The notes beneath the pieces were generated by a model. The model was not told where the DNA came from and made no database searches. It saw nothing but the letters and a program-made list of their open reading frames with translations. A DNA stretch of 64,000 nucleotides from Candidatus Poribacteria bacterium (GTDB taxonomy: Bacteria > Poribacteria > WGA-4E > JAJDTR01). The translations under genes and the position numbers were made by a program. Below, in pieces: positions 1 through 64,000 of the stretch (positions within the stretch are counted from its first letter, which is position 1; each line of letters begins with the position of its first letter). The DNA lies in NCBI GenBank assembly GCA_965222225.1, contig CBDCTK010000002.1, forward strand, positions 2,528,001-2,592,000, written 5' to 3'.

Positions 1-2
1 CA

Positions 3-212
3 GATCGTTTTCGCGCCCTTCTGCAGAGGGAACTTGACTGCCGCGATACCGAATTTGCGGTCAATCTTTCGGCGGAATTGAGTGGGTACCGTAGGACCGG
101 CTCGGATGGAATGGTCTTGACCCGGGCGGAGGCGAGCCTGCTGGTGTATCGCCTTCTTGCGATTAGCAGTGCCACTCAGAGCGAAGATCGGCTTCTTCAA
201 GCTGACAGCTAG
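3..212 (+). CDS. 3' end of a gene running in from the window edge, with an SLH-like tail (LTRAEASLLVYRLL)
   Basis: Manual translation gives an open frame DRFRALLQRE...QADS ending at TAG 210-212. Confidence 0.45.
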   Translation, partial: DRFRALLQRELDCRDTEFAVNLSAELSGYRRTGSDGMVLTRAEASLLVYRLLAISSATQSEDRLLQADS

Positions 213-213
213 A

Positions 214-267
214 GATCTCTATCGCACTCACTATCCGTTCGCTTGATCGCTATTCACTCGCTTGATC
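214..267 (+). repeat. 35-bp micro-element plus the 3' half of a second copy
   Basis: GATCTCTATCGCACTCACTATCCGTTCGCTTGATC is identical to 5874-5908 and is followed by GCTATTCACTCGCTTGAT. Confidence 0.85.
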
Positions 268-384
268 TATTAGACGGTGGTATGCGCAAACTAACAGTTT
301 GCGCTACGAGGGCGTGTCAGATTTTATGGGAATTACAGGTGGTGGGTATGAGACTGCAAATACTATCAAGCACACAGAAGCTCA

Positions 385-1293
385 CTAACCATCTGTCGGT
401 ATCCCGGGCCAGTCTCGCCACATGTTCTCGCAAGGCGGCTCATCCAGCTTGTCCTTGAGGTCCTTTCTCACCAAATCCCCTAAAGCAGCTTTGCGAATCT
501 CGAGAGAATGGTTGGGCGGATTTCCCGCGTGTGCCAGTCTGTGATGAAAAAGAATAATGTCCCCTGCTTCCCCGGAGCATTCGGTGGCTGTTTGCTCCTT
601 GAGCATATCATGGTGTTTTTCGTAAGTGTCAGTCTTGTCTCGTCCAAACTGTGTTAGATGCTGATAATAGAAGACGCGGTGGCTCTTCGGAAAGATGGTA
701 AACCCGCCTCCGTTCGGGGGCACGTCATCTATAAATCCAACCACGCCCAAATGGAATTCATGACCGTCAGTATGGGGTTTGAGAGGTTCCACGGGGATAT
801 CGCGCTGGGGAAAGCGGCAATAGATGCCACGGGTACGAGATGGCACCGCAAGACTTCCTTTGCCTAGCAACTGTTCAGCCATCCCCCAGATGGATGCATC
901 CGTGAGAAGCATTCGCACCAAGAATTTTTCGGTGCCGAGTGTCCGATATCTCCAGCAAATGCCATCCACACCGGAATATTGATCGTTATGCGACGGTGGA
1001 TTGGGCAGCGCCCAACCGTCAAACAAATAGTCCGTCTCAGGCGATCTTGGGAGTTTTTTCCTGTCTTCAGGCGTTTGAATCGGGCCGCGCCATGTGTTCG
1101 GGTCGTTTCGGTCAATGCCGGGCGGCGGTTTGTCCCACAGTCTTTCGCGTGCCTGCGCCATCAGATTCTCGTCCATGACCTTGCGTTTGATAACATAACC
1201 TTCATCTCTAAAGAATCGGATTTCATCGGGCGTGAGTTTTACCATAGCGTCGTTGTATTCCATCCTTTCTCTCAAAATGTGTAAATAGGTCAT
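385..1293 (-). CDS. Phytanoyl-CoA dioxygenase (PhyH) family 2OG/Fe(II) oxygenase
   Basis: FFRDEGYVI, HTD, FTIFPKSH and GDIILFHHRLAH motifs. Start placed at MTYLH by alignment to the paralog (ORF track starts at 1380). Confidence 0.9.
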   Translation of the reverse strand: MTYLHILRERMEYNDAMVKLTPDEIRFFRDEGYVIKRKVMDENLMAQARERLWDKPPPGIDRNDPNTWRGPIQTPEDRKKLPRSPETDYLFDGWALPNPPSHNDQYSGVDGICWRYRTLGTEKFLVRMLLTDASIWGMAEQLLGKGSLAVPSRTRGIYCRFPQRDIPVEPLKPHTDGHEFHLGVVGFIDDVPPNGGGFTIFPKSHRVFYYQHLTQFGRDKTDTYEKHHDMLKEQTATECSGEAGDIILFHHRLAHAGNPPNHSLEIRKAALGDLVRKDLKDKLDEPPCENMWRDWPGIPTDG

Positions 1294-1392
1294 TTCGCCG
1301 GAAATTGGCCTTACACTTTTCTTGCGGCAAATACTCACGTTGTAGGTGATGCGCATGAGACCGCACATGCTATCAAGCACACGGCGTGCTCA

Positions 1393-2301
1393 TTATCCAT
1401 CTGTCGGTATCCCGGGCCAGTCTCGCCACATGTTCTCGCAAGGCGGCTCATCCAGCTTTTCCTTGAGTTCCTTTTTCACCAGATCCCCGATTATAGCTTT
1501 ACGAATTTCGCTAGACCAGTTAGGCGGGTTTCCCGCGTGTGCCAGTCTGTGATGAAAAAAAATGATGTCCCCTGCCTCCCCGCAGCATTCGGTGGCTGTT
1601 TGCTCCTTGAGCAAATCATAGTGTTTTTCGTAAGTATCAGCTTTGTCACGCCCATATTGCGTTAGATGATCATAATAGAAGACACGGTGGCTCTTGGGCC
1701 AGATGGTAAATCCACCACCGTTTGGGGGCACGTCATCTATAAAACCAAGTACACCTAAATGGAATTCATGACCATCAGTATGGGGTTTGAGAGGCTCCAC
1801 GGGAATGTCACGCTGGGGAATTCGACAATAGATACCACGGGTACGAGTTGGCACCGCAAGACATCCTTTGCCCAGCATCTGCTCAGCCATTCCCCAGATA
1901 GACGAATCCGTGAGAATCAACCGCACCAAGAAGTTTTCAGTGCCAAGTGTCCGATATTTCCAAGAAGTACCATCCACGGTGGAATATTCATCGTTATGTG
2001 ACGGTGGATTGGGCAGCGCCCAACCGTCAAATGAATAGTCCGTCTCAGGCGATCTTGGGAGTTTTTTCTTGTCTTTGGGCGCTTGAATCGGGCCGCGCCA
2101 CGTGTTCGGGTCGTTTCGGTCAATTCCGGGCGGCGGTTTATCCCACAGTCTTTCGCGTGCCTGCGCCATCAAATTCTCGTCCATGACCTTGTGTTTGATA
2201 ACATAGCCTTCATCTCTAAAGAATCGAATTTCATCGGGATTGAGTTTTACCATAACTTCGGTGTATTCCGTCCTTTCTTTCAAAGTGTGGAGACGATTCA
2301 A
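1393..2301 (-). CDS. PhyH family dioxygenase, tandem paralog of 385-1293
   Basis: Same motifs, collinear and highly similar sequence. Confidence 0.9.
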   Translation of the reverse strand: MNRLHTLKERTEYTEVMVKLNPDEIRFFRDEGYVIKHKVMDENLMAQARERLWDKPPPGIDRNDPNTWRGPIQAPKDKKKLPRSPETDYSFDGWALPNPPSHNDEYSTVDGTSWKYRTLGTENFLVRLILTDSSIWGMAEQMLGKGCLAVPTRTRGIYCRIPQRDIPVEPLKPHTDGHEFHLGVLGFIDDVPPNGGGFTIWPKSHRVFYYDHLTQYGRDKADTYEKHYDLLKEQTATECCGEAGDIIFFHHRLAHAGNPPNWSSEIRKAIIGDLVKKELKEKLDEPPCENMWRDWPGIPTDG

Positions 2302-2436
2302 TTCGCCGGAAAATTGGCTTATACTTTTCAGGTAACTGTTTAGTCCATCGGTCTGGATTTGTCAATCCAGACCGAGCGGGCAGGGAACGCGCCGAGTAGA
2401 GTAGCACAACGCTAATCCCGACGAATCATGAGCTTA

Positions 2437-2702
2437 TACCATTTCTCTAGAATGTAGGCGCATTGATTACATGGATCCAGTAAAGATACTTGCGTGGAGC
2501 GGAATAATAAGACTTGTCTCCGCGCAAAGTCGGCGGGGCAAAGGGATCTCTATCGATCAACTGAGCGGATAGCGAAGGCGATAGCAAATCCTGCTCATTA
2601 TTCATTCGCTTGATCGCTATTTGCTCTCTTGATCCCCGCCTACGGAGAAAGTGAACGATAAAATTCAGACGTCATATGCACCATTATTCTAGCGAAATGG
2701 TA
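2437..2702. mobile_element. MITE with TACCATTTC terminal inverted repeats, carrying a REP hairpin with nested micro-elements
   Basis: Left end TACCATTTCTCTAGAATGTAGGCGCAT; reverse complement of right end TACCATTTCGCTAGAATAATGGTGCAT. Confidence 0.75.
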
Positions 2703-2710
2703 TTACTAAT

Positions 2711-3556
2711 CTACTCCAAGAAAATCCCGTGTTCTTCGAGCCAGACTTTCAGCGGTACATCCTTATCTTTCCCTGAAAAATGACCGCCCGCTCTCGTCGC
2801 CCTGCCCAGCAGTTGTCGACGGATTGGGTCACATTTGTTGAAAATCTCTGGTGGAATTGTGATGTTATCCATAGAACGCAGCCACCGATAAGCGTATCCA
2901 ATGAAGAGCCCTTTCCGCGTAATCTCCGACTCGTTGCTGTTACGGCAATGCCAGAGCCGCCCATCAAAGAAGACCGCATCGCCGGGTTTGCAACAGACAG
3001 CCATCGCACCTTCGGGAAGGGAGCCGTCGCCGGGATTATCGATCGTCTTACAGAGGTGGCTACCGGGAATAATATAGAAATTGCCCCGCCCCGGTTCCGA
3101 GCAATCAGACAGCCAGTAGACAATTTTAAATGCCAATCGCGGCGAGGGATGGATTTGCATGTCTATGTTGACGCGCCCGCTGTCCTGATGCCAGCGAAGC
3201 AGCCCGGATTCGTCGAGCTCCGCCGGACTCCCTGGCGGCGTCACGATTAAGTGGGAGTGATACGAGTAGACGTTCCATCCGAGAATTCCCCAAACTTTCG
3301 GGAAGGTCCTGTACCAATCCAACAGGTTGACAAAGAGCTCGTCCCTGCCGAGGAAATCGCGATAGAAAAAATTCGTGTGCCGCGCCGTCGGGCCTTTTTC
3401 ATCCAGATGTTCTTGATGAATTTTATCGACGGGAGCTTCGAGTTCCGTCACAAGACTATGCGGAAGCGCGTTCTCAACGATGAGATAACCTTGTTCATTG
3501 AACTGTTGAAGCTGTTCGTCGGTTATCAAATGCTGAAGGTGGCGGTTATCAAGCAT
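2711..3556 (-). CDS. PhyH family dioxygenase
   Basis: QFNEQGYLIV, WHQD, IPGSH, PGDAVFFDGRLWH. Confidence 0.92.
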   Translation of the reverse strand: MLDNRHLQHLITDEQLQQFNEQGYLIVENALPHSLVTELEAPVDKIHQEHLDEKGPTARHTNFFYRDFLGRDELFVNLLDWYRTFPKVWGILGWNVYSYHSHLIVTPPGSPAELDESGLLRWHQDSGRVNIDMQIHPSPRLAFKIVYWLSDCSEPGRGNFYIIPGSHLCKTIDNPGDGSLPEGAMAVCCKPGDAVFFDGRLWHCRNSNESEITRKGLFIGYAYRWLRSMDNITIPPEIFNKCDPIRRQLLGRATRAGGHFSGKDKDVPLKVWLEEHGIFLE

Positions 3557-3712
3557 TCTGCTCCTCTTTAATCTGATAGCGATCTTTCAGTAAATCCGAA
3601 AATCTGTAGAATCGGACATTTCAACGATGGCCCGTTTCTGCTTCCCTTCGCTTGGCGAAAAATTGCAAAAAGGGTGAGTAAGTGAAAGGGGGCTCCGGTG
3701 AGTCGGTATTTA

Positions 3713-3786
3713 CTCCCTTTCTCTCGATATGGAATCGGGGGGATTAACCAACGGGCGAACGGCGATGGGCGGTGTGGTTTTTACTA
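3713..3786 (-). repeat. ~75-bp dispersed repeat (5'UTR/SD-like module), copy of 50325-50396
   Basis: TCCCTTTCTCTCGATATGGAAT...GGCGATGGGCGGTGTGGTTTTTACTA at both loci. Confidence 0.8.
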
Positions 3787-3893
3787 TTTAAAAGATAACC
3801 CGGAGTTCCACAGCCCCATTGAAAAGTGTCTATCAATTTAGGCGAGAAAGCTGGTTTACCAGCGTATTCACATTTGAGTGCGATATTGTCGAA

Positions 3894-5060
3894 TTAATCC
3901 CAAAACGGCACAAGCCACTCTTCCTCAATCTCTAATCCGAAGCCGGGACCATCATTCGGCGTAATGTAACTATCTTCAGGAATGGATTCACCTTCAATTG
4001 ATTTTGCTTCTTCCATAGGCACACCCGGGGCAGATGGGAGGAAGTATTCTACCCAGGGTGTATTGGGCATTGCCGCCGAGAGATGGAGTCCATATTGGTT
4101 TCCGCCGCCGCCGTGAAAGATGACGGTGAGTCCGGCAGCATCTGCCATGTGACAAATTTTGACGCATTCCGTGATGCCCCCGACCCAGAAAATATCCGGC
4201 TGAATGATATCCAGACACCCTTTCTCGATTATCTGTTTGAAAGGCCAACGGGTATATAGGTGCTCCCCTCCAGCGAGAGAAACCCAGTTCACAGCGTTGC
4301 GAACCCTGACGTGTCCATTGATATCTTCGGGGATTAGAAATTCCTCAATCCACTTCAGTCGATACGGTTTGAGTCGCTGTGCCAAGCGGATTGTGTAATC
4401 GACGTCAAAAGCCATGTAGCAATCCAACATAATCTCGACATCGTCGCCGACCAACTCCCGTGTTTTAGCAACAAGCTTTTCATTCTCCTTCAGCCCCCAA
4501 AGCCCATCCACAGGCCCATAAGGACACGCTAGCTTCACCGCTTTGAAACCGAGTTCGATCTGCCAATCTGTGTCGTTGCCTGTTGTGTATGCAAAGAGTT
4601 TGTCACGAACAGGGCCGCCCAATAGCTCATAGACTGGTTGGTTCTTGATTTTGCCGATGAGATCCCACAAGGCGAGGTCAACGCCGCTCATCGCACAACT
4701 GGTTAGGCCGAGTGAGCCGTAGGGCTTCGACAATCGGAACATCATATCCCAGATCCTTTCAACTGCAAAACAGTCTTCACTCACCAGCATCCGGGCAAAG
4801 TGGTCATCAATAATCGCAGCCACAGGTCTGCCGTACGAAGTTTGGCCAAGTCCCCAGGTGCCATCCTCGGCTGTGACTTTCACGAAGAGGTTTTCCCATT
4901 TCGGCATCCAACTGGAGCGGTAACGTTTGTACCTGGGATATTTGGACATCGGGTTGGCAACCTCAGAATATTCTGTCCAGGATGGACGCCGCTGGGGTGT
5001 GCGTTTCCCTGTTCGGGGAGGCATATTCAACTTAACAGCTTTTATCTCTTTAATTTTCAT
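3894..5060 (-). CDS. rhmD: L-rhamnonate dehydratase-like enzyme (mandelate racemase/enolase superfamily)
   Basis: VANPMSKYPRYK..RSSW N-terminus, KLACPYGP, MLDCYM, WIEE and GEH motifs. Confidence 0.75.
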   Translation of the reverse strand: MKIKEIKAVKLNMPPRTGKRTPQRRPSWTEYSEVANPMSKYPRYKRYRSSWMPKWENLFVKVTAEDGTWGLGQTSYGRPVAAIIDDHFARMLVSEDCFAVERIWDMMFRLSKPYGSLGLTSCAMSGVDLALWDLIGKIKNQPVYELLGGPVRDKLFAYTTGNDTDWQIELGFKAVKLACPYGPVDGLWGLKENEKLVAKTRELVGDDVEIMLDCYMAFDVDYTIRLAQRLKPYRLKWIEEFLIPEDINGHVRVRNAVNWVSLAGGEHLYTRWPFKQIIEKGCLDIIQPDIFWVGGITECVKICHMADAAGLTVIFHGGGGNQYGLHLSAAMPNTPWVEYFLPSAPGVPMEEAKSIEGESIPEDSYITPNDGPGFGLEIEEEWLVPFWD

Positions 5061-5099
5061 CGTAAGTGTTTAGTCGCCTGTAATTAGTGGTTATTAAAA

Positions 5100-5645
5100 C
5101 CCGCGCAGCACACGAACCGGCAGTGAATCGCCGAACTATAGCAAGACGTACAATGAATTGCACTACAACGAACCTCAAAGGAATGATGATTACCCTGCAT
5201 TCGCCCTAGGTTCTGTTGACATTTCATCGCAACCAGATAGTCGAAGGGTGTGAACCACGCATGGTCCTCCGTAGGGGTTGGGTTTCCCAACCCTTTGGTC
5301 ACACATCGGAGACCATTGCGGACTTCTGTAGGTCGATTTTCATGAAGATTAAGTATTTAAATCGGTAATTCCAGTTTTCCCTAAACTCGGTAGGTGCGGT
5401 TTCCTAACCGCACCGAGCATCGTTAGGACATTACCGAATTATTCTTTTAAGCTTCATCCAAATCGACATTAGAGTGTCGAGATCTGAATCTCGACCTACA
5501 ATCTGACCAGACTCATATGGTTTCGTTCTTCCAACCCACGTTGGGCAACGGGCGAGGGGGGATCACTATCGATCAACCGACTGGATAAGGAGGACGATAG
5601 AGAATCCTATTCGCTATTCGCTCACTTGATCCTCGGCCCTACGAT
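5100..5645. repeat. Cluster of GTAG-type REP hairpins with a nested small MITE (5342-5458) and micro-elements
   Basis: GTAGGGGTTGGGTTTCCCAACCC, GTAGGTGCGGTTTCCTAACCGCACC and GTCGAGATCTGAATCTCGACCTAC. The ATGAAG...CTTCAT inverted ends split GTAGGTCGATTT/AAATCGAC. Confidence 0.7.
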
Positions 5646-5873
5646 TGGACACACACTTCACATAAATGTCAACAGAACCTAGAATCAATAGACGAGGATT
5701 TACGCAAAAAGTGAACAAGGATGATTTTGGCAGTAATTTCATGTTGCGAGGCTCATGTAGGGAATAACGATTGTTATTCCCTACGGCCGCTTTGAGCAAT
5801 CTTCAATTATCAAACCGAAGATGGAATCCTCCAACTGCGTGCGTCCTATAGACTAAACAGTTACCATATTGAA

Positions 5874-6080
5874 GATCTCTATCGCACTCACTATCCGTTC
5901 GCTTGATCGTAGCAAGAGGGGAAATCGGGGATTTGATGATCTCCGATTGCACCCTACGAAAAATGGTGGGCAGTGCCCACCCTACAGGATTGTGCAAGAA
6001 AGAAACCGAGTTTTCAAGAAAGAAGAGATTTTTATCAGAACCTTCTATCGCGCTCGTTGTCTACTCGCTTGATCCCTACA
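5874..6080 (+). repeat. Two micro-element copies (5874-5908, 6038-6073) and a REP hairpin GGTGGGCAGTGCCCACCCTAC
   Basis: Direct match to the micro-element consensus; the REP also occurs at about 61074. Confidence 0.75.
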
Positions 6081-6221
6081 AATGTACAAAGCCGATCTGA
6101 TTATCTCCCTGAGTCGAATAACTGGCCTAGCTGCCACGAGTCTCGTAAGTCAATTGATGGGTGGGTCGCGATTGTATTTATCATACCATAGTCGTGCACA
6201 ACCTTCCAAGTCGTGTATATC

Positions 6222-6468
6222 AACCTGAGGTCAGCCCTTATTTTGCCCGAAATTCGTGGTGGCGTCAAGTGGAAGATGTGGTTTTGTAGGACTCCTGCAA
6301 TGTCGATTTTGGCTGTCAGCTACTCGATTGCCATATTCCCGTTGGATACGCTAAGGACAGGACTTTTCGGCGATAGAGTTATAGCTCTACGGGAAATGCC
6401 AGCGGGACGGAAAACACGAGATTGCTGTTGTTCCAAAAGTGAAAAACGGGTAAAATAGCTCACGGATA
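6222..6468 (-). repeat. ~245-bp dispersed repeat, probably a mobile-element end carrying a promoter; copy at 50398-50644
   Basis: Collinear high-identity match. TTGACG-N17-CAAAAT on the minus strand at 6240-6268. Confidence 0.85.
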
Positions 6469-6690
6469 TGGGGATGGTTCATATTTCGCCTGAATTTAGT
6501 ACAATTTTCAAAACCGCTAAAAATCACTAAAAATCAGACGGTTGTCTCAAATGGGACAGGTGAGTGGTAGAGTGGTGAGTGGTTGTGCCAGTTCCCACCA
6601 CTCACCATTCACCACTCACAGCAACGGCATTGAGGTGTTGCGAATTTCAGAATTTCAATCGACCGCGCATGTCCGCTTCGTTTTTCTATC

Positions 6691-7539
6691 ATGAACCGAT
6701 TATCACCCGAAGAAATCAGCTTCTTTAAACGCGAGGGATGCCTCATCAAAAAAGGCGTGCTCGATCCCGACCTGATGGCGCGCGCCCGCAAGTGCAAATG
6801 GGCTGGAGCGCCGGATCGGATGAAGCCTGACGACCCGACTACCTGGATCGGCCCCTGGCGCCCAGATGAGGAAACACCCGAAGCGGAGGACAACTGCAGG
6901 GTCGGGCACTACTGGCAATACCGCGAACCGGCGCACGAGGAGTGGCTAGTACGGATGACGGTGGCGAACCCCATAATCGTTGGTTGGGCTGAACAGCTTC
7001 TCGGGGAAGGCACGTTCGACGTGCGGGACGGCGTTCGCGGCATCTACTGCCTGTTGCCGAAGGGTGGCACTCCGGACAACCCTGGTGTGAGCCAGAAGCT
7101 AGTTTGCCACTGCGACGTCAATCCCGACAAGTTACACAAGACACCCTTCCAAAGGCTTCTGAAGGCCGGTGTCGGCGCCGTCGGACTGATTGCGCCCATT
7201 CCGCCCAATGGGGGAGCATTTACGGTGTGGCCGGGAACACATAAGATTATTTACGACCTGATGATCAGAACCGAAGGCCTCGCCCGCAACGAGGCCTACA
7301 AGCAGCGGATCATCGACTTCAACAGCGACCGCCATGTCGATGGTTGGGGTGACGCGGGCGACGTTCTCCTGTGGCACCGCATGCTGGCTCACACCGCCGG
7401 TTCGAACCGCTCCGAAAAATTGCAATTGAGGGAAGCGGTGCTCTTCGATTACCCGCAGCCGGAGGCCGAGAAGCCGAAGGCATCCTACGAAGACATGTGG
7501 GAGGACTGGTCGGATGAGGTGCGCGCGACAGCCGGGTGA
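6691..7539 (+). CDS. PhyH family dioxygenase
   Basis: FFKREGCLI, HCD, FTVWPGTH, GDVLLWHRMLAH. Confidence 0.88.
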   Translation: MNRLSPEEISFFKREGCLIKKGVLDPDLMARARKCKWAGAPDRMKPDDPTTWIGPWRPDEETPEAEDNCRVGHYWQYREPAHEEWLVRMTVANPIIVGWAEQLLGEGTFDVRDGVRGIYCLLPKGGTPDNPGVSQKLVCHCDVNPDKLHKTPFQRLLKAGVGAVGLIAPIPPNGGAFTVWPGTHKIIYDLMIRTEGLARNEAYKQRIIDFNSDRHVDGWGDAGDVLLWHRMLAHTAGSNRSEKLQLREAVLFDYPQPEAEKPKASYEDMWEDWSDEVRATAG

Positions 7540-7685
7540 CCGGAGAAAAGAGGAGCGAGTCTTTCGGTTAACTTTGCCATGCCTTGCCAATATCTGCCAA
7601 GATGTCCATCTTCATTGAAGGCATCCGGTGGTAAGGGCGATCCTTCGTCGCTTGTAAGGGCCGTGCAACTCTGAAGATAAGACAT

Positions 7686-9541
7686 ATGAAACAACCATCA
7701 GCAGTTTCGTTGGGTAGTATCCTTGCTATACTGCTCCTGTACTTGCCGTGTTATGTTCAGGCGCGGGATTTCTATGTCAGCAATGACGGGCTTGACAAGA
7801 ACGCCGGTACTCGGGAGGAACCTTTTCGCACGCTGGCTCGTGCAGCCTTGCACGCGGAGGGTGGTGACACAGTAATCCTTCGAGGGGGCATCTACCGCGA
7901 AACTCTCACCGTTCGCCATTCTGGAACGGACACCAAGCCCCTGACATTCATGGCAGCGAAGGGGGAGAAGGTGGTCATCAGCGGCGCTGATCTTGCCGAG
8001 GACTGGAGAGCCTACAAGGGCAGCATTCTCCAAGCGAAGATCTCCAAAGCACTAGAGCAGGGCTTCAACCAGGTGTTTCTCGATGGAAGGATGATGCACC
8101 GGGCTCGTTTCCCGAACGAACAGAGCCAGGATTTGCACCGCCCCACGCTCGTCACCATGAAGGCAGACGACAGCCGTATCACGTCGCCGCTCCTCACCCA
8201 ACCCGACGGTTTTTGGAACGGCGGTTTTGTTGTTGGCGGATTCGGCCATCGCTGGGTCTTCCAGTGCGCGAGAATCAACGACTACAAGGCGGGTACGCTG
8301 CACTTAACGAAGCAAAATGGTCCGTGGTTCAACGGATCCGGCGATGGCTACGTGAGTGGCGTGCTCGGTGCCTTGGACACACCGAGGGAATGGCACATCG
8401 AAGACGGAGTCCTGTATCTCTGGCCCCCGAACGGCGTGGACCTCACGACGGCTGTCGTCGAGGTGAAGCAGCGCACTGTATGCATCGATTTCAACGCACA
8501 GTCCCATGTGGTGGTCAAGGGAATGGACGTTACTGCAGGAACCGTTCGTCTAGTTGGCCACTCATGCACGCTTGAGAACAGCCGCGCGAGTTATGCGAGC
8601 CACTTCACCTATTTCCCGTGTCCGGGTACGAGGCTGACGGAGGTGCCCAAGACGGTCACAATGGCATCCTCATTGAAGGAGACGACAACGTCGTACGAGG
8701 ATGTACCATTCAGTACTCGGCAGGTTCGGGTATCGTTATCAAGGGCGCAAGGAACCTGGTCACGCGTTGTGTAATCAGTGACATCGACTACTCCGGGACT
8801 CTCTCCTGCCCGATCTCGCTGGCGAAGGCGCCGGGGATGGTCACCGGCAAGAACCGGATCTGGTTCAACACCATACGCCGCACCGGGCGCGACTGTATTC
8901 AATTGTACGGGGATTCGGCTGACGACATTCGCTACAACGACATCTCTGATTCCGGACTGATGTGTAAGGATCTCGGGCTGGTTTCTGTGTATGGACGAGA
9001 TGGGCAGGGCACGCGCATCGCATACAATTGGGTTCACGACAACTGGAGCAAGGGTCCCAACCCCGGCATCTACTTCGACAACTACTGTCGGAACTTTGTC
9101 TTGGATCACAACGTGATATGGAATTGTGGAGCCGGGATACGGGTGAATGGCCCGGCCAAGGGCCACAGACTGTACAACAACACGCTGTTCAACTGCCGTG
9201 ATGTCGGAACCCGCCCCTACAACCAGTGGCCCAACCATACGCCTGGTTACTGGACCGGCGGCGGTTATGGGAATATCTACCGATATACCAAAATCAACAA
9301 TCTATTTCTGAGTACGAGACCGGCTGCACAACTTGAGGATTTTGCGAACAAGAATTTCAGCCTCAAGACCAGTGCCCCAGCCATTGATTCCGGAAAGCCG
9401 GTCACCGGGATTACGGATGGCTTCCTCGGGGAGGCACCTGACCTGGGAGCATATGAATCTGGTGGAGCGAGGCGGGTCCCGGGCGTGCGTGGACGAGCCG
9501 AACAAGGCGCTGCAGCGCACGCGGACGAACCGCCCCGCTGA
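7686..9541 (+). pseudogene. Secreted right-handed beta-helix (pectate lyase-like/DUF1565) protein split by one frameshift near 8615
   Basis: Signal peptide and FYVSNDGLD..GTREEPFRT...GDTVILRGGIYRE. Continues in ORF 8618-9541 with beta-helix repeats and PDLGAYE. The frameshift could be a sequencing error. Confidence 0.8.
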
Positions 9542-9556
9542 GCTTCACCGTTCGGT
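9497..9556 (+). other. Integron attC-like site
   Basis: GCCGAAC-AAGGCGCTGCAGCG...CCGCTGAGCTT-CACC-GTTCGGT; 60-bp imperfect palindrome with R'' and R' boxes. Confidence 0.7.
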
Positions 9557-9572
9557 GCTGAAGAAGACAAAC

Positions 9573-11036
9573 ATGCAGAAGCCTAACATCATTTTCATTT
9601 TGGCTGATGACTTGGGTTATGGCGATGTTGCCTGTTACAACCCCGAGTCCAAAGTGCCGACTCCTAATCTGGATCGACTCAGCCGGGAAGGACTGACCTT
9701 CACCGATGCTCACGCTCCAGCCACCGTATGCACGCCCAGCCGTTACAGCGTACTCACGGGGCGCATGGCTTTTCGCACAGGCATATCCGGAGTATTCTCA
9801 GGCGCCGGCGGACCGTGCATGATAGAAGAGGGTCGATTAACGCTCCCGGGCATGCTGCGTGACAAAGGATACACAACCGCCTGCTTCGGCAAATGGCATG
9901 TTGGCCTCTCATTCCCCGACAAAAACGGAAATCCGATCAACGAGAACGGATTTGAACCGGTGAAACGCATCGACTATTCACGCGCCATTCCTGACGCTCC
10001 CATCCACCGGGGCTTCGACCATTTCTTTGGCACGGCGTGCTGTTCTGGAACGGACTTCCTCTACGCCTTCATTGATGGTGACCGCATCCCAGTGCCACCC
10101 ACCGGCGAACTGGACAAAGCACCACTCCCCATACATCCGTACGCCAATGACAACCGACACGGCATGATTGCACCGGGTTTCAACATTCAGGAACTTGACC
10201 AAGTCTTCCTTCGGAAAAGCATTACGTTCATTGAGGAACACGTTCGGAACAGCCCCGGCAAGCCCTTTTTCTTGTATCACCCAACCAACGCAGTGCACCT
10301 ACCCTCGTTTGCGTCCAGCACGTGCCGGGGCAAAACAGATGCTGGGCCACACGGCGACTTCATCTTTGAGTTCGATCATGTCGTAGGTGAACTGCTCAAC
10401 ACCGTGGACCGGCTCGGGATTGCCGACAATACCCTCGTTATGGTCTCAAGTGATAACGGACCGGAGGTGACCAGTGTCGTGCACATGCGTAAGGACTACC
10501 AGCATGACGGGGCACGTCCCTGGCGCGGTTTGAAACGCGATCAGTGGGAAGGCGGACATCGAATCCCCTTCATCGCGCGTTGGCCGGGACACATCTTGCC
10601 AGATACACAGACAGACCAGACGGTCTGCCTCTGCGATATCATGGACACCTGCGCGGCGCTTGTCGGATCCGACCTCCCGCATGACGCTGCGGAAGACAGC
10701 TACAACATTCTGCCGGCCCTATTGGGAGAACAGCCCGAAGAACAGCCCATTCGCGAACATACACTGCATCAGACCATTTGCTTGGCACTCAGTATTCGCA
10801 AGGGGCCCTGGAAGTACCTGGATCACCCGGGATCAGGCGGGAACAACTACGAGAAGGACGAAGCACTGCACCCCTACGTACTACCAGAGAAAGCACCGGA
10901 TGCGCCCGGCCAACTCTACAATCTCGACGCGGACCCGGGGGAGACGACAAACCTGTATTTCGAGAACCCGGAGATCGTCGAAGAATTACGGACGCAACTA
11001 CACGCATACCGCGACGGCGGACGCAGTCGGCCGTGA
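9573..11036 (+). CDS. Arylsulfatase (formylglycine-dependent sulfatase)
   Basis: KPNIIFILADDLGYGD, CTPSR, GKWHVG, SSDNG and WEGGHRIP motifs. Confidence 0.95.
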   Translation: MQKPNIIFILADDLGYGDVACYNPESKVPTPNLDRLSREGLTFTDAHAPATVCTPSRYSVLTGRMAFRTGISGVFSGAGGPCMIEEGRLTLPGMLRDKGYTTACFGKWHVGLSFPDKNGNPINENGFEPVKRIDYSRAIPDAPIHRGFDHFFGTACCSGTDFLYAFIDGDRIPVPPTGELDKAPLPIHPYANDNRHGMIAPGFNIQELDQVFLRKSITFIEEHVRNSPGKPFFLYHPTNAVHLPSFASSTCRGKTDAGPHGDFIFEFDHVVGELLNTVDRLGIADNTLVMVSSDNGPEVTSVVHMRKDYQHDGARPWRGLKRDQWEGGHRIPFIARWPGHILPDTQTDQTVCLCDIMDTCAALVGSDLPHDAAEDSYNILPALLGEQPEEQPIREHTLHQTICLALSIRKGPWKYLDHPGSGGNNYEKDEALHPYVLPEKAPDAPGQLYNLDADPGETTNLYFENPEIVEELRTQLHAYRDGGRSRP

Positions 11037-11263
11037 AGACGCGTGTTCAGTGAGGATTTGAAGCCGGTGATGGTACAACATACAACCCCCGGAACTGCCG
11101 CAACATACCGTCCGTCTGCGTGCGAAATCGTGTTGGTGAATGAAATACCCGCCACCACTACTCTGAAGCGGAACCGAGGAATTAATGAAATGCGGTGATA
11201 TTTTTGACCGTTTCATCAGTAAATGATTAGATTCTGCCATTGAACTCCATAGGAGGCGCACTG

Positions 11264-11530
11264 ATGAAAACTATCCAACTTACCGTGCAAGTACCAGCTG
11301 ACCTCGATTCAATAAATAACTTGGAACTATATGTTGACCAACTGGGACAGAAGCTCAAGCGTGAACTGTTTTCATCAATGCTTTGCGAGATGAGTTCCCC
11401 CGACACGCATTCGGATTCAGCGGAATCAACATGTCCCAGCTGTAAAAAAAAACGCAGTATCAGTTGGGGCAACCGACCGAGGACATTAAAGACCGTCTTT
11501 GGCGGCATTCATCTGACTATCCCACGAAAA
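11264..11530 (+). pseudogene. Truncated ISKra4/ISLre2-like transposase N-terminus
   Basis: CPSC followed by RPRTLKTVFGGIHL; cut off by the IS1-type end at 11531. Confidence 0.6.
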
Positions 11531-11755
11531 GGTGGTGCGCCTGTAAACTGCGGATAATTCGAGAGCGTAGTGAAACTGGCCTTGTTACTCTCCGTATTGA
11601 ATCCACCGACCTCTGAAGAGCATTCAAAAAAGTTTAAGGGCGTTAATTTGCCGTTTTAGTCTGTGTGATAGGCACTTTCCCCCGTCTGCGGAAAGACTCC
11701 CAGCAGGAGGTGGTGTCCTTGTTAACTGCGAGTAATTCGAGAGAGTACTATTTCA
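11531..11755 (-). mobile_element. Two stacked IS1-family right ends (11531-11707 and 11709-11755)
   Basis: They begin GGTGGTGCGCC and GGTGGTGTCC, are homologous to 12268-12395 plus 13614-13660, and match the sequence downstream of the IS1-type transposase at 48697. Confidence 0.6.
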
Positions 11756-12130
11756 CGGTTAAAGAAAATCGTGATTTGCATGCTATCAGTCAGAAGCCAC
11801 GTTGGGAATATAAGTAGGGGAGCATTTCAAGGAGGGATGATTTCTGAGCCGTCGTCATATCTGGAAGGTCGGCCGCTTGAAACCTCTGATGACACAAAGT
11901 CATAAACAAGCTAAAATAGCGGCGATGAGGCCAATGAAGATCTCTATACGGCAGGATGAAAAATAATAATACCGTTACTTTTATGACTGGCAGGGCAATT
12001 TCAACGATCTGTTCGACATTCTGAATCAGAGAGTACTCATTTTCGCTTTTTCCCTCTGGGATACTCGCGCAATCGAGATAGCGTTGTAGCGCTACTCATG
12101 ATAACGCAAACCCATGTCATGACTGGATTT

Positions 12131-12168
12131 AGGACATCTTCGGGGCGTCTCCGAAGGTGCCTTTTTTG
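12131..12168 (+). terminator. Possible intrinsic terminator
   Basis: GGACATCTTCGGGG/CTCCGAAGGTGCC hairpin followed by a T run. Confidence 0.4.
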
Positions 12169-12395
12169 TGCCAATATTTTACACGCATTCCACCCTCAAG
12201 CTTTCCCCTGAATTCCCGTTAAACTCTTAATGGTGCCGTGGCTCTTGACCGCGAATATCTGCAGCTGGGTGTTGCCCCTTTTAACTGCGGTTAATTCGAG
12301 AGACTACTGAAACTGGCGTTGTTACTCTCCTGATTGAATCATGCGACCTCTGAAGAGCATTCGAAACAGATTGTGGGCGTCAACTTGCCGTTTTA

Positions 12396-13612
12396 GTGGT
12401 CTATTCGCTAAGTAGTTATGGTATATTTATCCATGACAGAACCATAGGCACCTAACTTGTAGCTCGGCTGCTGTTGAGGCATTTTCTTCCATCGGTAAGG
12501 GTGCTTATGGGCATTCCACCAACAAACTGCATCGTTGAGCGCATCAGTCAGTTCATCAAGCGTTTCAAACCTTCTCCCTTTCAAAGCGAGAGACTTTAAC
12601 TGTTTCCACCACGGCTCTATCAAATTTAGCCAACACGCATATTTCGGAATAAACTGTACTCCAATCTCAGGCCACGCTAAAAGCGCCACCTTTACATCAC
12701 GACTGTGATGAATCGAAAGATTGTCTTCGATGAGTAACCATCTCTCAGAAGGAAACTTATCTATCACTTTCTCAATCAGCTGGATATGAGTTGCACTATC
12801 TCTACTCGGAGAAAGTACAATTTCCGCTTGACCTGTTGACGGTTCAAAGGCACCATGAACCCATAGTTTACCTCGACGACCATAATCCGGCTCAAAAGTG
12901 GCTCGATTGGCACCGGGTTGCCAAGTTTCACCTGGATAGGTTTTAACCGCAATGGGTCCCATTTCATCAATGCAGATTATTCGTGTGTCCGCTGCAGGCG
13001 CAATGTACGCCGAAATTACAGCCCCCTTTTTTCCACAAATTGGTCGTCCTGTTTTTCTGCCTCATCAAACCAACTCTGTTGACGTTTCCAACTCAGTCCT
13101 TCGTCTGTTAACCAGTTCCATATGGTCGACAGAGAGAGATAAACCCCCTCTCTCTGTTTGAAGACGGTATGCAGGCGCTCTAGAGTCCATAACTCAAATG
13201 GATAACCCAGGCTCTTGGGTTTGTGCAGTGCTAAATCAATCAGCTACTACGCACCTCTATTGAATGCGTTATCGGTTTACCACTTCGGGGGTTATCGGCG
13301 AGTCCTTCCATACCTGCTTCGTTGAACCGCTTGACCCAATATGCTCCTGAAACGCCCGTTTTGAATCCAACCTGGAGTGCAGCTTTGGAACTGGTCAGTT
13401 GGCTGTCGTCCAACATGTTGATAATTAGCTGGGCTCTCTGGACGAGCCGATGGGGTTGAATACGTGAGTTGGCTAAAGTCCTCAGTTGTTGTTCTTCTGT
13501 CTCACTGACGGCACGAACATAGTGAACTCGTTTTCCCATCTGGAATTCTCCTTTCCATTTCGGTTGAGTGGAAAGAAGATTTATACCATATATTCTTAGA
13601 AAATCAACCGTT
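12396..13612 (-). mobile_element. IS630-family element inserted at TA inside an IS1-type end; orfA disrupted
   Basis: HTH orfA 13240-13539 (LADNPRSGKP) and DDE orfB ([28 protein letters not shown]). GGAAAAAAGGGG slippery site and imperfect IRs ending TATGGTATA; the host repeat resumes after 13614. Confidence 0.9.
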
Positions 13613-13659
13613 TAGTGTGTGTCATAGGCATTTTCCCCGTCTGCGGAGAGACCAGCAGG

Positions 13660-14160
13660 GCACTCTGACATAACAGTCCCAATGCACCGAATTGGTGACC
13701 CCAGTGAAACTTTGACTGGTTGGTGTTCCGCCTGCGATACCGATGATTGCGGAAAAAGTGAAGACCGAATTAGTGTCGGCCAGTTTTAATCGCCTTTGTC
13801 TCGTCATAGACATAAACCCAATTATCGAAAGTCTGCTGGAGAACCCTCAGCAAACATTTGGCCACCGCATCAGCAGACCATTTGCTCCGAGATAGGAACT
13901 TGACCATTGACCAATATCGAACATTAGGACGACTCGCTTGATAAATGCTTGTTACCGTCTGGGGCGAGTGACCAATTATAAGACCCTCTATAAACGCGCA
14001 GAACAGCTCGAAACTTTGTTGGTTGAATAATGGCCGAAATTCTGTTACGATTTGGTGCAGGCAGAAGATGAGGTCCATTTTTCTCCTTTCTCAAACTATG
14101 GTAGGTTTTTGAAAGGATAACCTCTTTTCTGCCTTTTTTCAAATTGTCCAAACTTTAGTA
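13660..14160 (-). pseudogene. IS701/IS4-like transposase N-terminal remnant with in-frame stop
   Basis: FRPLFNQQSF...FLSRSKWS...VYDETKAIKTGRH*FGLHFF...WGHQF; truncated by the IS1-type end. Confidence 0.7.
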
Positions 14161-14322
14161 ATAATTATAGTTCGGTACTTTTTGACCTCCGAAGAATGGC
14201 GATCCAGGTTTCATGCGGGTTTGCAGCTATATAAGGTCAAAATTGGCGAATCCTCGAATCCCCGCTATGACTGGGTTTCTGAAATTCTGCCGAAGTATAG
14301 GTAATAATAAGGAGTCAGATAA

Positions 14323-15372
14323 ATGTCGAAACACCGGTTTCTATTTACGCGACACCCCAATCTGGAAAACAAGTGGCCGTTCCTCCACGAGCGAATGGTC
14401 ACGCGCCTTGATGAATTAGGCACCACAGTTGTCCTCAATACAGACACAAAGGATCCAATTCATCAACAGATTGAACTCGATGATGTCGTGGGGATTGCTT
14501 GTTTTGGCGGAAGTTTAACAGCGGAGTGCATCGCCGCCGCACCCAAGCTGCGAGTGATCGGCACGAGGGGAGATAATAGCGGTAAGGGAGTACCATTTAG
14601 ACCTGCTTCAGGCAAGAAATATTCCGGTCATTGAAGGGAGCCGCGCAGGGCGCAATCCGTTGCCGAATGCGCTTTCGGATTGGCCCTGGCGGCATTAAGG
14701 CGCACTGCGCAGTGGCATTGTCGAATGGCAAATAAAGAGCCTTTGTGGGAGTATGCTTACGGGCAATTTTGCGATGCACCGGACTTCGTTAATGGCGATC
14801 TCGGCACAAAACGCATCGGCGTGATAGGGTTGGGGCAGATTGGAAGAAAGATTGCCCAGTGGTGCCGCGCCTTTGGTGCGACGGTCGATGGCTATGATCC
14901 CTTCGTGGACGAATCGCTGCTTAAGAGATGGGATGTGCGTCCAGTGGACATGGATATGCTCGTCAGTGAAGCCGACATTGTCTTCATTGCAGTGCCGCCC
15001 ACACCTTCAGCACGACATCTGCTCTCCCGTGAACGAATCAATCGGCTACACAAAGGAGCGTTGGTTGTCGCTATCACCCGCGCGCACGCCGTAGATATGG
15101 AGGCTTTGCGAGAGCGCATTCTCGCTGATGAACTTGCCGGTGCATTCGATGTTTACGATGTTGAGCCGTTGCCCATGGACGATCCGCTGCGCGGACGCGA
15201 CAATGTTGTACATACGCCGCACATCGCTGGCAGAACCAAGGACGCGAATCTTCGGGTCGCTGATATGATTGTTGCTGACTTTACCCGTGTTCTCAAGGGA
15301 GAGCAACCGCTTGGTGCCTTGACGCCCAAGGCTGTTACCGTAAGAACAGAGAGCGTCGAATTGCCATTTTAG
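14323..15372 (+). pseudogene. D-isomer-specific 2-hydroxyacid dehydrogenase, frameshifted near 14600-14660
   Basis: AAPKLRVI, GVIGLGQIG, FDVYDVEPLP, HTPHIAG. Confidence 0.85.
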
Positions 15373-15400
15373 GGCGGAAATAAAAGAGGTATTAAGGGGC

Positions 15401-15565
15401 GGTACTGCTATACATGTAATGCTCTGTCGAGATTATAGTGACAAATGAAGTATTTTATGGCGCTGATGTGATTGGTTTTACGGCTCTGCTTTTTGACCAC
15501 CCGATGCTGCTGTTCCGGAATGACCTCCTCATAGGCACCCCAACTATCTGTATAGAAGGTCGTAC
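15401..15565 (-). mobile_element. IS1 InsB C-terminal remnant with its terminal IR
   Basis: FYTDSWGAYEEVIPEQQH...KTNHI...FICHYN; end GGTACTGCTATACATG. Confidence 0.7.
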
Positions 15566-16181
15566 CTCCCCTGTAGATCGTTGGCACCGGCTCGCTCTCA
15601 TTCTCTGTCTTCAACTGAGATAGCAAGACCTGTCCCAGCGGGGATTTGGCCAACCCCTGTTGAAGTTCCTCCTTCGATAATCCCCTCAACTTGAAAATGA
15701 GGAACGGATCCCTATCAAATTCCAGCGCCGCCAAATAATAAACGCCCGCAATGTGTTTGCACGGGTTGTCCCAATCAGGACAAGAGCAGTCCGTCTGAAA
15801 GTCCTTTCGGCTGCGGGGGAGTAGGCTCAGAGCCAAGTCAGAGAAAGCATCTTCGATATTGTCAGGCATTTCGTTCATCAGGAGTTTGGAGACGTAGGCG
15901 GCTTTCGATGAAATGGCGGTTATCACTTTGGACCAATCGGTTTTGGGAATGGGTGTAATGCCAACCGTAGTTTGATAAAGGGGTTCTTCATACACATCAA
16001 AGTATGGATTGATCGACCCTCTGACCAGCGCGTCTATCTTTCCTCTGGTCAGGTGAAATTCGACAATCTTTCCGTTCCGGGCGTAGGCGCGTCCACGAGC
16101 AAGCCGACCAGAGTCGGTAATCTGTTCGAGAGCGTCGATGAATCGCCTTCCCCACCAGGTTCGACTGAATTGAGCCATCAT
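15566..16181 (-). CDS. SWIM zinc-finger protein, C-terminus fused in frame to the InsB remnant
   Basis: TWWGRRF, RLARGRAYAR, CSCPDWDNPCKH, DPFLIFKLRG. Confidence 0.85.
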
Positions 16182-16591
16182 TCACCTCTTAAATATTAGG
16201 AATACGACCAACTCAAAATCCCAGTCCCAGTCATAGTACGACCACATAGACGACAAACGGATTCTGTCCATCGCATTTCCTGCTATTGTGTGACTTGGTG
16301 TTCCATTATACGGGTTTGTGGTGGGGTGTCAATGCGAATCTTCGGTGGGAAATGTTCTCAGTTCTAGGAAATGGATTATTTCTAGAACTGGTGATAATAG
16401 GGGTAACGGGACTATAGCTGCGATAAGATACGACAAGGGTTCAAATCGAGATGGGACAAGGCTTTAAGCGTTGAAAATTTCCCGCACCAACACCAAGAGA
16501 ATTTCCGACTTTGAGCAGAACCGGAAATTTTCAGCCGAAATTTCTCGATTTTGAGTGGTGAAATTTCCGTTTTTCGTAGGTATTGCCGGGG

Positions 16592-16837
16592 TCAAACGCA
16601 AAAACAGGGATCGCCTGTACCATGGTCGAAGCTGGGGAACGAGCCCTGGCCTTCCTTGCGGGCTTTGATTAAAGCACCCACAAACTTTGCGGAATTAAAC
16701 GTAAACGGTGCGCCCCGCCGAGCATGGGCTTCCTCCGGATCTTCCATGGTGTCTAATTCGCTCTGATAGTAGTGGTAGCCATCCATCGGTATAATGGTGA
16801 GCAATCTGCCCAACCGCTCCTGTAACGCTTCTGCCAA
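16592..16837 (-). pseudogene. Fragment of a uridine/pantothenate kinase-like P-loop protein
   Basis: IPMDGYHYYQSELD...ARRGAPFTF...PSFDHGTGDP. Confidence 0.7.
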
Positions 16838-16903
16838 CGCGATCCAGAACTGCGTATCACCAGTTAAGACGACGGTTTTGGGAGAGGCGAGTGTGTAACC
16901 ACC

Positions 16904-17896
16904 TTACGGTTTGAGCAGAACCTTGATGGCTGCATCAGGTCGGTCTTGGACGGCAAATGCCTCCGGCGCTTCGGCTAGCGGAAGGGCGTGAGATATGAGC
17001 GGTTTGCGATCCACACGCCCGCTCTCTACCAGAGCAATTGCCTGACGGTAATCATCACCGGTCCATCCCCACGATCCCTCAATGGTTACGTGCTTACGCA
17101 CTACTTGGTTAAAGTCCAATTCGGGCGGGTGTTCGAAAAGAGCAACAAATACCATCCGCCCGTACATCTGCTTCAGCATCAAGAGGCCCTGGTTGGGAGA
17201 GTTCTTGGCGCCGGCGCAATCGATGACCACATCGGCATTTCCGCCTCGCACCCCAAAGTTCACGACGGGCTTGGCGCCGCCGGTCAGCTCAATGACGGCT
17301 TCGACGGAATCGGTCTCGGTCAGGTTCACGGCGTAGTCGGCTCCCAACTGTCGCGCCATCTCCAGGCGTTTTTCAGAGGCGTCAATAGTGATAATCCGGC
17401 AGTCGACAGTAGCCTTGAGCGCCTGCACACAGCCCAGGCCGATGATACCAACCCCCAGGATGACCACAGTTTGACCAGAAACAGGTTGCCCCAGTCCTAC
17501 ACCGTGCAGAGATGTGGCAAATGGCTCCATCATCGCACCCTCTTCAAACCCAATGTTATCGGGTAACAGATGCGGTGCGTGTTCTTTGACGGGCAAAGTT
17601 GTGTATTCGGCAAACCCGCCTACGCCTACGCTCGTAATGCGGTCGCCAACTCTGAACCCCTCGACCTCCTGGCCGACCGCGACAACCTCGCCGCTTAATT
17701 CGTGCCCCATAATGCGACCGTTTTCGATCGGCCTCCCCAATGCATCGTCAAACAGGCCTAGGCGATACATATGCAAATCTGACCCGCAAATACCACAAGC
17801 CCGCACCCGCACCAACACTTCATTGTCAGCAATATTCGGTGTGCGGACCTCTTCGACACGAATGTCGCGTGGTCCGTGATAGACGGCTGCTTTCAT
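16904..17896 (-). CDS. Zn-dependent alcohol/sugar dehydrogenase (MDR family)
   Basis: CGICGSDLH, GHE, GVGIIG. Confidence 0.93.
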   Translation of the reverse strand: MKAAVYHGPRDIRVEEVRTPNIADNEVLVRVRACGICGSDLHMYRLGLFDDALGRPIENGRIMGHELSGEVVAVGQEVEGFRVGDRITSVGVGGFAEYTTLPVKEHAPHLLPDNIGFEEGAMMEPFATSLHGVGLGQPVSGQTVVILGVGIIGLGCVQALKATVDCRIITIDASEKRLEMARQLGADYAVNLTETDSVEAVIELTGGAKPVVNFGVRGGNADVVIDCAGAKNSPNQGLLMLKQMYGRMVFVALFEHPPELDFNQVVRKHVTIEGSWGWTGDDYRQAIALVESGRVDRKPLISHALPLAEAPEAFAVQDRPDAAIKVLLKP

Positions 17897-19089
17897 CGAA
17901 AAACCTCCTGATATTCCTCAATGCAGAGGCCGTCCTGTTTCTTGGCACCCAGATGCCCACCCCATTTCTATCCTCAGGGACGGAGTTAGAAAGTTTCCTT
18001 TCCACACCCATGAATCTGGAATAGCCGGAATGATGGAGTAATTCCTTGGGTTCTTCAAGCAACCAAATTGCATGTCCTTTGGCCGGGTACTGACAAAACA
18101 GAACCCTTAGTGTGCATGACCTATCCCCAGAATGGCCTATCCTCGAATCCCTGTAAGGGTGCGTCTGTGTTTCAGGTGATTAGCCAACACGCTTGTGATG
18201 TCGTGTCGGACGATACAATCAGAAAAGACGGAAAAGTCACTCATAGCGCAATCACTAAACACTTTGAAAATACACGAACGCCATTTTACCCAGTTTTCGA
18301 TTTGGGGTCAACAGAAATCGTCGAATCAAAAGCCAAACAAGCCTGGGTGTGTGGAATATTCCAAGCGCTTCTCCAGTAGCACGGTGAGCGTTATCATGTC
18401 GGCAAACTTCGCTTGTCGTCCACAGCCCTATATCGAAGCCGTATATGTGAGCCTTGAGGCGGATTGTGGAAGTCAGGATGAACGCGCCACCAACAGTTTT
18501 TCTGTTGACTGATGTCTGAAAACATAAGACATCTTTCCAAAATAACGCCCGTTGTTTTAAGACTTCCACTGCACTGGCGTGTTGAACGCATCGCAATGGG
18601 GAAATATGGAGTAATGGAGTATCAGGGTATGAGAATCTCAGGGTATTTGTTGTTACTCCAACACCCCAAACTCCCAATACCCCATTGCTTGTCTGCTACG
18701 TACCCTCTGTGTCTCAGCGTCTTGGTGATTTAATTAGGAAAGATGTCTAATAGGGGAATTTCCAACTCTTCTTCCAACTGCTTGATCTGCATCGATACAG
18801 GGGACTGGGTTAAATACAGTTCAGCCGCCGCCTTTGAGAAACTCTGATGCTCGGCAAGCGCACGAAGAATTTCCAATTGGTGCCGGTTCATGGTGCGCTC
18901 CTTTATCCATCAGATTTTCTAATACCATCCTATAAGAATTATTTGTTTGCACAATACCATATCTTTAAGTACAATGGCTATGCTGGTTATTTTGGAAAGA
19001 TGTCTATAGTAGAATCGCTCCTCGAAAACGTCCCAATGCATCAATTTAAAGCTGACAGACCACTAGACTGATTAAAAAACGTGAATCCA

Positions 19090-20210
19090 ATGAAAACAAC
19101 GCACGCTAACCCCCTCACAACGCCCGAAGATATGTTGAAGAGCCGAGAATGGACGGGGCGTTTTCTCTCCGATCCCGCCAATCTTCCCATCTCTTTCGCC
19201 TTCGATGGGAAAGCTATAAGTGGTATTCCAAGAGACTGGGGGCCCGTGTTCAAGCAGACGCCGCATCGACGCGAATATCGTCGAAACAGTTTTTGAAGGG
19301 GATGACGCTACGACCGGCTTGAACCTCCGTGTTGAGTGCACGCAGTATCAGGACTACCCGGTTGTGGAATGGGTGGCATGGTTTACCAACAAGGGCCGTG
19401 AACCGACACCCCTCATCCGAGACATTCTGGCAATCGATGAAACGTTCAGCGGTTCTTCGCCCGCGCTGTATCATTGCAACGGTGATTTCTACAGCGAGGA
19501 AGGATACACACCTTGTGAGACGCCCTTGCCAGCAGGAGAAGCGATGGAATTTGCGCCCAACGGCGGCCGTCCATGCAACGGCGCATTCCCCTACTATCGC
19601 ATCATGTTCGAGGACTGCGGGCTGTCTATGGCAATTGGCTGGCCGGACAGTGGGCGGCGAGTTTCAAAGGGCTCGCAGATGGCGTACACGTTCGGGCAGG
19701 CCAGGAAAAGACAAACCTACGGCTTATGCCGGGTGAAAGCATCCGCACGCCGCGAGTGCCCCTCCTCTCCTGGTCCGGTGACGTTTCAAGAGGGGTGAAC
19801 CTGTGGCGCCGGTGGTATCTTGCCCACATCCTTCCCAGACCCAACGGTCAGTCGATGAAACCGCACTTGGCGTGCGGATGCCCTGGCGAGGGTGTGGAAT
19901 TTACGGGAGCCACCGAAGAAAACCAGTTACTGTATATCGAGAAGGCGAAACAGCACGGTATTCCCTTTGATGTCTGGTGGATTGATGCCGGCTGGTACCC
20001 CTGCTACGACGAAAACGGTGAAAGGCAATGGCCGCTAACTGGCACGTGGGAGCCTGAGCCCGAAAGATTTCCCAATGGTCTGAAGCCAGTGTCCGACTGC
20101 GCAACTCGAAACAGTGCCGCTCTGTTGCTTTGGTTTGAGCCGGAAAGAGTACACCCCGGCACCAAACTCGATATCGAACACCCAGAATGGCTGCTGCGAA
20201 GTGGCCACGC
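19090..20210 (+). pseudogene. GH36-like alpha-galactosidase, frameshifted and 3'-truncated
   Basis: WWIDAGWY, ERFPNGLKP and LLWFEPERV spread over three frames. Confidence 0.75.
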
Positions 20211-20448
20211 TCCGGCAGCAGAAGCGGAACGTGTTAGCGTACCTTTTTGCCGTCTGTGCGGCTCAGATTCGAGGCGAAAAGGCCCCTTCCTTACTTCCCA
20301 CCATGCCACCCGCCGGTCGACCCAGCGTAGCCCCATAGACCACCTGAACGGTTACAGGAAGGAAAGGATGGAAGGGAAATAAGGTGTTCATTGGTTCATT
20401 AGCCCATTAGCTCATTTACACAATACGCATGACGTTTCATCAATTATC

Positions 20449-22383
20449 ATGACTCCAAAATCCCTTAAAACTCCCGTCCGTGCTGACGCCTGTCAAACCC
20501 GCATAAAATTTCATGTCCTGCTGATTGGGCTTATGTTGGTGGGGATCAACAGTTACTGGGTACTGATGGGCACCGAGGTCTGGGATTCGACGCGGCTTAC
20601 CGTCGTGTCCCTGTTCTTTAACGCGGTTTTCACGCTGCTGATCTTGACCCTGATCAACTTTGCCGCGCACAAGTTCCTACCACGTTTGGCGATGTCGCAG
20701 GCGGATCTGATGACAATCTACGCGATGGTCGTCATGCTGACAACGATCAGCGGACACACGATGATGGGCTATCTGCTGCCGGCGATTGAGCACGCCTTCT
20801 GGTTTGCGTCGCCGGAAAACGAGTGGGAGCAATTATTCGGTGCGCATGTGCCGAATTGGATTGGGATCAAAGATCGCGAAGTATTACGGGGATTTTTTCA
20901 AGGCGAGTCCACGCTGTATACCGCTGAACACTTGCGCGCATGGATGCCACCGGTACTTGCATGGTCGTGCTTCGTCGTTGCGCTTTGGCTGGTTTTGCTC
21001 GCTTGCAGCGTGTTTCTTCGCAAGCAGTGGACGGAAAACGAGAAGCTCAGTTACCCAATTGTGCAACTCCCTATCGCTATGACGAGCGATCCGAAAGGCT
21101 TCTTCACCAACCACTGGATGTGGATGGGATTTGCGCTTGCGGGAGGAATTGCACTCCTGAACGGATTAAGTTATATCATTCCTTCAATCCCTTATCTAAA
21201 CGTCAAGGACCAGACGATTGGTCGATTCAGTACCAGGCCGTGGAGCGCGATGGGGCCCATTCATGTCTCCTTCTATCCGTTCATCATCGGTCTGATGTTT
21301 TTTACGCCCCTCGATCTCTCCTTCTCCTGCTGGTTTTTCTATATCTTTGGGCGCATCCAGCGAATTGTCGGAGACGCGATCGGTATGCAAAGCATCTACT
21401 TCCACGAGCAGTCGATTGGCGCATGGATCGCTTTTGGACTTATCCCGCTCTGGATGGGACGGCGATACTATCTCCGCATCGTCCGGAGGATTTTCAGCCG
21501 GCGCTATCCACTCGACGATCTAAACGAACCGATAACCTACCGATTGGCAGCGATGACGGTGTTGGGGGGATTGGCGTTTCTCGTGCTTTTCTGCCATCAG
21601 GCGGGCATGTCGTTTTGGGCAATTGGGTTGTTCTTCCTGATCTACTTCCCAATGGTGATTGGCATTACCCGTTCTCGTGCTGAGATCGGCCCTCCGGTCC
21701 ACACGCTGATCCATGTCGATCCGGGACGAACGATGGTCGCATCCCTGGGGACGCATCGACTTGGAACGGCGAACCTCACGATCCTGACCTATCTGTATCC
21801 CTTCAACCGCTGCTTCCGCGCCAATCCGATGCCGAGTGAACTGGAAGCTCTGCGTATCGCTGAACGGACAGGGATCGGCTATCGTCAACTGCTGATCGGG
21901 ATGATCCTGGCGATTGTATTCGGGATTTTTGTCACATTCTGGCTCTATCTGCATGTGATGTACGAGTTGGGCGCGGCAAACAAAGCGCGAGGCTGGATCG
22001 TCTACATGGGATGGGAAACGTTTAATCGCCTACAGACGTGGCTCGTCCTTCCACGGGATGCAAACAGCGCAGAAATGGGCGGAATCGCAGGCGGGTTTTT
22101 ATTCACGATCTTTCTGATGGTTATGAAATTTCGTTTCTTGTGGTGGCCCTTCCATCCGGGGGGTTATGTGCTCACAACAGGTGAGGGGCTCGGTCGTTCG
22201 TGGTTCGCTGTGTTCATCAGTTGGGCAGCCAAAATAACCATCCTGAAAATAGGGGGCATACGTTTGTATCGAAAAGCCGTCCCTTTCTTTCTGGGGCTCA
22301 TCCTGGGAGATTACACACTTGGCTGTGTGTGGAGCTTGATCGGAATCGCCTTCGAGATGCCGACATACGGGGTTTATGAGTAA
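20449..22383 (+). CDS. Large polytopic membrane protein (DUF6785/DUF6784-type, putative transporter)
   Basis: RKQWTENEKLSYPI, PLDLSFSCWFF, WWPFHPGGY and PFFLGLILG; many transmembrane segments. Confidence 0.8.
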   Translation: MTPKSLKTPVRADACQTRIKFHVLLIGLMLVGINSYWVLMGTEVWDSTRLTVVSLFFNAVFTLLILTLINFAAHKFLPRLAMSQADLMTIYAMVVMLTTISGHTMMGYLLPAIEHAFWFASPENEWEQLFGAHVPNWIGIKDREVLRGFFQGESTLYTAEHLRAWMPPVLAWSCFVVALWLVLLACSVFLRKQWTENEKLSYPIVQLPIAMTSDPKGFFTNHWMWMGFALAGGIALLNGLSYIIPSIPYLNVKDQTIGRFSTRPWSAMGPIHVSFYPFIIGLMFFTPLDLSFSCWFFYIFGRIQRIVGDAIGMQSIYFHEQSIGAWIAFGLIPLWMGRRYYLRIVRRIFSRRYPLDDLNEPITYRLAAMTVLGGLAFLVLFCHQAGMSFWAIGLFFLIYFPMVIGITRSRAEIGPPVHTLIHVDPGRTMVASLGTHRLGTANLTILTYLYPFNRCFRANPMPSELEALRIAERTGIGYRQLLIGMILAIVFGIFVTFWLYLHVMYELGAANKARGWIVYMGWETFNRLQTWLVLPRDANSAEMGGIAGGFLFTIFLMVMKFRFLWWPFHPGGYVLTTGEGLGRSWFAVFISWAAKITILKIGGIRLYRKAVPFFLGLILGDYTLGCVWSLIGIAFEMPTYGVYE

Positions 22384-22386
22384 TGT

Positions 22387-22736
22387 TAACCCAAGTTGCC
22401 ACTTTTTACTCAAGTTTCTGTTCTCATCGAATCGGCAACCCTTTCAACTTTTTGGCTGGAAGGAAAGGATGGAAGGGGAAGGAATCGGTTTCCCTCCATC
22501 CTTCCTTTTCTTCCCTTCCTGAATTCTGAATCAAGATCGCTAGCCACTGGGTTAAGATTATGGTAACCGTTCAGGCGATCATGTAGTATGACCAGAAGGC
22601 CCACACCACTATATGTTGGGGTGTTTCTCCCGTAGGAACACCAGCCGCTGGCTCGCACAGGTGGCGTCCTACAAGATACGGTATGGTAACGCACTGATAC
22701 CCCTACAAATTGTGGCATACCCACCTGAACGGTTAC
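22387..22736. mobile_element. Two adjacent small MITE-like elements (22387-22555 and 22563-22736)
   Basis: TTAACCCAAGTTGCCA...TAGCCACTGGGTTAA and GTAACCGTTCAGG...CCTGAACGGTTAC inverted ends; single ends recur near 46129 and 20343. Confidence 0.55.
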
Positions 22737-22869
22737 ATAAAATGAAAGGGCGGATTTTCAATTTAACTTGGAATGGAGAAGGAAATGTAGCTTCCCTATG
22801 GACGGTTCATATCCAACACTGGCACTTAAAATTCGACAGTGTCATCACATTACTTGGAGGAGGAAAAAG

Positions 22870-23172
22870 ATGAGAAGGTTTGTAGTAATTGGATTGGTAG
22901 TTGCATGTTTATCTTTGTTATTTTTTACCATTGGCGAAACAGCAATTGAGGATAATCTGGTGTTGCATTTGCCTTTCGATGAGGGCAAAGGCGATCCGGT
23001 TGAGGATAAGTCTGGAAAGGGCAATAACGGCGCTATCCAGGGCGGAGCAAAGTGGGTAGAAGGGAAGTCAGGAAAGGCATTAGAATTCAACGGCAAAGAT
23101 AGTTTCGTTGAGATTCAGGACAGCGCCAGTCTTAATCCAACTACTGGAACTTTTGCAGCTCCCCTCCTGTGA
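22870..23172 (+). pseudogene. Truncated secreted LamG-domain protein
   Basis: Signal peptide, LVLHLPFDEGKG..EDKSGKGNNG...ALEFNG. Confidence 0.8.
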
Positions 23173-23638
23173 AACGAGGGTGAAAGTCGTTGTCTGGCCA
23201 AAAAATGGATGGGGATTCTCCAAAGAGACCCGTTCCCCTAATGAGTTTTTATAATCGAGTTTTGTCAAAAACTTTACACACGCCCCTCCGGCTTTGCGCT
23301 TGACACTTTTTATTGGTAATGGCATAGCACCTTGTGTTTGTTATTATATCTAGTTTTGGATATTGACTCAACCGGATTATGCAAAAAAATCCGTATAATA
23401 CCCTCGGATATGGGGTTATACGGAAAAAATTCCGTATAATCATGAGTTAAACTGCAAGCAAAACTGCTATAGGCCGGTGGGTGTCTTATTTAAAAACCTT
23501 GAAGTCAAAACAGAAAAAGCACCCCTACGCGGGCCGTCCTGGCCGCCAAGAAAATCTTTGAAACGCTTCTTTTGCCTGATGGATTTGTTCTACAGCGAAT
23601 GAGCTATACGGAGTTTTTTCGACCACGACTGAGATATT

Positions 23639-24010
23639 GTGAGATCAGGAGAGGTGGAGACCGTAAAAGCAGTACTCAACGAAGACGCCGATTTAGTGCA
23701 TGCGATAGACCCTGATGGTTCGACGCCTTTACATCGCGCTGCATGGAAAGGTTATGTTGAAATCGTTGAATTACTGATTGATGCGGGTGCTGATATTGAC
23801 GCTCACAACAACAACACGCATTGGGGAACAACCCCACTTCATGCCGCATCACATGGGAAGCGAACGGCGGTTGCAAAACTCTTGGTTGAACGAGGAGCTC
23901 AAATCAACCTTCGTAGCCCTCTAACCAACTTGACAGCACTTGGACATATCAAGGCTCATAATGCAACGGCGGTTGCCAAATTTTGACTTCAACATGGTGC
24001 AGAAGAATAG
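23639..24010 (+). CDS. Ankyrin-repeat protein, ends frameshifted or truncated
   Basis: GSTPLHRAA and GTTPLHAAS repeats. Confidence 0.85.
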
Positions 24011-24088
24011 AGTTGGCTAACACTCGAAGGGGTTGCTCTATTGGCGTGCCTAACTGCATATAGCAACAGCGGAGGAGAATTCGCAGCC

Positions 24089-25504
24089 ATGATACAAGAC
24101 AATGATCGCCCGACCTACCATTACTTGCCTTCGGAAGGTCTTCTTTGGGATCCATGCGCAGCCATCTACTGGAAAGGTCGCTACCATTTGTTCTACCTGC
24201 ACAGCTCATGGGCAGAAGCCGGCCCCCCGCGTCGATCCGACGGATACATCTATAAAACTTGGGCCCACATCTCCTCCCCGGACCTGGTCCACTGGGAGCA
24301 ACATCCCAACGCGCTCGACCGTGGGCAGACAGGCAACCTGTTCCTCTTCAACGGGACCCCGACCGTCATCTACCCGCACCCGGACGGGGGAGGTGCCAGC
24401 TGTATCGCCACCAATCCAGAAGGTGATCTCATGCGCTGGCAATTTCACCCAAACGATCCCGTCTTGCGCCATCCGGTCCAGGGGACTGGGCTGTACCCAA
24501 GTAGCAACGACGTGACCGCGTGGCAGGAAGGTGAGTGGTGCTATGCGTTAACCGGTACACGCGATACCACAGAGGGAGGGGATACGCAACACCTGTTCCG
24601 CTCCGGCGACCTCGCCGAGTGGGCGTATGTGGATCGCTTCTATAAGTCAGAACGACGATGGACAGGTGCTGAAGACGATTGCGCCTGTCCCGACTTCTTC
24701 GAGTTAGGGGATAGGTGGGTGTTGTTGCACTTTTGCCACCAGCGTCCGTCCGGTAGCAGGTACTACCTTGGCCACTACGAGAATCAACGCTTCTATCCGG
24801 ATACCTTTGACCATATTAACTGGCCAGGTGGCAACTTACACGCCCCTAGGACGATGCTCGATGAGCAGGAGCGCCGTATCCTGTTTGCCAATCTGAATGA
24901 AGGGCGCAATCAAAGTGCGTGTGAGGCGTCCGGTTGGGCGGGGGTCTTGAGCCTGCCCGTCGTCATTTCGCTCGCACCGAATGGAAGTGCAATCCGCTAT
25001 GAGCCGGCCACTGAGTTGCAAGCCTTGCGCCAGGGTCTATGGCAGCGGACCGATATGGCCATCGAGGCCGGCAACGACGTACCGCTACCGGAAGTTCGAG
25101 GCGACTGTCTCGAACTCGAACTGGAGATGGAACCCAGGGGGGCCACTGAGTTCGGCCTGAAGGTGCGCTGTGCCCCGGACAGATCCGAAGAAACTCGCGT
25201 GTTCTTTTCGGTTGGGCCGCCGGCCATCCAGATTGACTTTAGCAAGGCCAGCCGGCGAGACGATCTGGACTATCAGACAGATACCACGGTCCAGGTAGCT
25301 CCTTTCGACTTCGAGCAGGGCGAACCGGTCAAACTGCGGGTCTTCCTCGACCATTCGGTCCTGGAGGTGTTTGCCGGCGATCAGCGTTATCAGTCCCAGC
25401 GCATCTACCCCATCCATCCGGACGCACTGGACGTGAAGCTCTTCAGCCGCGGCGGGTCCACCTTTGTCAAGCGTCTGAGGGCGTGGCAGATGGGTGGAGA
25501 TTGA
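24089..25504 (+). CDS. GH32-family glycoside hydrolase-like protein
   Basis: RPTYH, YHLFY, WAHISSPDLVHW, CPDFF and LRVFLDHSVLEVF; catalytic motifs atypical. Confidence 0.88.
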   Translation: MIQDNDRPTYHYLPSEGLLWDPCAAIYWKGRYHLFYLHSSWAEAGPPRRSDGYIYKTWAHISSPDLVHWEQHPNALDRGQTGNLFLFNGTPTVIYPHPDGGGASCIATNPEGDLMRWQFHPNDPVLRHPVQGTGLYPSSNDVTAWQEGEWCYALTGTRDTTEGGDTQHLFRSGDLAEWAYVDRFYKSERRWTGAEDDCACPDFFELGDRWVLLHFCHQRPSGSRYYLGHYENQRFYPDTFDHINWPGGNLHAPRTMLDEQERRILFANLNEGRNQSACEASGWAGVLSLPVVISLAPNGSAIRYEPATELQALRQGLWQRTDMAIEAGNDVPLPEVRGDCLELELEMEPRGATEFGLKVRCAPDRSEETRVFFSVGPPAIQIDFSKASRRDDLDYQTDTTVQVAPFDFEQGEPVKLRVFLDHSVLEVFAGDQRYQSQRIYPIHPDALDVKLFSRGGSTFVKRLRAWQMGGD

Positions 25505-25635
25505 AGGGAATTGATCAAGCCTATTGCCAAACATCCGTGCGACTGACAAGTGGGCTAAAATTGGACTCGAAGCAAACCAGACCAGATTGTTGGATATAGC
25601 CCGCCAAGGACGGTGCTTTTTGCTAAATGAGGGTG

Positions 25636-26484
25636 GCGATGATGATGAATAAACTGTTGGTGTTTCTGACACAAGAAAAGGTTCATAAAGGCTGGCGCTT
25701 CTGGCTGCTGTGGGTTCTGGCTACTAATCTCGGCTATTGGTTAGGTGTGGGCTTGGAGTTGTTACTGTTTGGCCGGATCATCAATATTGTCGCTGTACCT
25801 TTGGGCGGTATCGGGCAGGCGTACGTTCTCAACCAGCATGCTCTGACCCGATGGGAATGGGCAATTGCTAGCGCTGTCGGTTGGTGGCTTGGCATGGTAC
25901 CGGCTAGCTGGCTGCTCACGACATTTGCACCGAACCTGTCATTTTGGCCGTATGCGATTGCCTTCGCACTGATAGCCGGCACAGTGGTCGGTGTGACGAC
26001 CCTTTGGGTGTTGCGGCGCACGAGTCTGCGGATTGATTGGTGGTGGGTGCCAGTGAGTGCAGTCGCCGGGCATGATATGGTGTTTCTGTCCAAGGACCAA
26101 AACCTTGATGCCTACATTTTCGGCTGTCCGGTGTACAACGAGGAAGCGAGAGGAAAGTTGGAACACATGGGTATGAAGGTCCCAGAACCATGTGCTTGTG
26201 AAAAGAAGGCGGAGTGCTGTCCAAATGCAGAAATGGGCAGAATCTACCGTGTGCCACGTGAGATGCTCTCTCAGATTGAGTGGGATAATCCTCAGTTCAG
26301 TTACCACTTCAAGCTCGTCTATGCGTTACGCACTAAAATCGAACGCCTCATTGGCCGCATGAAATGCCGCTTCAAGATGCGCCATCTCTACAAGCGAGGT
26401 GTCGCCAACATCCGAGGGCATATCCTTAAGTTTATGAATCTGATGCATATCCTCGCCAGTGTCACCGGAACCTATGGCGTATAG
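25636..26484 (+). pseudogene. Chimera of a membrane-protein N-terminus and a DDE transposase C-terminus (IS5/IS1182-like)
   Basis: Hydrophobic FWLLWVLAT repeats to about 26070, then YALRTKIERLIGRMKCRF..RG. Confidence 0.6.
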
Positions 26485-27094
26485 GATGTGAAGCAGAAAT
26501 CGAGAAAAAGAGAAGCAAAACGCCGGGCGGAGTGTGCCCAAAGAACAAAAAACCAAGAGATTTTTGTTGATAGAAAAGCGAAAACTGAGTAAAATGGCCG
26601 TCGTATATTTCCCAAGCGACGCGCCGTTTTAGTTTCAACAGATCGAGTTGCGCCATTTCTGCGGTTGTTTTCATTGATTAGAAAGTCGGTCGGGCTTCCA
26701 AACCCGACGATCTCCGCAAAAAGCCAAATGTCGTGTAGCAGCGCGGACCCGACCCACTGCCGTTGGCGAAAGATGATATAAGCCTACGAAATCACAACTT
26801 GTGGGGGTTGATGTCATTGTGAGCCGAAGCCGCAGAATCGCGATCTTTCACAAAGCCTCAAGATGACATTTCAAACGAAATCCTTGGCTAAGTGTACCCT
26901 TGAACGTAGCAAAGAATCTCAGAAATGGGAAAAAGCAAACCCAATTCCGTATAAGAACTGATTTATGACTCGCGAGACGGATGATATCATGATTGTTTTG
27001 AGGTGAAATATGCGGTTCATTGAACTAACCATCTAACAAAATGCATCACGACCAATACGGTCTTTGTAACTCATATTTGTACAGGTGATTTCAC

Positions 27095-28114
27095 ATGCGC
27101 AATACGAATCGGCAGTGGCAGCTGGTGTCTTACCCAGAAGGCATGCCCACGGAAAGCAACTGGGCAATGTCTCAAAGCTCCATCCCTCAACCGGGCGATG
27201 ATGAGATGCTCGTCCGTGCTATTTATCTTGATGTCGCGCCATATATGCGCGGACGCATCAGTCCGCAGCAGAATTATACAGCCGGTGTCGGTCCTGGCGA
27301 TCTGATGGTCGGCGGGGCCATAGGTGAGGTCGTCCAGTCTAACGACCCAAGCTATAAACAGGGTGATATCGTGGTTAGCGGTGCCTTCGGTTGGCAGGAC
27401 TTCGGGGTGGTAAAACCTGCGATGGTACGTCGGATCGACGCCGATGTCGCCCCGCTCCCCTGTTGGATGGATTTTCTCGGCATAAACGGTGCGACTGCGT
27501 ATTTCGGTTTAGTCGGTGCAGCGGAAATGAAACCTGGCGATACTGTGGTCATCTCCGCCGCCGCGGGCTCAGTGGGGCAAATCGCTGGGCAAATCGCTAA
27601 GCTCGCAGGCTGTCGCGCCATCGCGATTACCAGTTCCGAGAAAAAGATTGCCTGGTGTCGTGAGTTAGGCTATGATGACGGCATCAACTACCGTACCGAA
27701 TCAGACCTGCCAGCGGCCATTGCCAGAGTCTGTCCTGATGGCGTCGATGTGTACTTCGACAATACCGCCGGACCTATCCTTGATGCGGTATTGCAAAATC
27801 TAGCACCCCATGCCCGCATCACGGTTTGCGGTACGGTGAGCCTCGCCGATAGATTCGATAAGCCGGATATCGGTGAACGTTTCATGCGCCGAATCTTGGT
27901 TTCTCGTGCCCGCATTCAGGGTTTTTTGGTCAGCGATTATCAGCAACATTACGAAGAGGCGTGGGCACGTCTTCTCAACTGGTATCGCACCGGCGCTCTG
28001 AAATGCGAATACGATATCGTAGAGGGGTTCGAAAACACCCCCAAGGCGTTTTTACGGTTGTTGACGAGCCAAAATCTCGGGAAACAACTGGTCAAGGTGG
28101 ATCAAGAGACATAG
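27095..28114 (+). CDS. NADP-dependent oxidoreductase (CurA/YncB, prostaglandin reductase family)
   Basis: PYMRGR, TAYFGL, SAAAGSVGQIAGQIAK, DVYFDN, NLGKQLV. Confidence 0.93.
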   Translation: MRNTNRQWQLVSYPEGMPTESNWAMSQSSIPQPGDDEMLVRAIYLDVAPYMRGRISPQQNYTAGVGPGDLMVGGAIGEVVQSNDPSYKQGDIVVSGAFGWQDFGVVKPAMVRRIDADVAPLPCWMDFLGINGATAYFGLVGAAEMKPGDTVVISAAAGSVGQIAGQIAKLAGCRAIAITSSEKKIAWCRELGYDDGINYRTESDLPAAIARVCPDGVDVYFDNTAGPILDAVLQNLAPHARITVCGTVSLADRFDKPDIGERFMRRILVSRARIQGFLVSDYQQHYEEAWARLLNWYRTGALKCEYDIVEGFENTPKAFLRLLTSQNLGKQLVKVDQET

Positions 28115-28630
28115 AAATATCCAATCAAGCAATCGAGCCGATAGTTGCCAAGACACAGGGTCGCCCAGACGTAAAATCATTGCGAATTTTCAAGCGAGAT
28201 AAAAATTTGACTTTGTCACATTGGCCCCCCAGCCCCCAATTCTGGGGGAGTGAGGTGATTTTCTCCCCCAGAATTGGGGGTTTTACCTTTACCCAGATCT
28301 TTTTACTCGGCGATGAAGTCGCCGAGCTACAGAATACGGCGCCCGATGAATCGGGCTTTCGGAGAATCTGAAAAGTCCGATTTATCGGACGCAGCCTTGT
28401 AGCCCGCTGATTCATCGGCGGATACAAATCCATGCCCCACACGGCTTTACCGGAAGATGAAAACTTGTGGGTAAAGGTAAGGAATTGGGGGTTGGGGGGC
28501 AAGCCAACAGTAGCTTTACCGATTATTTCTCGTAATGTGACAAAGTCAAGTTACTTTCAAGGGGGAAAAATGAAAACGTATCGCGCCGCTATTTCTAGGA
28601 TAAAATGCCGGAGGTACTTGGAGGATTTGT

Positions 28631-29419
28631 ATGAAGGCATTTATCGTTTCGCCTGAGCAGAAAGCCACGTTCGAAGAAGACGGATTTGTCGTCTTTCATA
28701 ACGTGCTAGAGAAGGCGGATATACAAGAGTTGATTGACCGTATCGACGGTCTGCTAGAGGGGCGTTACGATTCTGATGGTTTTATTGCTGGCCCTGCATC
28801 CACACAGACCGAGGAAGATGTGGGCAGGTTAATCAAACAGGTCATGCCGACGACTTGGAGAGATGGCAGACTTTATATAAAAGATCCGGTACTCAACAGA
28901 ATTAGCAAGCATCCCACCCTCACATCCATCGCGGCTCAACTTTTGGGCGATGAGGAGGTGTGGCTATTCCAACAGCAGGCGCTGCTCAAAGATCCGGGCG
29001 ATCCGAACCCCACACCCTGGCATCAGGATGACCATTACTGGCAGACCGGTGGCAGAGCTATCACCGCGTGGTTTCCACTGGAACCAGTTTCTAAAGAAAA
29101 CGGTACGATGTCACTTGTGCCCGGCAGCCACAAATGGGAAGTTTTGGAACATGTGCGTGCCAAGGGCGCGAGTCTGTTCAGGACGGTTAAGGAGAACCTA
29201 GACAATTCAATGTTCGTCCCGCTGGAGTTGCGACCTGGAAGCGTCAGCTTTCATCACTCCAAGACTATCCATGGTGCGTTCGCCAATATGGGGAGTGTCA
29301 GGCGAATTGCCTTAGCCCAACATTATGTATCCCCGAGGGATCATCTTCTCCTAGTGGAGAGGCGAGCCGAAAGGCGAAAGAAGGCAGAGCTCGATAGAAC
29401 GCGAAAACTATCCCAATAA
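28631..29419 (+). CDS. PhyH family dioxygenase
   Basis: FEEDGFVV, TPWHQD, VPGSH, PGSVSFHHSKTIHG. Confidence 0.92.
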   Translation: MKAFIVSPEQKATFEEDGFVVFHNVLEKADIQELIDRIDGLLEGRYDSDGFIAGPASTQTEEDVGRLIKQVMPTTWRDGRLYIKDPVLNRISKHPTLTSIAAQLLGDEEVWLFQQQALLKDPGDPNPTPWHQDDHYWQTGGRAITAWFPLEPVSKENGTMSLVPGSHKWEVLEHVRAKGASLFRTVKENLDNSMFVPLELRPGSVSFHHSKTIHGAFANMGSVRRIALAQHYVSPRDHLLLVERRAERRKKAELDRTRKLSQ

Positions 29420-29627
29420 CCATCGTCCCTCCTCCGGCCGCGGGGTTCAAGACCGGAAAGGTTGCGATTTTTGCCTTAATTTATTGGAATTTCAGAGGCA
29501 GATTTTCGTTGACACAGACTTGGAGATTGGTACAGAAACACCGTCATGACGAGGCTTGAGCTGACAATTTTTTGCTTAAGTTCATGTCATTCTACTAAGC
29601 CCAGATCTCTTATGGAAAGGAACAACG

Positions 29628-29960
29628 ATGATTAGCTTCAAATGCATAGTGCAGGAGGGCTGCGTACCGCAGGAGATACGTCCCGACTTGACGGCAGAAC
29701 TAGCTCGAATCAGCACATCTATACTCGGCGGCTCTCCCGACGATGTGGAGGTCGAGTTCGACGAGATACCAGAGGGTTACGGTTTCAGGGGTGGTGAGCC
29801 GTCTACCACATCTTTGGTCAGAGGCCATATACCCGACGGTTGCCAACAAGAGGTGCGTATCCAGCTATTACACGAGATTAGCGACATCTGGTGCCAGATC
29901 GCCGGCTGCTCCACTGACGAACTGGTGGTGTCAGCACGCGATCGACATTACCAGGGCTAA
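29628..29960 (+). CDS. Tautomerase-superfamily protein lacking the N-terminal Pro
   Basis: Beta-alpha-beta pattern resembling the cis-CaaD family; SD GGAAAGGA. Confidence 0.6.
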   Translation: MISFKCIVQEGCVPQEIRPDLTAELARISTSILGGSPDDVEVEFDEIPEGYGFRGGEPSTTSLVRGHIPDGCQQEVRIQLLHEISDIWCQIAGCSTDELVVSARDRHYQG

Positions 29961-30324
29961 TACCTTGTTTTCGCCCCAATAAGGCAGGAATCGAACACTC
30001 TCCCATACCGTCGAAACTCAGCCTGTGAAAGGCTTTGAAGCCTGCAAAAGGTCTCCCTTTACAGGATAGACCTTTTGAACCCTTGTGGTGCCTGAAAACC
30101 GTAGTTTTCACGGACATATTTCTTGACTAATGCGGTGGAAATCGGTCAAAATTGCGGATTTGTGGGTGAAAAGGTCGTGTACGACAAATCGCACCATTTG
30201 AGGGCTGTCCAAGCCAATAGGCGTAGGCGTTGAACGGTTTTTCTGAATGGCTCGATATGCCACTTATTGGTGCGAAATTGAGGTAATAAGGTCCATCTAA
30301 AGCATAAAAAAGAAAGGAAAGAAA

Positions 30325-30723
30325 ATGCCTGTATATCGCTGCAACACTCCCGCTGGTATACTTTCCCAAGATCAGCGCAACCAGCTTGCCAAGGCGTTTA
30401 CCGACGTTCATTGCAATCTTACCGGTGCGCCTAGAAAATTCGTGCAAGTCCTGGTCTTCGACACACCGCCGGGCGCCTCTTCCGGATACCCAACGCCTTA
30501 CTTCATTGACGGCGGCAATCGCGCCGGACGACCGCCGGAGACGAAGCAGGCAATCATGGATGGCTTGACGCAGGCGCTCTCCGACGTTGGCGGCCTCCCT
30601 CGGGCTTCGATTGGCGTGAAGATTACAGAACGCCCCGCGTCATGGTCGATGGAAGGGGGACAGATTCTACCGGAGCCTGGCCAGGAAGGTGCAGAGTGGT
30701 ACACTGAGCACACGGAAAGTTGA
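30325..30723 (+). CDS. Tautomerase, cis-3-chloroacrylate dehalogenase-like family
   Basis: Pro-1 (MPVYRC), HCNLTGAPRKFVQV, RAGR, MEGGQILPEPGQE. Confidence 0.85.
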   Translation: MPVYRCNTPAGILSQDQRNQLAKAFTDVHCNLTGAPRKFVQVLVFDTPPGASSGYPTPYFIDGGNRAGRPPETKQAIMDGLTQALSDVGGLPRASIGVKITERPASWSMEGGQILPEPGQEGAEWYTEHTES

Positions 30724-30896
30724 TTCAGAAAATACTCACGGTATTCCCAGTAGCAGAGACTTCAACTCGTCTCCACGCTTGACGCCCTTCTTGGAGCGAA
30801 TAAATTCGCCACTACAAGAGGAAGCGCGCGGCGCGGTCGAAAACGAACCATTCTTCACGTTTTCCTAGCATGAACCCACATCGAAAGGAGAACCTC

Positions 30897-32495
30897 ATGA
30901 AAACGGTACAGTTTATCCTCATCAGTCTGGTGCTGGGTATTGGACTGGGGTCCATAAGTCACTCCGCCGACGAGGAAGTCATGCTTATCGCCGACGAAGG
31001 CGAAGGGCAAAACCAGATGTGCGCTGATGTTTTCAGGAACTCTGTAATCGTCGGCGTACATTCGAATGTCGGCTTGGCCAAAATCTACGTGCGCGATGGC
31101 AAAAAGTGGAAAGAGCGGGCGGAACTGACTGCCAAAATTGGCGCAGCTGCCGTAGCTGATAATTTTGGCTTTTCGGTCGCGATAAACGGTCCCCGCGTGC
31201 GGGGCGCCGCGAACATTGCTATTGTCGGGGCACCGCAGCACGATGGTGCTGGTGATGACTCCGGCGCAGCTTATATCTTCTCGCGCAGCGGAGACTCCTG
31301 GAAGCGGGCGAAACTTGTCGCTGATGACGCAGCAGCAGTAGACACTTTCGGATATGCCGTGTCCATTGACCGAAACACTGCCATCGTTGGGTCACCAAAG
31401 CACGATGCTGCCGGCAGCAACTCGGGTGCAGCCTATATTTTCGCCGGTGATGATTCTTGGAACCAGCAGGCGAAGCTCGTCCCCAAAGATTTAGAGGGAA
31501 GAGACACCTTCGGAACGTCTGTCTTCGTTCGTGAGCGCACCGCTGTCGTCGGGGCACCGGCGCACACACATAGTGGCATAAAATCCGCCGGCGCTGCCTA
31601 CGTCTTCGTGCGCGAGGGGGAGACGTGGAGAGAACAAGCCAAACTCACACCCGACGACGCTGCACAGAGAGACCGTTTCGGACATTCTGTCGCTATGAGT
31701 ATGAGTAGCGACACCATCATCGTTGGGGCGCCATTCCATGATACTGAGCGCGGAGTGGATGCTGGTGCCGCCTATATCTTCGCGCTCGTTGGGGACACCT
31801 GGAAGCAGCAGGCGAAGCTGATGATCAAAAGCGCACGGGAAGGCGATCAGCTCGGATCTGGTGTCGCCACCACCGGGAAAATTGCCATTCTTGGGGCTAA
31901 GGGCCGCGATGAAGGCGACGTGGCTTCAGGTGCCGCCTATGCCTTTGTGCGTGTTGACGGGGTCTGGGAGGAGAGAGAACAGGTTACGCCCCTCGTTCCG
32001 ATAAAGCAGGGGTTTTTTGGCTTTTGGGTGGCTATGAGCGAGAATACTGTCGTTATCTCCGCTCATATCTGGCCCAGGCCCTTAGCGCACGAGCGGGCTG
32101 ACGGCGCAGCGGCGTTTGTCTATAATAGTATAGAAGATTTCGGCACGCCCCCTTTTGCCGTCGAACCGTTTGGATTGAGACTAACGACGTTAGGGCAGGT
32201 CAAGCGCACGGCGCTTTATCAAAACTTCCCGAATCCATTTAACCCAGAGACCTGGATGCCGTATCGGTTAGTGGTTGAAGCTCCGGTGACCTTTCGCATT
32301 TACAACGTCCAGGGGCAACTGACCCGCGAGTTGAATCTCGGGACCCAAAAATCGGGCGGTTATCTAACACGACAAACCGCCGCCTATTGGGACGGCAGAG
32401 ACGGAGTCGGAGAGACGGTTTCCAGCGGTGTCTATTTCTACACTCTCCAGGCTGGCCCATTCCAGGCAACCCGACGCATGCTCATTTTGAAATAG
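30897..32495 (+). CDS. Secreted FG-GAP repeat protein with FlgD/T9SS-like C-terminal domain
   Basis: Repeats FG.SV...IVGAP...GAAYIF..W.QQAKL; C-terminal domain QNFPNPFNPETW...WDGRD..GE.VSSGVYFY. Confidence 0.92.
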   Translation: MKTVQFILISLVLGIGLGSISHSADEEVMLIADEGEGQNQMCADVFRNSVIVGVHSNVGLAKIYVRDGKKWKERAELTAKIGAAAVADNFGFSVAINGPRVRGAANIAIVGAPQHDGAGDDSGAAYIFSRSGDSWKRAKLVADDAAAVDTFGYAVSIDRNTAIVGSPKHDAAGSNSGAAYIFAGDDSWNQQAKLVPKDLEGRDTFGTSVFVRERTAVVGAPAHTHSGIKSAGAAYVFVREGETWREQAKLTPDDAAQRDRFGHSVAMSMSSDTIIVGAPFHDTERGVDAGAAYIFALVGDTWKQQAKLMIKSAREGDQLGSGVATTGKIAILGAKGRDEGDVASGAAYAFVRVDGVWEEREQVTPLVPIKQGFFGFWVAMSENTVVISAHIWPRPLAHERADGAAAFVYNSIEDFGTPPFAVEPFGLRLTTLGQVKRTALYQNFPNPFNPETWMPYRLVVEAPVTFRIYNVQGQLTRELNLGTQKSGGYLTRQTAAYWDGRDGVGETVSSGVYFYTLQAGPFQATRRMLILK

Positions 32496-32498
32496 CCT

Positions 32499-32908
32499 GT
32501 GCGTTTCGGAGTATGTCAATGCAATGTAGGTTCAATTCCTACTATGCGAGCCACCTCGTATAAGTCTAATCCTAACTGCAATATTGGAAACGATGTTGTG
32601 GGAAGCAAGGAGACAAGGCGCATAGCCCGATGTAGGACGGTAGACATTAAGTTGCTACGTCCGACTACGATGATAAGGTTAGGGGAAACCCAAACAGATT
32701 GTCTGAAGCCTCGAAGGAAACCGTCTGAGACCTCAAGTTACTCCCAAGCGTTAAGCTAGGAAGCCGTCTATGAGGGAAACCACACCACATGGAGATTGTT
32801 GGGATACTATGCTATTATCTCAACAGGTGGTAGTTCAAGGCACGGGGTAAAGATCTGAACCTAAGTTATCGGTGAAGTGGATTGACAGAGAACCGAAAAG
32901 TCCCTAAG
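32499..32908 (+). ncRNA. 5' portion (domain I) of a group II intron, CL/IIB-like, truncated
   Basis: Starts GTGCGTTTCGG 3 nt after a stop codon; GTAGGTTCAATTCCTAC hairpin and GAACCGAAAAGTCC; no D5 or D6 seen. Confidence 0.65.
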
Positions 32909-33065
32909 TTATCTCCATCATATTCGGCGGGTTGCTGGGAGGCCATCGCGGCCTGAAGGGTTTCGAAAGGGGCCTTGGCTTCTTCCAAGGTTAAGCCAAT
33001 TTCATGGTCAAAGTCAGCCACGAGGCAGTGCTCTCAATAGATTAACTCATGTGCATCGGCAGTGA
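32909..33065 (-). pseudogene. ISKra4-family transposase N-terminal remnant
   Basis: Manual translation EIGLTLEEAKAPFETLQAAMASQQ. Confidence 0.45.
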
Positions 33066-33134
33066 ATCTTACGGCAGAAGCTAAGGCAGCACTCTTACGA
33101 GTTCGGCTACGGCTGGACTTTCTGAGAAAGCGCG

Positions 33135-34109
33135 TTACGTCATCACCCGACCAACAGCCGCGGTAATATTAGAGACCTCGGGCACAACATGCTTGACGAG
33201 TTCGGAACTGAATGGCATGGGCACATGGGGGCTGCCAACTCGAATGACCGGCGCCTTGAGCGCTTCAAAACAGTTTTCACCAATCATCGCTGCTATCTCG
33301 GAGACCCCCCCGGCGAAACTGGAATCCTCTCCACAAGCCACAGCGTGGCCAGTGCGCCGAACCGACTCGCAAATCGTCTCAGTATCCAGCGGTGAGAGGC
33401 TCCTCACATCAATGACCTCGACATCGTAACCATCGTCCTCTAGCAGCACAGCCGCTTCCTCTGACTTCTGCACCATCGGGCCGATAGCGACAACGGTAAC
33501 GTCCTCTCCGTCGCGAGTGATTTTGGCCTGGCCGATCGGTATGATGTGCTCACCTTCAGGCACCTCACCTTTGGAAGCATAAACCCGTTTGTACTCGAAA
33601 AATAGCACCGGGTCAGAGCTGCGTAGCGCACTCTTGAGCAGCCCCTTGGCGTCGCTAGGCGTCGAAGGCACGACGACCTGCAGGCCAGGAACGTGCATGA
33701 ACCACGATTCCATAATCTGTGAGTGCTGTGCAGCGAGCAACCAACCAACCCCACACGGCAGACGAAGGACCATGGGCACACTGGCTTGACCGCCCGTCAT
33801 GTAGCGCATTTTTGCCGCCTGGTTGACAACTTCGTCCATAGCGCAAGCCACGAAGTCCAGGTACATAATCTCGACCACTGGGTTCATACCCGCCATAGCG
33901 GCACCAACCCCCACGCCGACAATCCCCGCTTCTGCGATTGGTGTTTCAAGAATCCGTCCCGGGAAACGCTCCGCAATACCCTGTGTCACCTTATAAGATC
34001 CGCCGTGCGTAATGACATCTTCACCCATGACGAATATCGTCTCGTCACGTTCCATCTCCTCATGCAACGCCTCGCGCAAGGCTTCGGAGAAAGTCATCGT
34101 TTTCATCAT
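33135..34109 (-). CDS. 2-oxoacid/acetoin dehydrogenase E1 beta subunit
   Basis: MGEDV, ETPIAEAG, AQHSQ, PSTPSDAKGLL, EVIDVRSLSPLD. Confidence 0.93.
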   Translation of the reverse strand: MMKTMTFSEALREALHEEMERDETIFVMGEDVITHGGSYKVTQGIAERFPGRILETPIAEAGIVGVGVGAAMAGMNPVVEIMYLDFVACAMDEVVNQAAKMRYMTGGQASVPMVLRLPCGVGWLLAAQHSQIMESWFMHVPGLQVVVPSTPSDAKGLLKSALRSSDPVLFFEYKRVYASKGEVPEGEHIIPIGQAKITRDGEDVTVVAIGPMVQKSEEAAVLLEDDGYDVEVIDVRSLSPLDTETICESVRRTGHAVACGEDSSFAGGVSEIAAMIGENCFEALKAPVIRVGSPHVPMPFSSELVKHVVPEVSNITAAVGRVMT

Positions 34110-34245
34110 GCCACCTCCTGTCGGGGAGCGAGGACATCCGTGGTGACGTTCTCAGGCGTCGGGAACGGACTCTCCTCAGCAAATTTTACGGCCTTGGCGA
34201 TTTCATCCTTGACCTCGTCCTGGATCTTCGTATCCTCATTGAACC
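34106..34245 (-). pseudogene. C-terminal remnant of an E1 alpha subunit
   Basis: AKAVKFAEESPFPTPENVTTDV, overlapping the beta start. Confidence 0.7.
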
Positions 34246-34314
34246 CATAGTCGAATATCACTTTCTAGCCTGTAGTTATGGATTTCGTCCGAAGCGAAGT
34301 TGTCAAGATGGGGG

Positions 34315-34589
34315 CTGTAAAGGTTTTGGCAAAATGGGATTATGTAGTACTACATAATCGGTGATAAAGTCAGTGGGAACTGCATTCGTCACCTCGTGTG
34401 AACACACTGAAAGCGGGGAGAAAGGCTGCCGGTGAACGGGGGTTCTCCCCCGCACCTCAGCTTACCTGCCGCTCTGCTTGTCAGCGCTTGGCATTTCTGG
34501 GTGCGAATCGTGTTCTCATGCGGGTTTATCGTTCATTTAGTGATAGTACGCAATGCCTCTTTTCTTAGCTCCTTGTCAAAACTTTACAG
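34315..34589. mobile_element. MITE
   Basis: CTGTAAAGGTTTTGGCAA and TTGTCAAAACTTTACAG inverted ends; a related end occurs near 23262. Confidence 0.65.
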
Positions 34590-34929
34590 AGTGGCTTGAC
34601 ATTAACATGTCGGATATGCTAAAATATCCAAGCTTTTATCAAGAATTCCAAGACACAATAACCTGAGTTGGCGAGGTTGTTCGACAGGTATTGGATTGAG
34701 AATCTTATTCCGTTATATCTCAGCGAGTGAATCAATGAGGAATCGAGATGAAAGTAACCGGGAACGCATTTCGTGCCGACTCGGTAGAGGGTATCGCAGT
34801 TTGCCCAAAGTGGCTTTTCTTAGCTGCTTTCGAGAGTAAAGATTTTATTGGAACTATGTTAAGTGAATGTTGTAGAGTAAATCAACGATCGATGCGGTGT
34901 TTGATGACACCTAATAGGAGGAAAATTAG

Positions 34930-35805
34930 ATGAAGGTCAAATTTTTGCTGATTGGTGTAATTGTCACTCTTGGCATGTTGGCTGGCTCAAATTATGCTGA
35001 GATAGATCCTTCCTGGATTGTGGGCATCTGGACGTTTGATGAGGGTTCTGGTGAAGAAGCCAGGGATGTTTCTGGAAATGGGCATGATGGGAAAGTTCCG
35101 GGCGATGTCAAATGGGTTGATGGGCCCTTTGGCACGGCTCTGGAGTTTGACGGGAGCCCCATTCCTGACGCGGGCGGCGATTCTTTTTTAGACGGGAGCG
35201 TGGTTGAAGTTCCGTATCATGATGACTTGAACCTGAGAGATGTTTACAGCTTGGCCGCCTGGGTGAAAGTCGATCCGGAAAATGCTTGCTGTGATCGCAA
35301 TCCTGAACCGTGGGGCGGTATTATTGTCAAAAGAAATCATGTCCACGATCCAGCGTCTGGCGGCGAAAGAAATTGGGGGCATTGGGGATTATGGGTTGGT
35401 GCTGCGGACCAAGGTTCAGTGGTCTTGTGGGGAAATATGGCAGGGCCCGGCGAAATTAATCAGTGGTGGATAGCAAAGAGTAACCTTGCCGATGGAGAAT
35501 GGCATCACATCGCTGCCGTGTGGGACCGATTTGAATTAATATTTTATGTAGATGGAGTGGATGATACGAGCGAAGATGGTAACGTAAGCGGCGACGCGAT
35601 GGGCGTCATCGAACAACCGCTTACCATCGGCGGTGACCTAAATGACCATTATTTCAGCGGCGCCATTGATGAGGCGGCAATTTTCAGTGAGCCGTTGAGC
35701 GAGGGTGATATCCAGGACGTTATGGGGGGACTGGGGCAGTATGCGACCGCTGTTGATTCTTATGGGAAACTCGCCGTCACCTGGGCAAGCATCAAAGCCC
35801 AGTGA
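34930..35805 (+). CDS. Secreted LamG-like jellyroll protein with C-terminal KLAVTWASIK motif
   Basis: Signal peptide, WTFDEGSG, WHHIAAVWD, FSGAIDEAAIF. Confidence 0.92.
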   Translation: MKVKFLLIGVIVTLGMLAGSNYAEIDPSWIVGIWTFDEGSGEEARDVSGNGHDGKVPGDVKWVDGPFGTALEFDGSPIPDAGGDSFLDGSVVEVPYHDDLNLRDVYSLAAWVKVDPENACCDRNPEPWGGIIVKRNHVHDPASGGERNWGHWGLWVGAADQGSVVLWGNMAGPGEINQWWIAKSNLADGEWHHIAAVWDRFELIFYVDGVDDTSEDGNVSGDAMGVIEQPLTIGGDLNDHYFSGAIDEAAIFSEPLSEGDIQDVMGGLGQYATAVDSYGKLAVTWASIKAQ

Positions 35806-35961
35806 AAATATAGATATTTAAGGAGCTGAAGCTGTTGTAATATGGTATTCGAAACAACTCAAGCGTTAGACCTAACTGAAACGACACGTTTTTGATGCGG
35901 GTTGCCAATGTCGTCGAGCCCAGTGGTGTCGGTCACATGATTTCGAACCGCCCGATTTTAA

Positions 35962-36705
35962 TCATGCGAAAGCTGGGCTTGCTCGGTTAGCATCAGTGAA
36001 TGTTTGCGCGATTGCCGCTATTTCTGGGCTTCCCGATACCTGGCACTGATGAACGAATGAGAATTTCATCTGCCCCGCTGAGTGATAGTTTTGTCCTCGT
36101 CGGGGCTTTTTTCTGCCTGCCAACAGACGACTCCCCCAGAAGTATTGGCGTTCTGTCTTCTTCGGCGGTGTATATCTGATACAGAAGTAACGGTAGCGTG
36201 CGGCGCATTCATCGAGTGTGTTCCCTATCGAAAAGAACGCCGGGTGCCACTGTGTCAGTCCATCGTCGGTCAATCGGTCGTAGGTTCCGTAATTTGAGAA
36301 CGTGTAGAAAAATCCTTCTCGTATGCCTGCCGCTTTGGGGTTGGCGTGGATATAGCGCAAGGTATTGAGCGCACGTTGCTTGTCGTCTTTGTGGAATCCT
36401 GTGCTGTGATACCGTTGTTCCCAGAAATGCCCCTTTCGGTTGAGCATGCGGTTGAAGCACATCGCCGTGTACCAGTTGAGCCAGTGCATGATTTGGGGCA
36501 AATCCAAAGGGGCTTTGGGTTCAATCAGGTAGTGGATGTGGTTACTCATGATGCAAAAAAAGCCGTACTTCTCCTGAGCCCTTTTTATCGCGTACAGCAG
36601 CACCTCTCGGCACTCTTGGGACGTCAGGTGAAATTCACGGTTGTTGCAGCGAACGGTCACATGGTAGCAGTAATCAGGTTGCAAGTCTCGCTTTGGACGT
36701 GGCAT
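35962..36705 (-). CDS. REP-associated tyrosine transposase (RAYT, HUH Y1 family)
   Basis: YHVTVRCNNR, MSNHIH (HUH), GHFWEQRY, YIHANP. Confidence 0.9.
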   Translation of the reverse strand: MPRPKRDLQPDYCYHVTVRCNNREFHLTSQECREVLLYAIKRAQEKYGFFCIMSNHIHYLIEPKAPLDLPQIMHWLNWYTAMCFNRMLNRKGHFWEQRYHSTGFHKDDKQRALNTLRYIHANPKAAGIREGFFYTFSNYGTYDRLTDDGLTQWHPAFFSIGNTLDECAARYRYFCIRYTPPKKTERQYFWGSRLLAGRKKPRRGQNYHSAGQMKFSFVHQCQVSGSPEIAAIAQTFTDANRASPAFA

Positions 36706-36861
36706 CTGTTGACCTCCCTCTCTTGTGGGTTGTGGCTAGCTGAGTCCTCCATTCCTTGAACCCCCAAGGCGGTGTTGAGCGTTTGTTGCTGGCGAAATTA
36801 TAACATCTGTTAAAAAATCGGGGTATTTCTGCCCCGTTCCGAGTGGTCGCAGTCGCCAAAA

Positions 36862-37430
36862 TTGGAATTGGGTGTAACTCCTGTGACTCTCGACGCGATT
36901 GACCGAGTCGCGTCTGCGCACCCGAAGTACAAAAAGGGGGATACTTTCGGACCGGGGAATATCGTAGAACGCGATCCGGTGTTCACGGAGCTGATCGATC
37001 ACCCGAGGCATGTTGGATTTGAATATGATCTCTTTGGCGAACTACTCAAACTGCATCAAAGTCAGTTCTCCCTGCGTCCGCCCGGCGGCATACACTATAA
37101 TATCCGAGCGCTGCCCTATGGCGTATTTTCGCCGAAACTGCCGCTCCAGATCAAAATTGGCTACTAGCTGACCGATCTGCCGCATGAAAAAATGGGCAAC
37201 CTGGTGGTGTTGCCGGGGAGTCACCGACAACAGTAGTAGATGCCTACGACACCCACGAGAGCGTCCGCGGTGAGAAGGTTGTATGCGTGGGCAAGGGGAC
37301 GATGACCGTTATGCACTCCAGCATCTGGCACCGCGTTGAGCCCAACGATCGCGATGTCACGCGCTATAATATATTCACCGCTTACTGTCCATCTTGGGTG
37401 ACGCCGTCGGATCGCTTTCACACAGCATAG
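36862..37430 (+). pseudogene. PhyH family pseudogene
   Basis: FTELIDHP, QIKIGY*LTDL, VVLPGSH; several stops. Confidence 0.75.
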
Positions 37431-37434
37431 GCTC

Positions 37435-38172
37435 TTAGCGTTTCTCCAAACCAAACGACGCCAAAGTATCTGGAATGAGCGCACAGTGCTCGCCCAACCG
37501 CTCGCGGATATCCTGCGTCAAAGAGCCTGCAATTTCATATTGAGGCGCAGTGTTTGGACAACTGTATCCCATGTGGATGACACACCTGGGCGATTTTGAA
37601 TAGTTTGCACATCCTCCATGCCAGATGTCACCGTGAAGGAAAATTCCAGTTCCAGCCGTGCAGGTCACGTAGATTTCTCCAGCAACTGCCGCTTTGGGAT
37701 CGTCCAGAACATCTCGGGGCCAAGGTTTTTTATGCGAGCCCGGCACAAGGCGAGTCGCACCGTTTTCTTCTGTCATGTCATCAAGTGCCCACACCACATT
37801 GAGGTATGCAGTACAATTCTTAAAGAACGATCGATCGGCATGGATCGCCTGATGAGGACGCGGATCACCAGGCATAGGATCGTGAAAATTCATAGCCTGC
37901 CAGCGCATATCATCTCCAATCACCAGCCTGGCCATTTCCAATGCAATCGGCTCGATTGCCAGCTCTTCTAGGACGCGACCTTTGCCAATGAGATTGCACA
38001 ATCTGCGAGCTCCCGGAAAGTTAGCTCCTTCTGACCCTGCCTTTTCGCCCTCCAGATCATATCTCTTTTCCAGGGTATCTCTCAACGCTGCCAATCGTTG
38101 CACAGATAGCACATGTTCAACGATCAAATGACCGTGTTTTTGAAAAAAATCCCATTGTTGCACAGAAATCAT
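37435..38172 (-). CDS. PhyH family dioxygenase
   Basis: IHAD, ENGATRLVPGSH, GDIWHGG. Confidence 0.92.
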   Translation of the reverse strand: MISVQQWDFFQKHGHLIVEHVLSVQRLAALRDTLEKRYDLEGEKAGSEGANFPGARRLCNLIGKGRVLEELAIEPIALEMARLVIGDDMRWQAMNFHDPMPGDPRPHQAIHADRSFFKNCTAYLNVVWALDDMTEENGATRLVPGSHKKPWPRDVLDDPKAAVAGEIYVTCTAGTGIFLHGDIWHGGCANYSKSPRCVIHMGYSCPNTAPQYEIAGSLTQDIRERLGEHCALIPDTLASFGLEKR

Positions 38173-38230
38173 AATCTGGGTTTGAGCTGTTTTTTGTGCC
38201 CAAGATGCCGAGGTTTGATGTTTACTTCAC

Positions 38231-38869
38231 CTAAAAGCGGTAGCCGGCTGTAATGATAAAGGTGGGAACAACCGACGCCGCTCCGCCTGGTGGAGCGAAA
38301 GTTACAATGACTGGTAATTCAACACGGATGTCCAATGCACTCTTAAAAGTTCGTCCAATTCCAAGATTGAATACAGTACCGCCAGTAGAACCTTCTTCTG
38401 ATTGTATACTACCTCCACCAGGCAGGAGTGCACCTAAGCTTTCGTCAGTAGGGCTTCTTTCTTCCCACTCCACATTTATGCTGCCTAGTCCTATCCCTGC
38501 CACGAAGAATAGCCTGGGTTTGCCGGGCGAATAATTAATCAGATAGTTTGCCATCATACCAAACACGAATGTATCGGTTTTCTCCTTGTAAATGTGTATC
38601 CCTTCAGTGCTCTCTTCTTCGAAGCTGCCACTGAAGAATAGTATACCTAACTCTAGAGCATTGCTCTGCAAGTCGATTAGATAATTACCGCCAATGCCGT
38701 ACGCCAGCCCCCCGCTGATGTCTGTCCCAACCCCACCGCGAATTCCGATTTTTGCAGATTCCATCGAAGGGTCCACCTGGGCGATGCTAACTGTCGAAAC
38801 GCTCAAGACCATGACCAGGATTAAAGCCAATATCCAGATATGTCCTTGCTTTGTATCTCGTACTTTCAT
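38231..38869 (-). CDS. Outer-membrane beta-barrel protein
   Basis: Signal peptide, amphipathic strands, terminal GYRF. Confidence 0.75.
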   Translation of the reverse strand: MKVRDTKQGHIWILALILVMVLSVSTVSIAQVDPSMESAKIGIRGGVGTDISGGLAYGIGGNYLIDLQSNALELGILFFSGSFEEESTEGIHIYKEKTDTFVFGMMANYLINYSPGKPRLFFVAGIGLGSINVEWEERSPTDESLGALLPGGGSIQSEEGSTGGTVFNLGIGRTFKSALDIRVELPVIVTFAPPGGAASVVPTFIITAGYRF

Positions 38870-39044
38870 GGTTGTTGTTTTCCTTATGGGGGTGACGGAA
38901 TGGTATGTGCGACCAGATAAGGGTACAAACTAAAATAGTGTAATGATACCCCCTGAGACTCAACTACTTTGATGCTTTGAGACGTTCCCCGTTTTCTTCG
39001 ATGCTCGCCCCATGGAGTTGGTAGTCCCGGGAGTTCACAATTCT

Positions 39045-40277
39045 TCAATTCGCAGAGGCTGTTTCCCGAAATGCTGGATAGTAAGGCATCTCCTCAACAT
39101 CTGGCCAGCGCTTACACAGTTGACTCACAACCTGACGAGCAGTTTCGCCGACCATTTCCAGGCATTCGTACCTTTCTGTCACCTGTGCGAAAATCTCGAA
39201 CCGTAGAACAATGCGTTGTCGCACTGTAGCGATACCCCATTCCTGATCTCGTTCCAAAATACCAGGCATCGACCAATTACAGAATGTTTCACATACCCAA
39301 TAAGCACACGCTCCAACGACTGCTTGGTAGAACAAAGTATCGTCGGCAGCTTGTGGACAGCCCTTGATTAATTCTGTGCGATAGGCTGCTTCTGCTCTCA
39401 GCGCGATAGTTTCAGGGATGCGATTGACACACCAACAGCTAGGAAAGTGAATACGCGGATAGACACCATCTTGTAATGCGTTGCCAAACCGCCCGTGCTC
39501 GAAGTCGAGCAGCCGCAAGTCAGAGCCAACCCAATGACAGTTATCAGGGCAGGGATCTGAGTGGATATAGGTGTAAAATGGACTTGACTCGGTAAGATTA
39601 GGCAAGACTGTCATGATTTCGTCTCCAAAGCCCGAAGGTAAGGAAACATTAATGGATTTCAGGCACTCGTCTATCCCGTTGAGGAATTTGGAGGCCTGTT
39701 CTGTCATTGATTCAGAGGACTCTCTTACCGCGCCGAGCGCTTGACGTAGTTCGTCATATCTTGACTTTTGACCAATAGTCTGGGCGTGCATCCGTCCAAC
39801 GGTGCTAGAAAGCGCAATCAGTGTTTCTTCAGCGGGAACTGGATCATCAGCCAGCAACAGATGGTCTAAGCGCTTACCCGTTCCAAAATCCTCCATCACG
39901 ATGAAACCTGCCCCTCGACTCCCGCCATAGAATTTTGGTGCAGGCAGTGTTCCCTGGCAGGCTTCTGTTAAGAGCTGTAATCCAGCCCACTCGTTAAAGA
40001 GCATTGATGCGGGACCTCTTAGCGCATCCGGCTCATACGTCTCCTGACCGGGACCGCGATTCGGTGACTGTTTTAAGATAACCGTTTGAGGTACTTCCAA
40101 GGGGCCATGGACTACATTCAGCCGGTGAACGTACGAGCGACCACTTAGACCGTCAGTCTCACCAACCTGCAGTTGGACCTCACCGCCAAATGACTCGGCG
40201 AGCATCTGCTCGGCAATGGAGATGTCTTCTGCCAATTTCTGTTCTGGCGCCTTCAACATTGGGGGAACTCCTTTCAA
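39045..40277 (-). CDS. Phosphotransferase (APH/choline kinase-like fold)
   Basis: VMED, HSDPCPDN, LLDFE. Confidence 0.8.
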   Translation of the reverse strand: MKGVPPMLKAPEQKLAEDISIAEQMLAESFGGEVQLQVGETDGLSGRSYVHRLNVVHGPLEVPQTVILKQSPNRGPGQETYEPDALRGPASMLFNEWAGLQLLTEACQGTLPAPKFYGGSRGAGFIVMEDFGTGKRLDHLLLADDPVPAEETLIALSSTVGRMHAQTIGQKSRYDELRQALGAVRESSESMTEQASKFLNGIDECLKSINVSLPSGFGDEIMTVLPNLTESSPFYTYIHSDPCPDNCHWVGSDLRLLDFEHGRFGNALQDGVYPRIHFPSCWCVNRIPETIALRAEAAYRTELIKGCPQAADDTLFYQAVVGACAYWVCETFCNWSMPGILERDQEWGIATVRQRIVLRFEIFAQVTERYECLEMVGETARQVVSQLCKRWPDVEEMPYYPAFRETASAN

Positions 40278-40874
40278 GGAAGTCCAGTTGTTGCATTATA
40301 CCATACCTGCAACGCTAGTAGAACTAAAGATATTGGCGAACCCCCTCTCGTGGGCATCAAGACAGTACGAAATAATGCCTAGAAAGCAAAACCCCAGTGT
40401 GGCGCACACCGGGGCTGGGTGAAAAACAGGAATAGACCTGAGTTCTAGCTTTAATCCATTTTCTAGAACTTGTATAAATGGCCGAAACGGCCAGCAAGAG
40501 ACTTTCCTGTTTATCCACCATTTTTTTCACGAAATCTAGAACTGGACGGCATGTAGGCATACCTCTCCGCCAGAAATGCTTGTGGTTATTGGGTTTGTGG
40601 GATTGTATGAGTTCTAGAAAATAGGGGTTTGTTGGAACTCAAAGCGCTTTTGATATTTTCATTTATCTTCCATCACCCACCAAGGATTTCTACCATTCGC
40701 TATACACGCCTGCCAATTTAATAAACGACGGTTTGATGGATACAAAAAACGGCTCAAACCCAGGATTTAATTGGATTCAAGCCGTTTTGAAAAATGCTTA
40801 CTAAATGGGAGCTTATCGAGTGTCCTTTATTTCTTCCCGTGCTGTAGCGAGCTTATTCTGTTACCATATTCGCC

Positions 40875-40930
40875 ACCTAACGTTACAGTTCACCGGCGCC
40901 CTTGGCGTCCGGTGAAACCGATGGTTGGGC
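40875..40930 (-). other. Integron attC-like site
   Basis: Minus strand GCCCAAC-CATCGGTTTCACCGGACGCC...GCGCCGGTGAACTG-TAAC-GTTAGGT, overlapping the epimerase stop codon. Confidence 0.75.
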
Positions 40931-41779
40931 GGCTTGTGTCACAGTCTCGAGCGTCTTGTCTGCTACAAAGCCGATTTCAGTCTTGATAAGGTTTATGTCG
41001 TAGACGCAGTCGTACTCGTGTCCAGGTTTTTCAAAGTGTGACAGGTTGACGTCACTGCCCCACCAGTTTCTAAGAACCTCCGCAACGGGGATTGCCACCC
41101 AGGCTTTTGGGCCCGCTGCATTCATAATGCGAACTCCGGACTTGTAAGGGGCTTCCGCGGCCATCGTGAAGGCGCGGGCGGCGTCGCTTAGTGCCATGAT
41201 TGTGATGCCGCCCAAGGCCCATTTTGTCAGTGGGGCTGGCCCTTGGAGGGGCGGCATGCTCTCATCCGGGCACACGGATGACAGACGCAGGTTGATTACG
41301 TCAATCTCCGGGTTCTGGCGGTGATGGTACTTCGACACCTCTTCCATCAGGTATTTGGAGAACCCGTACCCGTCACGGTCGAGACACGGATGTTCGTCCG
41401 GAATAGGAACCTGGCAAGGTCTGAACATCGTGCTCTGGAAGCCCACGGCCGCAATAGAACTGGCCATCACGAACTTTGTGCACCCACGATCGATCAAATA
41501 CCGCATGAGACATCGTGTACCCTCGACGTTGACAAGCATTCCGTCGCGCTCCGCACAGCCGCCGGTCACGGCGGCCTGATGGATGACCACATCGACCGGT
41601 TTCTGGTCAAGCCGACGCAGATCCTCAAACGAACCAAAGTTGCCCCGAATCCAAGTAAGATTCGCCCCGGGCCTCTTGCGGCTCATGCAAAGCACCTCGT
41701 GCTTCACTGACATGGCTTTCGCAAGCGCTTGGCCAATGAAGCCACTGGCTCCAGTGATCAATACTGTGCTCATAGACAC
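40883..41779 (-). CDS. NAD-dependent epimerase/dehydratase (extended SDR)
   Basis: TGASGFIG, NVEGT, YGFSK. Confidence 0.92.
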   Translation of the reverse strand: MSMSTVLITGASGFIGQALAKAMSVKHEVLCMSRKRPGANLTWIRGNFGSFEDLRRLDQKPVDVVIHQAAVTGGCAERDGMLVNVEGTRCLMRYLIDRGCTKFVMASSIAAVGFQSTMFRPCQVPIPDEHPCLDRDGYGFSKYLMEEVSKYHHRQNPEIDVINLRLSSVCPDESMPPLQGPAPLTKWALGGITIMALSDAARAFTMAAEAPYKSGVRIMNAAGPKAWVAIPVAEVLRNWWGSDVNLSHFEKPGHEYDCVYDINLIKTEIGFVADKTLETVTQAAQPSVSPDAKGAGEL

Positions 41780-41875
41780 GTTCCTTTCCGCCTGAAGGAA
41801 GCGACTTCAGGTCTGCCAATTGATGACAACGCCAACAATATCCTTATCTGTTCCTTGATTGATGCGCTGAAACAT

Positions 41876-42481
41876 CTAGGGCGCGTCCATGAAGCCGATG
41901 CGATGGCTAATGCATTGCTCCCACTTCAGCGCGCCCATGGCCATATTCTTCACAACGGCTCGCCGACAGGGCCGCCAGCCGTCGTCGGACGGGAAGAACA
42001 TCTTCAATCGCCGACCGTGCGGGGGAAGAAAATGCATGGAGACCGGGGCACTGCCATAGTTCCCCTGCCAGACAAAACTGCCATGTTCACGGCAGAGCGC
42101 AATGGCCGGATCGATGCACTCGGGAATCCCCGTGCACTCAAAGACGACATCGGCCCCCTCCGGCGCGATCTTTTTCACCTCGGCTTGCACATCGCCGGAC
42201 TCACCGCTGATCGAGTAATCAGCCCCCAACTGCTTGGCGACGGCCAACCGTTTCTCATTGAGATCGACGGCCAGCACGACGCAACCGCGGTGTGCGCAGG
42301 CGGCAACAACTCCCAGTCCGATCAGGCCGGTGCCGTAGACAACAACCGTCTGGCCCATCCGGGGGTTCGTCATATCCACCCCGTACAGCCCTACGGCAGG
42401 CATCACGAACATACAGGCCACGTCCATCTCCACGCCGGGGATCATGTGGTCAACACCCTCCGTCGTGTCGGGCCTCGTCAC
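41876..42481 (-). pseudogene. Zn-binding dehydrogenase, 5'-truncated
   Basis: GTGLIG and ADVVFECTG; N-terminus replaced by the resolvase locus. Confidence 0.75.
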
Positions 42482-42498
42482 AAATCATGTCCAAGAAT

Positions 42499-43089
42499 CT
42501 AATCCCTTTTACCTAGCTTAATACCCTGATGTCGAAGGTAAGCATACAACGTGGATCTCGCGATCGACAGGTGCTCACAGATCTGTGTGGTCGATAATTT
42601 GCCCTCCTTGTAAAGTTTCTCCGCAATCATCGCTTTGTCTTTAGCTTGCGACGATAGTCCCTTTGGGCGTCCACCTTTCCGACCTCTGGCCCTAGCCGCC
42701 GCCAATCCAGCATTGGTCCGCTCCCGAATCATATCTGCCTCGAATTCAGCCAATGCTGCAAAAAGGTGAAAGGTCAGTTTTCCTTGGGGTGTAGTGGTAT
42801 CAATATTATCATTGAGGCTCAAAAGCCCTGCACCTTTTTCTTGGATTTCGTTTACGAGTACGAGTTGAACCAGGTCCTTAAGCGAACGACCCAGGCGGTC
42901 GAGTTTCCAAATGATAATGACATCTTTCGGGCGAAGATTGTCCAGAAGTTTCTGAAACTCGGGTCGTTCCTTGGTTCGACCGGTAATCTTCTCCTGATAA
43001 AACTTCTTGCATTTTGCTTTATTGAGAGCATCAAGCTGAAGTGCGAGATCTTGGTCTTCAGTTGATACCCTAGCGTAACCTATTCGCAT
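42499..43089 (-). CDS. Serine resolvase/invertase (Tn3-type TnpR/Pin) with an AT-rich res-like upstream region
   Basis: IGYARVST, KLDRLGRS, ARARGRKGGRP, C-terminal HTH. Confidence 0.95.
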   Translation of the reverse strand: MRIGYARVSTEDQDLALQLDALNKAKCKKFYQEKITGRTKERPEFQKLLDNLRPKDVIIIWKLDRLGRSLKDLVQLVLVNEIQEKGAGLLSLNDNIDTTTPQGKLTFHLFAALAEFEADMIRERTNAGLAAARARGRKGGRPKGLSSQAKDKAMIAEKLYKEGKLSTTQICEHLSIARSTLYAYLRHQGIKLGKRD

Positions 43090-43323
43090 GTATAAAAGTT
43101 TAATAAAACGTTAGTGATATGCTATTTTTATACTTTGATTCAGTATACCACTTTTTGATACCGTTTTGGAGGGTATTTCTGCAGTTACAGCGAAAAATCA
43201 GCTAAGCAAGGTGAGTTTCAAATAACGAACGTTTTTGTGAACTTGTTGAGCTCTGGATTTGGTGGGTTGATGAGGAAGATCTGCTGGACTCAGCTAAGAG
43301 TGAACTTCCTACTAAAGGACCGG

Positions 43324-44349
43324 CTACTCCCAATCCATCGGATCAATATCCTGCCACCGTTGGTCACTCTCGATCCACTTGTTCGGTGCGGTATCGATCT
43401 CGTATTTGGCAAATACTCGGTCAATCTTTCGCTTCACATCTTCTGTCAGAGTCCAGCCCAAGGCAGGCATATTATCTTCAACTTCTGCCACCGTTCGCGT
43501 GCCTACCAGTGCCGTGCTCACCGCAGGATGTGACAACACCCAGTTCAGTGCCAGCTGTGGCAGGCTTTTGCCCAGGTCTGCGGCAATGGCTTTGATTTCA
43601 TTGACCGCCTGGATATTCCGTTGAAAGACCCCTGGCACGAACAACCGCAGCGAGGTTTGAGAGCCTCCGCCTTTTCGCCAATCTCCGCCCTCAAAAACGG
43701 TGTTCTCATTAAGCACACCGCTCAGTAATCCAAAAGCCAGTGATGCATAAACCATCATGCCGATATTATGTTCCTGGGCATAGGGAAAAATCCAATTCGC
43801 CTGGCGGCGGTCAAACATATTGTAGCCGTATTGCAGCACATCTATTCTGCGTGCAGCCATACAGCGCTCAATTTCAGCCGGCGTAAAATTCGATACCCCC
43901 ACATACCGCACCTTGCCGGCCTGCACAAGTTCGTCGATGGCACCTAACGTTTCTTCAAACGGCGTATCCCGATCCGGCCAGTGTACTAGGTAAACATCGA
44001 TATAATCCGTATTCAACAGCGCCAGACTCTGGTCGATGGCTTTGTGCATCATTTGCTTGCTGCTGTCTCGACCATGCTGATATCCAGTCCCGAACTTGGT
44101 CACTAAAATCACATCTTTCCGCCGATTACCCAGGGCGCGGCCAAGCAACTGTTCGGATGCGCCCATCCCATATTGCTGAGCCGTATCAAAACAGTTGATG
44201 CCAAGATCAATAGCCCGGTTGACAGCGGCAACCATCTCCGATTCATCAAAATCCCCATACGAGCCAGCCATTCCCCAACACCCAAAACCAATGGCGGAAA
44301 CTTCGAGCTCGGTCTGTCCAAACGGACGATATTCCATATATTTCTCCAT
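43324..44349 (-). CDS. Aldo/keto reductase
   Basis: SAIGFGCWG, FDTAQQYG, YIDVYLVHWPD, GVSNF. Confidence 0.93.
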   Translation of the reverse strand: MEKYMEYRPFGQTELEVSAIGFGCWGMAGSYGDFDESEMVAAVNRAIDLGINCFDTAQQYGMGASEQLLGRALGNRRKDVILVTKFGTGYQHGRDSSKQMMHKAIDQSLALLNTDYIDVYLVHWPDRDTPFEETLGAIDELVQAGKVRYVGVSNFTPAEIERCMAARRIDVLQYGYNMFDRRQANWIFPYAQEHNIGMMVYASLAFGLLSGVLNENTVFEGGDWRKGGGSQTSLRLFVPGVFQRNIQAVNEIKAIAADLGKSLPQLALNWVLSHPAVSTALVGTRTVAEVEDNMPALGWTLTEDVKRKIDRVFAKYEIDTAPNKWIESDQRWQDIDPMDWE

Positions 44350-44350
44350 G

Positions 44351-44620
44351 TCAAACCTCCGCAAATGGCTCTGTCACGCTAACAGACGTGATGAGAGCCG
44401 TTTTCTTTTTCTTTGGCCAATTCTTGATTTCGAATTCTCGTTTCAGTGCTTCTGATCGGTTTTTACATGCTTCCGAGTAGACGACTCTAACCGGTTTATG
44501 CGCCCTGGTATACGCACCGCCTTTCTTAGCCAGGTGCTCCTGGAATCGCTGTTGGACATCGGTGGTGATTCCAGTGTAGTAGCTTTTGTCTTCGCATTCG
44601 AGAATGTAAACGTAGTACAT
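44351..44620 (-). CDS. GIY-YIG nuclease (UPF0213/YhbQ-like)
   Basis: YYVYILEC.D.SYYTGIT..R..EH..GGAYTR...ALKRE. Confidence 0.9.
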   Translation of the reverse strand: MYYVYILECEDKSYYTGITTDVQQRFQEHLAKKGGAYTRAHKPVRVVYSEACKNRSEALKREFEIKNWPKKKKTALITSVSVTEPFAEV

Positions 44621-44775
44621 GCCACAAATCATACCAGATGCGGTTTTGTGAATCCAACTTTTCCACAGCCCTTTGTCAATTCCGTCCAGTCCTCCCTTCT
44701 TTTTCATTTCCGCCCAAATTTTATAATGAGCAACAACAACACGGTGTTGTTGTTAAAAATTAAAAATATAACAAC

Positions 44776-45333
44776 ATGAACAAACAACATGTTGTTGCCG
44801 TCCTCATGACGCACAACGTCACCAACGTCATTGCGGAAAACTTAGCTAAGCAACATTCCAGTGAGCAGATCATGGCTCAAATCAGGATGTTGTCATATCG
44901 TAACGCAACGGATAATCCTGCCGGACTCTTAGTCAATTCCATCCGTGAAAACTGGGCAGCACCGGAAGCATACCTGGAAGTTCAGCATAAACATAATGCC
45001 ATGCTTGAGGAACGGAAACTACAGGCAGTCAAGCGACAACGGCTAGCGTCACAACGTAAAGCGATTGAAAAAGTCAAAGCCAACCTTACAAAAGATGAAC
45101 TCGAAAATCTCAAGCAGAAGGCGATAGATCGAGTCGCGAGGATTATGCGCAACTACTATGGTGCTGACAACTTGCCTGCCCCACTCATCAACGGCGTTAT
45201 GAACCGTATCATCAAAGAGAATTATCTAGACAACCCCCAGCAAAGAGCACCAGATCTGCTTAATGGGGGATTGACAGAAAAAACAAACTATGTTACCGTG
45301 TCGCCCGACCGTACCCTGGCGTTGGTAGTATAG
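44776..45333 (+). CDS. Hypothetical protein resembling the C-terminal part of plasmid/phage replication initiators
   Basis: NPAGLLVNSIRENW motif followed by a coiled coil; low GC. Confidence 0.5.
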   Translation: MNKQHVVAVLMTHNVTNVIAENLAKQHSSEQIMAQIRMLSYRNATDNPAGLLVNSIRENWAAPEAYLEVQHKHNAMLEERKLQAVKRQRLASQRKAIEKVKANLTKDELENLKQKAIDRVARIMRNYYGADNLPAPLINGVMNRIIKENYLDNPQQRAPDLLNGGLTEKTNYVTVSPDRTLALVV

Positions 45334-45386
45334 CAAGTTATCATTATTTTGTTATAACAAGGCACGTCAAATAGAAGGTTGTGACC

Positions 45387-45773
45387 ATGAACGAGCAAGT
45401 AGAATTCGCAACTATGAGTGACCGAGCGAGATACCTGTTCGATCTCCAGGGCTTTCTCGTCGTCAAAGGTATGCTCTCTGCCACTGAAGTGAAAACCCTG
45501 AATGAAGCCCTCGAAGCTAATCTGGACAATCGTGGAAACTTCGGGGAAGCGAACGCCATCAGTGGAAATTAGGAGGGAAGGCCTTTTGAAGGCCGTTTCA
45601 GCCCATTTCGGCACTACAAGGGCATGCTGACATGGGAGCAGCCGTGGTGCCAGCCCTTCCGTGATATGTTGGCCCACCCAAAGGTCATTCCCTACCTCAA
45701 TACGCTGCTCGGCCGAAGCTGGAAGCTAGACCAGGGCGTTGACCTACTCAATCCTGTGGAGGGTTGTGAAGGA
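45387..45773 (+). pseudogene. PhyH family pseudogene truncated by the Tn3-type MITE
   Basis: RYLFDLQGFLVVK...WEQPWCQPFRDMLAHP with an internal stop. Confidence 0.75.
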
Positions 45774-46043
45774 AGGGTACCAACCGAAATTGTGTAATGG
45801 TACACCCTAAGAAAAATTTGCTCAGTGTTTTTGGGGGTTCCGTCCACTTGCTGGTATCGTGATAGTTAAGAAACTCATCGCTGATAGTGGAAACTATACT
45901 TTGTTTTCTTTACTGAGTTTCTTAACCGCAGGAACCCAGGAAACACGTGGGTTGGAAGGACAATTCAAATCGTAAAGAAAATGAGGGTTTTCTTTACTCT
46001 CATCGCTTAGGGTGTACCATTACAGTAATTCGGTTGGTACCCT
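45774..46043. mobile_element. Tn3-family-derived MITE (270 bp)
   Basis: 38-bp IRs AGGGTACCAACCGAA(ATTG/TTAC)TGTAATGGTACACCCTAAG, ending in TAAG like Tn3 IRs. Confidence 0.85.
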
Positions 46044-46267
46044 GAATAGGGCAAGTTTTTCACAGACTCGTGCTCGTGTACGCTATCGTCTGCAACCGCG
46101 CAGCGGGAATGACAACCCCATTTTTATGTTAGCCCAAGTTGCCACCTAAAATTGATTGAACTTTTTTAACGCGGACATCCATGGAGACTGGTAAGAATCT
46201 ACGGAACCTGTATCATCTGCGTGATCTGTGTCCTACCTTTAAGTTGTGAGTTAATACGGAGGAATAC

Positions 46268-47248
46268 ATGGAAATTCCCAGAGAGAAGCTACTTGAAATC
46301 TACGAACGGATGGCAACCATCCGCCAATTTGAAGAACGGGTGCGCGAAGAGTTCGCCGCAAATCGCATTCCGGGGTTCGTCCATCTGTATGCGGGCGAGG
46401 AGGCGGTTGCGGTCGGCGTCTGCGCCCATCTCACCGATGAGGATATGATAACCAGCACTCACCGCGGCCACGGTCACTGCATTGCCAAAGGGGTCGATGT
46501 CAAGGCGATGATGGCTGAACTGTATGGGCGCGCCACCGGCGCCTGCAAGGGAAAGGGCGGCTCAATGCACATCGCCGATCTCGACCGAGGCATGCTTGGC
46601 GCCAACGGCATTGTTGGCGCGGGAATTCCGCTGGCGTGCGGTGCGGCTCTCAGTGCCCAAGTGCTTGGGACTCAGAACGTTGCTGTCAGTTTTTTTGGTG
46701 ACGGCGGCGCCAACGAGGGTAGCTTTCACGAAGGTCTGAATCTAGCCGGTGTTTGGCAACTTCCCGCTATCTTTGTGGCGGAGAACAACGGCTGGGCGCA
46801 AACGACGAGCAGCGACTACTCCGTCGCGGGCGCCGATATCGCCGGACGTGCGCGCGCTTACGGCATACGCGGCACTGTTGTTGATGGCCTAGACCTCTTC
46901 GACGTTTATGAAAAAGCGGGGGAGGCGATTGCCGCAGCCCGTGCCGGAGAGGGGCCCGCGCTTTTGGAGTGTAAGACGTATCGCTTCTACGGTCACCACG
47001 AGGGCGACAAGCAGCGCTACAGATCGCAGGAGGAAGTCGAGGAATATCGCAAGAATCATTGCGTCATCAAGAATTTCCGTGCGCGCATGACCGATGAGAA
47101 GGTGTTGACCGACGAGGAGCTTGACGAGATTGAGACGCGGGTCGAGGAGACGATAGAGTCTGCCGTGGCGTACGCGGCTGACAGCCCGTGGCCCGAGCCG
47201 AGCGAAGTGACGGAAGATGTCTACGTGAACTACAAGGAGGTGCTGTAA
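46268..47248 (+). CDS. acoA: Acetoin/pyruvate dehydrogenase E1 alpha subunit
   Basis: STHRGHGH, GKGGSMH, FFGDGGANEG, TYRFYGH. Confidence 0.85.
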   Translation: MEIPREKLLEIYERMATIRQFEERVREEFAANRIPGFVHLYAGEEAVAVGVCAHLTDEDMITSTHRGHGHCIAKGVDVKAMMAELYGRATGACKGKGGSMHIADLDRGMLGANGIVGAGIPLACGAALSAQVLGTQNVAVSFFGDGGANEGSFHEGLNLAGVWQLPAIFVAENNGWAQTTSSDYSVAGADIAGRARAYGIRGTVVDGLDLFDVYEKAGEAIAAARAGEGPALLECKTYRFYGHHEGDKQRYRSQEEVEEYRKNHCVIKNFRARMTDEKVLTDEELDEIETRVEETIESAVAYAADSPWPEPSEVTEDVYVNYKEVL

Positions 47249-48270
47249 TGAGCGAAGAACGAGAGCTGACCATGGGAGCGGCTATCCGCGAGGCGCTTCA
47301 TCATGCGATGGAGCGCGATTCTACGGTGATCATTATGGGTGAGGATGTCGTCGGCGGAGCAGGTGCGAAGTTGGAAGGTGCCGAGGACTGCTGGGGCGGA
47401 CCGTTTGGTATCACCGGAGGACTCGTGGGCAAGTATGGACGAAATCGCATTCGCGACACGCCGATTAGCGAGGCAGGTTTCATCGGCGCCGCCATTGGCG
47501 CGGCGGCGACGGGACTCAGACCGGTTGCGGCGCTGATGTTCGTCGATTTCTTTGGCATTCCTATGGATCAGATTTTCAATCAGGGCGCCAAGATTCGCTA
47601 CATGTTTGGCGGCAAGGCAAAAGTGCCCGTGGTTATCCGCGCGGCGATTGGGGGTGGGATTAACGCCGCGGCGCAGCATTCTCAATGCCTCTATTCTATC
47701 TTCGCGCATATCCCCGGATTGAAGGTTGTGGTTCCATCCACGCCGTACGATGCCAAGGGATTGATGACGGCAGCCATTCGCGATGACGACCTTGTTTTCT
47801 TCCTTGAACATAAGCGGTTGATGGGATCGAAGGGGCACGTGCCCGAAGAGTCCTATGTTGTCCCGTTAGGCGAAGCATTGGTTCGGCGCGAAGGCAGTGA
47901 TGTCACCGTGGTTGCGATCGCGAAGATGGTTGACTTGGCGCTAAGCGCGGCGGAGGGGCTTGAAGCCGAAGGGGTGAACGTCGAGGTGATAGATCCGCGC
48001 TCGTTAAGCCCGTTGGACGGCAGGACGATTGTGGATTCCGTCGAGAAGACGGGGCGGCTTGTGATTGTCGATGAGGACACGCCGAGATGCAACTTGGCTA
48101 CGGACATCGCCGCCCTAGCGGCGGACGAAGCGTTCTATAGCCTTGAAGCGCCGATTAAGCGCGTCACGCCTCCGCACACACCTGTCCCCTTCAGCCCGGC
48201 ACTGGAAAATGCCTATATCCCGTCGGAAGCCCGGGTTGTGACAGCGATTCGGGAGGTGATGGCTGCATGA
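47248..48270 (+). CDS. acoB: Acetoin/pyruvate dehydrogenase E1 beta subunit
   Basis: GEDVVGGAG...WGG, DTPISE, AAQHSQ; coupled to the alpha gene (TAATG). Confidence 0.85.
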   Translation: MSEERELTMGAAIREALHHAMERDSTVIIMGEDVVGGAGAKLEGAEDCWGGPFGITGGLVGKYGRNRIRDTPISEAGFIGAAIGAAATGLRPVAALMFVDFFGIPMDQIFNQGAKIRYMFGGKAKVPVVIRAAIGGGINAAAQHSQCLYSIFAHIPGLKVVVPSTPYDAKGLMTAAIRDDDLVFFLEHKRLMGSKGHVPEESYVVPLGEALVRREGSDVTVVAIAKMVDLALSAAEGLEAEGVNVEVIDPRSLSPLDGRTIVDSVEKTGRLVIVDEDTPRCNLATDIAALAADEAFYSLEAPIKRVTPPHTPVPFSPALENAYIPSEARVVTAIREVMAA

Positions 48271-48299
48271 AAGCAGTCGTATTTCCCAAGTCGGGCCAG

Positions 48300-48696
48300 A
48301 CCGCTAAAGGGCAGGGCTATTCGACACCTTCGGGGTCCCAGAGCACGGCATGTCATCAAAGTCGTTAGGTAAACGTGGGAGAACCTGACAATTCTCCGAA
48401 TTTTGAGTATTGGCTAACAAGTGTAAAAGCGAGGAAGCCAAGATGATTGTCAGGTAGTCGGATGGGTCATAGTACCGTAGAAGCGGAGTAATGCTCGCAG
48501 AGGGAAGGACCCTGGGCAGAATGCCCCTTTTCATCGACACGTTATGAGGTCATCAGAACCTCAATAAATAACGGCAACAAACGTGAGAAGGATAGCCTTT
48601 CGAGGCGAACCATTCTGTCTTGAGCCCATTGCCTGAATCGGGCACGATGGGTTCTAACTGGGGAGAAGCTCAGGTGACTGGGCTTCTCTACCACCC
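48300..48696 (+). ncRNA. ORF-less group II intron, 5'-truncated (end of DI through D6)
   Basis: D3 ATAGTACCGTAGAAGCGGAGTAATGCTCGCAGAGGGAAGG; D5 GAGCCCATTGCCTGAATCGGGCACGATGGGTTC; D6 with bulged A. Confidence 0.85.
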
Positions 48697-49285
48697 GCAC
48701 TTTCCCCCGTTTTGGGACAGACTCCCATCAGTGAGCTTTGCATCTAGACTGCTAGGTTTTGGGATATAGTTTGCCGCCAAGGTGGCGCACGAAACCTGAG
48801 CAGTTGTTCCATGGTCCACAGATAGTCGGTGATGCCAGCGGCCATTGCTGGGGTGCGCTGTTGCCAGACTTTTTTGCGGAGTCGTTTGATTCGGGCAATC
48901 GCTGACGTAGGCTGCCGTGGGGCACCACGAAGTTGTAGTATCCTCTTGTGAGATTTAACTCTTGTTGTAGTCCTACCTCATTCTTGGCGACTGCCAAGGT
49001 GCGTCGTGCTAGCGCAGGCACGCGTTGTCGCAGCATCAGATTGAGTCGTTCGATGAAAGCGGTGTTAATCACCTTCCCCACACTCGCCATCAGCTTGGCT
49101 TGCACTGCTTCGAGTGTTCCATAAACCACGCGACGGGTGACACTGACCAGCCGTTTCCGACGTCGCCGCTTGACGACCTGTGCATAGGTCAGCTGGGGCA
49201 AAGGACACCAACGGTCACGAAGCTTCCTACCAGATTCAGAGACTTGGCTGACCCAGTGCCCGAAGTGTGTGAGTAGTGCGATGGC
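48697..49285 (-). pseudogene. IS1-family transposase C-terminal remnant plus part of its 3' end
   Basis: YAQVVK, INTAFIERLNL.LRQ...LARRT and YYNF, then TPAMAAGIT in a shifted frame. Confidence 0.8.
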
Positions 49286-50313
49286 GTATGGTTTGTATCC
49301 ACCAGACAGACAGAACCGCGATGAGTAAAAACACATCGCTCGTTCGCAGCCACTGTCTGCGCTGAATGCGGTAAATCAGCGAAACGACAATTGCGACACC
49401 TAAAATCCCCAATAACACGTGGTGAACCGGAATATGCCAGTCACTAAAATAGACAATCGATTTGACGTCCCAAAAATAATCGGAAATATAATTGATGCAA
49501 TCTCTGTAATATCCCCTGTCATTATTCTTCAGGGTCTGCAGATAATATTCCGTCAAGACGAAGTACGCTGGCAGCATATATCCGACGAATCGAATCAGTG
49601 GCTTGAGTCTGAACAGAAAGCCCCCCAGCATCTCATACGCCCTGCTGCGTACATTTTTGGCGTTCAGAAGTTCTACTTCTGCACCCTCCTGTTTTCGCCA
49701 TGTGGGGGCAATCGCTTCATGTCCCCCAAACACAACGCAGTGACCGACATCGCCAGCAGAGCCAATCCATACGAGACGATATGACAAAGATACGTCACCA
49801 GCAGGAGAATATATAGGACAATAAGGCGATTGACGCACAGATTTTCTCGGTGCTTCCACCAATAGCCAGAGCTGGAGAAGAAAAACGAGATGCTCAGGGC
49901 GAAGTTATAAAAGCCCATAAAAAGAAGATAGTTGTAGGAAAACAGAAAGCCAAGCCAACCGAATAGAAATCCACGTTTGTGGACGGCGTCGAGAAAATAA
50001 AAAATGAGATTGGCACGAGTCCAACTGCGAACGTGAGCAGAATTTTTTCCGCAATGATCGGTGGGAAGATGTAAAGGAGTGATGCCATCGTCAGATGCGA
50101 CATCCAGTTGGGAAAGATTATGATATTCAGCTTGAAGACATCTCGTAGTTTGTAATTTTCGTGTTTGTGGCACTCTTTGAGGATTAAAGCATTGTAGATA
50201 TGGCTAGGCCCATCTTGAGACGGAAAATACGTAAAAATCCATAGCAGAGCAAGGTGCAACAACAATAAGAGAATAAATAGATGTTTCCAAGTCAGATTTC
50301 TCCAACGCAACAT
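49285..50313 (-). pseudogene. Fragmented polytopic membrane protein
   Basis: YFPSQDGPSHIYNA, FPNW and MGFYNF across several frames. Confidence 0.65.
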
Positions 50314-50324
50314 TTTCTATCGGT

Positions 50325-50644
50325 TCCCTTTCTCTCGATATGGAATTGACGGATTAACCAATGGGCGAATGGCGATGGGCGGTGTGGTTTTTACTACGAA
50401 CCTGAGGTCGGCCCCTATTTTGCCCGAAATTCGTGGTGGCGTCAAGTGAAAGATGTGGTTTTGTAGGACTGCTTCAAAGTCGATTCTTGCTGTCAGCTAC
50501 TAGATTGCCATATTCCCGTCGGATACGCTAAAGACAGGACTTTTCGGTGATAGAGTTATAGCTCTACGGGAAATGCCGGCGGGACGGAAAACAAGGAATT
50601 GCTGTTGTTCCAAAAGTGAAAAACGGGTAAAATTGCTCAGGGAT
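50325..50644 (-). promoter_or_regulatory. Composite repeat carrying a sigma70-like promoter, 5'UTR and SD directly upstream of the gene starting at 50313
   Basis: TTGACG-N17-CAAAAT at 50417-50445 on the minus strand; SD GAAAGGGA; halves match 6222-6468 and 3713-3786. Confidence 0.6.
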
Positions 50645-50713
50645 GCGTTCAAAAAGCGGTAGTGACTGCCGAATTTTAATTACTGCCAAAATTGTGGAGG
50701 ATTTACCGCCTTA

Positions 50714-51310
50714 ATGAAAACTTATCGCGCTGCCGTTATCGGCTGTAGCCGAATGGGGGCATTCATCGACAATGAAGTAACAGACTACCGCGGTCTTAAG
50801 TTGCCGTATTCGCACGCGGCCGGTTTCTACGCGGAGGAGCGAACGAATCTTGTTGCGTGCGCCGATCTCCGCCCATCGGTGATGGAGGAGATCGGCAAGC
50901 GGTGCAACGTGCCGAAAGAACGGCAGTATACCGATTATCGGGAGATGATCGAGAAGGAGAATCTTGATGTAATCAGGGTGGCGACCCAACCGGAGCATCG
51001 CGCAGAAATTGTCATTTACGCTGAAAAGGCGATGGCAGCTTCGATGGATGAAGCGGACGCGATGGTCGAAGCGGTGGAGCACAACAGAGTCGCCTTCAAC
51101 CTGGGTACGAGCAATCGCTGGCACACCGACTTTGATAAGATGAAGGAGATTATCGACAGCGGCGAGTTGGGAAGGCTTCGGCCGCTGATTATTTACGCGA
51201 ACCAAACACTATTCAACAAGGCGAGCCATAATTTTGATTTGCTCCTGCGTGTGAACAGCGACTGTCCCGCTGAATGGGTTTCGGCGCATCTGCCTGATGG
51301 TGACGTAGAT
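50714..51310 (+). pseudogene. Gfo/Idh/MocA oxidoreductase with internal deletions
   Basis: AAVIGCSRMG, YTDYREMIEKENLD, EKAMA; C-terminal domain missing. Confidence 0.75.
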
Positions 51311-51363
51311 TCCGTCCGTCGAGATGAGTCGGTTTTTGAAAATGCGGTGAGGAAGGAGGGAGC

Positions 51364-52344
51364 ATGGAGTATCGAAAACTGGGAAAAACCGGGGTTAAAG
51401 TATCCAGCATCTGCCTCGGCACAGCGTTTCGGGGTCAAGATGATGAGAAGATTTGCATACAAGTCATAGATCGGGCGATAGATCTAGGGTGCAATTTCAT
51501 CGACACCGCGCTTTACGGACAAGGAAGATCTGAGACGATTGTCGGCAAGGCACTCAAGGACAAGCGTGAAGACATTGTACTGTGTACCAAGGTCTTTGCT
51601 TTGCTCGGCAACAGCCCGAATCACAGCGGCTTATCGCGCTTAAACCTGATGCGTGGGGTCGAAGATAGTTTAAAACGACTCCAGACTGACCATATCGACC
51701 TCTACCTACTCCATCGGTTTGACCCCGAAACGCCGCTTGAAGAAACCCTACGCGCGCTGGATGATATGGTACGCCAGGGCAAGGTTCGGTATATCGGTTG
51801 TAGCCGCTTTCAGGCATGGAAAATCATGGAAGCTCTCTGGATTAGCGATGTCCGTAGCCTGGATCCGTTTATGTGCATCCAGGACCAGTACAATCTGCTC
51901 AACCGCTGGGAACTCGAACCCGATTTGATGCCGCTATGCCGCGAACACGGTTTGGGAATCATGGTTTACAGTCCTCTCGCTATCGGTTTACTGAGTGGAC
52001 GTTTCCGCCGCGGACAGGAGCCACCAGCGAACACCCCCTGGGGCAAGGGAACGCTCCGGGGGCTCAGTCCAAGCAAATACGATTTTGAGGCGGCGATGAC
52101 TGAGCGGGCGGATAGGATTGTACAGACGCTGATAGACATTGGCGCAAAGCATGGCAAGACGCCGGCGCAGGTGGCAGTGGCATGGCTCTTAGATCACGAG
52201 GAAGTGAGCGCGCTGATTCACGGTGCCGACCTGCCCGAGCATGTGGATGAGGTTTTCGGGGCGGCGGACTGGCGATTGGCGTCAGAGGGCCGTGCAACTC
52301 TGGATGAAGTGTCGAAGGTAGACGAACCAAAGAAGTACGCCTGA
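51364..52344 (+). CDS. Aldo/keto reductase
   Basis: MEYRKLGKTGVKVS, IDTA, SLKRLQTDHIDLY, YSPLA. Confidence 0.94.
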   Translation: MEYRKLGKTGVKVSSICLGTAFRGQDDEKICIQVIDRAIDLGCNFIDTALYGQGRSETIVGKALKDKREDIVLCTKVFALLGNSPNHSGLSRLNLMRGVEDSLKRLQTDHIDLYLLHRFDPETPLEETLRALDDMVRQGKVRYIGCSRFQAWKIMEALWISDVRSLDPFMCIQDQYNLLNRWELEPDLMPLCREHGLGIMVYSPLAIGLLSGRFRRGQEPPANTPWGKGTLRGLSPSKYDFEAAMTERADRIVQTLIDIGAKHGKTPAQVAVAWLLDHEEVSALIHGADLPEHVDEVFGAADWRLASEGRATLDEVSKVDEPKKYA

Positions 52345-52462
52345 CACCATTTCCGCTTTGAAATTGCGTTCAGGACACGGAGTTAGTGCTATAAATTAGG
52401 GTTGAGAAGTAGATTAGGACACTTACAGCAAAATTCTCTCTCTCACTTATCGGACATAAATT

Positions 52463-53096
52463 GTGCGCCACGAAGAATCTATCGACTGACTGCTGAAAGT
52501 GCAGTTGGAAAAGTGCAGACCAAACACATTCCATACCGAGTCTTGGGCAGGCGTCGGTAACGGCAGCTGTTAAGCGTAGACAAGGAGGTTGCAGGCTGTA
52601 AGCCTTCTAGCTGAATTGATTGAGCCCCATTAATCCGTTTTCTGAGGTGGCTGAGAGTCTGATTTACCTCGAAAGCAACATCACATATACCGTTATATGG
52701 CAAGGGATATGTGGCACCTTCGGGGTCTAAGAGCACGGCATGTAACTAGAGCCGCTAGGTGAACGTGGGAGATCCTTTAAGCCCTTCGTTTTATCGAAGT
52801 ACCAGCCGACAAGTGTAAAAGCGAGGAAGCTGAGATGGCTTAAAGGAAGTCAGATGGGTTATAGTACCGTAGAAGCGAGGTAATGCTCGCTGAGGGAAGG
52901 ACCCTGGGTAAAACGACCTTTGGAGGGGAAACGTTGTGAGATCATCAGAATCTCAATCAACAACGAAAACGCAACTGAAAAGGATAGCTTGGTTATCCTA
53001 AACCGAGCGAACCGCTCTATCTTGAGCATTGCCTAAATCGGGCACGATGGGATCTAACTTGCGGGAAGCCTAGGTAACAGGGTTTCTCTACCACCT
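52463..53096 (+). ncRNA. Complete ORF-less group II intron (~634 nt)
   Basis: Starts GTGCG; DI, D3, short D4, D5 (2-nt deletion relative to the 48.6-kb copy) and D6 ending CTACCACCT; homologous to 48300-48696. Confidence 0.88.
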
Positions 53097-53097
53097 T

Positions 53098-53299
53098 TCA
53101 CTTTTTTAATCCGGCCCCAGGTGGTGGTTAGTTTGTCCCGGAGGGTTACTGGGGTTGCTAATTCCGTCTGCACATCCCCCTCATATCTAATTGCACCACC
53201 TTTTCCTTCGCCCTCCAGTTTGAGTTCTCCATCAAGATACAATCTACCTACCGGATCCTCGTAAGTAGCCACTGCGTGATACCACCTGCCTCTGGTCAT
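53098..53299 (-). pseudogene. LamG protein C-terminal remnant
   Basis: WYHAVATY...LYLDG...KLTTTWGRIK. Confidence 0.75.
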
Positions 53300-53305
53300 A
53301 TGATA

Positions 53306-54943
53306 CTATTTCACAATGAGCATTCTGCGCGTGGCTTGGGACGAGCCAGCGTGGAGGGTGTAGAAATAGACACCGCTGGAAACCGTCTCTCCGACTCCGT
53401 CTTTACCGTCCCAATAGGCGGCAGTTTCTCGCGTCAGATAACGCCCTGCTTTTTGGACCCCGAGATCCAACTCACGGGTCAGTTGCCCTCGGAGGTTGTA
53501 GATGCGAAAGATCACAGGCACATCGACCACTAATCGATACGGTAACCAGGTCTCTGGGTTAAACGGGTTGGGGAACTTTTGGAGCAGCGCCGTGCGTTTA
53601 ATCTGCCCGAGCGTTGTCACCCTCAATCCAAACGGCTCGACGGGGAATGGCAGCGCGTCGAAATCGTCTGCAATATTATAGACATACGCTGCCGCACCAA
53701 ATCCGAGATTGAGGGGAGGGACCGAAGGGAGGGCATGAGCCGAGACAACGACATGGTCGCCGGCGATAGCCACCCAAGCGCCGAAGGTGATGTTTTGCCC
53801 CTCTTGGTCGGGCGTAACCTTTTTCTTCTCCTGCCAGACCCCGTCCACACTCACAAAAGAATAGACGGCGGCCGAGGCCGGTAGGCCACGTGCTTCGCGT
53901 CTTGGCGCGCCAACGATGGCGGTTTTCCCGTTGGTGGCGACACTCGAGCCGAACCGATCGCTTGGGTTGGTGTCTTCGGCAATCAGCTTGGCTTGTTGAT
54001 TCCACCGCTCGCCATCACGGGTGAAGATATAGGCTGCACCGGCATCTCTTCCGGCATTACTATCATACATTGGCGCTCCAACGATGACCGTATCCCCGCT
54101 CATGGCGATTGTACGTCCGAAATGGTCGCCCTTTCGGGCGTCATCGGCTGTGAGTTTGGCTTGTTGGACCCACGTTTCTCCCTGGCGTTCAAAGACATAG
54201 ACGGCGCCGGCGAGTCTGAGTCCATTATGCGTGTGCTTAGGCGCCTCGATGATGGCGACGTTCTCACGGACGATGGCGGCCTCTCCGAAATTGTCTCCTT
54301 TCCCTAAATCTTGGGGAACGAGCTTGGCCTGCTGTTCCCACCGCTTTCCATCGTGGAAGAAGATATAGGCTGAACCCGAGTCCTGGCCGGCATCATCATC
54401 CTTTGGCACACCAACGATGGCCGTGCTACGGTCAATGGACACAGCATGTCCGAAACGATCGTCATCCTCCGGGTCTGCAGCGACAAGTGTCGCCTGCTGT
54501 TTCCAAGCAGCCCCGCGAGGGGCGAAGATATATGCCGCCCCCTTCATCCCTTTCTTCCAATCCGCAGCTTGGTCACCGGCCCAGTCGGCGCCATGAAGGT
54601 CCGACGGTGCCCCGACGATGGCGATGTTCGCACTGGCCTGAGCATGGCGAGCACTGAGAGAGACTGCCCATCCGAACTCACCAAGCTGCGGGTTGGCTGG
54701 ATCTCGGTCTTCCAAACGAAGCTCCGCCAACTCTTTCCAGTTTTTGCCCCTGCCGATATAGATTTTCGCGACGCCCACCTTTTCGGCTCCCGCGACTATG
54801 GAATCCCCGATAATATCAGCGGACAAATGAAGACCCCGTGTTTCAGGGTCAGCGATAAGCTTGACTTCCTCTTCGGCGAGACTGATGGCCCCCGGTCCAA
54901 TACCGAGGACGAGACTGATAAGGAGAAACTGTGCCGTTTTCAT
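53306..54943 (-). CDS. Secreted FG-GAP repeat protein with FlgD/T9SS-like C-terminal domain, paralog of 30897-32495
   Basis: Same repeats and C-terminal domain. Confidence 0.92.
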   Translation of the reverse strand: MKTAQFLLISLVLGIGPGAISLAEEEVKLIADPETRGLHLSADIIGDSIVAGAEKVGVAKIYIGRGKNWKELAELRLEDRDPANPQLGEFGWAVSLSARHAQASANIAIVGAPSDLHGADWAGDQAADWKKGMKGAAYIFAPRGAAWKQQATLVAADPEDDDRFGHAVSIDRSTAIVGVPKDDDAGQDSGSAYIFFHDGKRWEQQAKLVPQDLGKGDNFGEAAIVRENVAIIEAPKHTHNGLRLAGAVYVFERQGETWVQQAKLTADDARKGDHFGRTIAMSGDTVIVGAPMYDSNAGRDAGAAYIFTRDGERWNQQAKLIAEDTNPSDRFGSSVATNGKTAIVGAPRREARGLPASAAVYSFVSVDGVWQEKKKVTPDQEGQNITFGAWVAIAGDHVVVSAHALPSVPPLNLGFGAAAYVYNIADDFDALPFPVEPFGLRVTTLGQIKRTALLQKFPNPFNPETWLPYRLVVDVPVIFRIYNLRGQLTRELDLGVQKAGRYLTRETAAYWDGKDGVGETVSSGVYFYTLHAGSSQATRRMLIVK

Positions 54944-55341
54944 GGTAATCTCCTTCCGATGTTGATTGATGTTAAGAAGATATCGACAATGGCCTGTTTT
55001 CGACCCTACGGCGCCTCTCTGTCACTTCGTGGTTTCTCATTATTAATCCCGCAGTCTGCAATCTTCGTGTGCGCGTTAGAAGTGCCGTAGGTGACTAATG
55101 GACCAATGCCCCCTAGATTGTTGACCTTTCTCTTCAATCGACCCCTGCCATTATAGTACATTGCCATGAATTCTAAGTTCTCAACGACTGCCAGATGAAC
55201 AAACGTGCCTGCATCATTCCACTTCAGTCCGCGTCCTAGGAATTTAAAGGTCACGTGGATGCATTCCTTGGGGATCAAACATCCCACATCGTGATGTTGA
55301 TTCGGGTGGGGCAGAGGTTTCTCATGTGTTGCTGTTGTCGG

Positions 55342-55767
55342 CTACGCCCACGGCATAGCAGAATTTGAGCCAAAGTTAAACCTTTCAATGGCGTCATGTG
55401 GCCCGTCACCAGTGGGTACGTCAGGGTTTCTATTGAGCCGTCCGACGTTGGTAAATGCCGAGAGATTACTCAACAATGATTTTCCCAAGTCAATACATGG
55501 CGTTTGCTGGTGAATAAATCTTGCGAAGGGAAAGTTGATTGCGCTGCCTAATGGCCGGTCGTCGTAGAGTACATTGTCTATTACTTGACCGTGGTTGTGC
55601 TTTCCAGACCAATCCAGTACCAAGTCTCCAGCCTTCACATCATCAAAAAGGAAAGCGACAATAACAGTTTCAGGGTCGATTTCGGCAGAACTTAGGTTTG
55701 TGAACACCAGACTCACGCAGATTGAACCAATATAGATTAAGATGAGCCTCGTTGGCAAAGTTTTCAT
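55342..55767 (-). pseudogene. Truncated secreted LamG-like protein
   Basis: Signal peptide, AEIDPETVIVAFLFDD..DWSGKHNHG. Confidence 0.7.
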
Positions 55768-56037
55768 CGTAACTCCGTCGCTTCCTGAATTGGGGAAGAA
55801 TCACTAAAAGAGGTCGATGAAGTCGAGGGGAAACTTGACAGGAACTCAGTTTTGGTATGCAAGAATCGGTGCCATATCCACTCTAGACAAGGTCTACCGC
55901 GGCATCTTCTTAGCTCCATTATTTCTGAATCGGAGACATTCTAGCACTTTCTGGCGAAATGTCAATTAGAACGATACGATTCTGTTTGTCTCCGTGAGAA
56001 AAAACGCATAGCGATAACCCGTAGGTTGGGTTGAACT

Positions 56038-56075
56038 ATCAAGCGAGCGAATAGTGAGTAGGATTCTCTATCGCC
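56038..56075 (-). repeat. Partial nested micro-element inside a GTAGGTTGGGTTGA REP
   Basis: Reverse complement GGCGATAGAGAATCCTACTCACTATTCGCTCGCTTGAT matches 5593-5630. Confidence 0.75.
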
Positions 56076-56314
56076 AAATCCCCATATAAAGTACACAAAA
56101 GTCCGTAACGACTTATTACGGCGGTAGCTTGTACCACAAACTGTTAGATTGTGCTTTCCGCAAACTAACAGTTTGCGGTACAGATTCTATTCAAAATTAC
56201 CATCCCATCCTTCCCATCTTCCATCCTTCCGCTCATTACACCATTCCAACTCTTCACTCACCATCAACAACCAAAAATCAGATGCGATTCCCCTGGATTG
56301 GGCAATACAATAAC

Positions 56315-56342
56315 TTGACAAGCGCGTATTTTTTGTAATAAT
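56315..56342 (+). promoter_or_regulatory. Sigma70-like promoter for the tRNA pair
   Basis: TTGACA...TGTAATAAT. Confidence 0.6.
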
Positions 56343-56360
56343 AGAGTTTGCATAGGATGT

Positions 56361-56431
56361 TGCCCGGTCGTCTAATGGCAGAACGCATGGCTCTGGACCA
56401 TGTTGCGAAGGTTCGGGGCCTTCCCGAGCAG
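56361..56431 (+). tRNA. tRNA-Gln(CTG), degenerate
   Basis: Anticodon arm CATGG-CTCTGGA-CCATG; atypical T-loop TTCGGGG; acceptor C-A mismatch; CCG end. Confidence 0.75.
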
Positions 56432-56438
56432 CCGATGA

Positions 56439-56508
56439 GGCGCTATCGCCTAGGGTTAGGACGGGTGGTTTTCAGCCATCAAACCGGGGTTCGATTCCCC
56501 TGGCGCTA
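56439..56508 (+). tRNA. tRNA-Glu(TTC), degenerate
   Basis: Anticodon arm GGTGG-TTTTCAG-CCATC and T-loop TTCGATT; D arm altered and T stem one base short. Confidence 0.75.
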
Positions 56509-56539
56509 TCTTTGACTTACGTGATGTTCCTAGGATGTA

Positions 56540-56932
56540 ATGTGGACTAATCCAAAACGCATAAATCTAGACTCTCCGTTCGTTTACTATATTTCTATCA
56601 CTGACGATACCGGCAGCGAGTATAGATACATCGGTAAAGCTAGGCATAAGGGGCGTCTCAAGGAATATAAAAGAAACATGCGCAAAATTCGTGACCGGAA
56701 ACAGCGTGCATCGAATCAAAAATATCGGGCTGTTCATTTTGTGCTCTACAAAGCAATTGAAAATAATTGGAAAATTAAGTTTTACCCTTTGGAAGCATGT
56801 TCAGAAGGCGAATTGGGCGCCGTAGAAAAGCGATTGATTGTGGAATTTGGATGCAATCTAAACCGCGGGCGCATGTGGGCAATTGAGGAGATATGCACCT
56901 TGGAAATTGAGGATATTGTCCCAAATGTGTGA
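56540..56932 (+). CDS. GIY-YIG-like endonuclease
   Basis: FVY...YIG...R...E...LN pattern; low GC. Confidence 0.65.
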   Translation: MWTNPKRINLDSPFVYYISITDDTGSEYRYIGKARHKGRLKEYKRNMRKIRDRKQRASNQKYRAVHFVLYKAIENNWKIKFYPLEACSEGELGAVEKRLIVEFGCNLNRGRMWAIEEICTLEIEDIVPNV

Positions 56933-57222
56933 CGCCTAGGAACCTAAGAAATCGTTCGCATTGCTGCTACTGATTATCCAATCCCCCATCCCCTCCACGT
57001 CTTTCCCCCGCCTAGTAGATGTCATAAACTTCGCACAATTCTTTTCAACATGCCCGCCCTAAACACCGCCTAGAATGCCAAGAGATGCAGTTCGGACAAT
57101 TGGCTGTGCCAACGTTGATTTCTGCTTTCCGCTTGCCAACCCTAGGGGATTCTGTTATAGTTCATCTCATCAACTGACGTGCAGACGCAGAACATCTCGT
57201 TAAAACGGAGGAGACAACAAGC

Positions 57223-57756
57223 ATGGCACAGAATTGGATTGAACTCTTTAGCGGAAAAGACCTTACCGGTTGGCGAATGCGGCATTCGGACCGAGATCAC
57301 ACATGGGCAGTTCACGACGGCATCTTGGACAATTTGGGTCAAGGGGTGGACATTCTCACCGAGCAGGAGTTCGGCGATTTCGAGTTGCACATCGAATATC
57401 TCGTGCCGGAGGATAGCAACAGCGGCATCTATCTCCGGGGACGCTACGAGCTTCAGATTCTTGATAGTCTCGGCAAGACCTACTCCTATCCGGCTGAGAA
57501 CGGGGCGCTGTACAATCAGAAGCGCGTGGATGTGGAGGCTAGCAAACCGGCGGGTGAATGGCAAACGCTGGAGGCGACACTCAACGGCATGGTTCTAACC
57601 GTGTTTCTGAACGGCGCCAAGATTCACGATAACGTGACGATTGAGGGACCGACGGGCGGACAACTCGCGGATGACAATCCACCCGGAGGACCTATCATGT
57701 TGCAGGGCGATCATGGGCCTGTCCAGTTCCGCAATATTCGGATTCGTGAGTTATAA
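57223..57756 (+). CDS. DUF1080 (3-keto-disaccharide hydrolase family) protein
   Basis: LFSGKDLTGW, NSGIYLRG, YELQILD, LQGDHG.V.FRNI. Confidence 0.92.
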   Translation: MAQNWIELFSGKDLTGWRMRHSDRDHTWAVHDGILDNLGQGVDILTEQEFGDFELHIEYLVPEDSNSGIYLRGRYELQILDSLGKTYSYPAENGALYNQKRVDVEASKPAGEWQTLEATLNGMVLTVFLNGAKIHDNVTIEGPTGGQLADDNPPGGPIMLQGDHGPVQFRNIRIREL

Positions 57757-57991
57757 TACCATTTCTATATATTGGCAGTGCATTAATAGCGTCAATCAAG
57801 TCTTTCCAAAGCGAGGCAAGGGGATCTCTATGGGAACTCTATCGCGGTCACTGTTCGTTCCCTTGATCCCTCGCTACTCACTCGGTTGATTCCCGCCTAC
57901 GAGGTTTAGCGTGAAGGGCAACTGTTGGTATGGGTTGTGTCATAAGTATAATGGAAAACACTATATGCACTGTTATTCAAGCGAAATGGTA
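57757..57991. mobile_element. TACCATTTC MITE with a REP and doubly nested micro-element (57821-57890)
   Basis: IRs TACCATTTC...CAGTGCAT at both ends; same family as 2437-2702. Confidence 0.75.
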
Positions 57992-58075
57992 TAATCAGGA
58001 ATCCAAAAAAAGAAACCGAGTTTGCGGAAAAAACTCGGTTTCGCGTCACTATTGCTCTACCGGCGCCAAGAGGAA

Positions 58076-59872
58076 TTACTCGGCAATAACAGCTATCTTT
58101 ACGCCCGCGTTCTCTGAATTGCCATTCGAATTCGTTGCGTGCACCTGACAGACATACATGCCACCCGCGACTCGATCCCCATCCGTTTTGTCCCCGTCCC
58201 AATAAAACTCGTCGTTCACCCCCAATCGCCCACCGTTGTTTCCTGCGCGGAATTTACGTTCGAAGATTTTCTCTCCGACCAAGGTGTAAATCGTAACATC
58301 TACGTCGGCGTCTTGATTCAGCACGTACGACAGCTTCATGCCCTGGTCCGGAGTACCGAAGCGCGCCGGATTCGGGTATGCCATGATATTCGCAATCACC
58401 AATTGACTATCATGCACTATTGTATCTCCGGCTTCTGTAATGGGTTGCGCCAGTTCCGCCAGTGTGGCAACCGCCAATTGGACAGCCCGCTTCCCCAAAG
58501 GCAAGGTAATTTGATCGAGGGTGTCTATTTCGCTATGGATATAGTCGGTTGATTCCGGTGCATTAAAGGTAGATTCCTCCGAGACCATAACCGCAGGGAC
58601 TCCGATTTTCCAGAATGGGGAATGATCGCTAAAGATAAAGCTGGGGTCGTTCTTTTTGCGCAACTCGACATCGATATTGTACCGTTGCGCCGCCGTACCA
58701 AAAGCGTTCACGAGCCACTGAGAGCTTTCATCGCCCAGCACGTGGATATCCAGAACCCCGTCTTCATCATGCCCCAAGAGATCGAAATTCAGCACGCCGG
58801 CAATCTGATCGCCGCGTTCCGTCACGAGTTTGCTGTAGTGCTCGCTCCCAAAAAGAAACAGTTCCTCGCCGGTGAAGGCGATGAACTTGATAGTAAAGTC
58901 GAAATCCTGCCGACTGATGATGCGCGCGGTTTCAAGGATTTCAGCGATTCCCGATGCGTTGTCCGAAGCCCCGGGCGCGGGCAAAATGTGCCAATTCGCG
59001 TCCCAGCCGGAAGTCTTGAAGGAAATACTGTCATAGTGACCCGTCATCAGAAAGATACGATCTCGGTTGGGCCCCTTCCCCGGCAGGGTCGCAACAACGT
59101 TCCGCATAACATATTCACCCAACAGTGGCCCGCCCAAGCCTCCTCGGCGACGATGCGGAAACGAATCAAATTCAACCTCTAGCCCGTAACTACGGAACTG
59201 GTCGGCGATATAATCCGCCGCATTGTCGCAGGCGTGATCGGGGGTCGGTCTGCCATCGTGTTGGACGGCGTCGCGCACGCGGAGCGCGTACCGGCTTCTG
59301 AAGAAATGCCCAGGACGTTCCAGGTCCTGGTTCTCAACAAGCGCCTTAATCAAGTCGAACCAGCGATTGGCATCAACCTCTTGAAGCAGGGATTGAATAA
59401 TAGCTTGGTTTTGAGGCGCTGCGGAGACGCTCGGCGCAAATAACGACTGGTCAAATGCGGCAATCTTCACTTCAGTTGGCAGCCTAGCTCGATGGTGCCC
59501 GGGAATCTTGAGCAATTTTCCCTCAATTTCGCCCGGCAATTTAACCAGAAATATCCCATCAAAGGCGTCCAGTAATTCTCCGTACTTCTCGGCTTCCGAC
59601 TGCGTTCCCAGGCGAAGCAGGTAGTAGTTGAACTCGGGCAGCACGACATCCAGAACCTCGGCATGAGAAAGGGCTGGCAGGGCGCTTCGGCTCGCTTGAA
59701 CGATGGAGAAGTCGCGGGTGCGATAACGCAACTTCAACCCGTATCTCTCGGTCAAGACACGGAGTTGTTGATTGGAGTTTTCAGGGATTTTGAGGAGCAA
59801 CTCCTCTTGATCCGAAACTAGGGGTGTGCTGGAAAGGAGGAAAAACAAAATTGAAATTGCTAGTTTGCGCAT
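58076..59872 (-). CDS. Secreted M28 peptidase with FlgD/T9SS-like C-terminal domain
   Basis: GHYDS, GASDNASG, FTGEE, SDH, YPNP...WDG. Confidence 0.92.
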   Translation of the reverse strand: MRKLAISILFFLLSSTPLVSDQEELLLKIPENSNQQLRVLTERYGLKLRYRTRDFSIVQASRSALPALSHAEVLDVVLPEFNYYLLRLGTQSEAEKYGELLDAFDGIFLVKLPGEIEGKLLKIPGHHRARLPTEVKIAAFDQSLFAPSVSAAPQNQAIIQSLLQEVDANRWFDLIKALVENQDLERPGHFFRSRYALRVRDAVQHDGRPTPDHACDNAADYIADQFRSYGLEVEFDSFPHRRRGGLGGPLLGEYVMRNVVATLPGKGPNRDRIFLMTGHYDSISFKTSGWDANWHILPAPGASDNASGIAEILETARIISRQDFDFTIKFIAFTGEELFLFGSEHYSKLVTERGDQIAGVLNFDLLGHDEDGVLDIHVLGDESSQWLVNAFGTAAQRYNIDVELRKKNDPSFIFSDHSPFWKIGVPAVMVSEESTFNAPESTDYIHSEIDTLDQITLPLGKRAVQLAVATLAELAQPITEAGDTIVHDSQLVIANIMAYPNPARFGTPDQGMKLSYVLNQDADVDVTIYTLVGEKIFERKFRAGNNGGRLGVNDEFYWDGDKTDGDRVAGGMYVCQVHATNSNGNSENAGVKIAVIAE

Positions 59873-60009
59873 CTAAAAAGCGGTTCCTAAGAGTAACTTA
59901 TGGATTCGGAGATTTGCAGTGAGAACGGCAAGTATTCTACAAAACAGCGACGCCCGGCGTCAATGTCAATTTCGTTCGCCGCAGGTTAAAGATGACGACG
60001 GCTTCTCGT

Positions 60010-60918
60010 CTACGATGTCTCCTCCAAGACGCTCCGTAAGACTCCGGCTTGCGCTTCCAATCGGGATACCGCATCATCGTATCCCACTCCCGCCGCCAGC
60101 ATGACTATCGCGGTTTTGACGCTGCCGCACGCACGCGTCAGTGCTTCTTGAGCCGTATCGAAGTCCGCACCCGTCACTTCCACAATGATGCGTATTCCCC
60201 GGTCGGTCAGCTTGGCGTTGGAGGATTGCAGGTCGACCATCAGGTTGTTGTATACCTTGCCGATTTTAATCATTGAGATAGTCGAAAGCATGTTTAGCAC
60301 GAGCTTTGTAGCCGTTCCGGCTTTCAGACGGGTAGACCCCGTAATAATCTCGGGTCCCACGATTGGAGCGATGCAAACATCTACAAACTCTCTCAGGACA
60401 TCGGCGGCGGGACTACAGCAGAGGAAGATTGTCTTTGCACCAAGTCTGTGCGCCTCTTTCAGTGCGCCGATGACGTAAGGGGTGTACCCGCTGCTGGCAA
60501 TGCCAACTAGGACATCTTGCTCTGCTACGCCTCGCTCGCGGATTGCTTGTGCGCCGATCTCAGGCTTATCCTCCGCAGCTTCCACAGAGCGTCGCAAGGC
60601 ACGGTCACCCCCGGCGATAATTCCCTGCACCATGTCGGGATGGGTGCTGAACGTCGGGGGACATTCGGAGGCATCCAGAACGCCCAGTCTGCCGCTCGTC
60701 CCGGCGCCGATGTAAAAGAGTCGCCCATCCCGTCGGAAGGTGTCTGTAATGAGTTCAACACCTTGCGTAATTGACCCGGACACAGCCTCCACGGAAGCCA
60801 GTAGCTTTTGATTCTCTTCGTGAAAAATCTCGACAATCTCTTCTGTTGATTTGAGATCGATGTCCAGCGAGTTGGGATTTCGGTGCTCGGTGATGAGTTC
60901 GGAGAGGTTCATTCGCAT
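60010..60918 (-). CDS. murQ: N-acetylmuramic acid 6-phosphate etherase
   Basis: TEHRNP, GAGTSGRLGVLDASECPPTF, GSTRLKAGTATK. Confidence 0.96.
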   Translation of the reverse strand: MRMNLSELITEHRNPNSLDIDLKSTEEIVEIFHEENQKLLASVEAVSGSITQGVELITDTFRRDGRLFYIGAGTSGRLGVLDASECPPTFSTHPDMVQGIIAGGDRALRRSVEAAEDKPEIGAQAIRERGVAEQDVLVGIASSGYTPYVIGALKEAHRLGAKTIFLCCSPAADVLREFVDVCIAPIVGPEIITGSTRLKAGTATKLVLNMLSTISMIKIGKVYNNLMVDLQSSNAKLTDRGIRIIVEVTGADFDTAQEALTRACGSVKTAIVMLAAGVGYDDAVSRLEAQAGVLRSVLEETS

Positions 60919-61004
60919 AGGAAGACAGTGGCTAGTGGTCAGTGATTTGCGGGTCAGTCATTATTGTACCATTTCGCTATATTGGCAAAGTCGCGATTCG
61001 GAGA

Positions 61005-61040
61005 GGGATCTCTATCGCACTCACTATTCATTCGCTTGAT
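61005..61040 (+). repeat. Micro-element inserted in REP TCGCGATTCGGAGA|TCGCTCCTAC
   Basis: GGGATCTCTATCGCACTCACTATTCATTCGCTTGAT; a TACCATTTC end lies at 60967. Confidence 0.85.
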
Positions 61041-61301
61041 CGCTCCTACCGGGTGTCCACCGCGTAAGTTTTTGTAGGGTGGGCATTGCCCACCTCTCCA
61101 AACGCGTTACTCTCATCGTATACCCAATTCAAACCTACACTGCGGTTCCGCCGTGACCTGCTTCGTAGTAGGAATCGGTGATTTAAGCGTAGGAGTTTGA
61201 ATGAAGAAACCTTTAGAGTCTGTTTTAAGATCCATCTCTGGTTTTCTGTCGCTTCTATCGAAGCAGTCGCGATTTGGAAATCGCGTCCACACGGTTATAG
61301 T

Positions 61302-62262
61302 TTACACTGAGTCTTCTTCCATCTTGTCCTTTTCAGGATCATACAAACGGTACTTTCCCCTTGCTATTTTCCAGTACCTATCCTCGGTGCGGGAATAATG
61401 ACGGCGTGAACAACTATTGACACACCCCGCTGCTATCTCCGGATTTAAGTTTCTCATGTTAAAATTAGGATTCGTTTCTAAGATGGTTCGTTTAAGATCT
61501 TTCATGGCAAATTCGATGCCCGTATCCCCGCCTGTAAATTCGCGTACCGCGTCCCATACCTCCTGTTTTACCGGTGTATCGCCCGACCATCGTGGAGGAA
61601 GTGGAGGACGTTGTTGCTGGGCGCTAGGGGCGGCGAATCCTTCATCTCCAACCTTTGTTTCCGTATTGACGAGGACTTCACCAGACTCCGTTTCAAAGGT
61701 GGAAACATCTATGCAGCTGACATCCATACCGTGTGAAGTTCGGAGAAATCGGCAAACACCCGCGACTCGCGATGGAATTTCTTCCGCAACTATGAACAGA
61801 CGCAAACGCTGTTTGAGTTCTGGAAGTTTGTCGGTTTTAGGCATGTCAAATAGATCCCTGAAGGCATCATCGAAAGTTTTTCCTTGGAGCCCGTCGCGAG
61901 TTTCAAAGTAAGCTTCAGCTATCTCGCGAATCTGGGATTGTGAAAGTCCATCTACCCATGCTGCGTAATCAAGGAGTTGTGCTATTATGTCGCGGGGGGT
62001 ACGACCCTTTTTCAGTTCAGCCACGACGAGGTTCCCTTCAGCATCAACCCCAAGTAGGTCAGAATAGATGGTCCCGTCTTCATCTTTAGCACTCGTGCCT
62101 GCCAATCCAGAGAATGTGTTCATCTTGGACGAGTGCCACTGGACTGTTTTCGAGCCAATCCTCCAGATAGCGTTCAAGTTCAAGGTTTGTTCCTTTCGCA
62201 ATAACGAGTGCCGCTTTGGACATATCGTCACCTTCCAATTTTTCTAATCTAAAAATAGCCAT
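61302..62262 (-). pseudogene. NucS/DUF91-like PD-(D/E)XK endonuclease, frameshifted near 62095
   Basis: LERYLEDWLENSP...IGR, then DLLGVDAEGNLVVAELKKG...AQLLDYAAW. Confidence 0.8.
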
Positions 62263-62514
62263 TGTTCTTCCTCGGTTCTCCATGATACCGATAATAGTTA
62301 AGCATTTGTTGTTCCCAAAACTATTGATGTGGTAAAAGCAGGTTGTTTTGGTATCCCCGCACACCCTGCAAAGCGGGGTTCAAAGAAAGGAATAACCCGA
62401 CGGACCGCTTGGCGGACAGACGCACAGGAGCACTGACTTCCCACCTGCCCGTTAAATCAGCGTGCGGGGACTGGAACAAGATGGTATGTTGAGATTCCTT
62501 CAACCCAACCTGCA

Positions 62515-63447
62515 CTACTGCGATATTGCCAATAGCACCGCTCCGTAAGCGGGTTCGCGCTTGGGGAGGCAGACACGCGCATCCGGCGCGAGATTCTGAA
62601 GACGGTTGCGCAACGACGCGACGAAGGTCGGCTGATGCGTGAAAATCCCGCCACTGAGCACCAGATTAAACGGCTGACCAAATCCCAGCTTTTCTATCAC
62701 AACGCGAGCGGCGAGCGTCAGTTCATCGGCAGCTTCATCAAGAATCTGTCCCGCGACGGGATCGTTCGCAGCCGCGGCGTCGAACACCACCCCCGCGAGC
62801 TGCGCCACCTTGTCTTTACTGACGGAATGGATCCAGGGGATGAGATTTCTAGGTTGCGAAAATCCAAGCGCATCAAGCATCAGAGAGGAGAGAGGTGTGG
62901 GAACCCCGCGTCCGTCAGCGGCGCGTGCGACGGCTTGAAGTGCACGCCGGGCGATGTCGTAGCCGCTGCCCTCGTCGCCGAGAAGATGCCCCCAGCCGCC
63001 GGCTTGCGCTTCATGCCCCGCGGCGTCTATCCCGTACACAATGGATCCGGTGCCAGCGATAATGATGACGCCCGACAACTCTTCCGCACCTCCGACGAGT
63101 GCAATCTGCGCGTCGTGCGTGAGAATACGGTTCTCGGGGATCCCGATTTCGTCGCAGATTCGTCCAATAACCTTTTTATCCGCCGAGGACGAGACCCCCG
63201 CAAGCCCCAAGCAGTACGCGCACGACTCCAACGCAGCGTTTGCATCCGCTATCAACCGTGAGACGACATCAGAAAGAACCTGTTTCGTTTGCTCCTCTCC
63301 GACGGCATGATAGTTTGATGCACCGGACTCCGCCTTGGCGATTATGTGCCCGGCTTGGTCGGCAAGCAATCCGGTCGTTGTTGTGCCACCGCCATCAATG
63401 CCGATAAAGAATCCCGGATGAGAAGGGGACTGAAGGTTGTTAGTCAA
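62515..63447 (-). CDS. BadF-type N-acetylglucosamine/N-acetylmuramate kinase
   Basis: IGIDGGGT, IAGTGS, GGWGHLLGDEGSG; close to murQ. Confidence 0.92.
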   Translation of the reverse strand: MTNNLQSPSHPGFFIGIDGGGTTTTGLLADQAGHIIAKAESGASNYHAVGEEQTKQVLSDVVSRLIADANAALESCAYCLGLAGVSSSADKKVIGRICDEIGIPENRILTHDAQIALVGGAEELSGVIIIAGTGSIVYGIDAAGHEAQAGGWGHLLGDEGSGYDIARRALQAVARAADGRGVPTPLSSLMLDALGFSQPRNLIPWIHSVSKDKVAQLAGVVFDAAAANDPVAGQILDEAADELTLAARVVIEKLGFGQPFNLVLSGGIFTHQPTFVASLRNRLQNLAPDARVCLPKREPAYGAVLLAISQ

Positions 63448-63504
63448 AGTCTGTGCTCTTTTGGAGTGTCCTCAACGCCTTAGGACGAACGACGACATAT
63501 TTTT

Positions 63505-63954
63505 TTAGTACGGGACATCCCCTCCGTAAGGTATCATATTAATCGGATGCCATGACGCTTGGTTCATGTGACGCAATAGTAGCATGAGGAATAATGACCA
63601 CGGTTCCTTAGCCCGATAACTACACAAATTGCTCCCATGTCTAGGAAGCAAGTCTACAGATTTATTTGGAGGTATGCCGTTTATCAATTCGCCTGCGACA
63701 TTGAGTAGTATGTTACGACCGCCGGTTGCTTCTAATGCGATTATCGTATCAACTCTCTTATGTACGGGCAGTTTCTTGCCAACTACTATTTCGTTAAATT
63801 TGGATTGCAGGCTTTTGCCTTCAACACTTTTTACGGCGATACAGAAAAAAATTGACTGCCAGTGATGGTGGTCACATCCAAATAGAGAAAATTTTGTCAT
63901 TTTTGGGCCAGGTTGTTCAATATAGGCTTGCCTACATAGTTTTTTGTAACTCAA
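63505..63954 (-). CDS. Hypothetical protein (low GC, possibly partial)
   Basis: ORF only; no recognised motif. Confidence 0.3.
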   Translation of the reverse strand: MSYKKLCRQAYIEQPGPKMTKFSLFGCDHHHWQSIFFCIAVKSVEGKSLQSKFNEIVVGKKLPVHKRVDTIIALEATGGRNILLNVAGELINGIPPNKSVDLLPRHGSNLCSYRAKEPWSLFLMLLLRHMNQASWHPINMIPYGGDVPY

Positions 63955-64000
63955 GCATTTCTCGAAGCTATCTACGAGTTCGGATGCATTTAGCGTAGTT

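Follow-up and report, generated by a model that had tools for sequence, protein, structure and literature searches.

The 64-kb stretch of DNA analysed here (the window) comes from Candidatus Poribacteria, a sponge-symbiont bacterium, and carries scattered copies of a repeat of about 35 bases, which we call the micro-element. Searched with a profile derived from 121 copies in the genome, the window yields nine hits, at 210-251, 2553-2590 (minus), 2594-2621, 5566-5612 (minus), 5871-5913, 6044-6082, 56038-56059 (minus), 57826-57875 and 61000-61048, and thus each of the eight places named in an earlier note on this DNA contains the micro-element in whole or in part. The consensus given in that note, with up to three mismatches allowed, matches at 212, 5872 and 61005, where none would be expected from 100 shuffles. 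The features of the window are as follows.

212..248, plus strand: full copy in a 37-base frame, with the 34-base inserted unit at 214-247 (consensus match; profile E 1e-13)
249..267, plus strand: 3' half of an additional copy, stacked directly after the full one (sequence reading; stack pattern)
284..307, minus strand: empty GTAG-tagged hairpin (matching hairpin filled in other genomes)
2543..2555, plus strand: composite 1, 5' part of the outer copy, in a GCGGGGCAA...CCCCGC REP loop (profile)
2556..2591, minus strand: composite 1, inverted inner copy, after the outer CTATCG (profile 2553-2590 minus; junction found 51 times genome-wide)
2592..2615, plus strand: composite 1, 3' part of the outer copy, then a further 3' half (profile)
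5559..5571, plus strand: composite 2, 5' part of the outer copy, in a GGGCGAGG...CCTCGGCCC hairpin
5572..5607, minus strand: composite 2, inverted inner copy (profile 5566-5612 minus)
5608..5631, plus strand: composite 2, 3' part of the outer copy
5872..5908, plus strand: full copy in a non-repeat flank, 35 bases identical to the 214 copy (E 9e-14)
6038..6074, plus strand: degenerate copy, then CCTAC (profile E 5e-5)
56038..56075, no single strand: fragment pair, inverted 3' part at 56038-56060 and forward 5' part at 56061-56075 (profile)
57821..57831, plus strand: 5' part of an outer copy, in a GCGAGGCAAG...CCCGCC REP loop
57832..57867, plus strand: inner copy nested in the outer one, split after CTAT (absent from the orthologous single copy of sister species G001)
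57868..57891, plus strand: 3' part of the outer copy, stem bases as in the G001 orthologue except one
61005..61041, plus strand: full copy in a REP loop, CGGAGA / copy / GCTCCTAC (profile E 1.6e-14)

The identity of the copies at 214 and 5874, reported earlier, extends over 35 bases and lies between unrelated flanks. The description of copies inside copies is also accurate, with the outer copies at 2543 and 5559 split after CTATCG by an inverted copy and that at 57821 split after CTAT by a forward one. The inner copy of composite 2 sits at a position of its outer copy identical to that in composite 1 and has different stem bases. The hairpin at 284..307, which is empty in the genome G000, has a filled counterpart in G005, G002 and G009 (aligned) and in G001 (read only), with orthology blurred by tandem gene paralogues.

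Genome-wide, the profile search returns 1098 matches, 721 of them full-length and ungapped, and the micro-element takes up about 0.7% of these symbiont genomes. The unit, GGGATYTCTATCGC-NN-TC-NY-TATYC-RN-TC-NN-TTGATC, measures 34-37 bases and contains no ORF. Its conserved core of 30 bases consists of CTATCGC, a hairpin and TTGATC, and conservation among genome copies starts abruptly at position -1 and stops as abruptly at 35. The 22 positions outside the stem are very strongly conserved, being about 95-99% fixed. Variation had been described as mainly C/T and A/G; it is instead concentrated at eight positions that take three or four bases each and covary as four pairs. The 721 copies display 190 stem combinations, a diversity that fits selection for copying competence. 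Strict copies are mostly intergenic, with 528 of 628 outside ORFs of at least 100 amino acids; by context, 135 are REP-type, 180 touch another copy and 279 fall elsewhere. No master copy or conserved master locus was found, nor was a longer element bounded by the two halves of the micro-element seen among 48 candidate intervals of 0.4-4 kb, ten of which were compared and have no alignment of more than 300 bases in common. An ORF-less unit with no such longer relative agrees with the earlier designation as non-autonomous. No known Rfam family matches the micro-element copies at the gathering score, or at E up to 1 in window positions 5400-6200, and a CRISPR-type layout is absent, the only arrays being head-to-tail 38-base units that lack spacers.

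The folded strand is the complement of the written consensus, GATCAA-NN-GA-NN-GRATA-NN-GA-NN-GCGATAG..., and it forms a short hairpin in which two tandem G.A mismatches are surrounded by four pairs of Watson-Crick or wobble type. The four pairs of highest mutual information are (17,25), (14,28), (13,29) and (18,24), and a minimum-energy fold with RNA parameters reproduces the covarying pairs. Because wobble pairs are almost confined to the complementary strand (344 wobble-type cells among genome copies, as opposed to 39 on the written strand), it is this strand that folds. Among 140 copies taken from related genomes, pairing holds for 96.1% of cells compared to 64.7% in shuffles (0 of 500 reach the observed value), double changes occur in all four pairs, and GU/UG combinations outnumber CA/AC by 67 to 11. 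The isolated hairpin is thermodynamically weak, its folding energies of -0.9 kcal/mol for DNA and -4.4 kcal/mol for RNA not surpassing those of shuffled sequences, so it is covariation alone that speaks for the structure. Where the flanks provide G and C, the two GATC ends are predicted to close a second helix; with REP-loop flanks, the predicted fold has the ends in a 7-bp helix (-16.6 kcal/mol, z -2.4).

On insertion, the folded strand is linked by its 5' end (ATCAA) with base precision to a preceding host G, for which W-G-S-G is the preferred context, and no target duplication arises. On the written strand, position 35, next to the T-end, is a host C in 582 of 628 copies; in 313 non-repeat contexts, the flank of the folded strand has G at a frequency of 0.94, S at 0.89, G at 0.59 and W at 0.75. 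The second junction is ragged, with 0-4 host bases replaced, occasionally more lost, and one or two purines added on the written strand. Within the genome, 78 pairs of a filled and an empty site, mostly paralogues and not orthologues, match in their flanks over 35 bases or more with 80-100% identity; among the 45 pairs listed, the replaced host string ends in C in 33 of the 35 with replaced bases. Since the host G survives each insertion, the site stays open to renewed hits, which accounts for stacks of trimmed copies (0 perfect and 18 trimmed tandems, and 129 5' stacks). Nested copies are likewise explained by G residues inside the micro-element, and in them the host copy continues just past C12, C16, C23 or Y18. 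Inverted self-insertion occurs 51 times at a single position and 1 and 0 times one base to either side, and different variants are found at one and the same host site. The description of the element as site-preferring thus applies to the host C at one end, to the W-G-S-G flank, outside repeats as well, and to self-insertion.

Inside REP hairpins, the orientation of the micro-element is fixed (150 vs 9), and the hairpins that surround it terminate in CCTAC, or GTAGG when read from the opposite strand. The earlier note held that removing the element restores these hairpins. Empty forms of the ones that it named do exist in the genome (for example GGAGATCGCTCCTAC, 95 copies), but restoration is only approximate because 0-4 loop bases have been replaced. 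Orientation also tracks local GC skew, with 180 plus and 104 minus copies where the skew is positive and 98 plus and 245 minus where it is negative (odds ratio 4.3; 3.9 with p 3e-8 when thinned to one copy per 10 kb). Empty GTAG-tagged REPs show the same bias, and the orientation of the micro-element is independent of flanking genes (177 vs 169). By the usual rule of a G-rich leading strand, the folded strand would be on the nascent-lagging side; the skew curve itself has several peaks, and origin and terminus are not located on it.

Filled and empty sites at syntenic places between species bear out the claim of mobility. At one such site, G001 and G009 differ by an exact 34-base insertion in flanks that are about 95% identical, again with no target duplication, the earlier note having seen no clear one in the window. 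The nested copy at 57832-57867, missing from the G001 orthologue, and the hairpin that is empty in G000 and filled elsewhere are further evidence of movement. Clean orthologous pairs of this kind are a few only, coming from 4 x 100 kb sampled in the sister genomes, and no case of a polymorphic insertion inside one population was observed. Species of the window's genus do not share their micro-element sites, variants are species-specific, one subfamily is genus-specific, and a recently exchanged 34-kb island has 0 copies where 6.5 are expected. Of the 176 phylum genomes surveyed, only those of two genera, from different families, carry the micro-element in high copy number. All ten genomes of the window's own genus are rich (270-750 strict copies each), as are all four of the second (110-125 copies each), which makes 14 element-rich genomes. 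A control pattern, the micro-element pattern read backwards, has 0 matches everywhere. Taken together, these results confirm the observation made in the earlier note and support its interpretation.

We consider it probable, though by no means certain, that the repeat is a non-autonomous mobile micro-element that acts through a single strand and depends on an enzyme in trans, with an HUH Y1 transposase as the first candidate. The insertion event would take place at the replication fork, on single-stranded DNA, and catalysis would be performed by an enzyme supplied in trans. This mover may be a genome-encoded HUH Y1 transposase of the RAYT / IS200 kind, its identity being the weakest step of the proposal. 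Y1 is placed first because its REP substrates have the same strand bias and host the micro-element in a fixed orientation. G000 has five Y1_Tnp matches, and two of its RAYT-like genes are flanked by REP types that host the micro-element. Y1_Tnp is present in 34 of 41 relatives, some of them from genera that lack the micro-element, a 157-aa RAYT in 105 of the 176 phylum genomes, and the window's Y1 protein in 7 of 176 (3 of 10 in the window's genus, none of the 4 in the other rich genus). The co-occurrence with RAYTs envisaged earlier did not emerge: Y1/RAYT genes are present, but the two that were profiled, of five Y1 loci, do not track the micro-element. At the five Y1 loci, the micro-element does not flank a cognate RAYT and is found only as a guest in other REPs or interrupting a Y1 remnant. 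A bolder and more speculative idea, which we hold to be doubtful, is that nothing beyond the 30-base core is needed in cis by an undescribed strand-transfer system, in which the folded strand would be joined by one end to any exposed G at the fork and the other end left to repair. Together with the SDR repeats of cyanobacteria it would then form a cross-phylum class of 'micro-transposons', far smaller than any element of known mechanism.

Copying via reverse transcription seems unlikely to us, even though several features agree with it. A host 3' end in G, such as that of the nascent lagging strand, would prime cDNA on an element RNA with a group II intron reverse transcriptase or another one acting in trans, and the cDNA would extend to the RNA 5' end before microhomology joining. 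Target-primed reverse transcription leaves one exact and one ragged junction, and the micro-element has both, along with extra purines, small target losses and no target duplication. Its orientation tracks GC skew, as does that of endonuclease-less group II introns using fork primers; group II introns are present in the genome, two of them within the window, and the cDNA would correspond to the folded strand. A transcribed source is, however, not evident from an orientation that is independent of neighbouring genes. The missing master locus and Rfam match (E up to 1) also count against it, the 190 stem variants imply many active sources, and contigs from RNA runs contained no usable signal. 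Less probable still is spread with no dedicated enzyme, in which the polymerase would switch templates, or gene conversion would act, between repeats where forks have stalled, and the hairpin and microhomology (G at one end, GG/CC at the other) would assist. The left junction is indeed microhomology-like, the kept host flank ends in purines, many copies lie in repeat families whose arms could offer homology, and some host families carry mostly one variant, meaning that composites also spread as units. Yet non-repeat contexts account for 279 of the 628 copies, homology arms are missing from the 34-base orthologous insertion, and different variants occupy the same host site. Exact, recurrent insertion points (51 vs 1 and 0), the strong conservation of 22 non-stem positions and the restriction to two genera, when REPs and RAYTs are phylum-wide, are equally hard to obtain in this way.

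A motif with a host function, either a protein-binding site or a structured RNA, selected at each locus and no longer mobile, would explain the extreme conservation of the core, the pairing maintained by compensatory change and the position of 528 of 628 copies outside ORFs of at least 100 aa. We judge this very improbable, given that sites are unconserved across species of the genus, that orientation is random relative to genes and that the motif was not found in most of the phylum or in the exchanged 34-kb island (6.5 copies expected); nested, trimmed and stacked copies would also be hard to explain. An assembly, adapter or library artefact is refuted for practical purposes by the presence of the repeat in at least 14 genomes, in complete long-read chromosomes as well as short-read assemblies and in several record series, and by its species-specific variants, its genus-specific subfamily and the 0 matches of the reversed control.

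The mobile micro-element that we favor can be compared with several known systems. IS200/IS605 elements and their ORF-less derivatives resemble it in the absence of target duplication, a flank motif on the folding strand and a replication-linked orientation, and a new target possibly carried in the micro-element itself would favor stacking. It differs in having one hairpin instead of separate left and right ends, in its ragged second junction and in the lack of any autonomous relative found with these ends. Insertion in the IS200/IS605 family is beside a fixed motif of 4-5 bases; the W-G-S-G flank of the micro-element is conserved at 59-94% per position. The two-ended chemistry of these transposases is precise, and a ragged second junction is not its product. 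IS200/IS605 elements use the lagging-strand template, and the folded strand of the micro-element lies on the side opposite to the usual skew-rule prediction. The REP/REPIN-RAYT system is likewise short, abundant, intergenic, likely to involve a single-strand hairpin and free of target duplication, but the micro-element lacks a GTAG or CGTC tag, has a weak stem with two conserved mismatches, is a guest in REP loops rather than a RAYT-flanking sequence, nests in itself at fixed positions and shows no co-occurrence with the RAYTs tested. Classical MITEs (Correia, Nezha) share its non-autonomous, abundant and intergenic character and a short terminal inverted symmetry (GGGATC ... GATCCC in the micro-element); they are at least 100 bases long as opposed to about 35, and the micro-element has no target-site duplication, an end symmetry of just 4-7 bases and strand specificity.

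We read the micro-element as an analogue of the cyanobacterial SDR repeats. Elhai and colleagues are said to have described, in 2008, eight SDR sequence families with units of 21-27 bases in heterocystous cyanobacteria, and these reportedly nest within one another. To our knowledge, the mover of the SDR repeats is not known, and those of Nostoc are the only described analogue. SDR4-6 of the Nostocaceae and the micro-element are alike in being very small, ORF-less, high in copy number and precisely inserted at preferred short sites, and filled/empty orthologous sites and nesting, by which SDR-type mobility is recognized, are found for the micro-element too. The likeness drawn in the earlier note is sound as a concept and goes no further, because the organism is a poribacterium, of another phylum; the comparison is by description. 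SDR5 inserts between bases 3 and 4 of HIP1 (PMC4390886), is 21 bases long and is still called of unknown function in 2026 (PMC13756078), and a 2018 paper reports no SDR-like repeat outside Nostocaceae among HIP1-rich cyanobacteria. The micro-element is longer, at 34-37 bases, and its target is a G/C step with a W-G-S-G flank instead of HIP1; beyond the SDRs, it has a covarying tandem-G.A hairpin, a strand-specific wobble bias and a GC-skew orientation.

A length of about 35 bases is near the lower size limit for mobile DNA that carries recognition signals. The defined active strand, the covarying hairpin with tandem G.A, the exact and the ragged junction, the flank motif and the replication-linked orientation provide starting points for its study, and with 14 genomes that have the micro-element and more than 150 that do not, a gene-content screen for the mover is feasible. 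The empty state of the recently exchanged island suggests a use as a marker of how long DNA has resided in a genome. In addition, short-read assemblies break at every micro-element copy.

The hairpin repeat of about 35 bases that the earlier note had read from the sequence was confirmed in the genome of the window, an assembly of 2 contigs and 5.70 Mb (G000) in which the window occupies C2:2528001-2592000. Allowing up to 3 mismatches, its consensus is found at window positions 212, 5872 and 61005, against 0 expected from 100 shuffles, and 9 profile matches within the window explain all 8 places originally named. Across G000, the 35-base core is present in 5 exact copies, 121 copies with ≤4 mismatches and 681 copies with ≤8. 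A profile trained on the 121 copies returned 1098 matches at E < 0.01 (491 plus, 607 minus), of which 828 span the core and 721 are full-length and ungapped, while a strict regular expression retrieved 628 copies, referred to here as strict copies. The reversed control pattern gave 0 matches across every genome searched. The profile alignment defines the frame GGGATYTCTATCGC-NN-TC-NY-TATYC-RN-TC-NN-TTGATC, bordered by a jump in information content at position -1 and a drop past position 35. Approximately 22 positions are fixed at 95-99%, and 8 are nearly free yet covarying; 190 stem combinations are found among the 721 copies, along with 627 distinct 37-mers. A search of Rfam gave no match.

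The covarying positions define a structure that belongs to one strand only. The four pairs with the highest mutual information are (17,25) at 1.13 bits, (14,28) at 0.94, (13,29) at 0.65 and (18,24) at 0.45, and they run antiparallel about position 21. Inside these pairs, the invariant T15 C16 and T26 C27 correspond to two tandem G.A / A.G mismatches on the complementary strand. Non-Watson-Crick cells read as G.T on the complementary strand in 344 cases and on the written strand in 39. Because the wobble cells are so strongly one-sided, it is the complementary strand that folds, as DNA or RNA. In an independent set of 140 element copies from related genomes, 96.1% of 560 cells pair, compared with 64.7 ± 1.4% in shuffled data (0 of 500 shuffles reach the observed value), and double-sided changes are seen in 4 of 4 pairs (241 cells; expectation 40). 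Pairing falls to 23-59% when the partners are shifted out of register, and GU/UG cells number 67 as opposed to 11 CA/AC cells. The covarying structure is exactly the minimum-energy fold under RNA parameters. A lone hairpin is weak, at -0.9 kcal/mol (DNA) or -4.4 kcal/mol (RNA), and is not better than shuffles. With G/C flanks, as in the loop of a REP (a short palindromic repeat), the GATC ends pair into a 7-bp outer helix with an energy of -16.6 kcal/mol (z -2.4).

Evidence for movement comes from filled and empty sites. Gene identity between G000 and its sister species is 85-93%, and 100 kb from each of four sister species was used for syntenic comparison. One of them (G001) carries an exact 34-base insertion of the element between ...TTCCG and CCCCTC... 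in a syntenic intergenic region, and another (G009), with flanks approximately 95% identical, lacks it; no host bases are duplicated and none are lost. At another place, the copy at window 57821-57891 is orthologous to a single G001 copy with almost the same stem bases, and in G000 a second copy is nested in it with two bases replaced. The element therefore turns over between species. In G000 no element occupies a GTAG-tagged hairpin beside the first window copy, and the matching hairpin is filled in G005, G002 and G009 (by alignment) and in G001 (by profile matches), with orthology less certain at this place. The following genes bear on the orthology at the first window copy:

385-1380 (-), first of two tandem paralogous genes
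1393-2301 (-), second of the two tandem paralogous genes

Near each paralogue, one GTAG-tagged hairpin can hold the element in the sister genomes examined, and orthology is blurred because of these paralogues.

Empty counterparts are also found within G000 itself, for 196 of the 628 strict copies by 11-mer flanks and for 78 copies by a flank match of ≥35 bases at 80-100% identity. One host family carries differing element variants at one and the same site, which must therefore have been struck more than once. These filled/empty pairs were obtained by flank-pair matching, which succeeded where indel scans of BLAST alignments did not; the scans yielded 0 events and then 9 events, with the element in none. 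The intergenic region at window 5075-6096 is not conserved in the sister species G002, G009, G001 or G008. Among sequencing runs, 20 entries cover part of window 1-7000, and the 4 examined are contigs ending at repeats. One contig from an RNA run lacks 2541-2634; its depth is that of a repeat family, and it most likely represents a paralogous empty REP. An insertion of about 60 bases at ~2730-2795 of the syntenic G001 sequence, relative to that of G009, duplicates the TATCGC beside it and is a small direct-repeat indel unrelated to the element.

The two junctions behave differently, one being exact and the other ragged. C occupies position 35 in 582 of the 628 copies, and among the 45 of 78 filled/empty pairs listed, the string of replaced host bases ends in C in 33 of the 35 pairs that have one, the remaining 2 having C as the next host base. 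This C at the junction means that the T-end of the written strand joins a host C or, equivalently, that the 5' ATCAA of the folded strand stands behind a host G. At the second junction, taking the unit as 37 bases, the number of host bases replaced across the 78 pairs is 3 (23 pairs), 1 (17), 4 (13), 2 (12) or 5 (1), and tandem stacks account for the 12 negative values. Of the 628 copies, 400 have a frame that opens with GG, 77 one with AG and 50 one with AA. On the folded strand, the four host bases before ATCAA favor W (0.75), G (0.59), S (0.89) and G (0.94) in 313 copies outside REPs and nests. When copies are nested, the host copy picks up right past C12, C16, C23 or Y18, and inverted nesting past G11 accounts for 51 cases, the neighboring positions for 1 and 0. 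Perfect head-to-tail tandems number 0; 18 tandems lack the final bases of the left copy, and 129 stacks consist of 5' parts. A single rule, reinsertion at the surviving host G/C step with one-sided trimming, explains the tandems, stacks and nests alike.

The strict copies are largely intergenic, with 528 of 628 outside ORFs of ≥100 aa, which by a crude ORF tiling make up 81% of the genome. The placement inside REP hairpins and inside the element itself that had been proposed applies to only about half of them: of the 628, 180 abut another copy, 135 have CTAC within the next 14 bases (REP-type hairpins), 20 lie in an IS200-like/MITE hairpin, 14 in another kind of hairpin and 279 in none of these contexts. 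The stronger statement that the element is always inside a hairpin is ruled out, with a perfect flanking stem of ≥5 bp within 6 bases in only 63 of 628 copies; re-paired flanks, as a control, give 4.8%. REP-borne copies have a fixed orientation, with CTAC after the element in 150 cases and reversed in 9. Orientation has no relation to neighboring genes (177 same-direction against 169, with 85 and 97 between convergent or divergent genes) and follows local GC skew. In 100-kb windows, plus copies outnumber minus copies 180 to 104 where the skew is positive, and minus copies outnumber plus copies 245 to 98 where it is negative (odds ratio 4.3, p 2e-18); thinning to one copy per 10 kb leaves an odds ratio of 3.9 (p 3e-8). 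The same bias is present in empty REP families and in non-REP element copies (odds ratio 3.6). The cumulative skew of G000 has several peaks.

Among named genomes, all 80 listed of at least 101 matching stretches are from Candidatus Poribacteria MAGs. The phylum was represented by 176 genomes, and only 2 genera among them reach a high copy number. In the genus of the window, 10 of 10 genomes carry 270-749 strict matches each, and in a second genus, which belongs to a different family, 4 of 4 carry 110-125 each. Five other genomes have 1-13 matches, and the richest two, G066 and G146, cluster theirs on few contigs, which may be transferred islands or mis-binned contigs. A covariance model found no copy in the complete genomes of three element-free genera and 148 or more in the second genus. 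The copies there form a subfamily of their own, distinguished by another 5' segment, and the common core is thus CTATCGC, the hairpin and TTGATC. No match was found in viral contigs or in plasmids. Within the window, positions 13587-47339 (~34 kb) are 97.6-99.5% identical to G005 and ~98% identical to G009, compared with a background of 85-92%, and contain 0 element copies, against 6.5 predicted from the genome mean. This stretch looks like a recently exchanged island.

The closest described system is the small dispersed repeats (SDR) of Nostocaceae, which could be set beside the element as later papers describe them. SDR5 is presented as a 21-base module of unknown function (PMC13756078) that inserts precisely within HIP1 (PMC4390886), and a 2018 paper reports that no SDR was detected outside Nostocaceae among HIP1-rich cyanobacteria. 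Literature searches turned up no paper describing micro-repeats of this kind in Poribacteria. By the description of SDRs, the element can be regarded as an SDR-like micro-element in another phylum, although it is larger than the SDRs, its strand-specific structure is demonstrated and its rule of insertion is defined. Unlike REPs, it has no tag, does not flank a RAYT (the Y1 HUH transposase of REPs) and does not co-occur with those tested. It differs from IS200/IS605 derivatives in having one hairpin and no autonomous relative found, from MITEs in lacking a target duplication, and from CRISPR repeats in lacking spacers.

Taken together, these observations suggest that the element is rather likely to be a non-autonomous mobile micro-element that acts as a single strand, and the main points of the earlier interpretation are supported. 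It has no ORF and creates no target duplication. When a master element enclosed by the two halves was sought, 48 intervals emerged, and the ten that were compared (mostly ~1.7 kb) share no alignment >300 bases. Insertion would be an event on single-stranded DNA at the replication fork and would need an enzyme supplied in trans, for which a Y1 HUH transposase is the first-choice candidate. G000 has five Y1_Tnp matches, and two of the genes are bordered by REP types that host the element. Y1-related loci in G000 include the following:

C2:3080258-3080728, RAYT-like gene flanked by inverted hairpin repeats
C2:3088937-3089269, RAYT-like gene flanked by inverted hairpin repeats, with an in-frame TAG
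C2:3560325-3560519, Y1_Tnp remnant, C-terminal half only; stacked element copies appear to have cut it off
window 35962-36705 (-), ORF of 247 aa in the island, Y1_Tnp (PF01797, 60 bits), 99% identical in G005

The flanks of the two RAYT-like genes are of the ACCTGTCGCCCC..GGGGC type and the GTAGGAGCGATC..GTCGCGA type, and one flank of each holds the element. The co-occurrence with RAYT genes raised in the earlier note was not borne out, as the distribution of the Y1 genes tested does not match that of the element: Y1_Tnp is present in 34 of 41 relatives, a 157-aa RAYT in 105 of 176 genomes and the window Y1 in 7 of 176. The ragged junction, too, is easier to reconcile with priming or template switching than with the two-ended chemistry of HUH enzymes. 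If the element does act as a single-stranded micro-element, a RAYT-type enzyme can be proposed as its mover only tentatively. The main rival explanation is reverse transcription, in which an element RNA would be copied from a host 3' G acting as primer and the second junction would form via microhomology. Group II introns occur in the genome. Intron features within the window are:

52496-52735 (+), group II intron domain, RF02005, 129 bits
53306-54943 (-), long ORF adjoining an intron domain, probably a putative intron-encoded protein
32543-32639 (+), group II intron domain, RF02012, 37 bits
30870-32495 (+), long ORF adjoining an intron domain, probably a putative intron-encoded protein

Several further features were observed around the copies. 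At window 5342-5463 lies a repeat of ~120 bases with a GGTGCGGTT...AACCGCACC hairpin, a separate MITE-like family with many copies at 90-99% identity in every genome of the window's genus, which exists both with and without the element. Two adjacent tRNA genes (window 56361-56508, +) stand shortly 3' of the fragmentary copy at 56038. The 100-kb bin at 1.5-1.6 Mb of G000 C2 contains 49 strict copies. At C2:1578373-1578563 there are head-to-tail arrays with a 38-base period, formed by a subfamily with the 5' segment CTACAAGA, in which each unit carries its own distinct paired stem bases.
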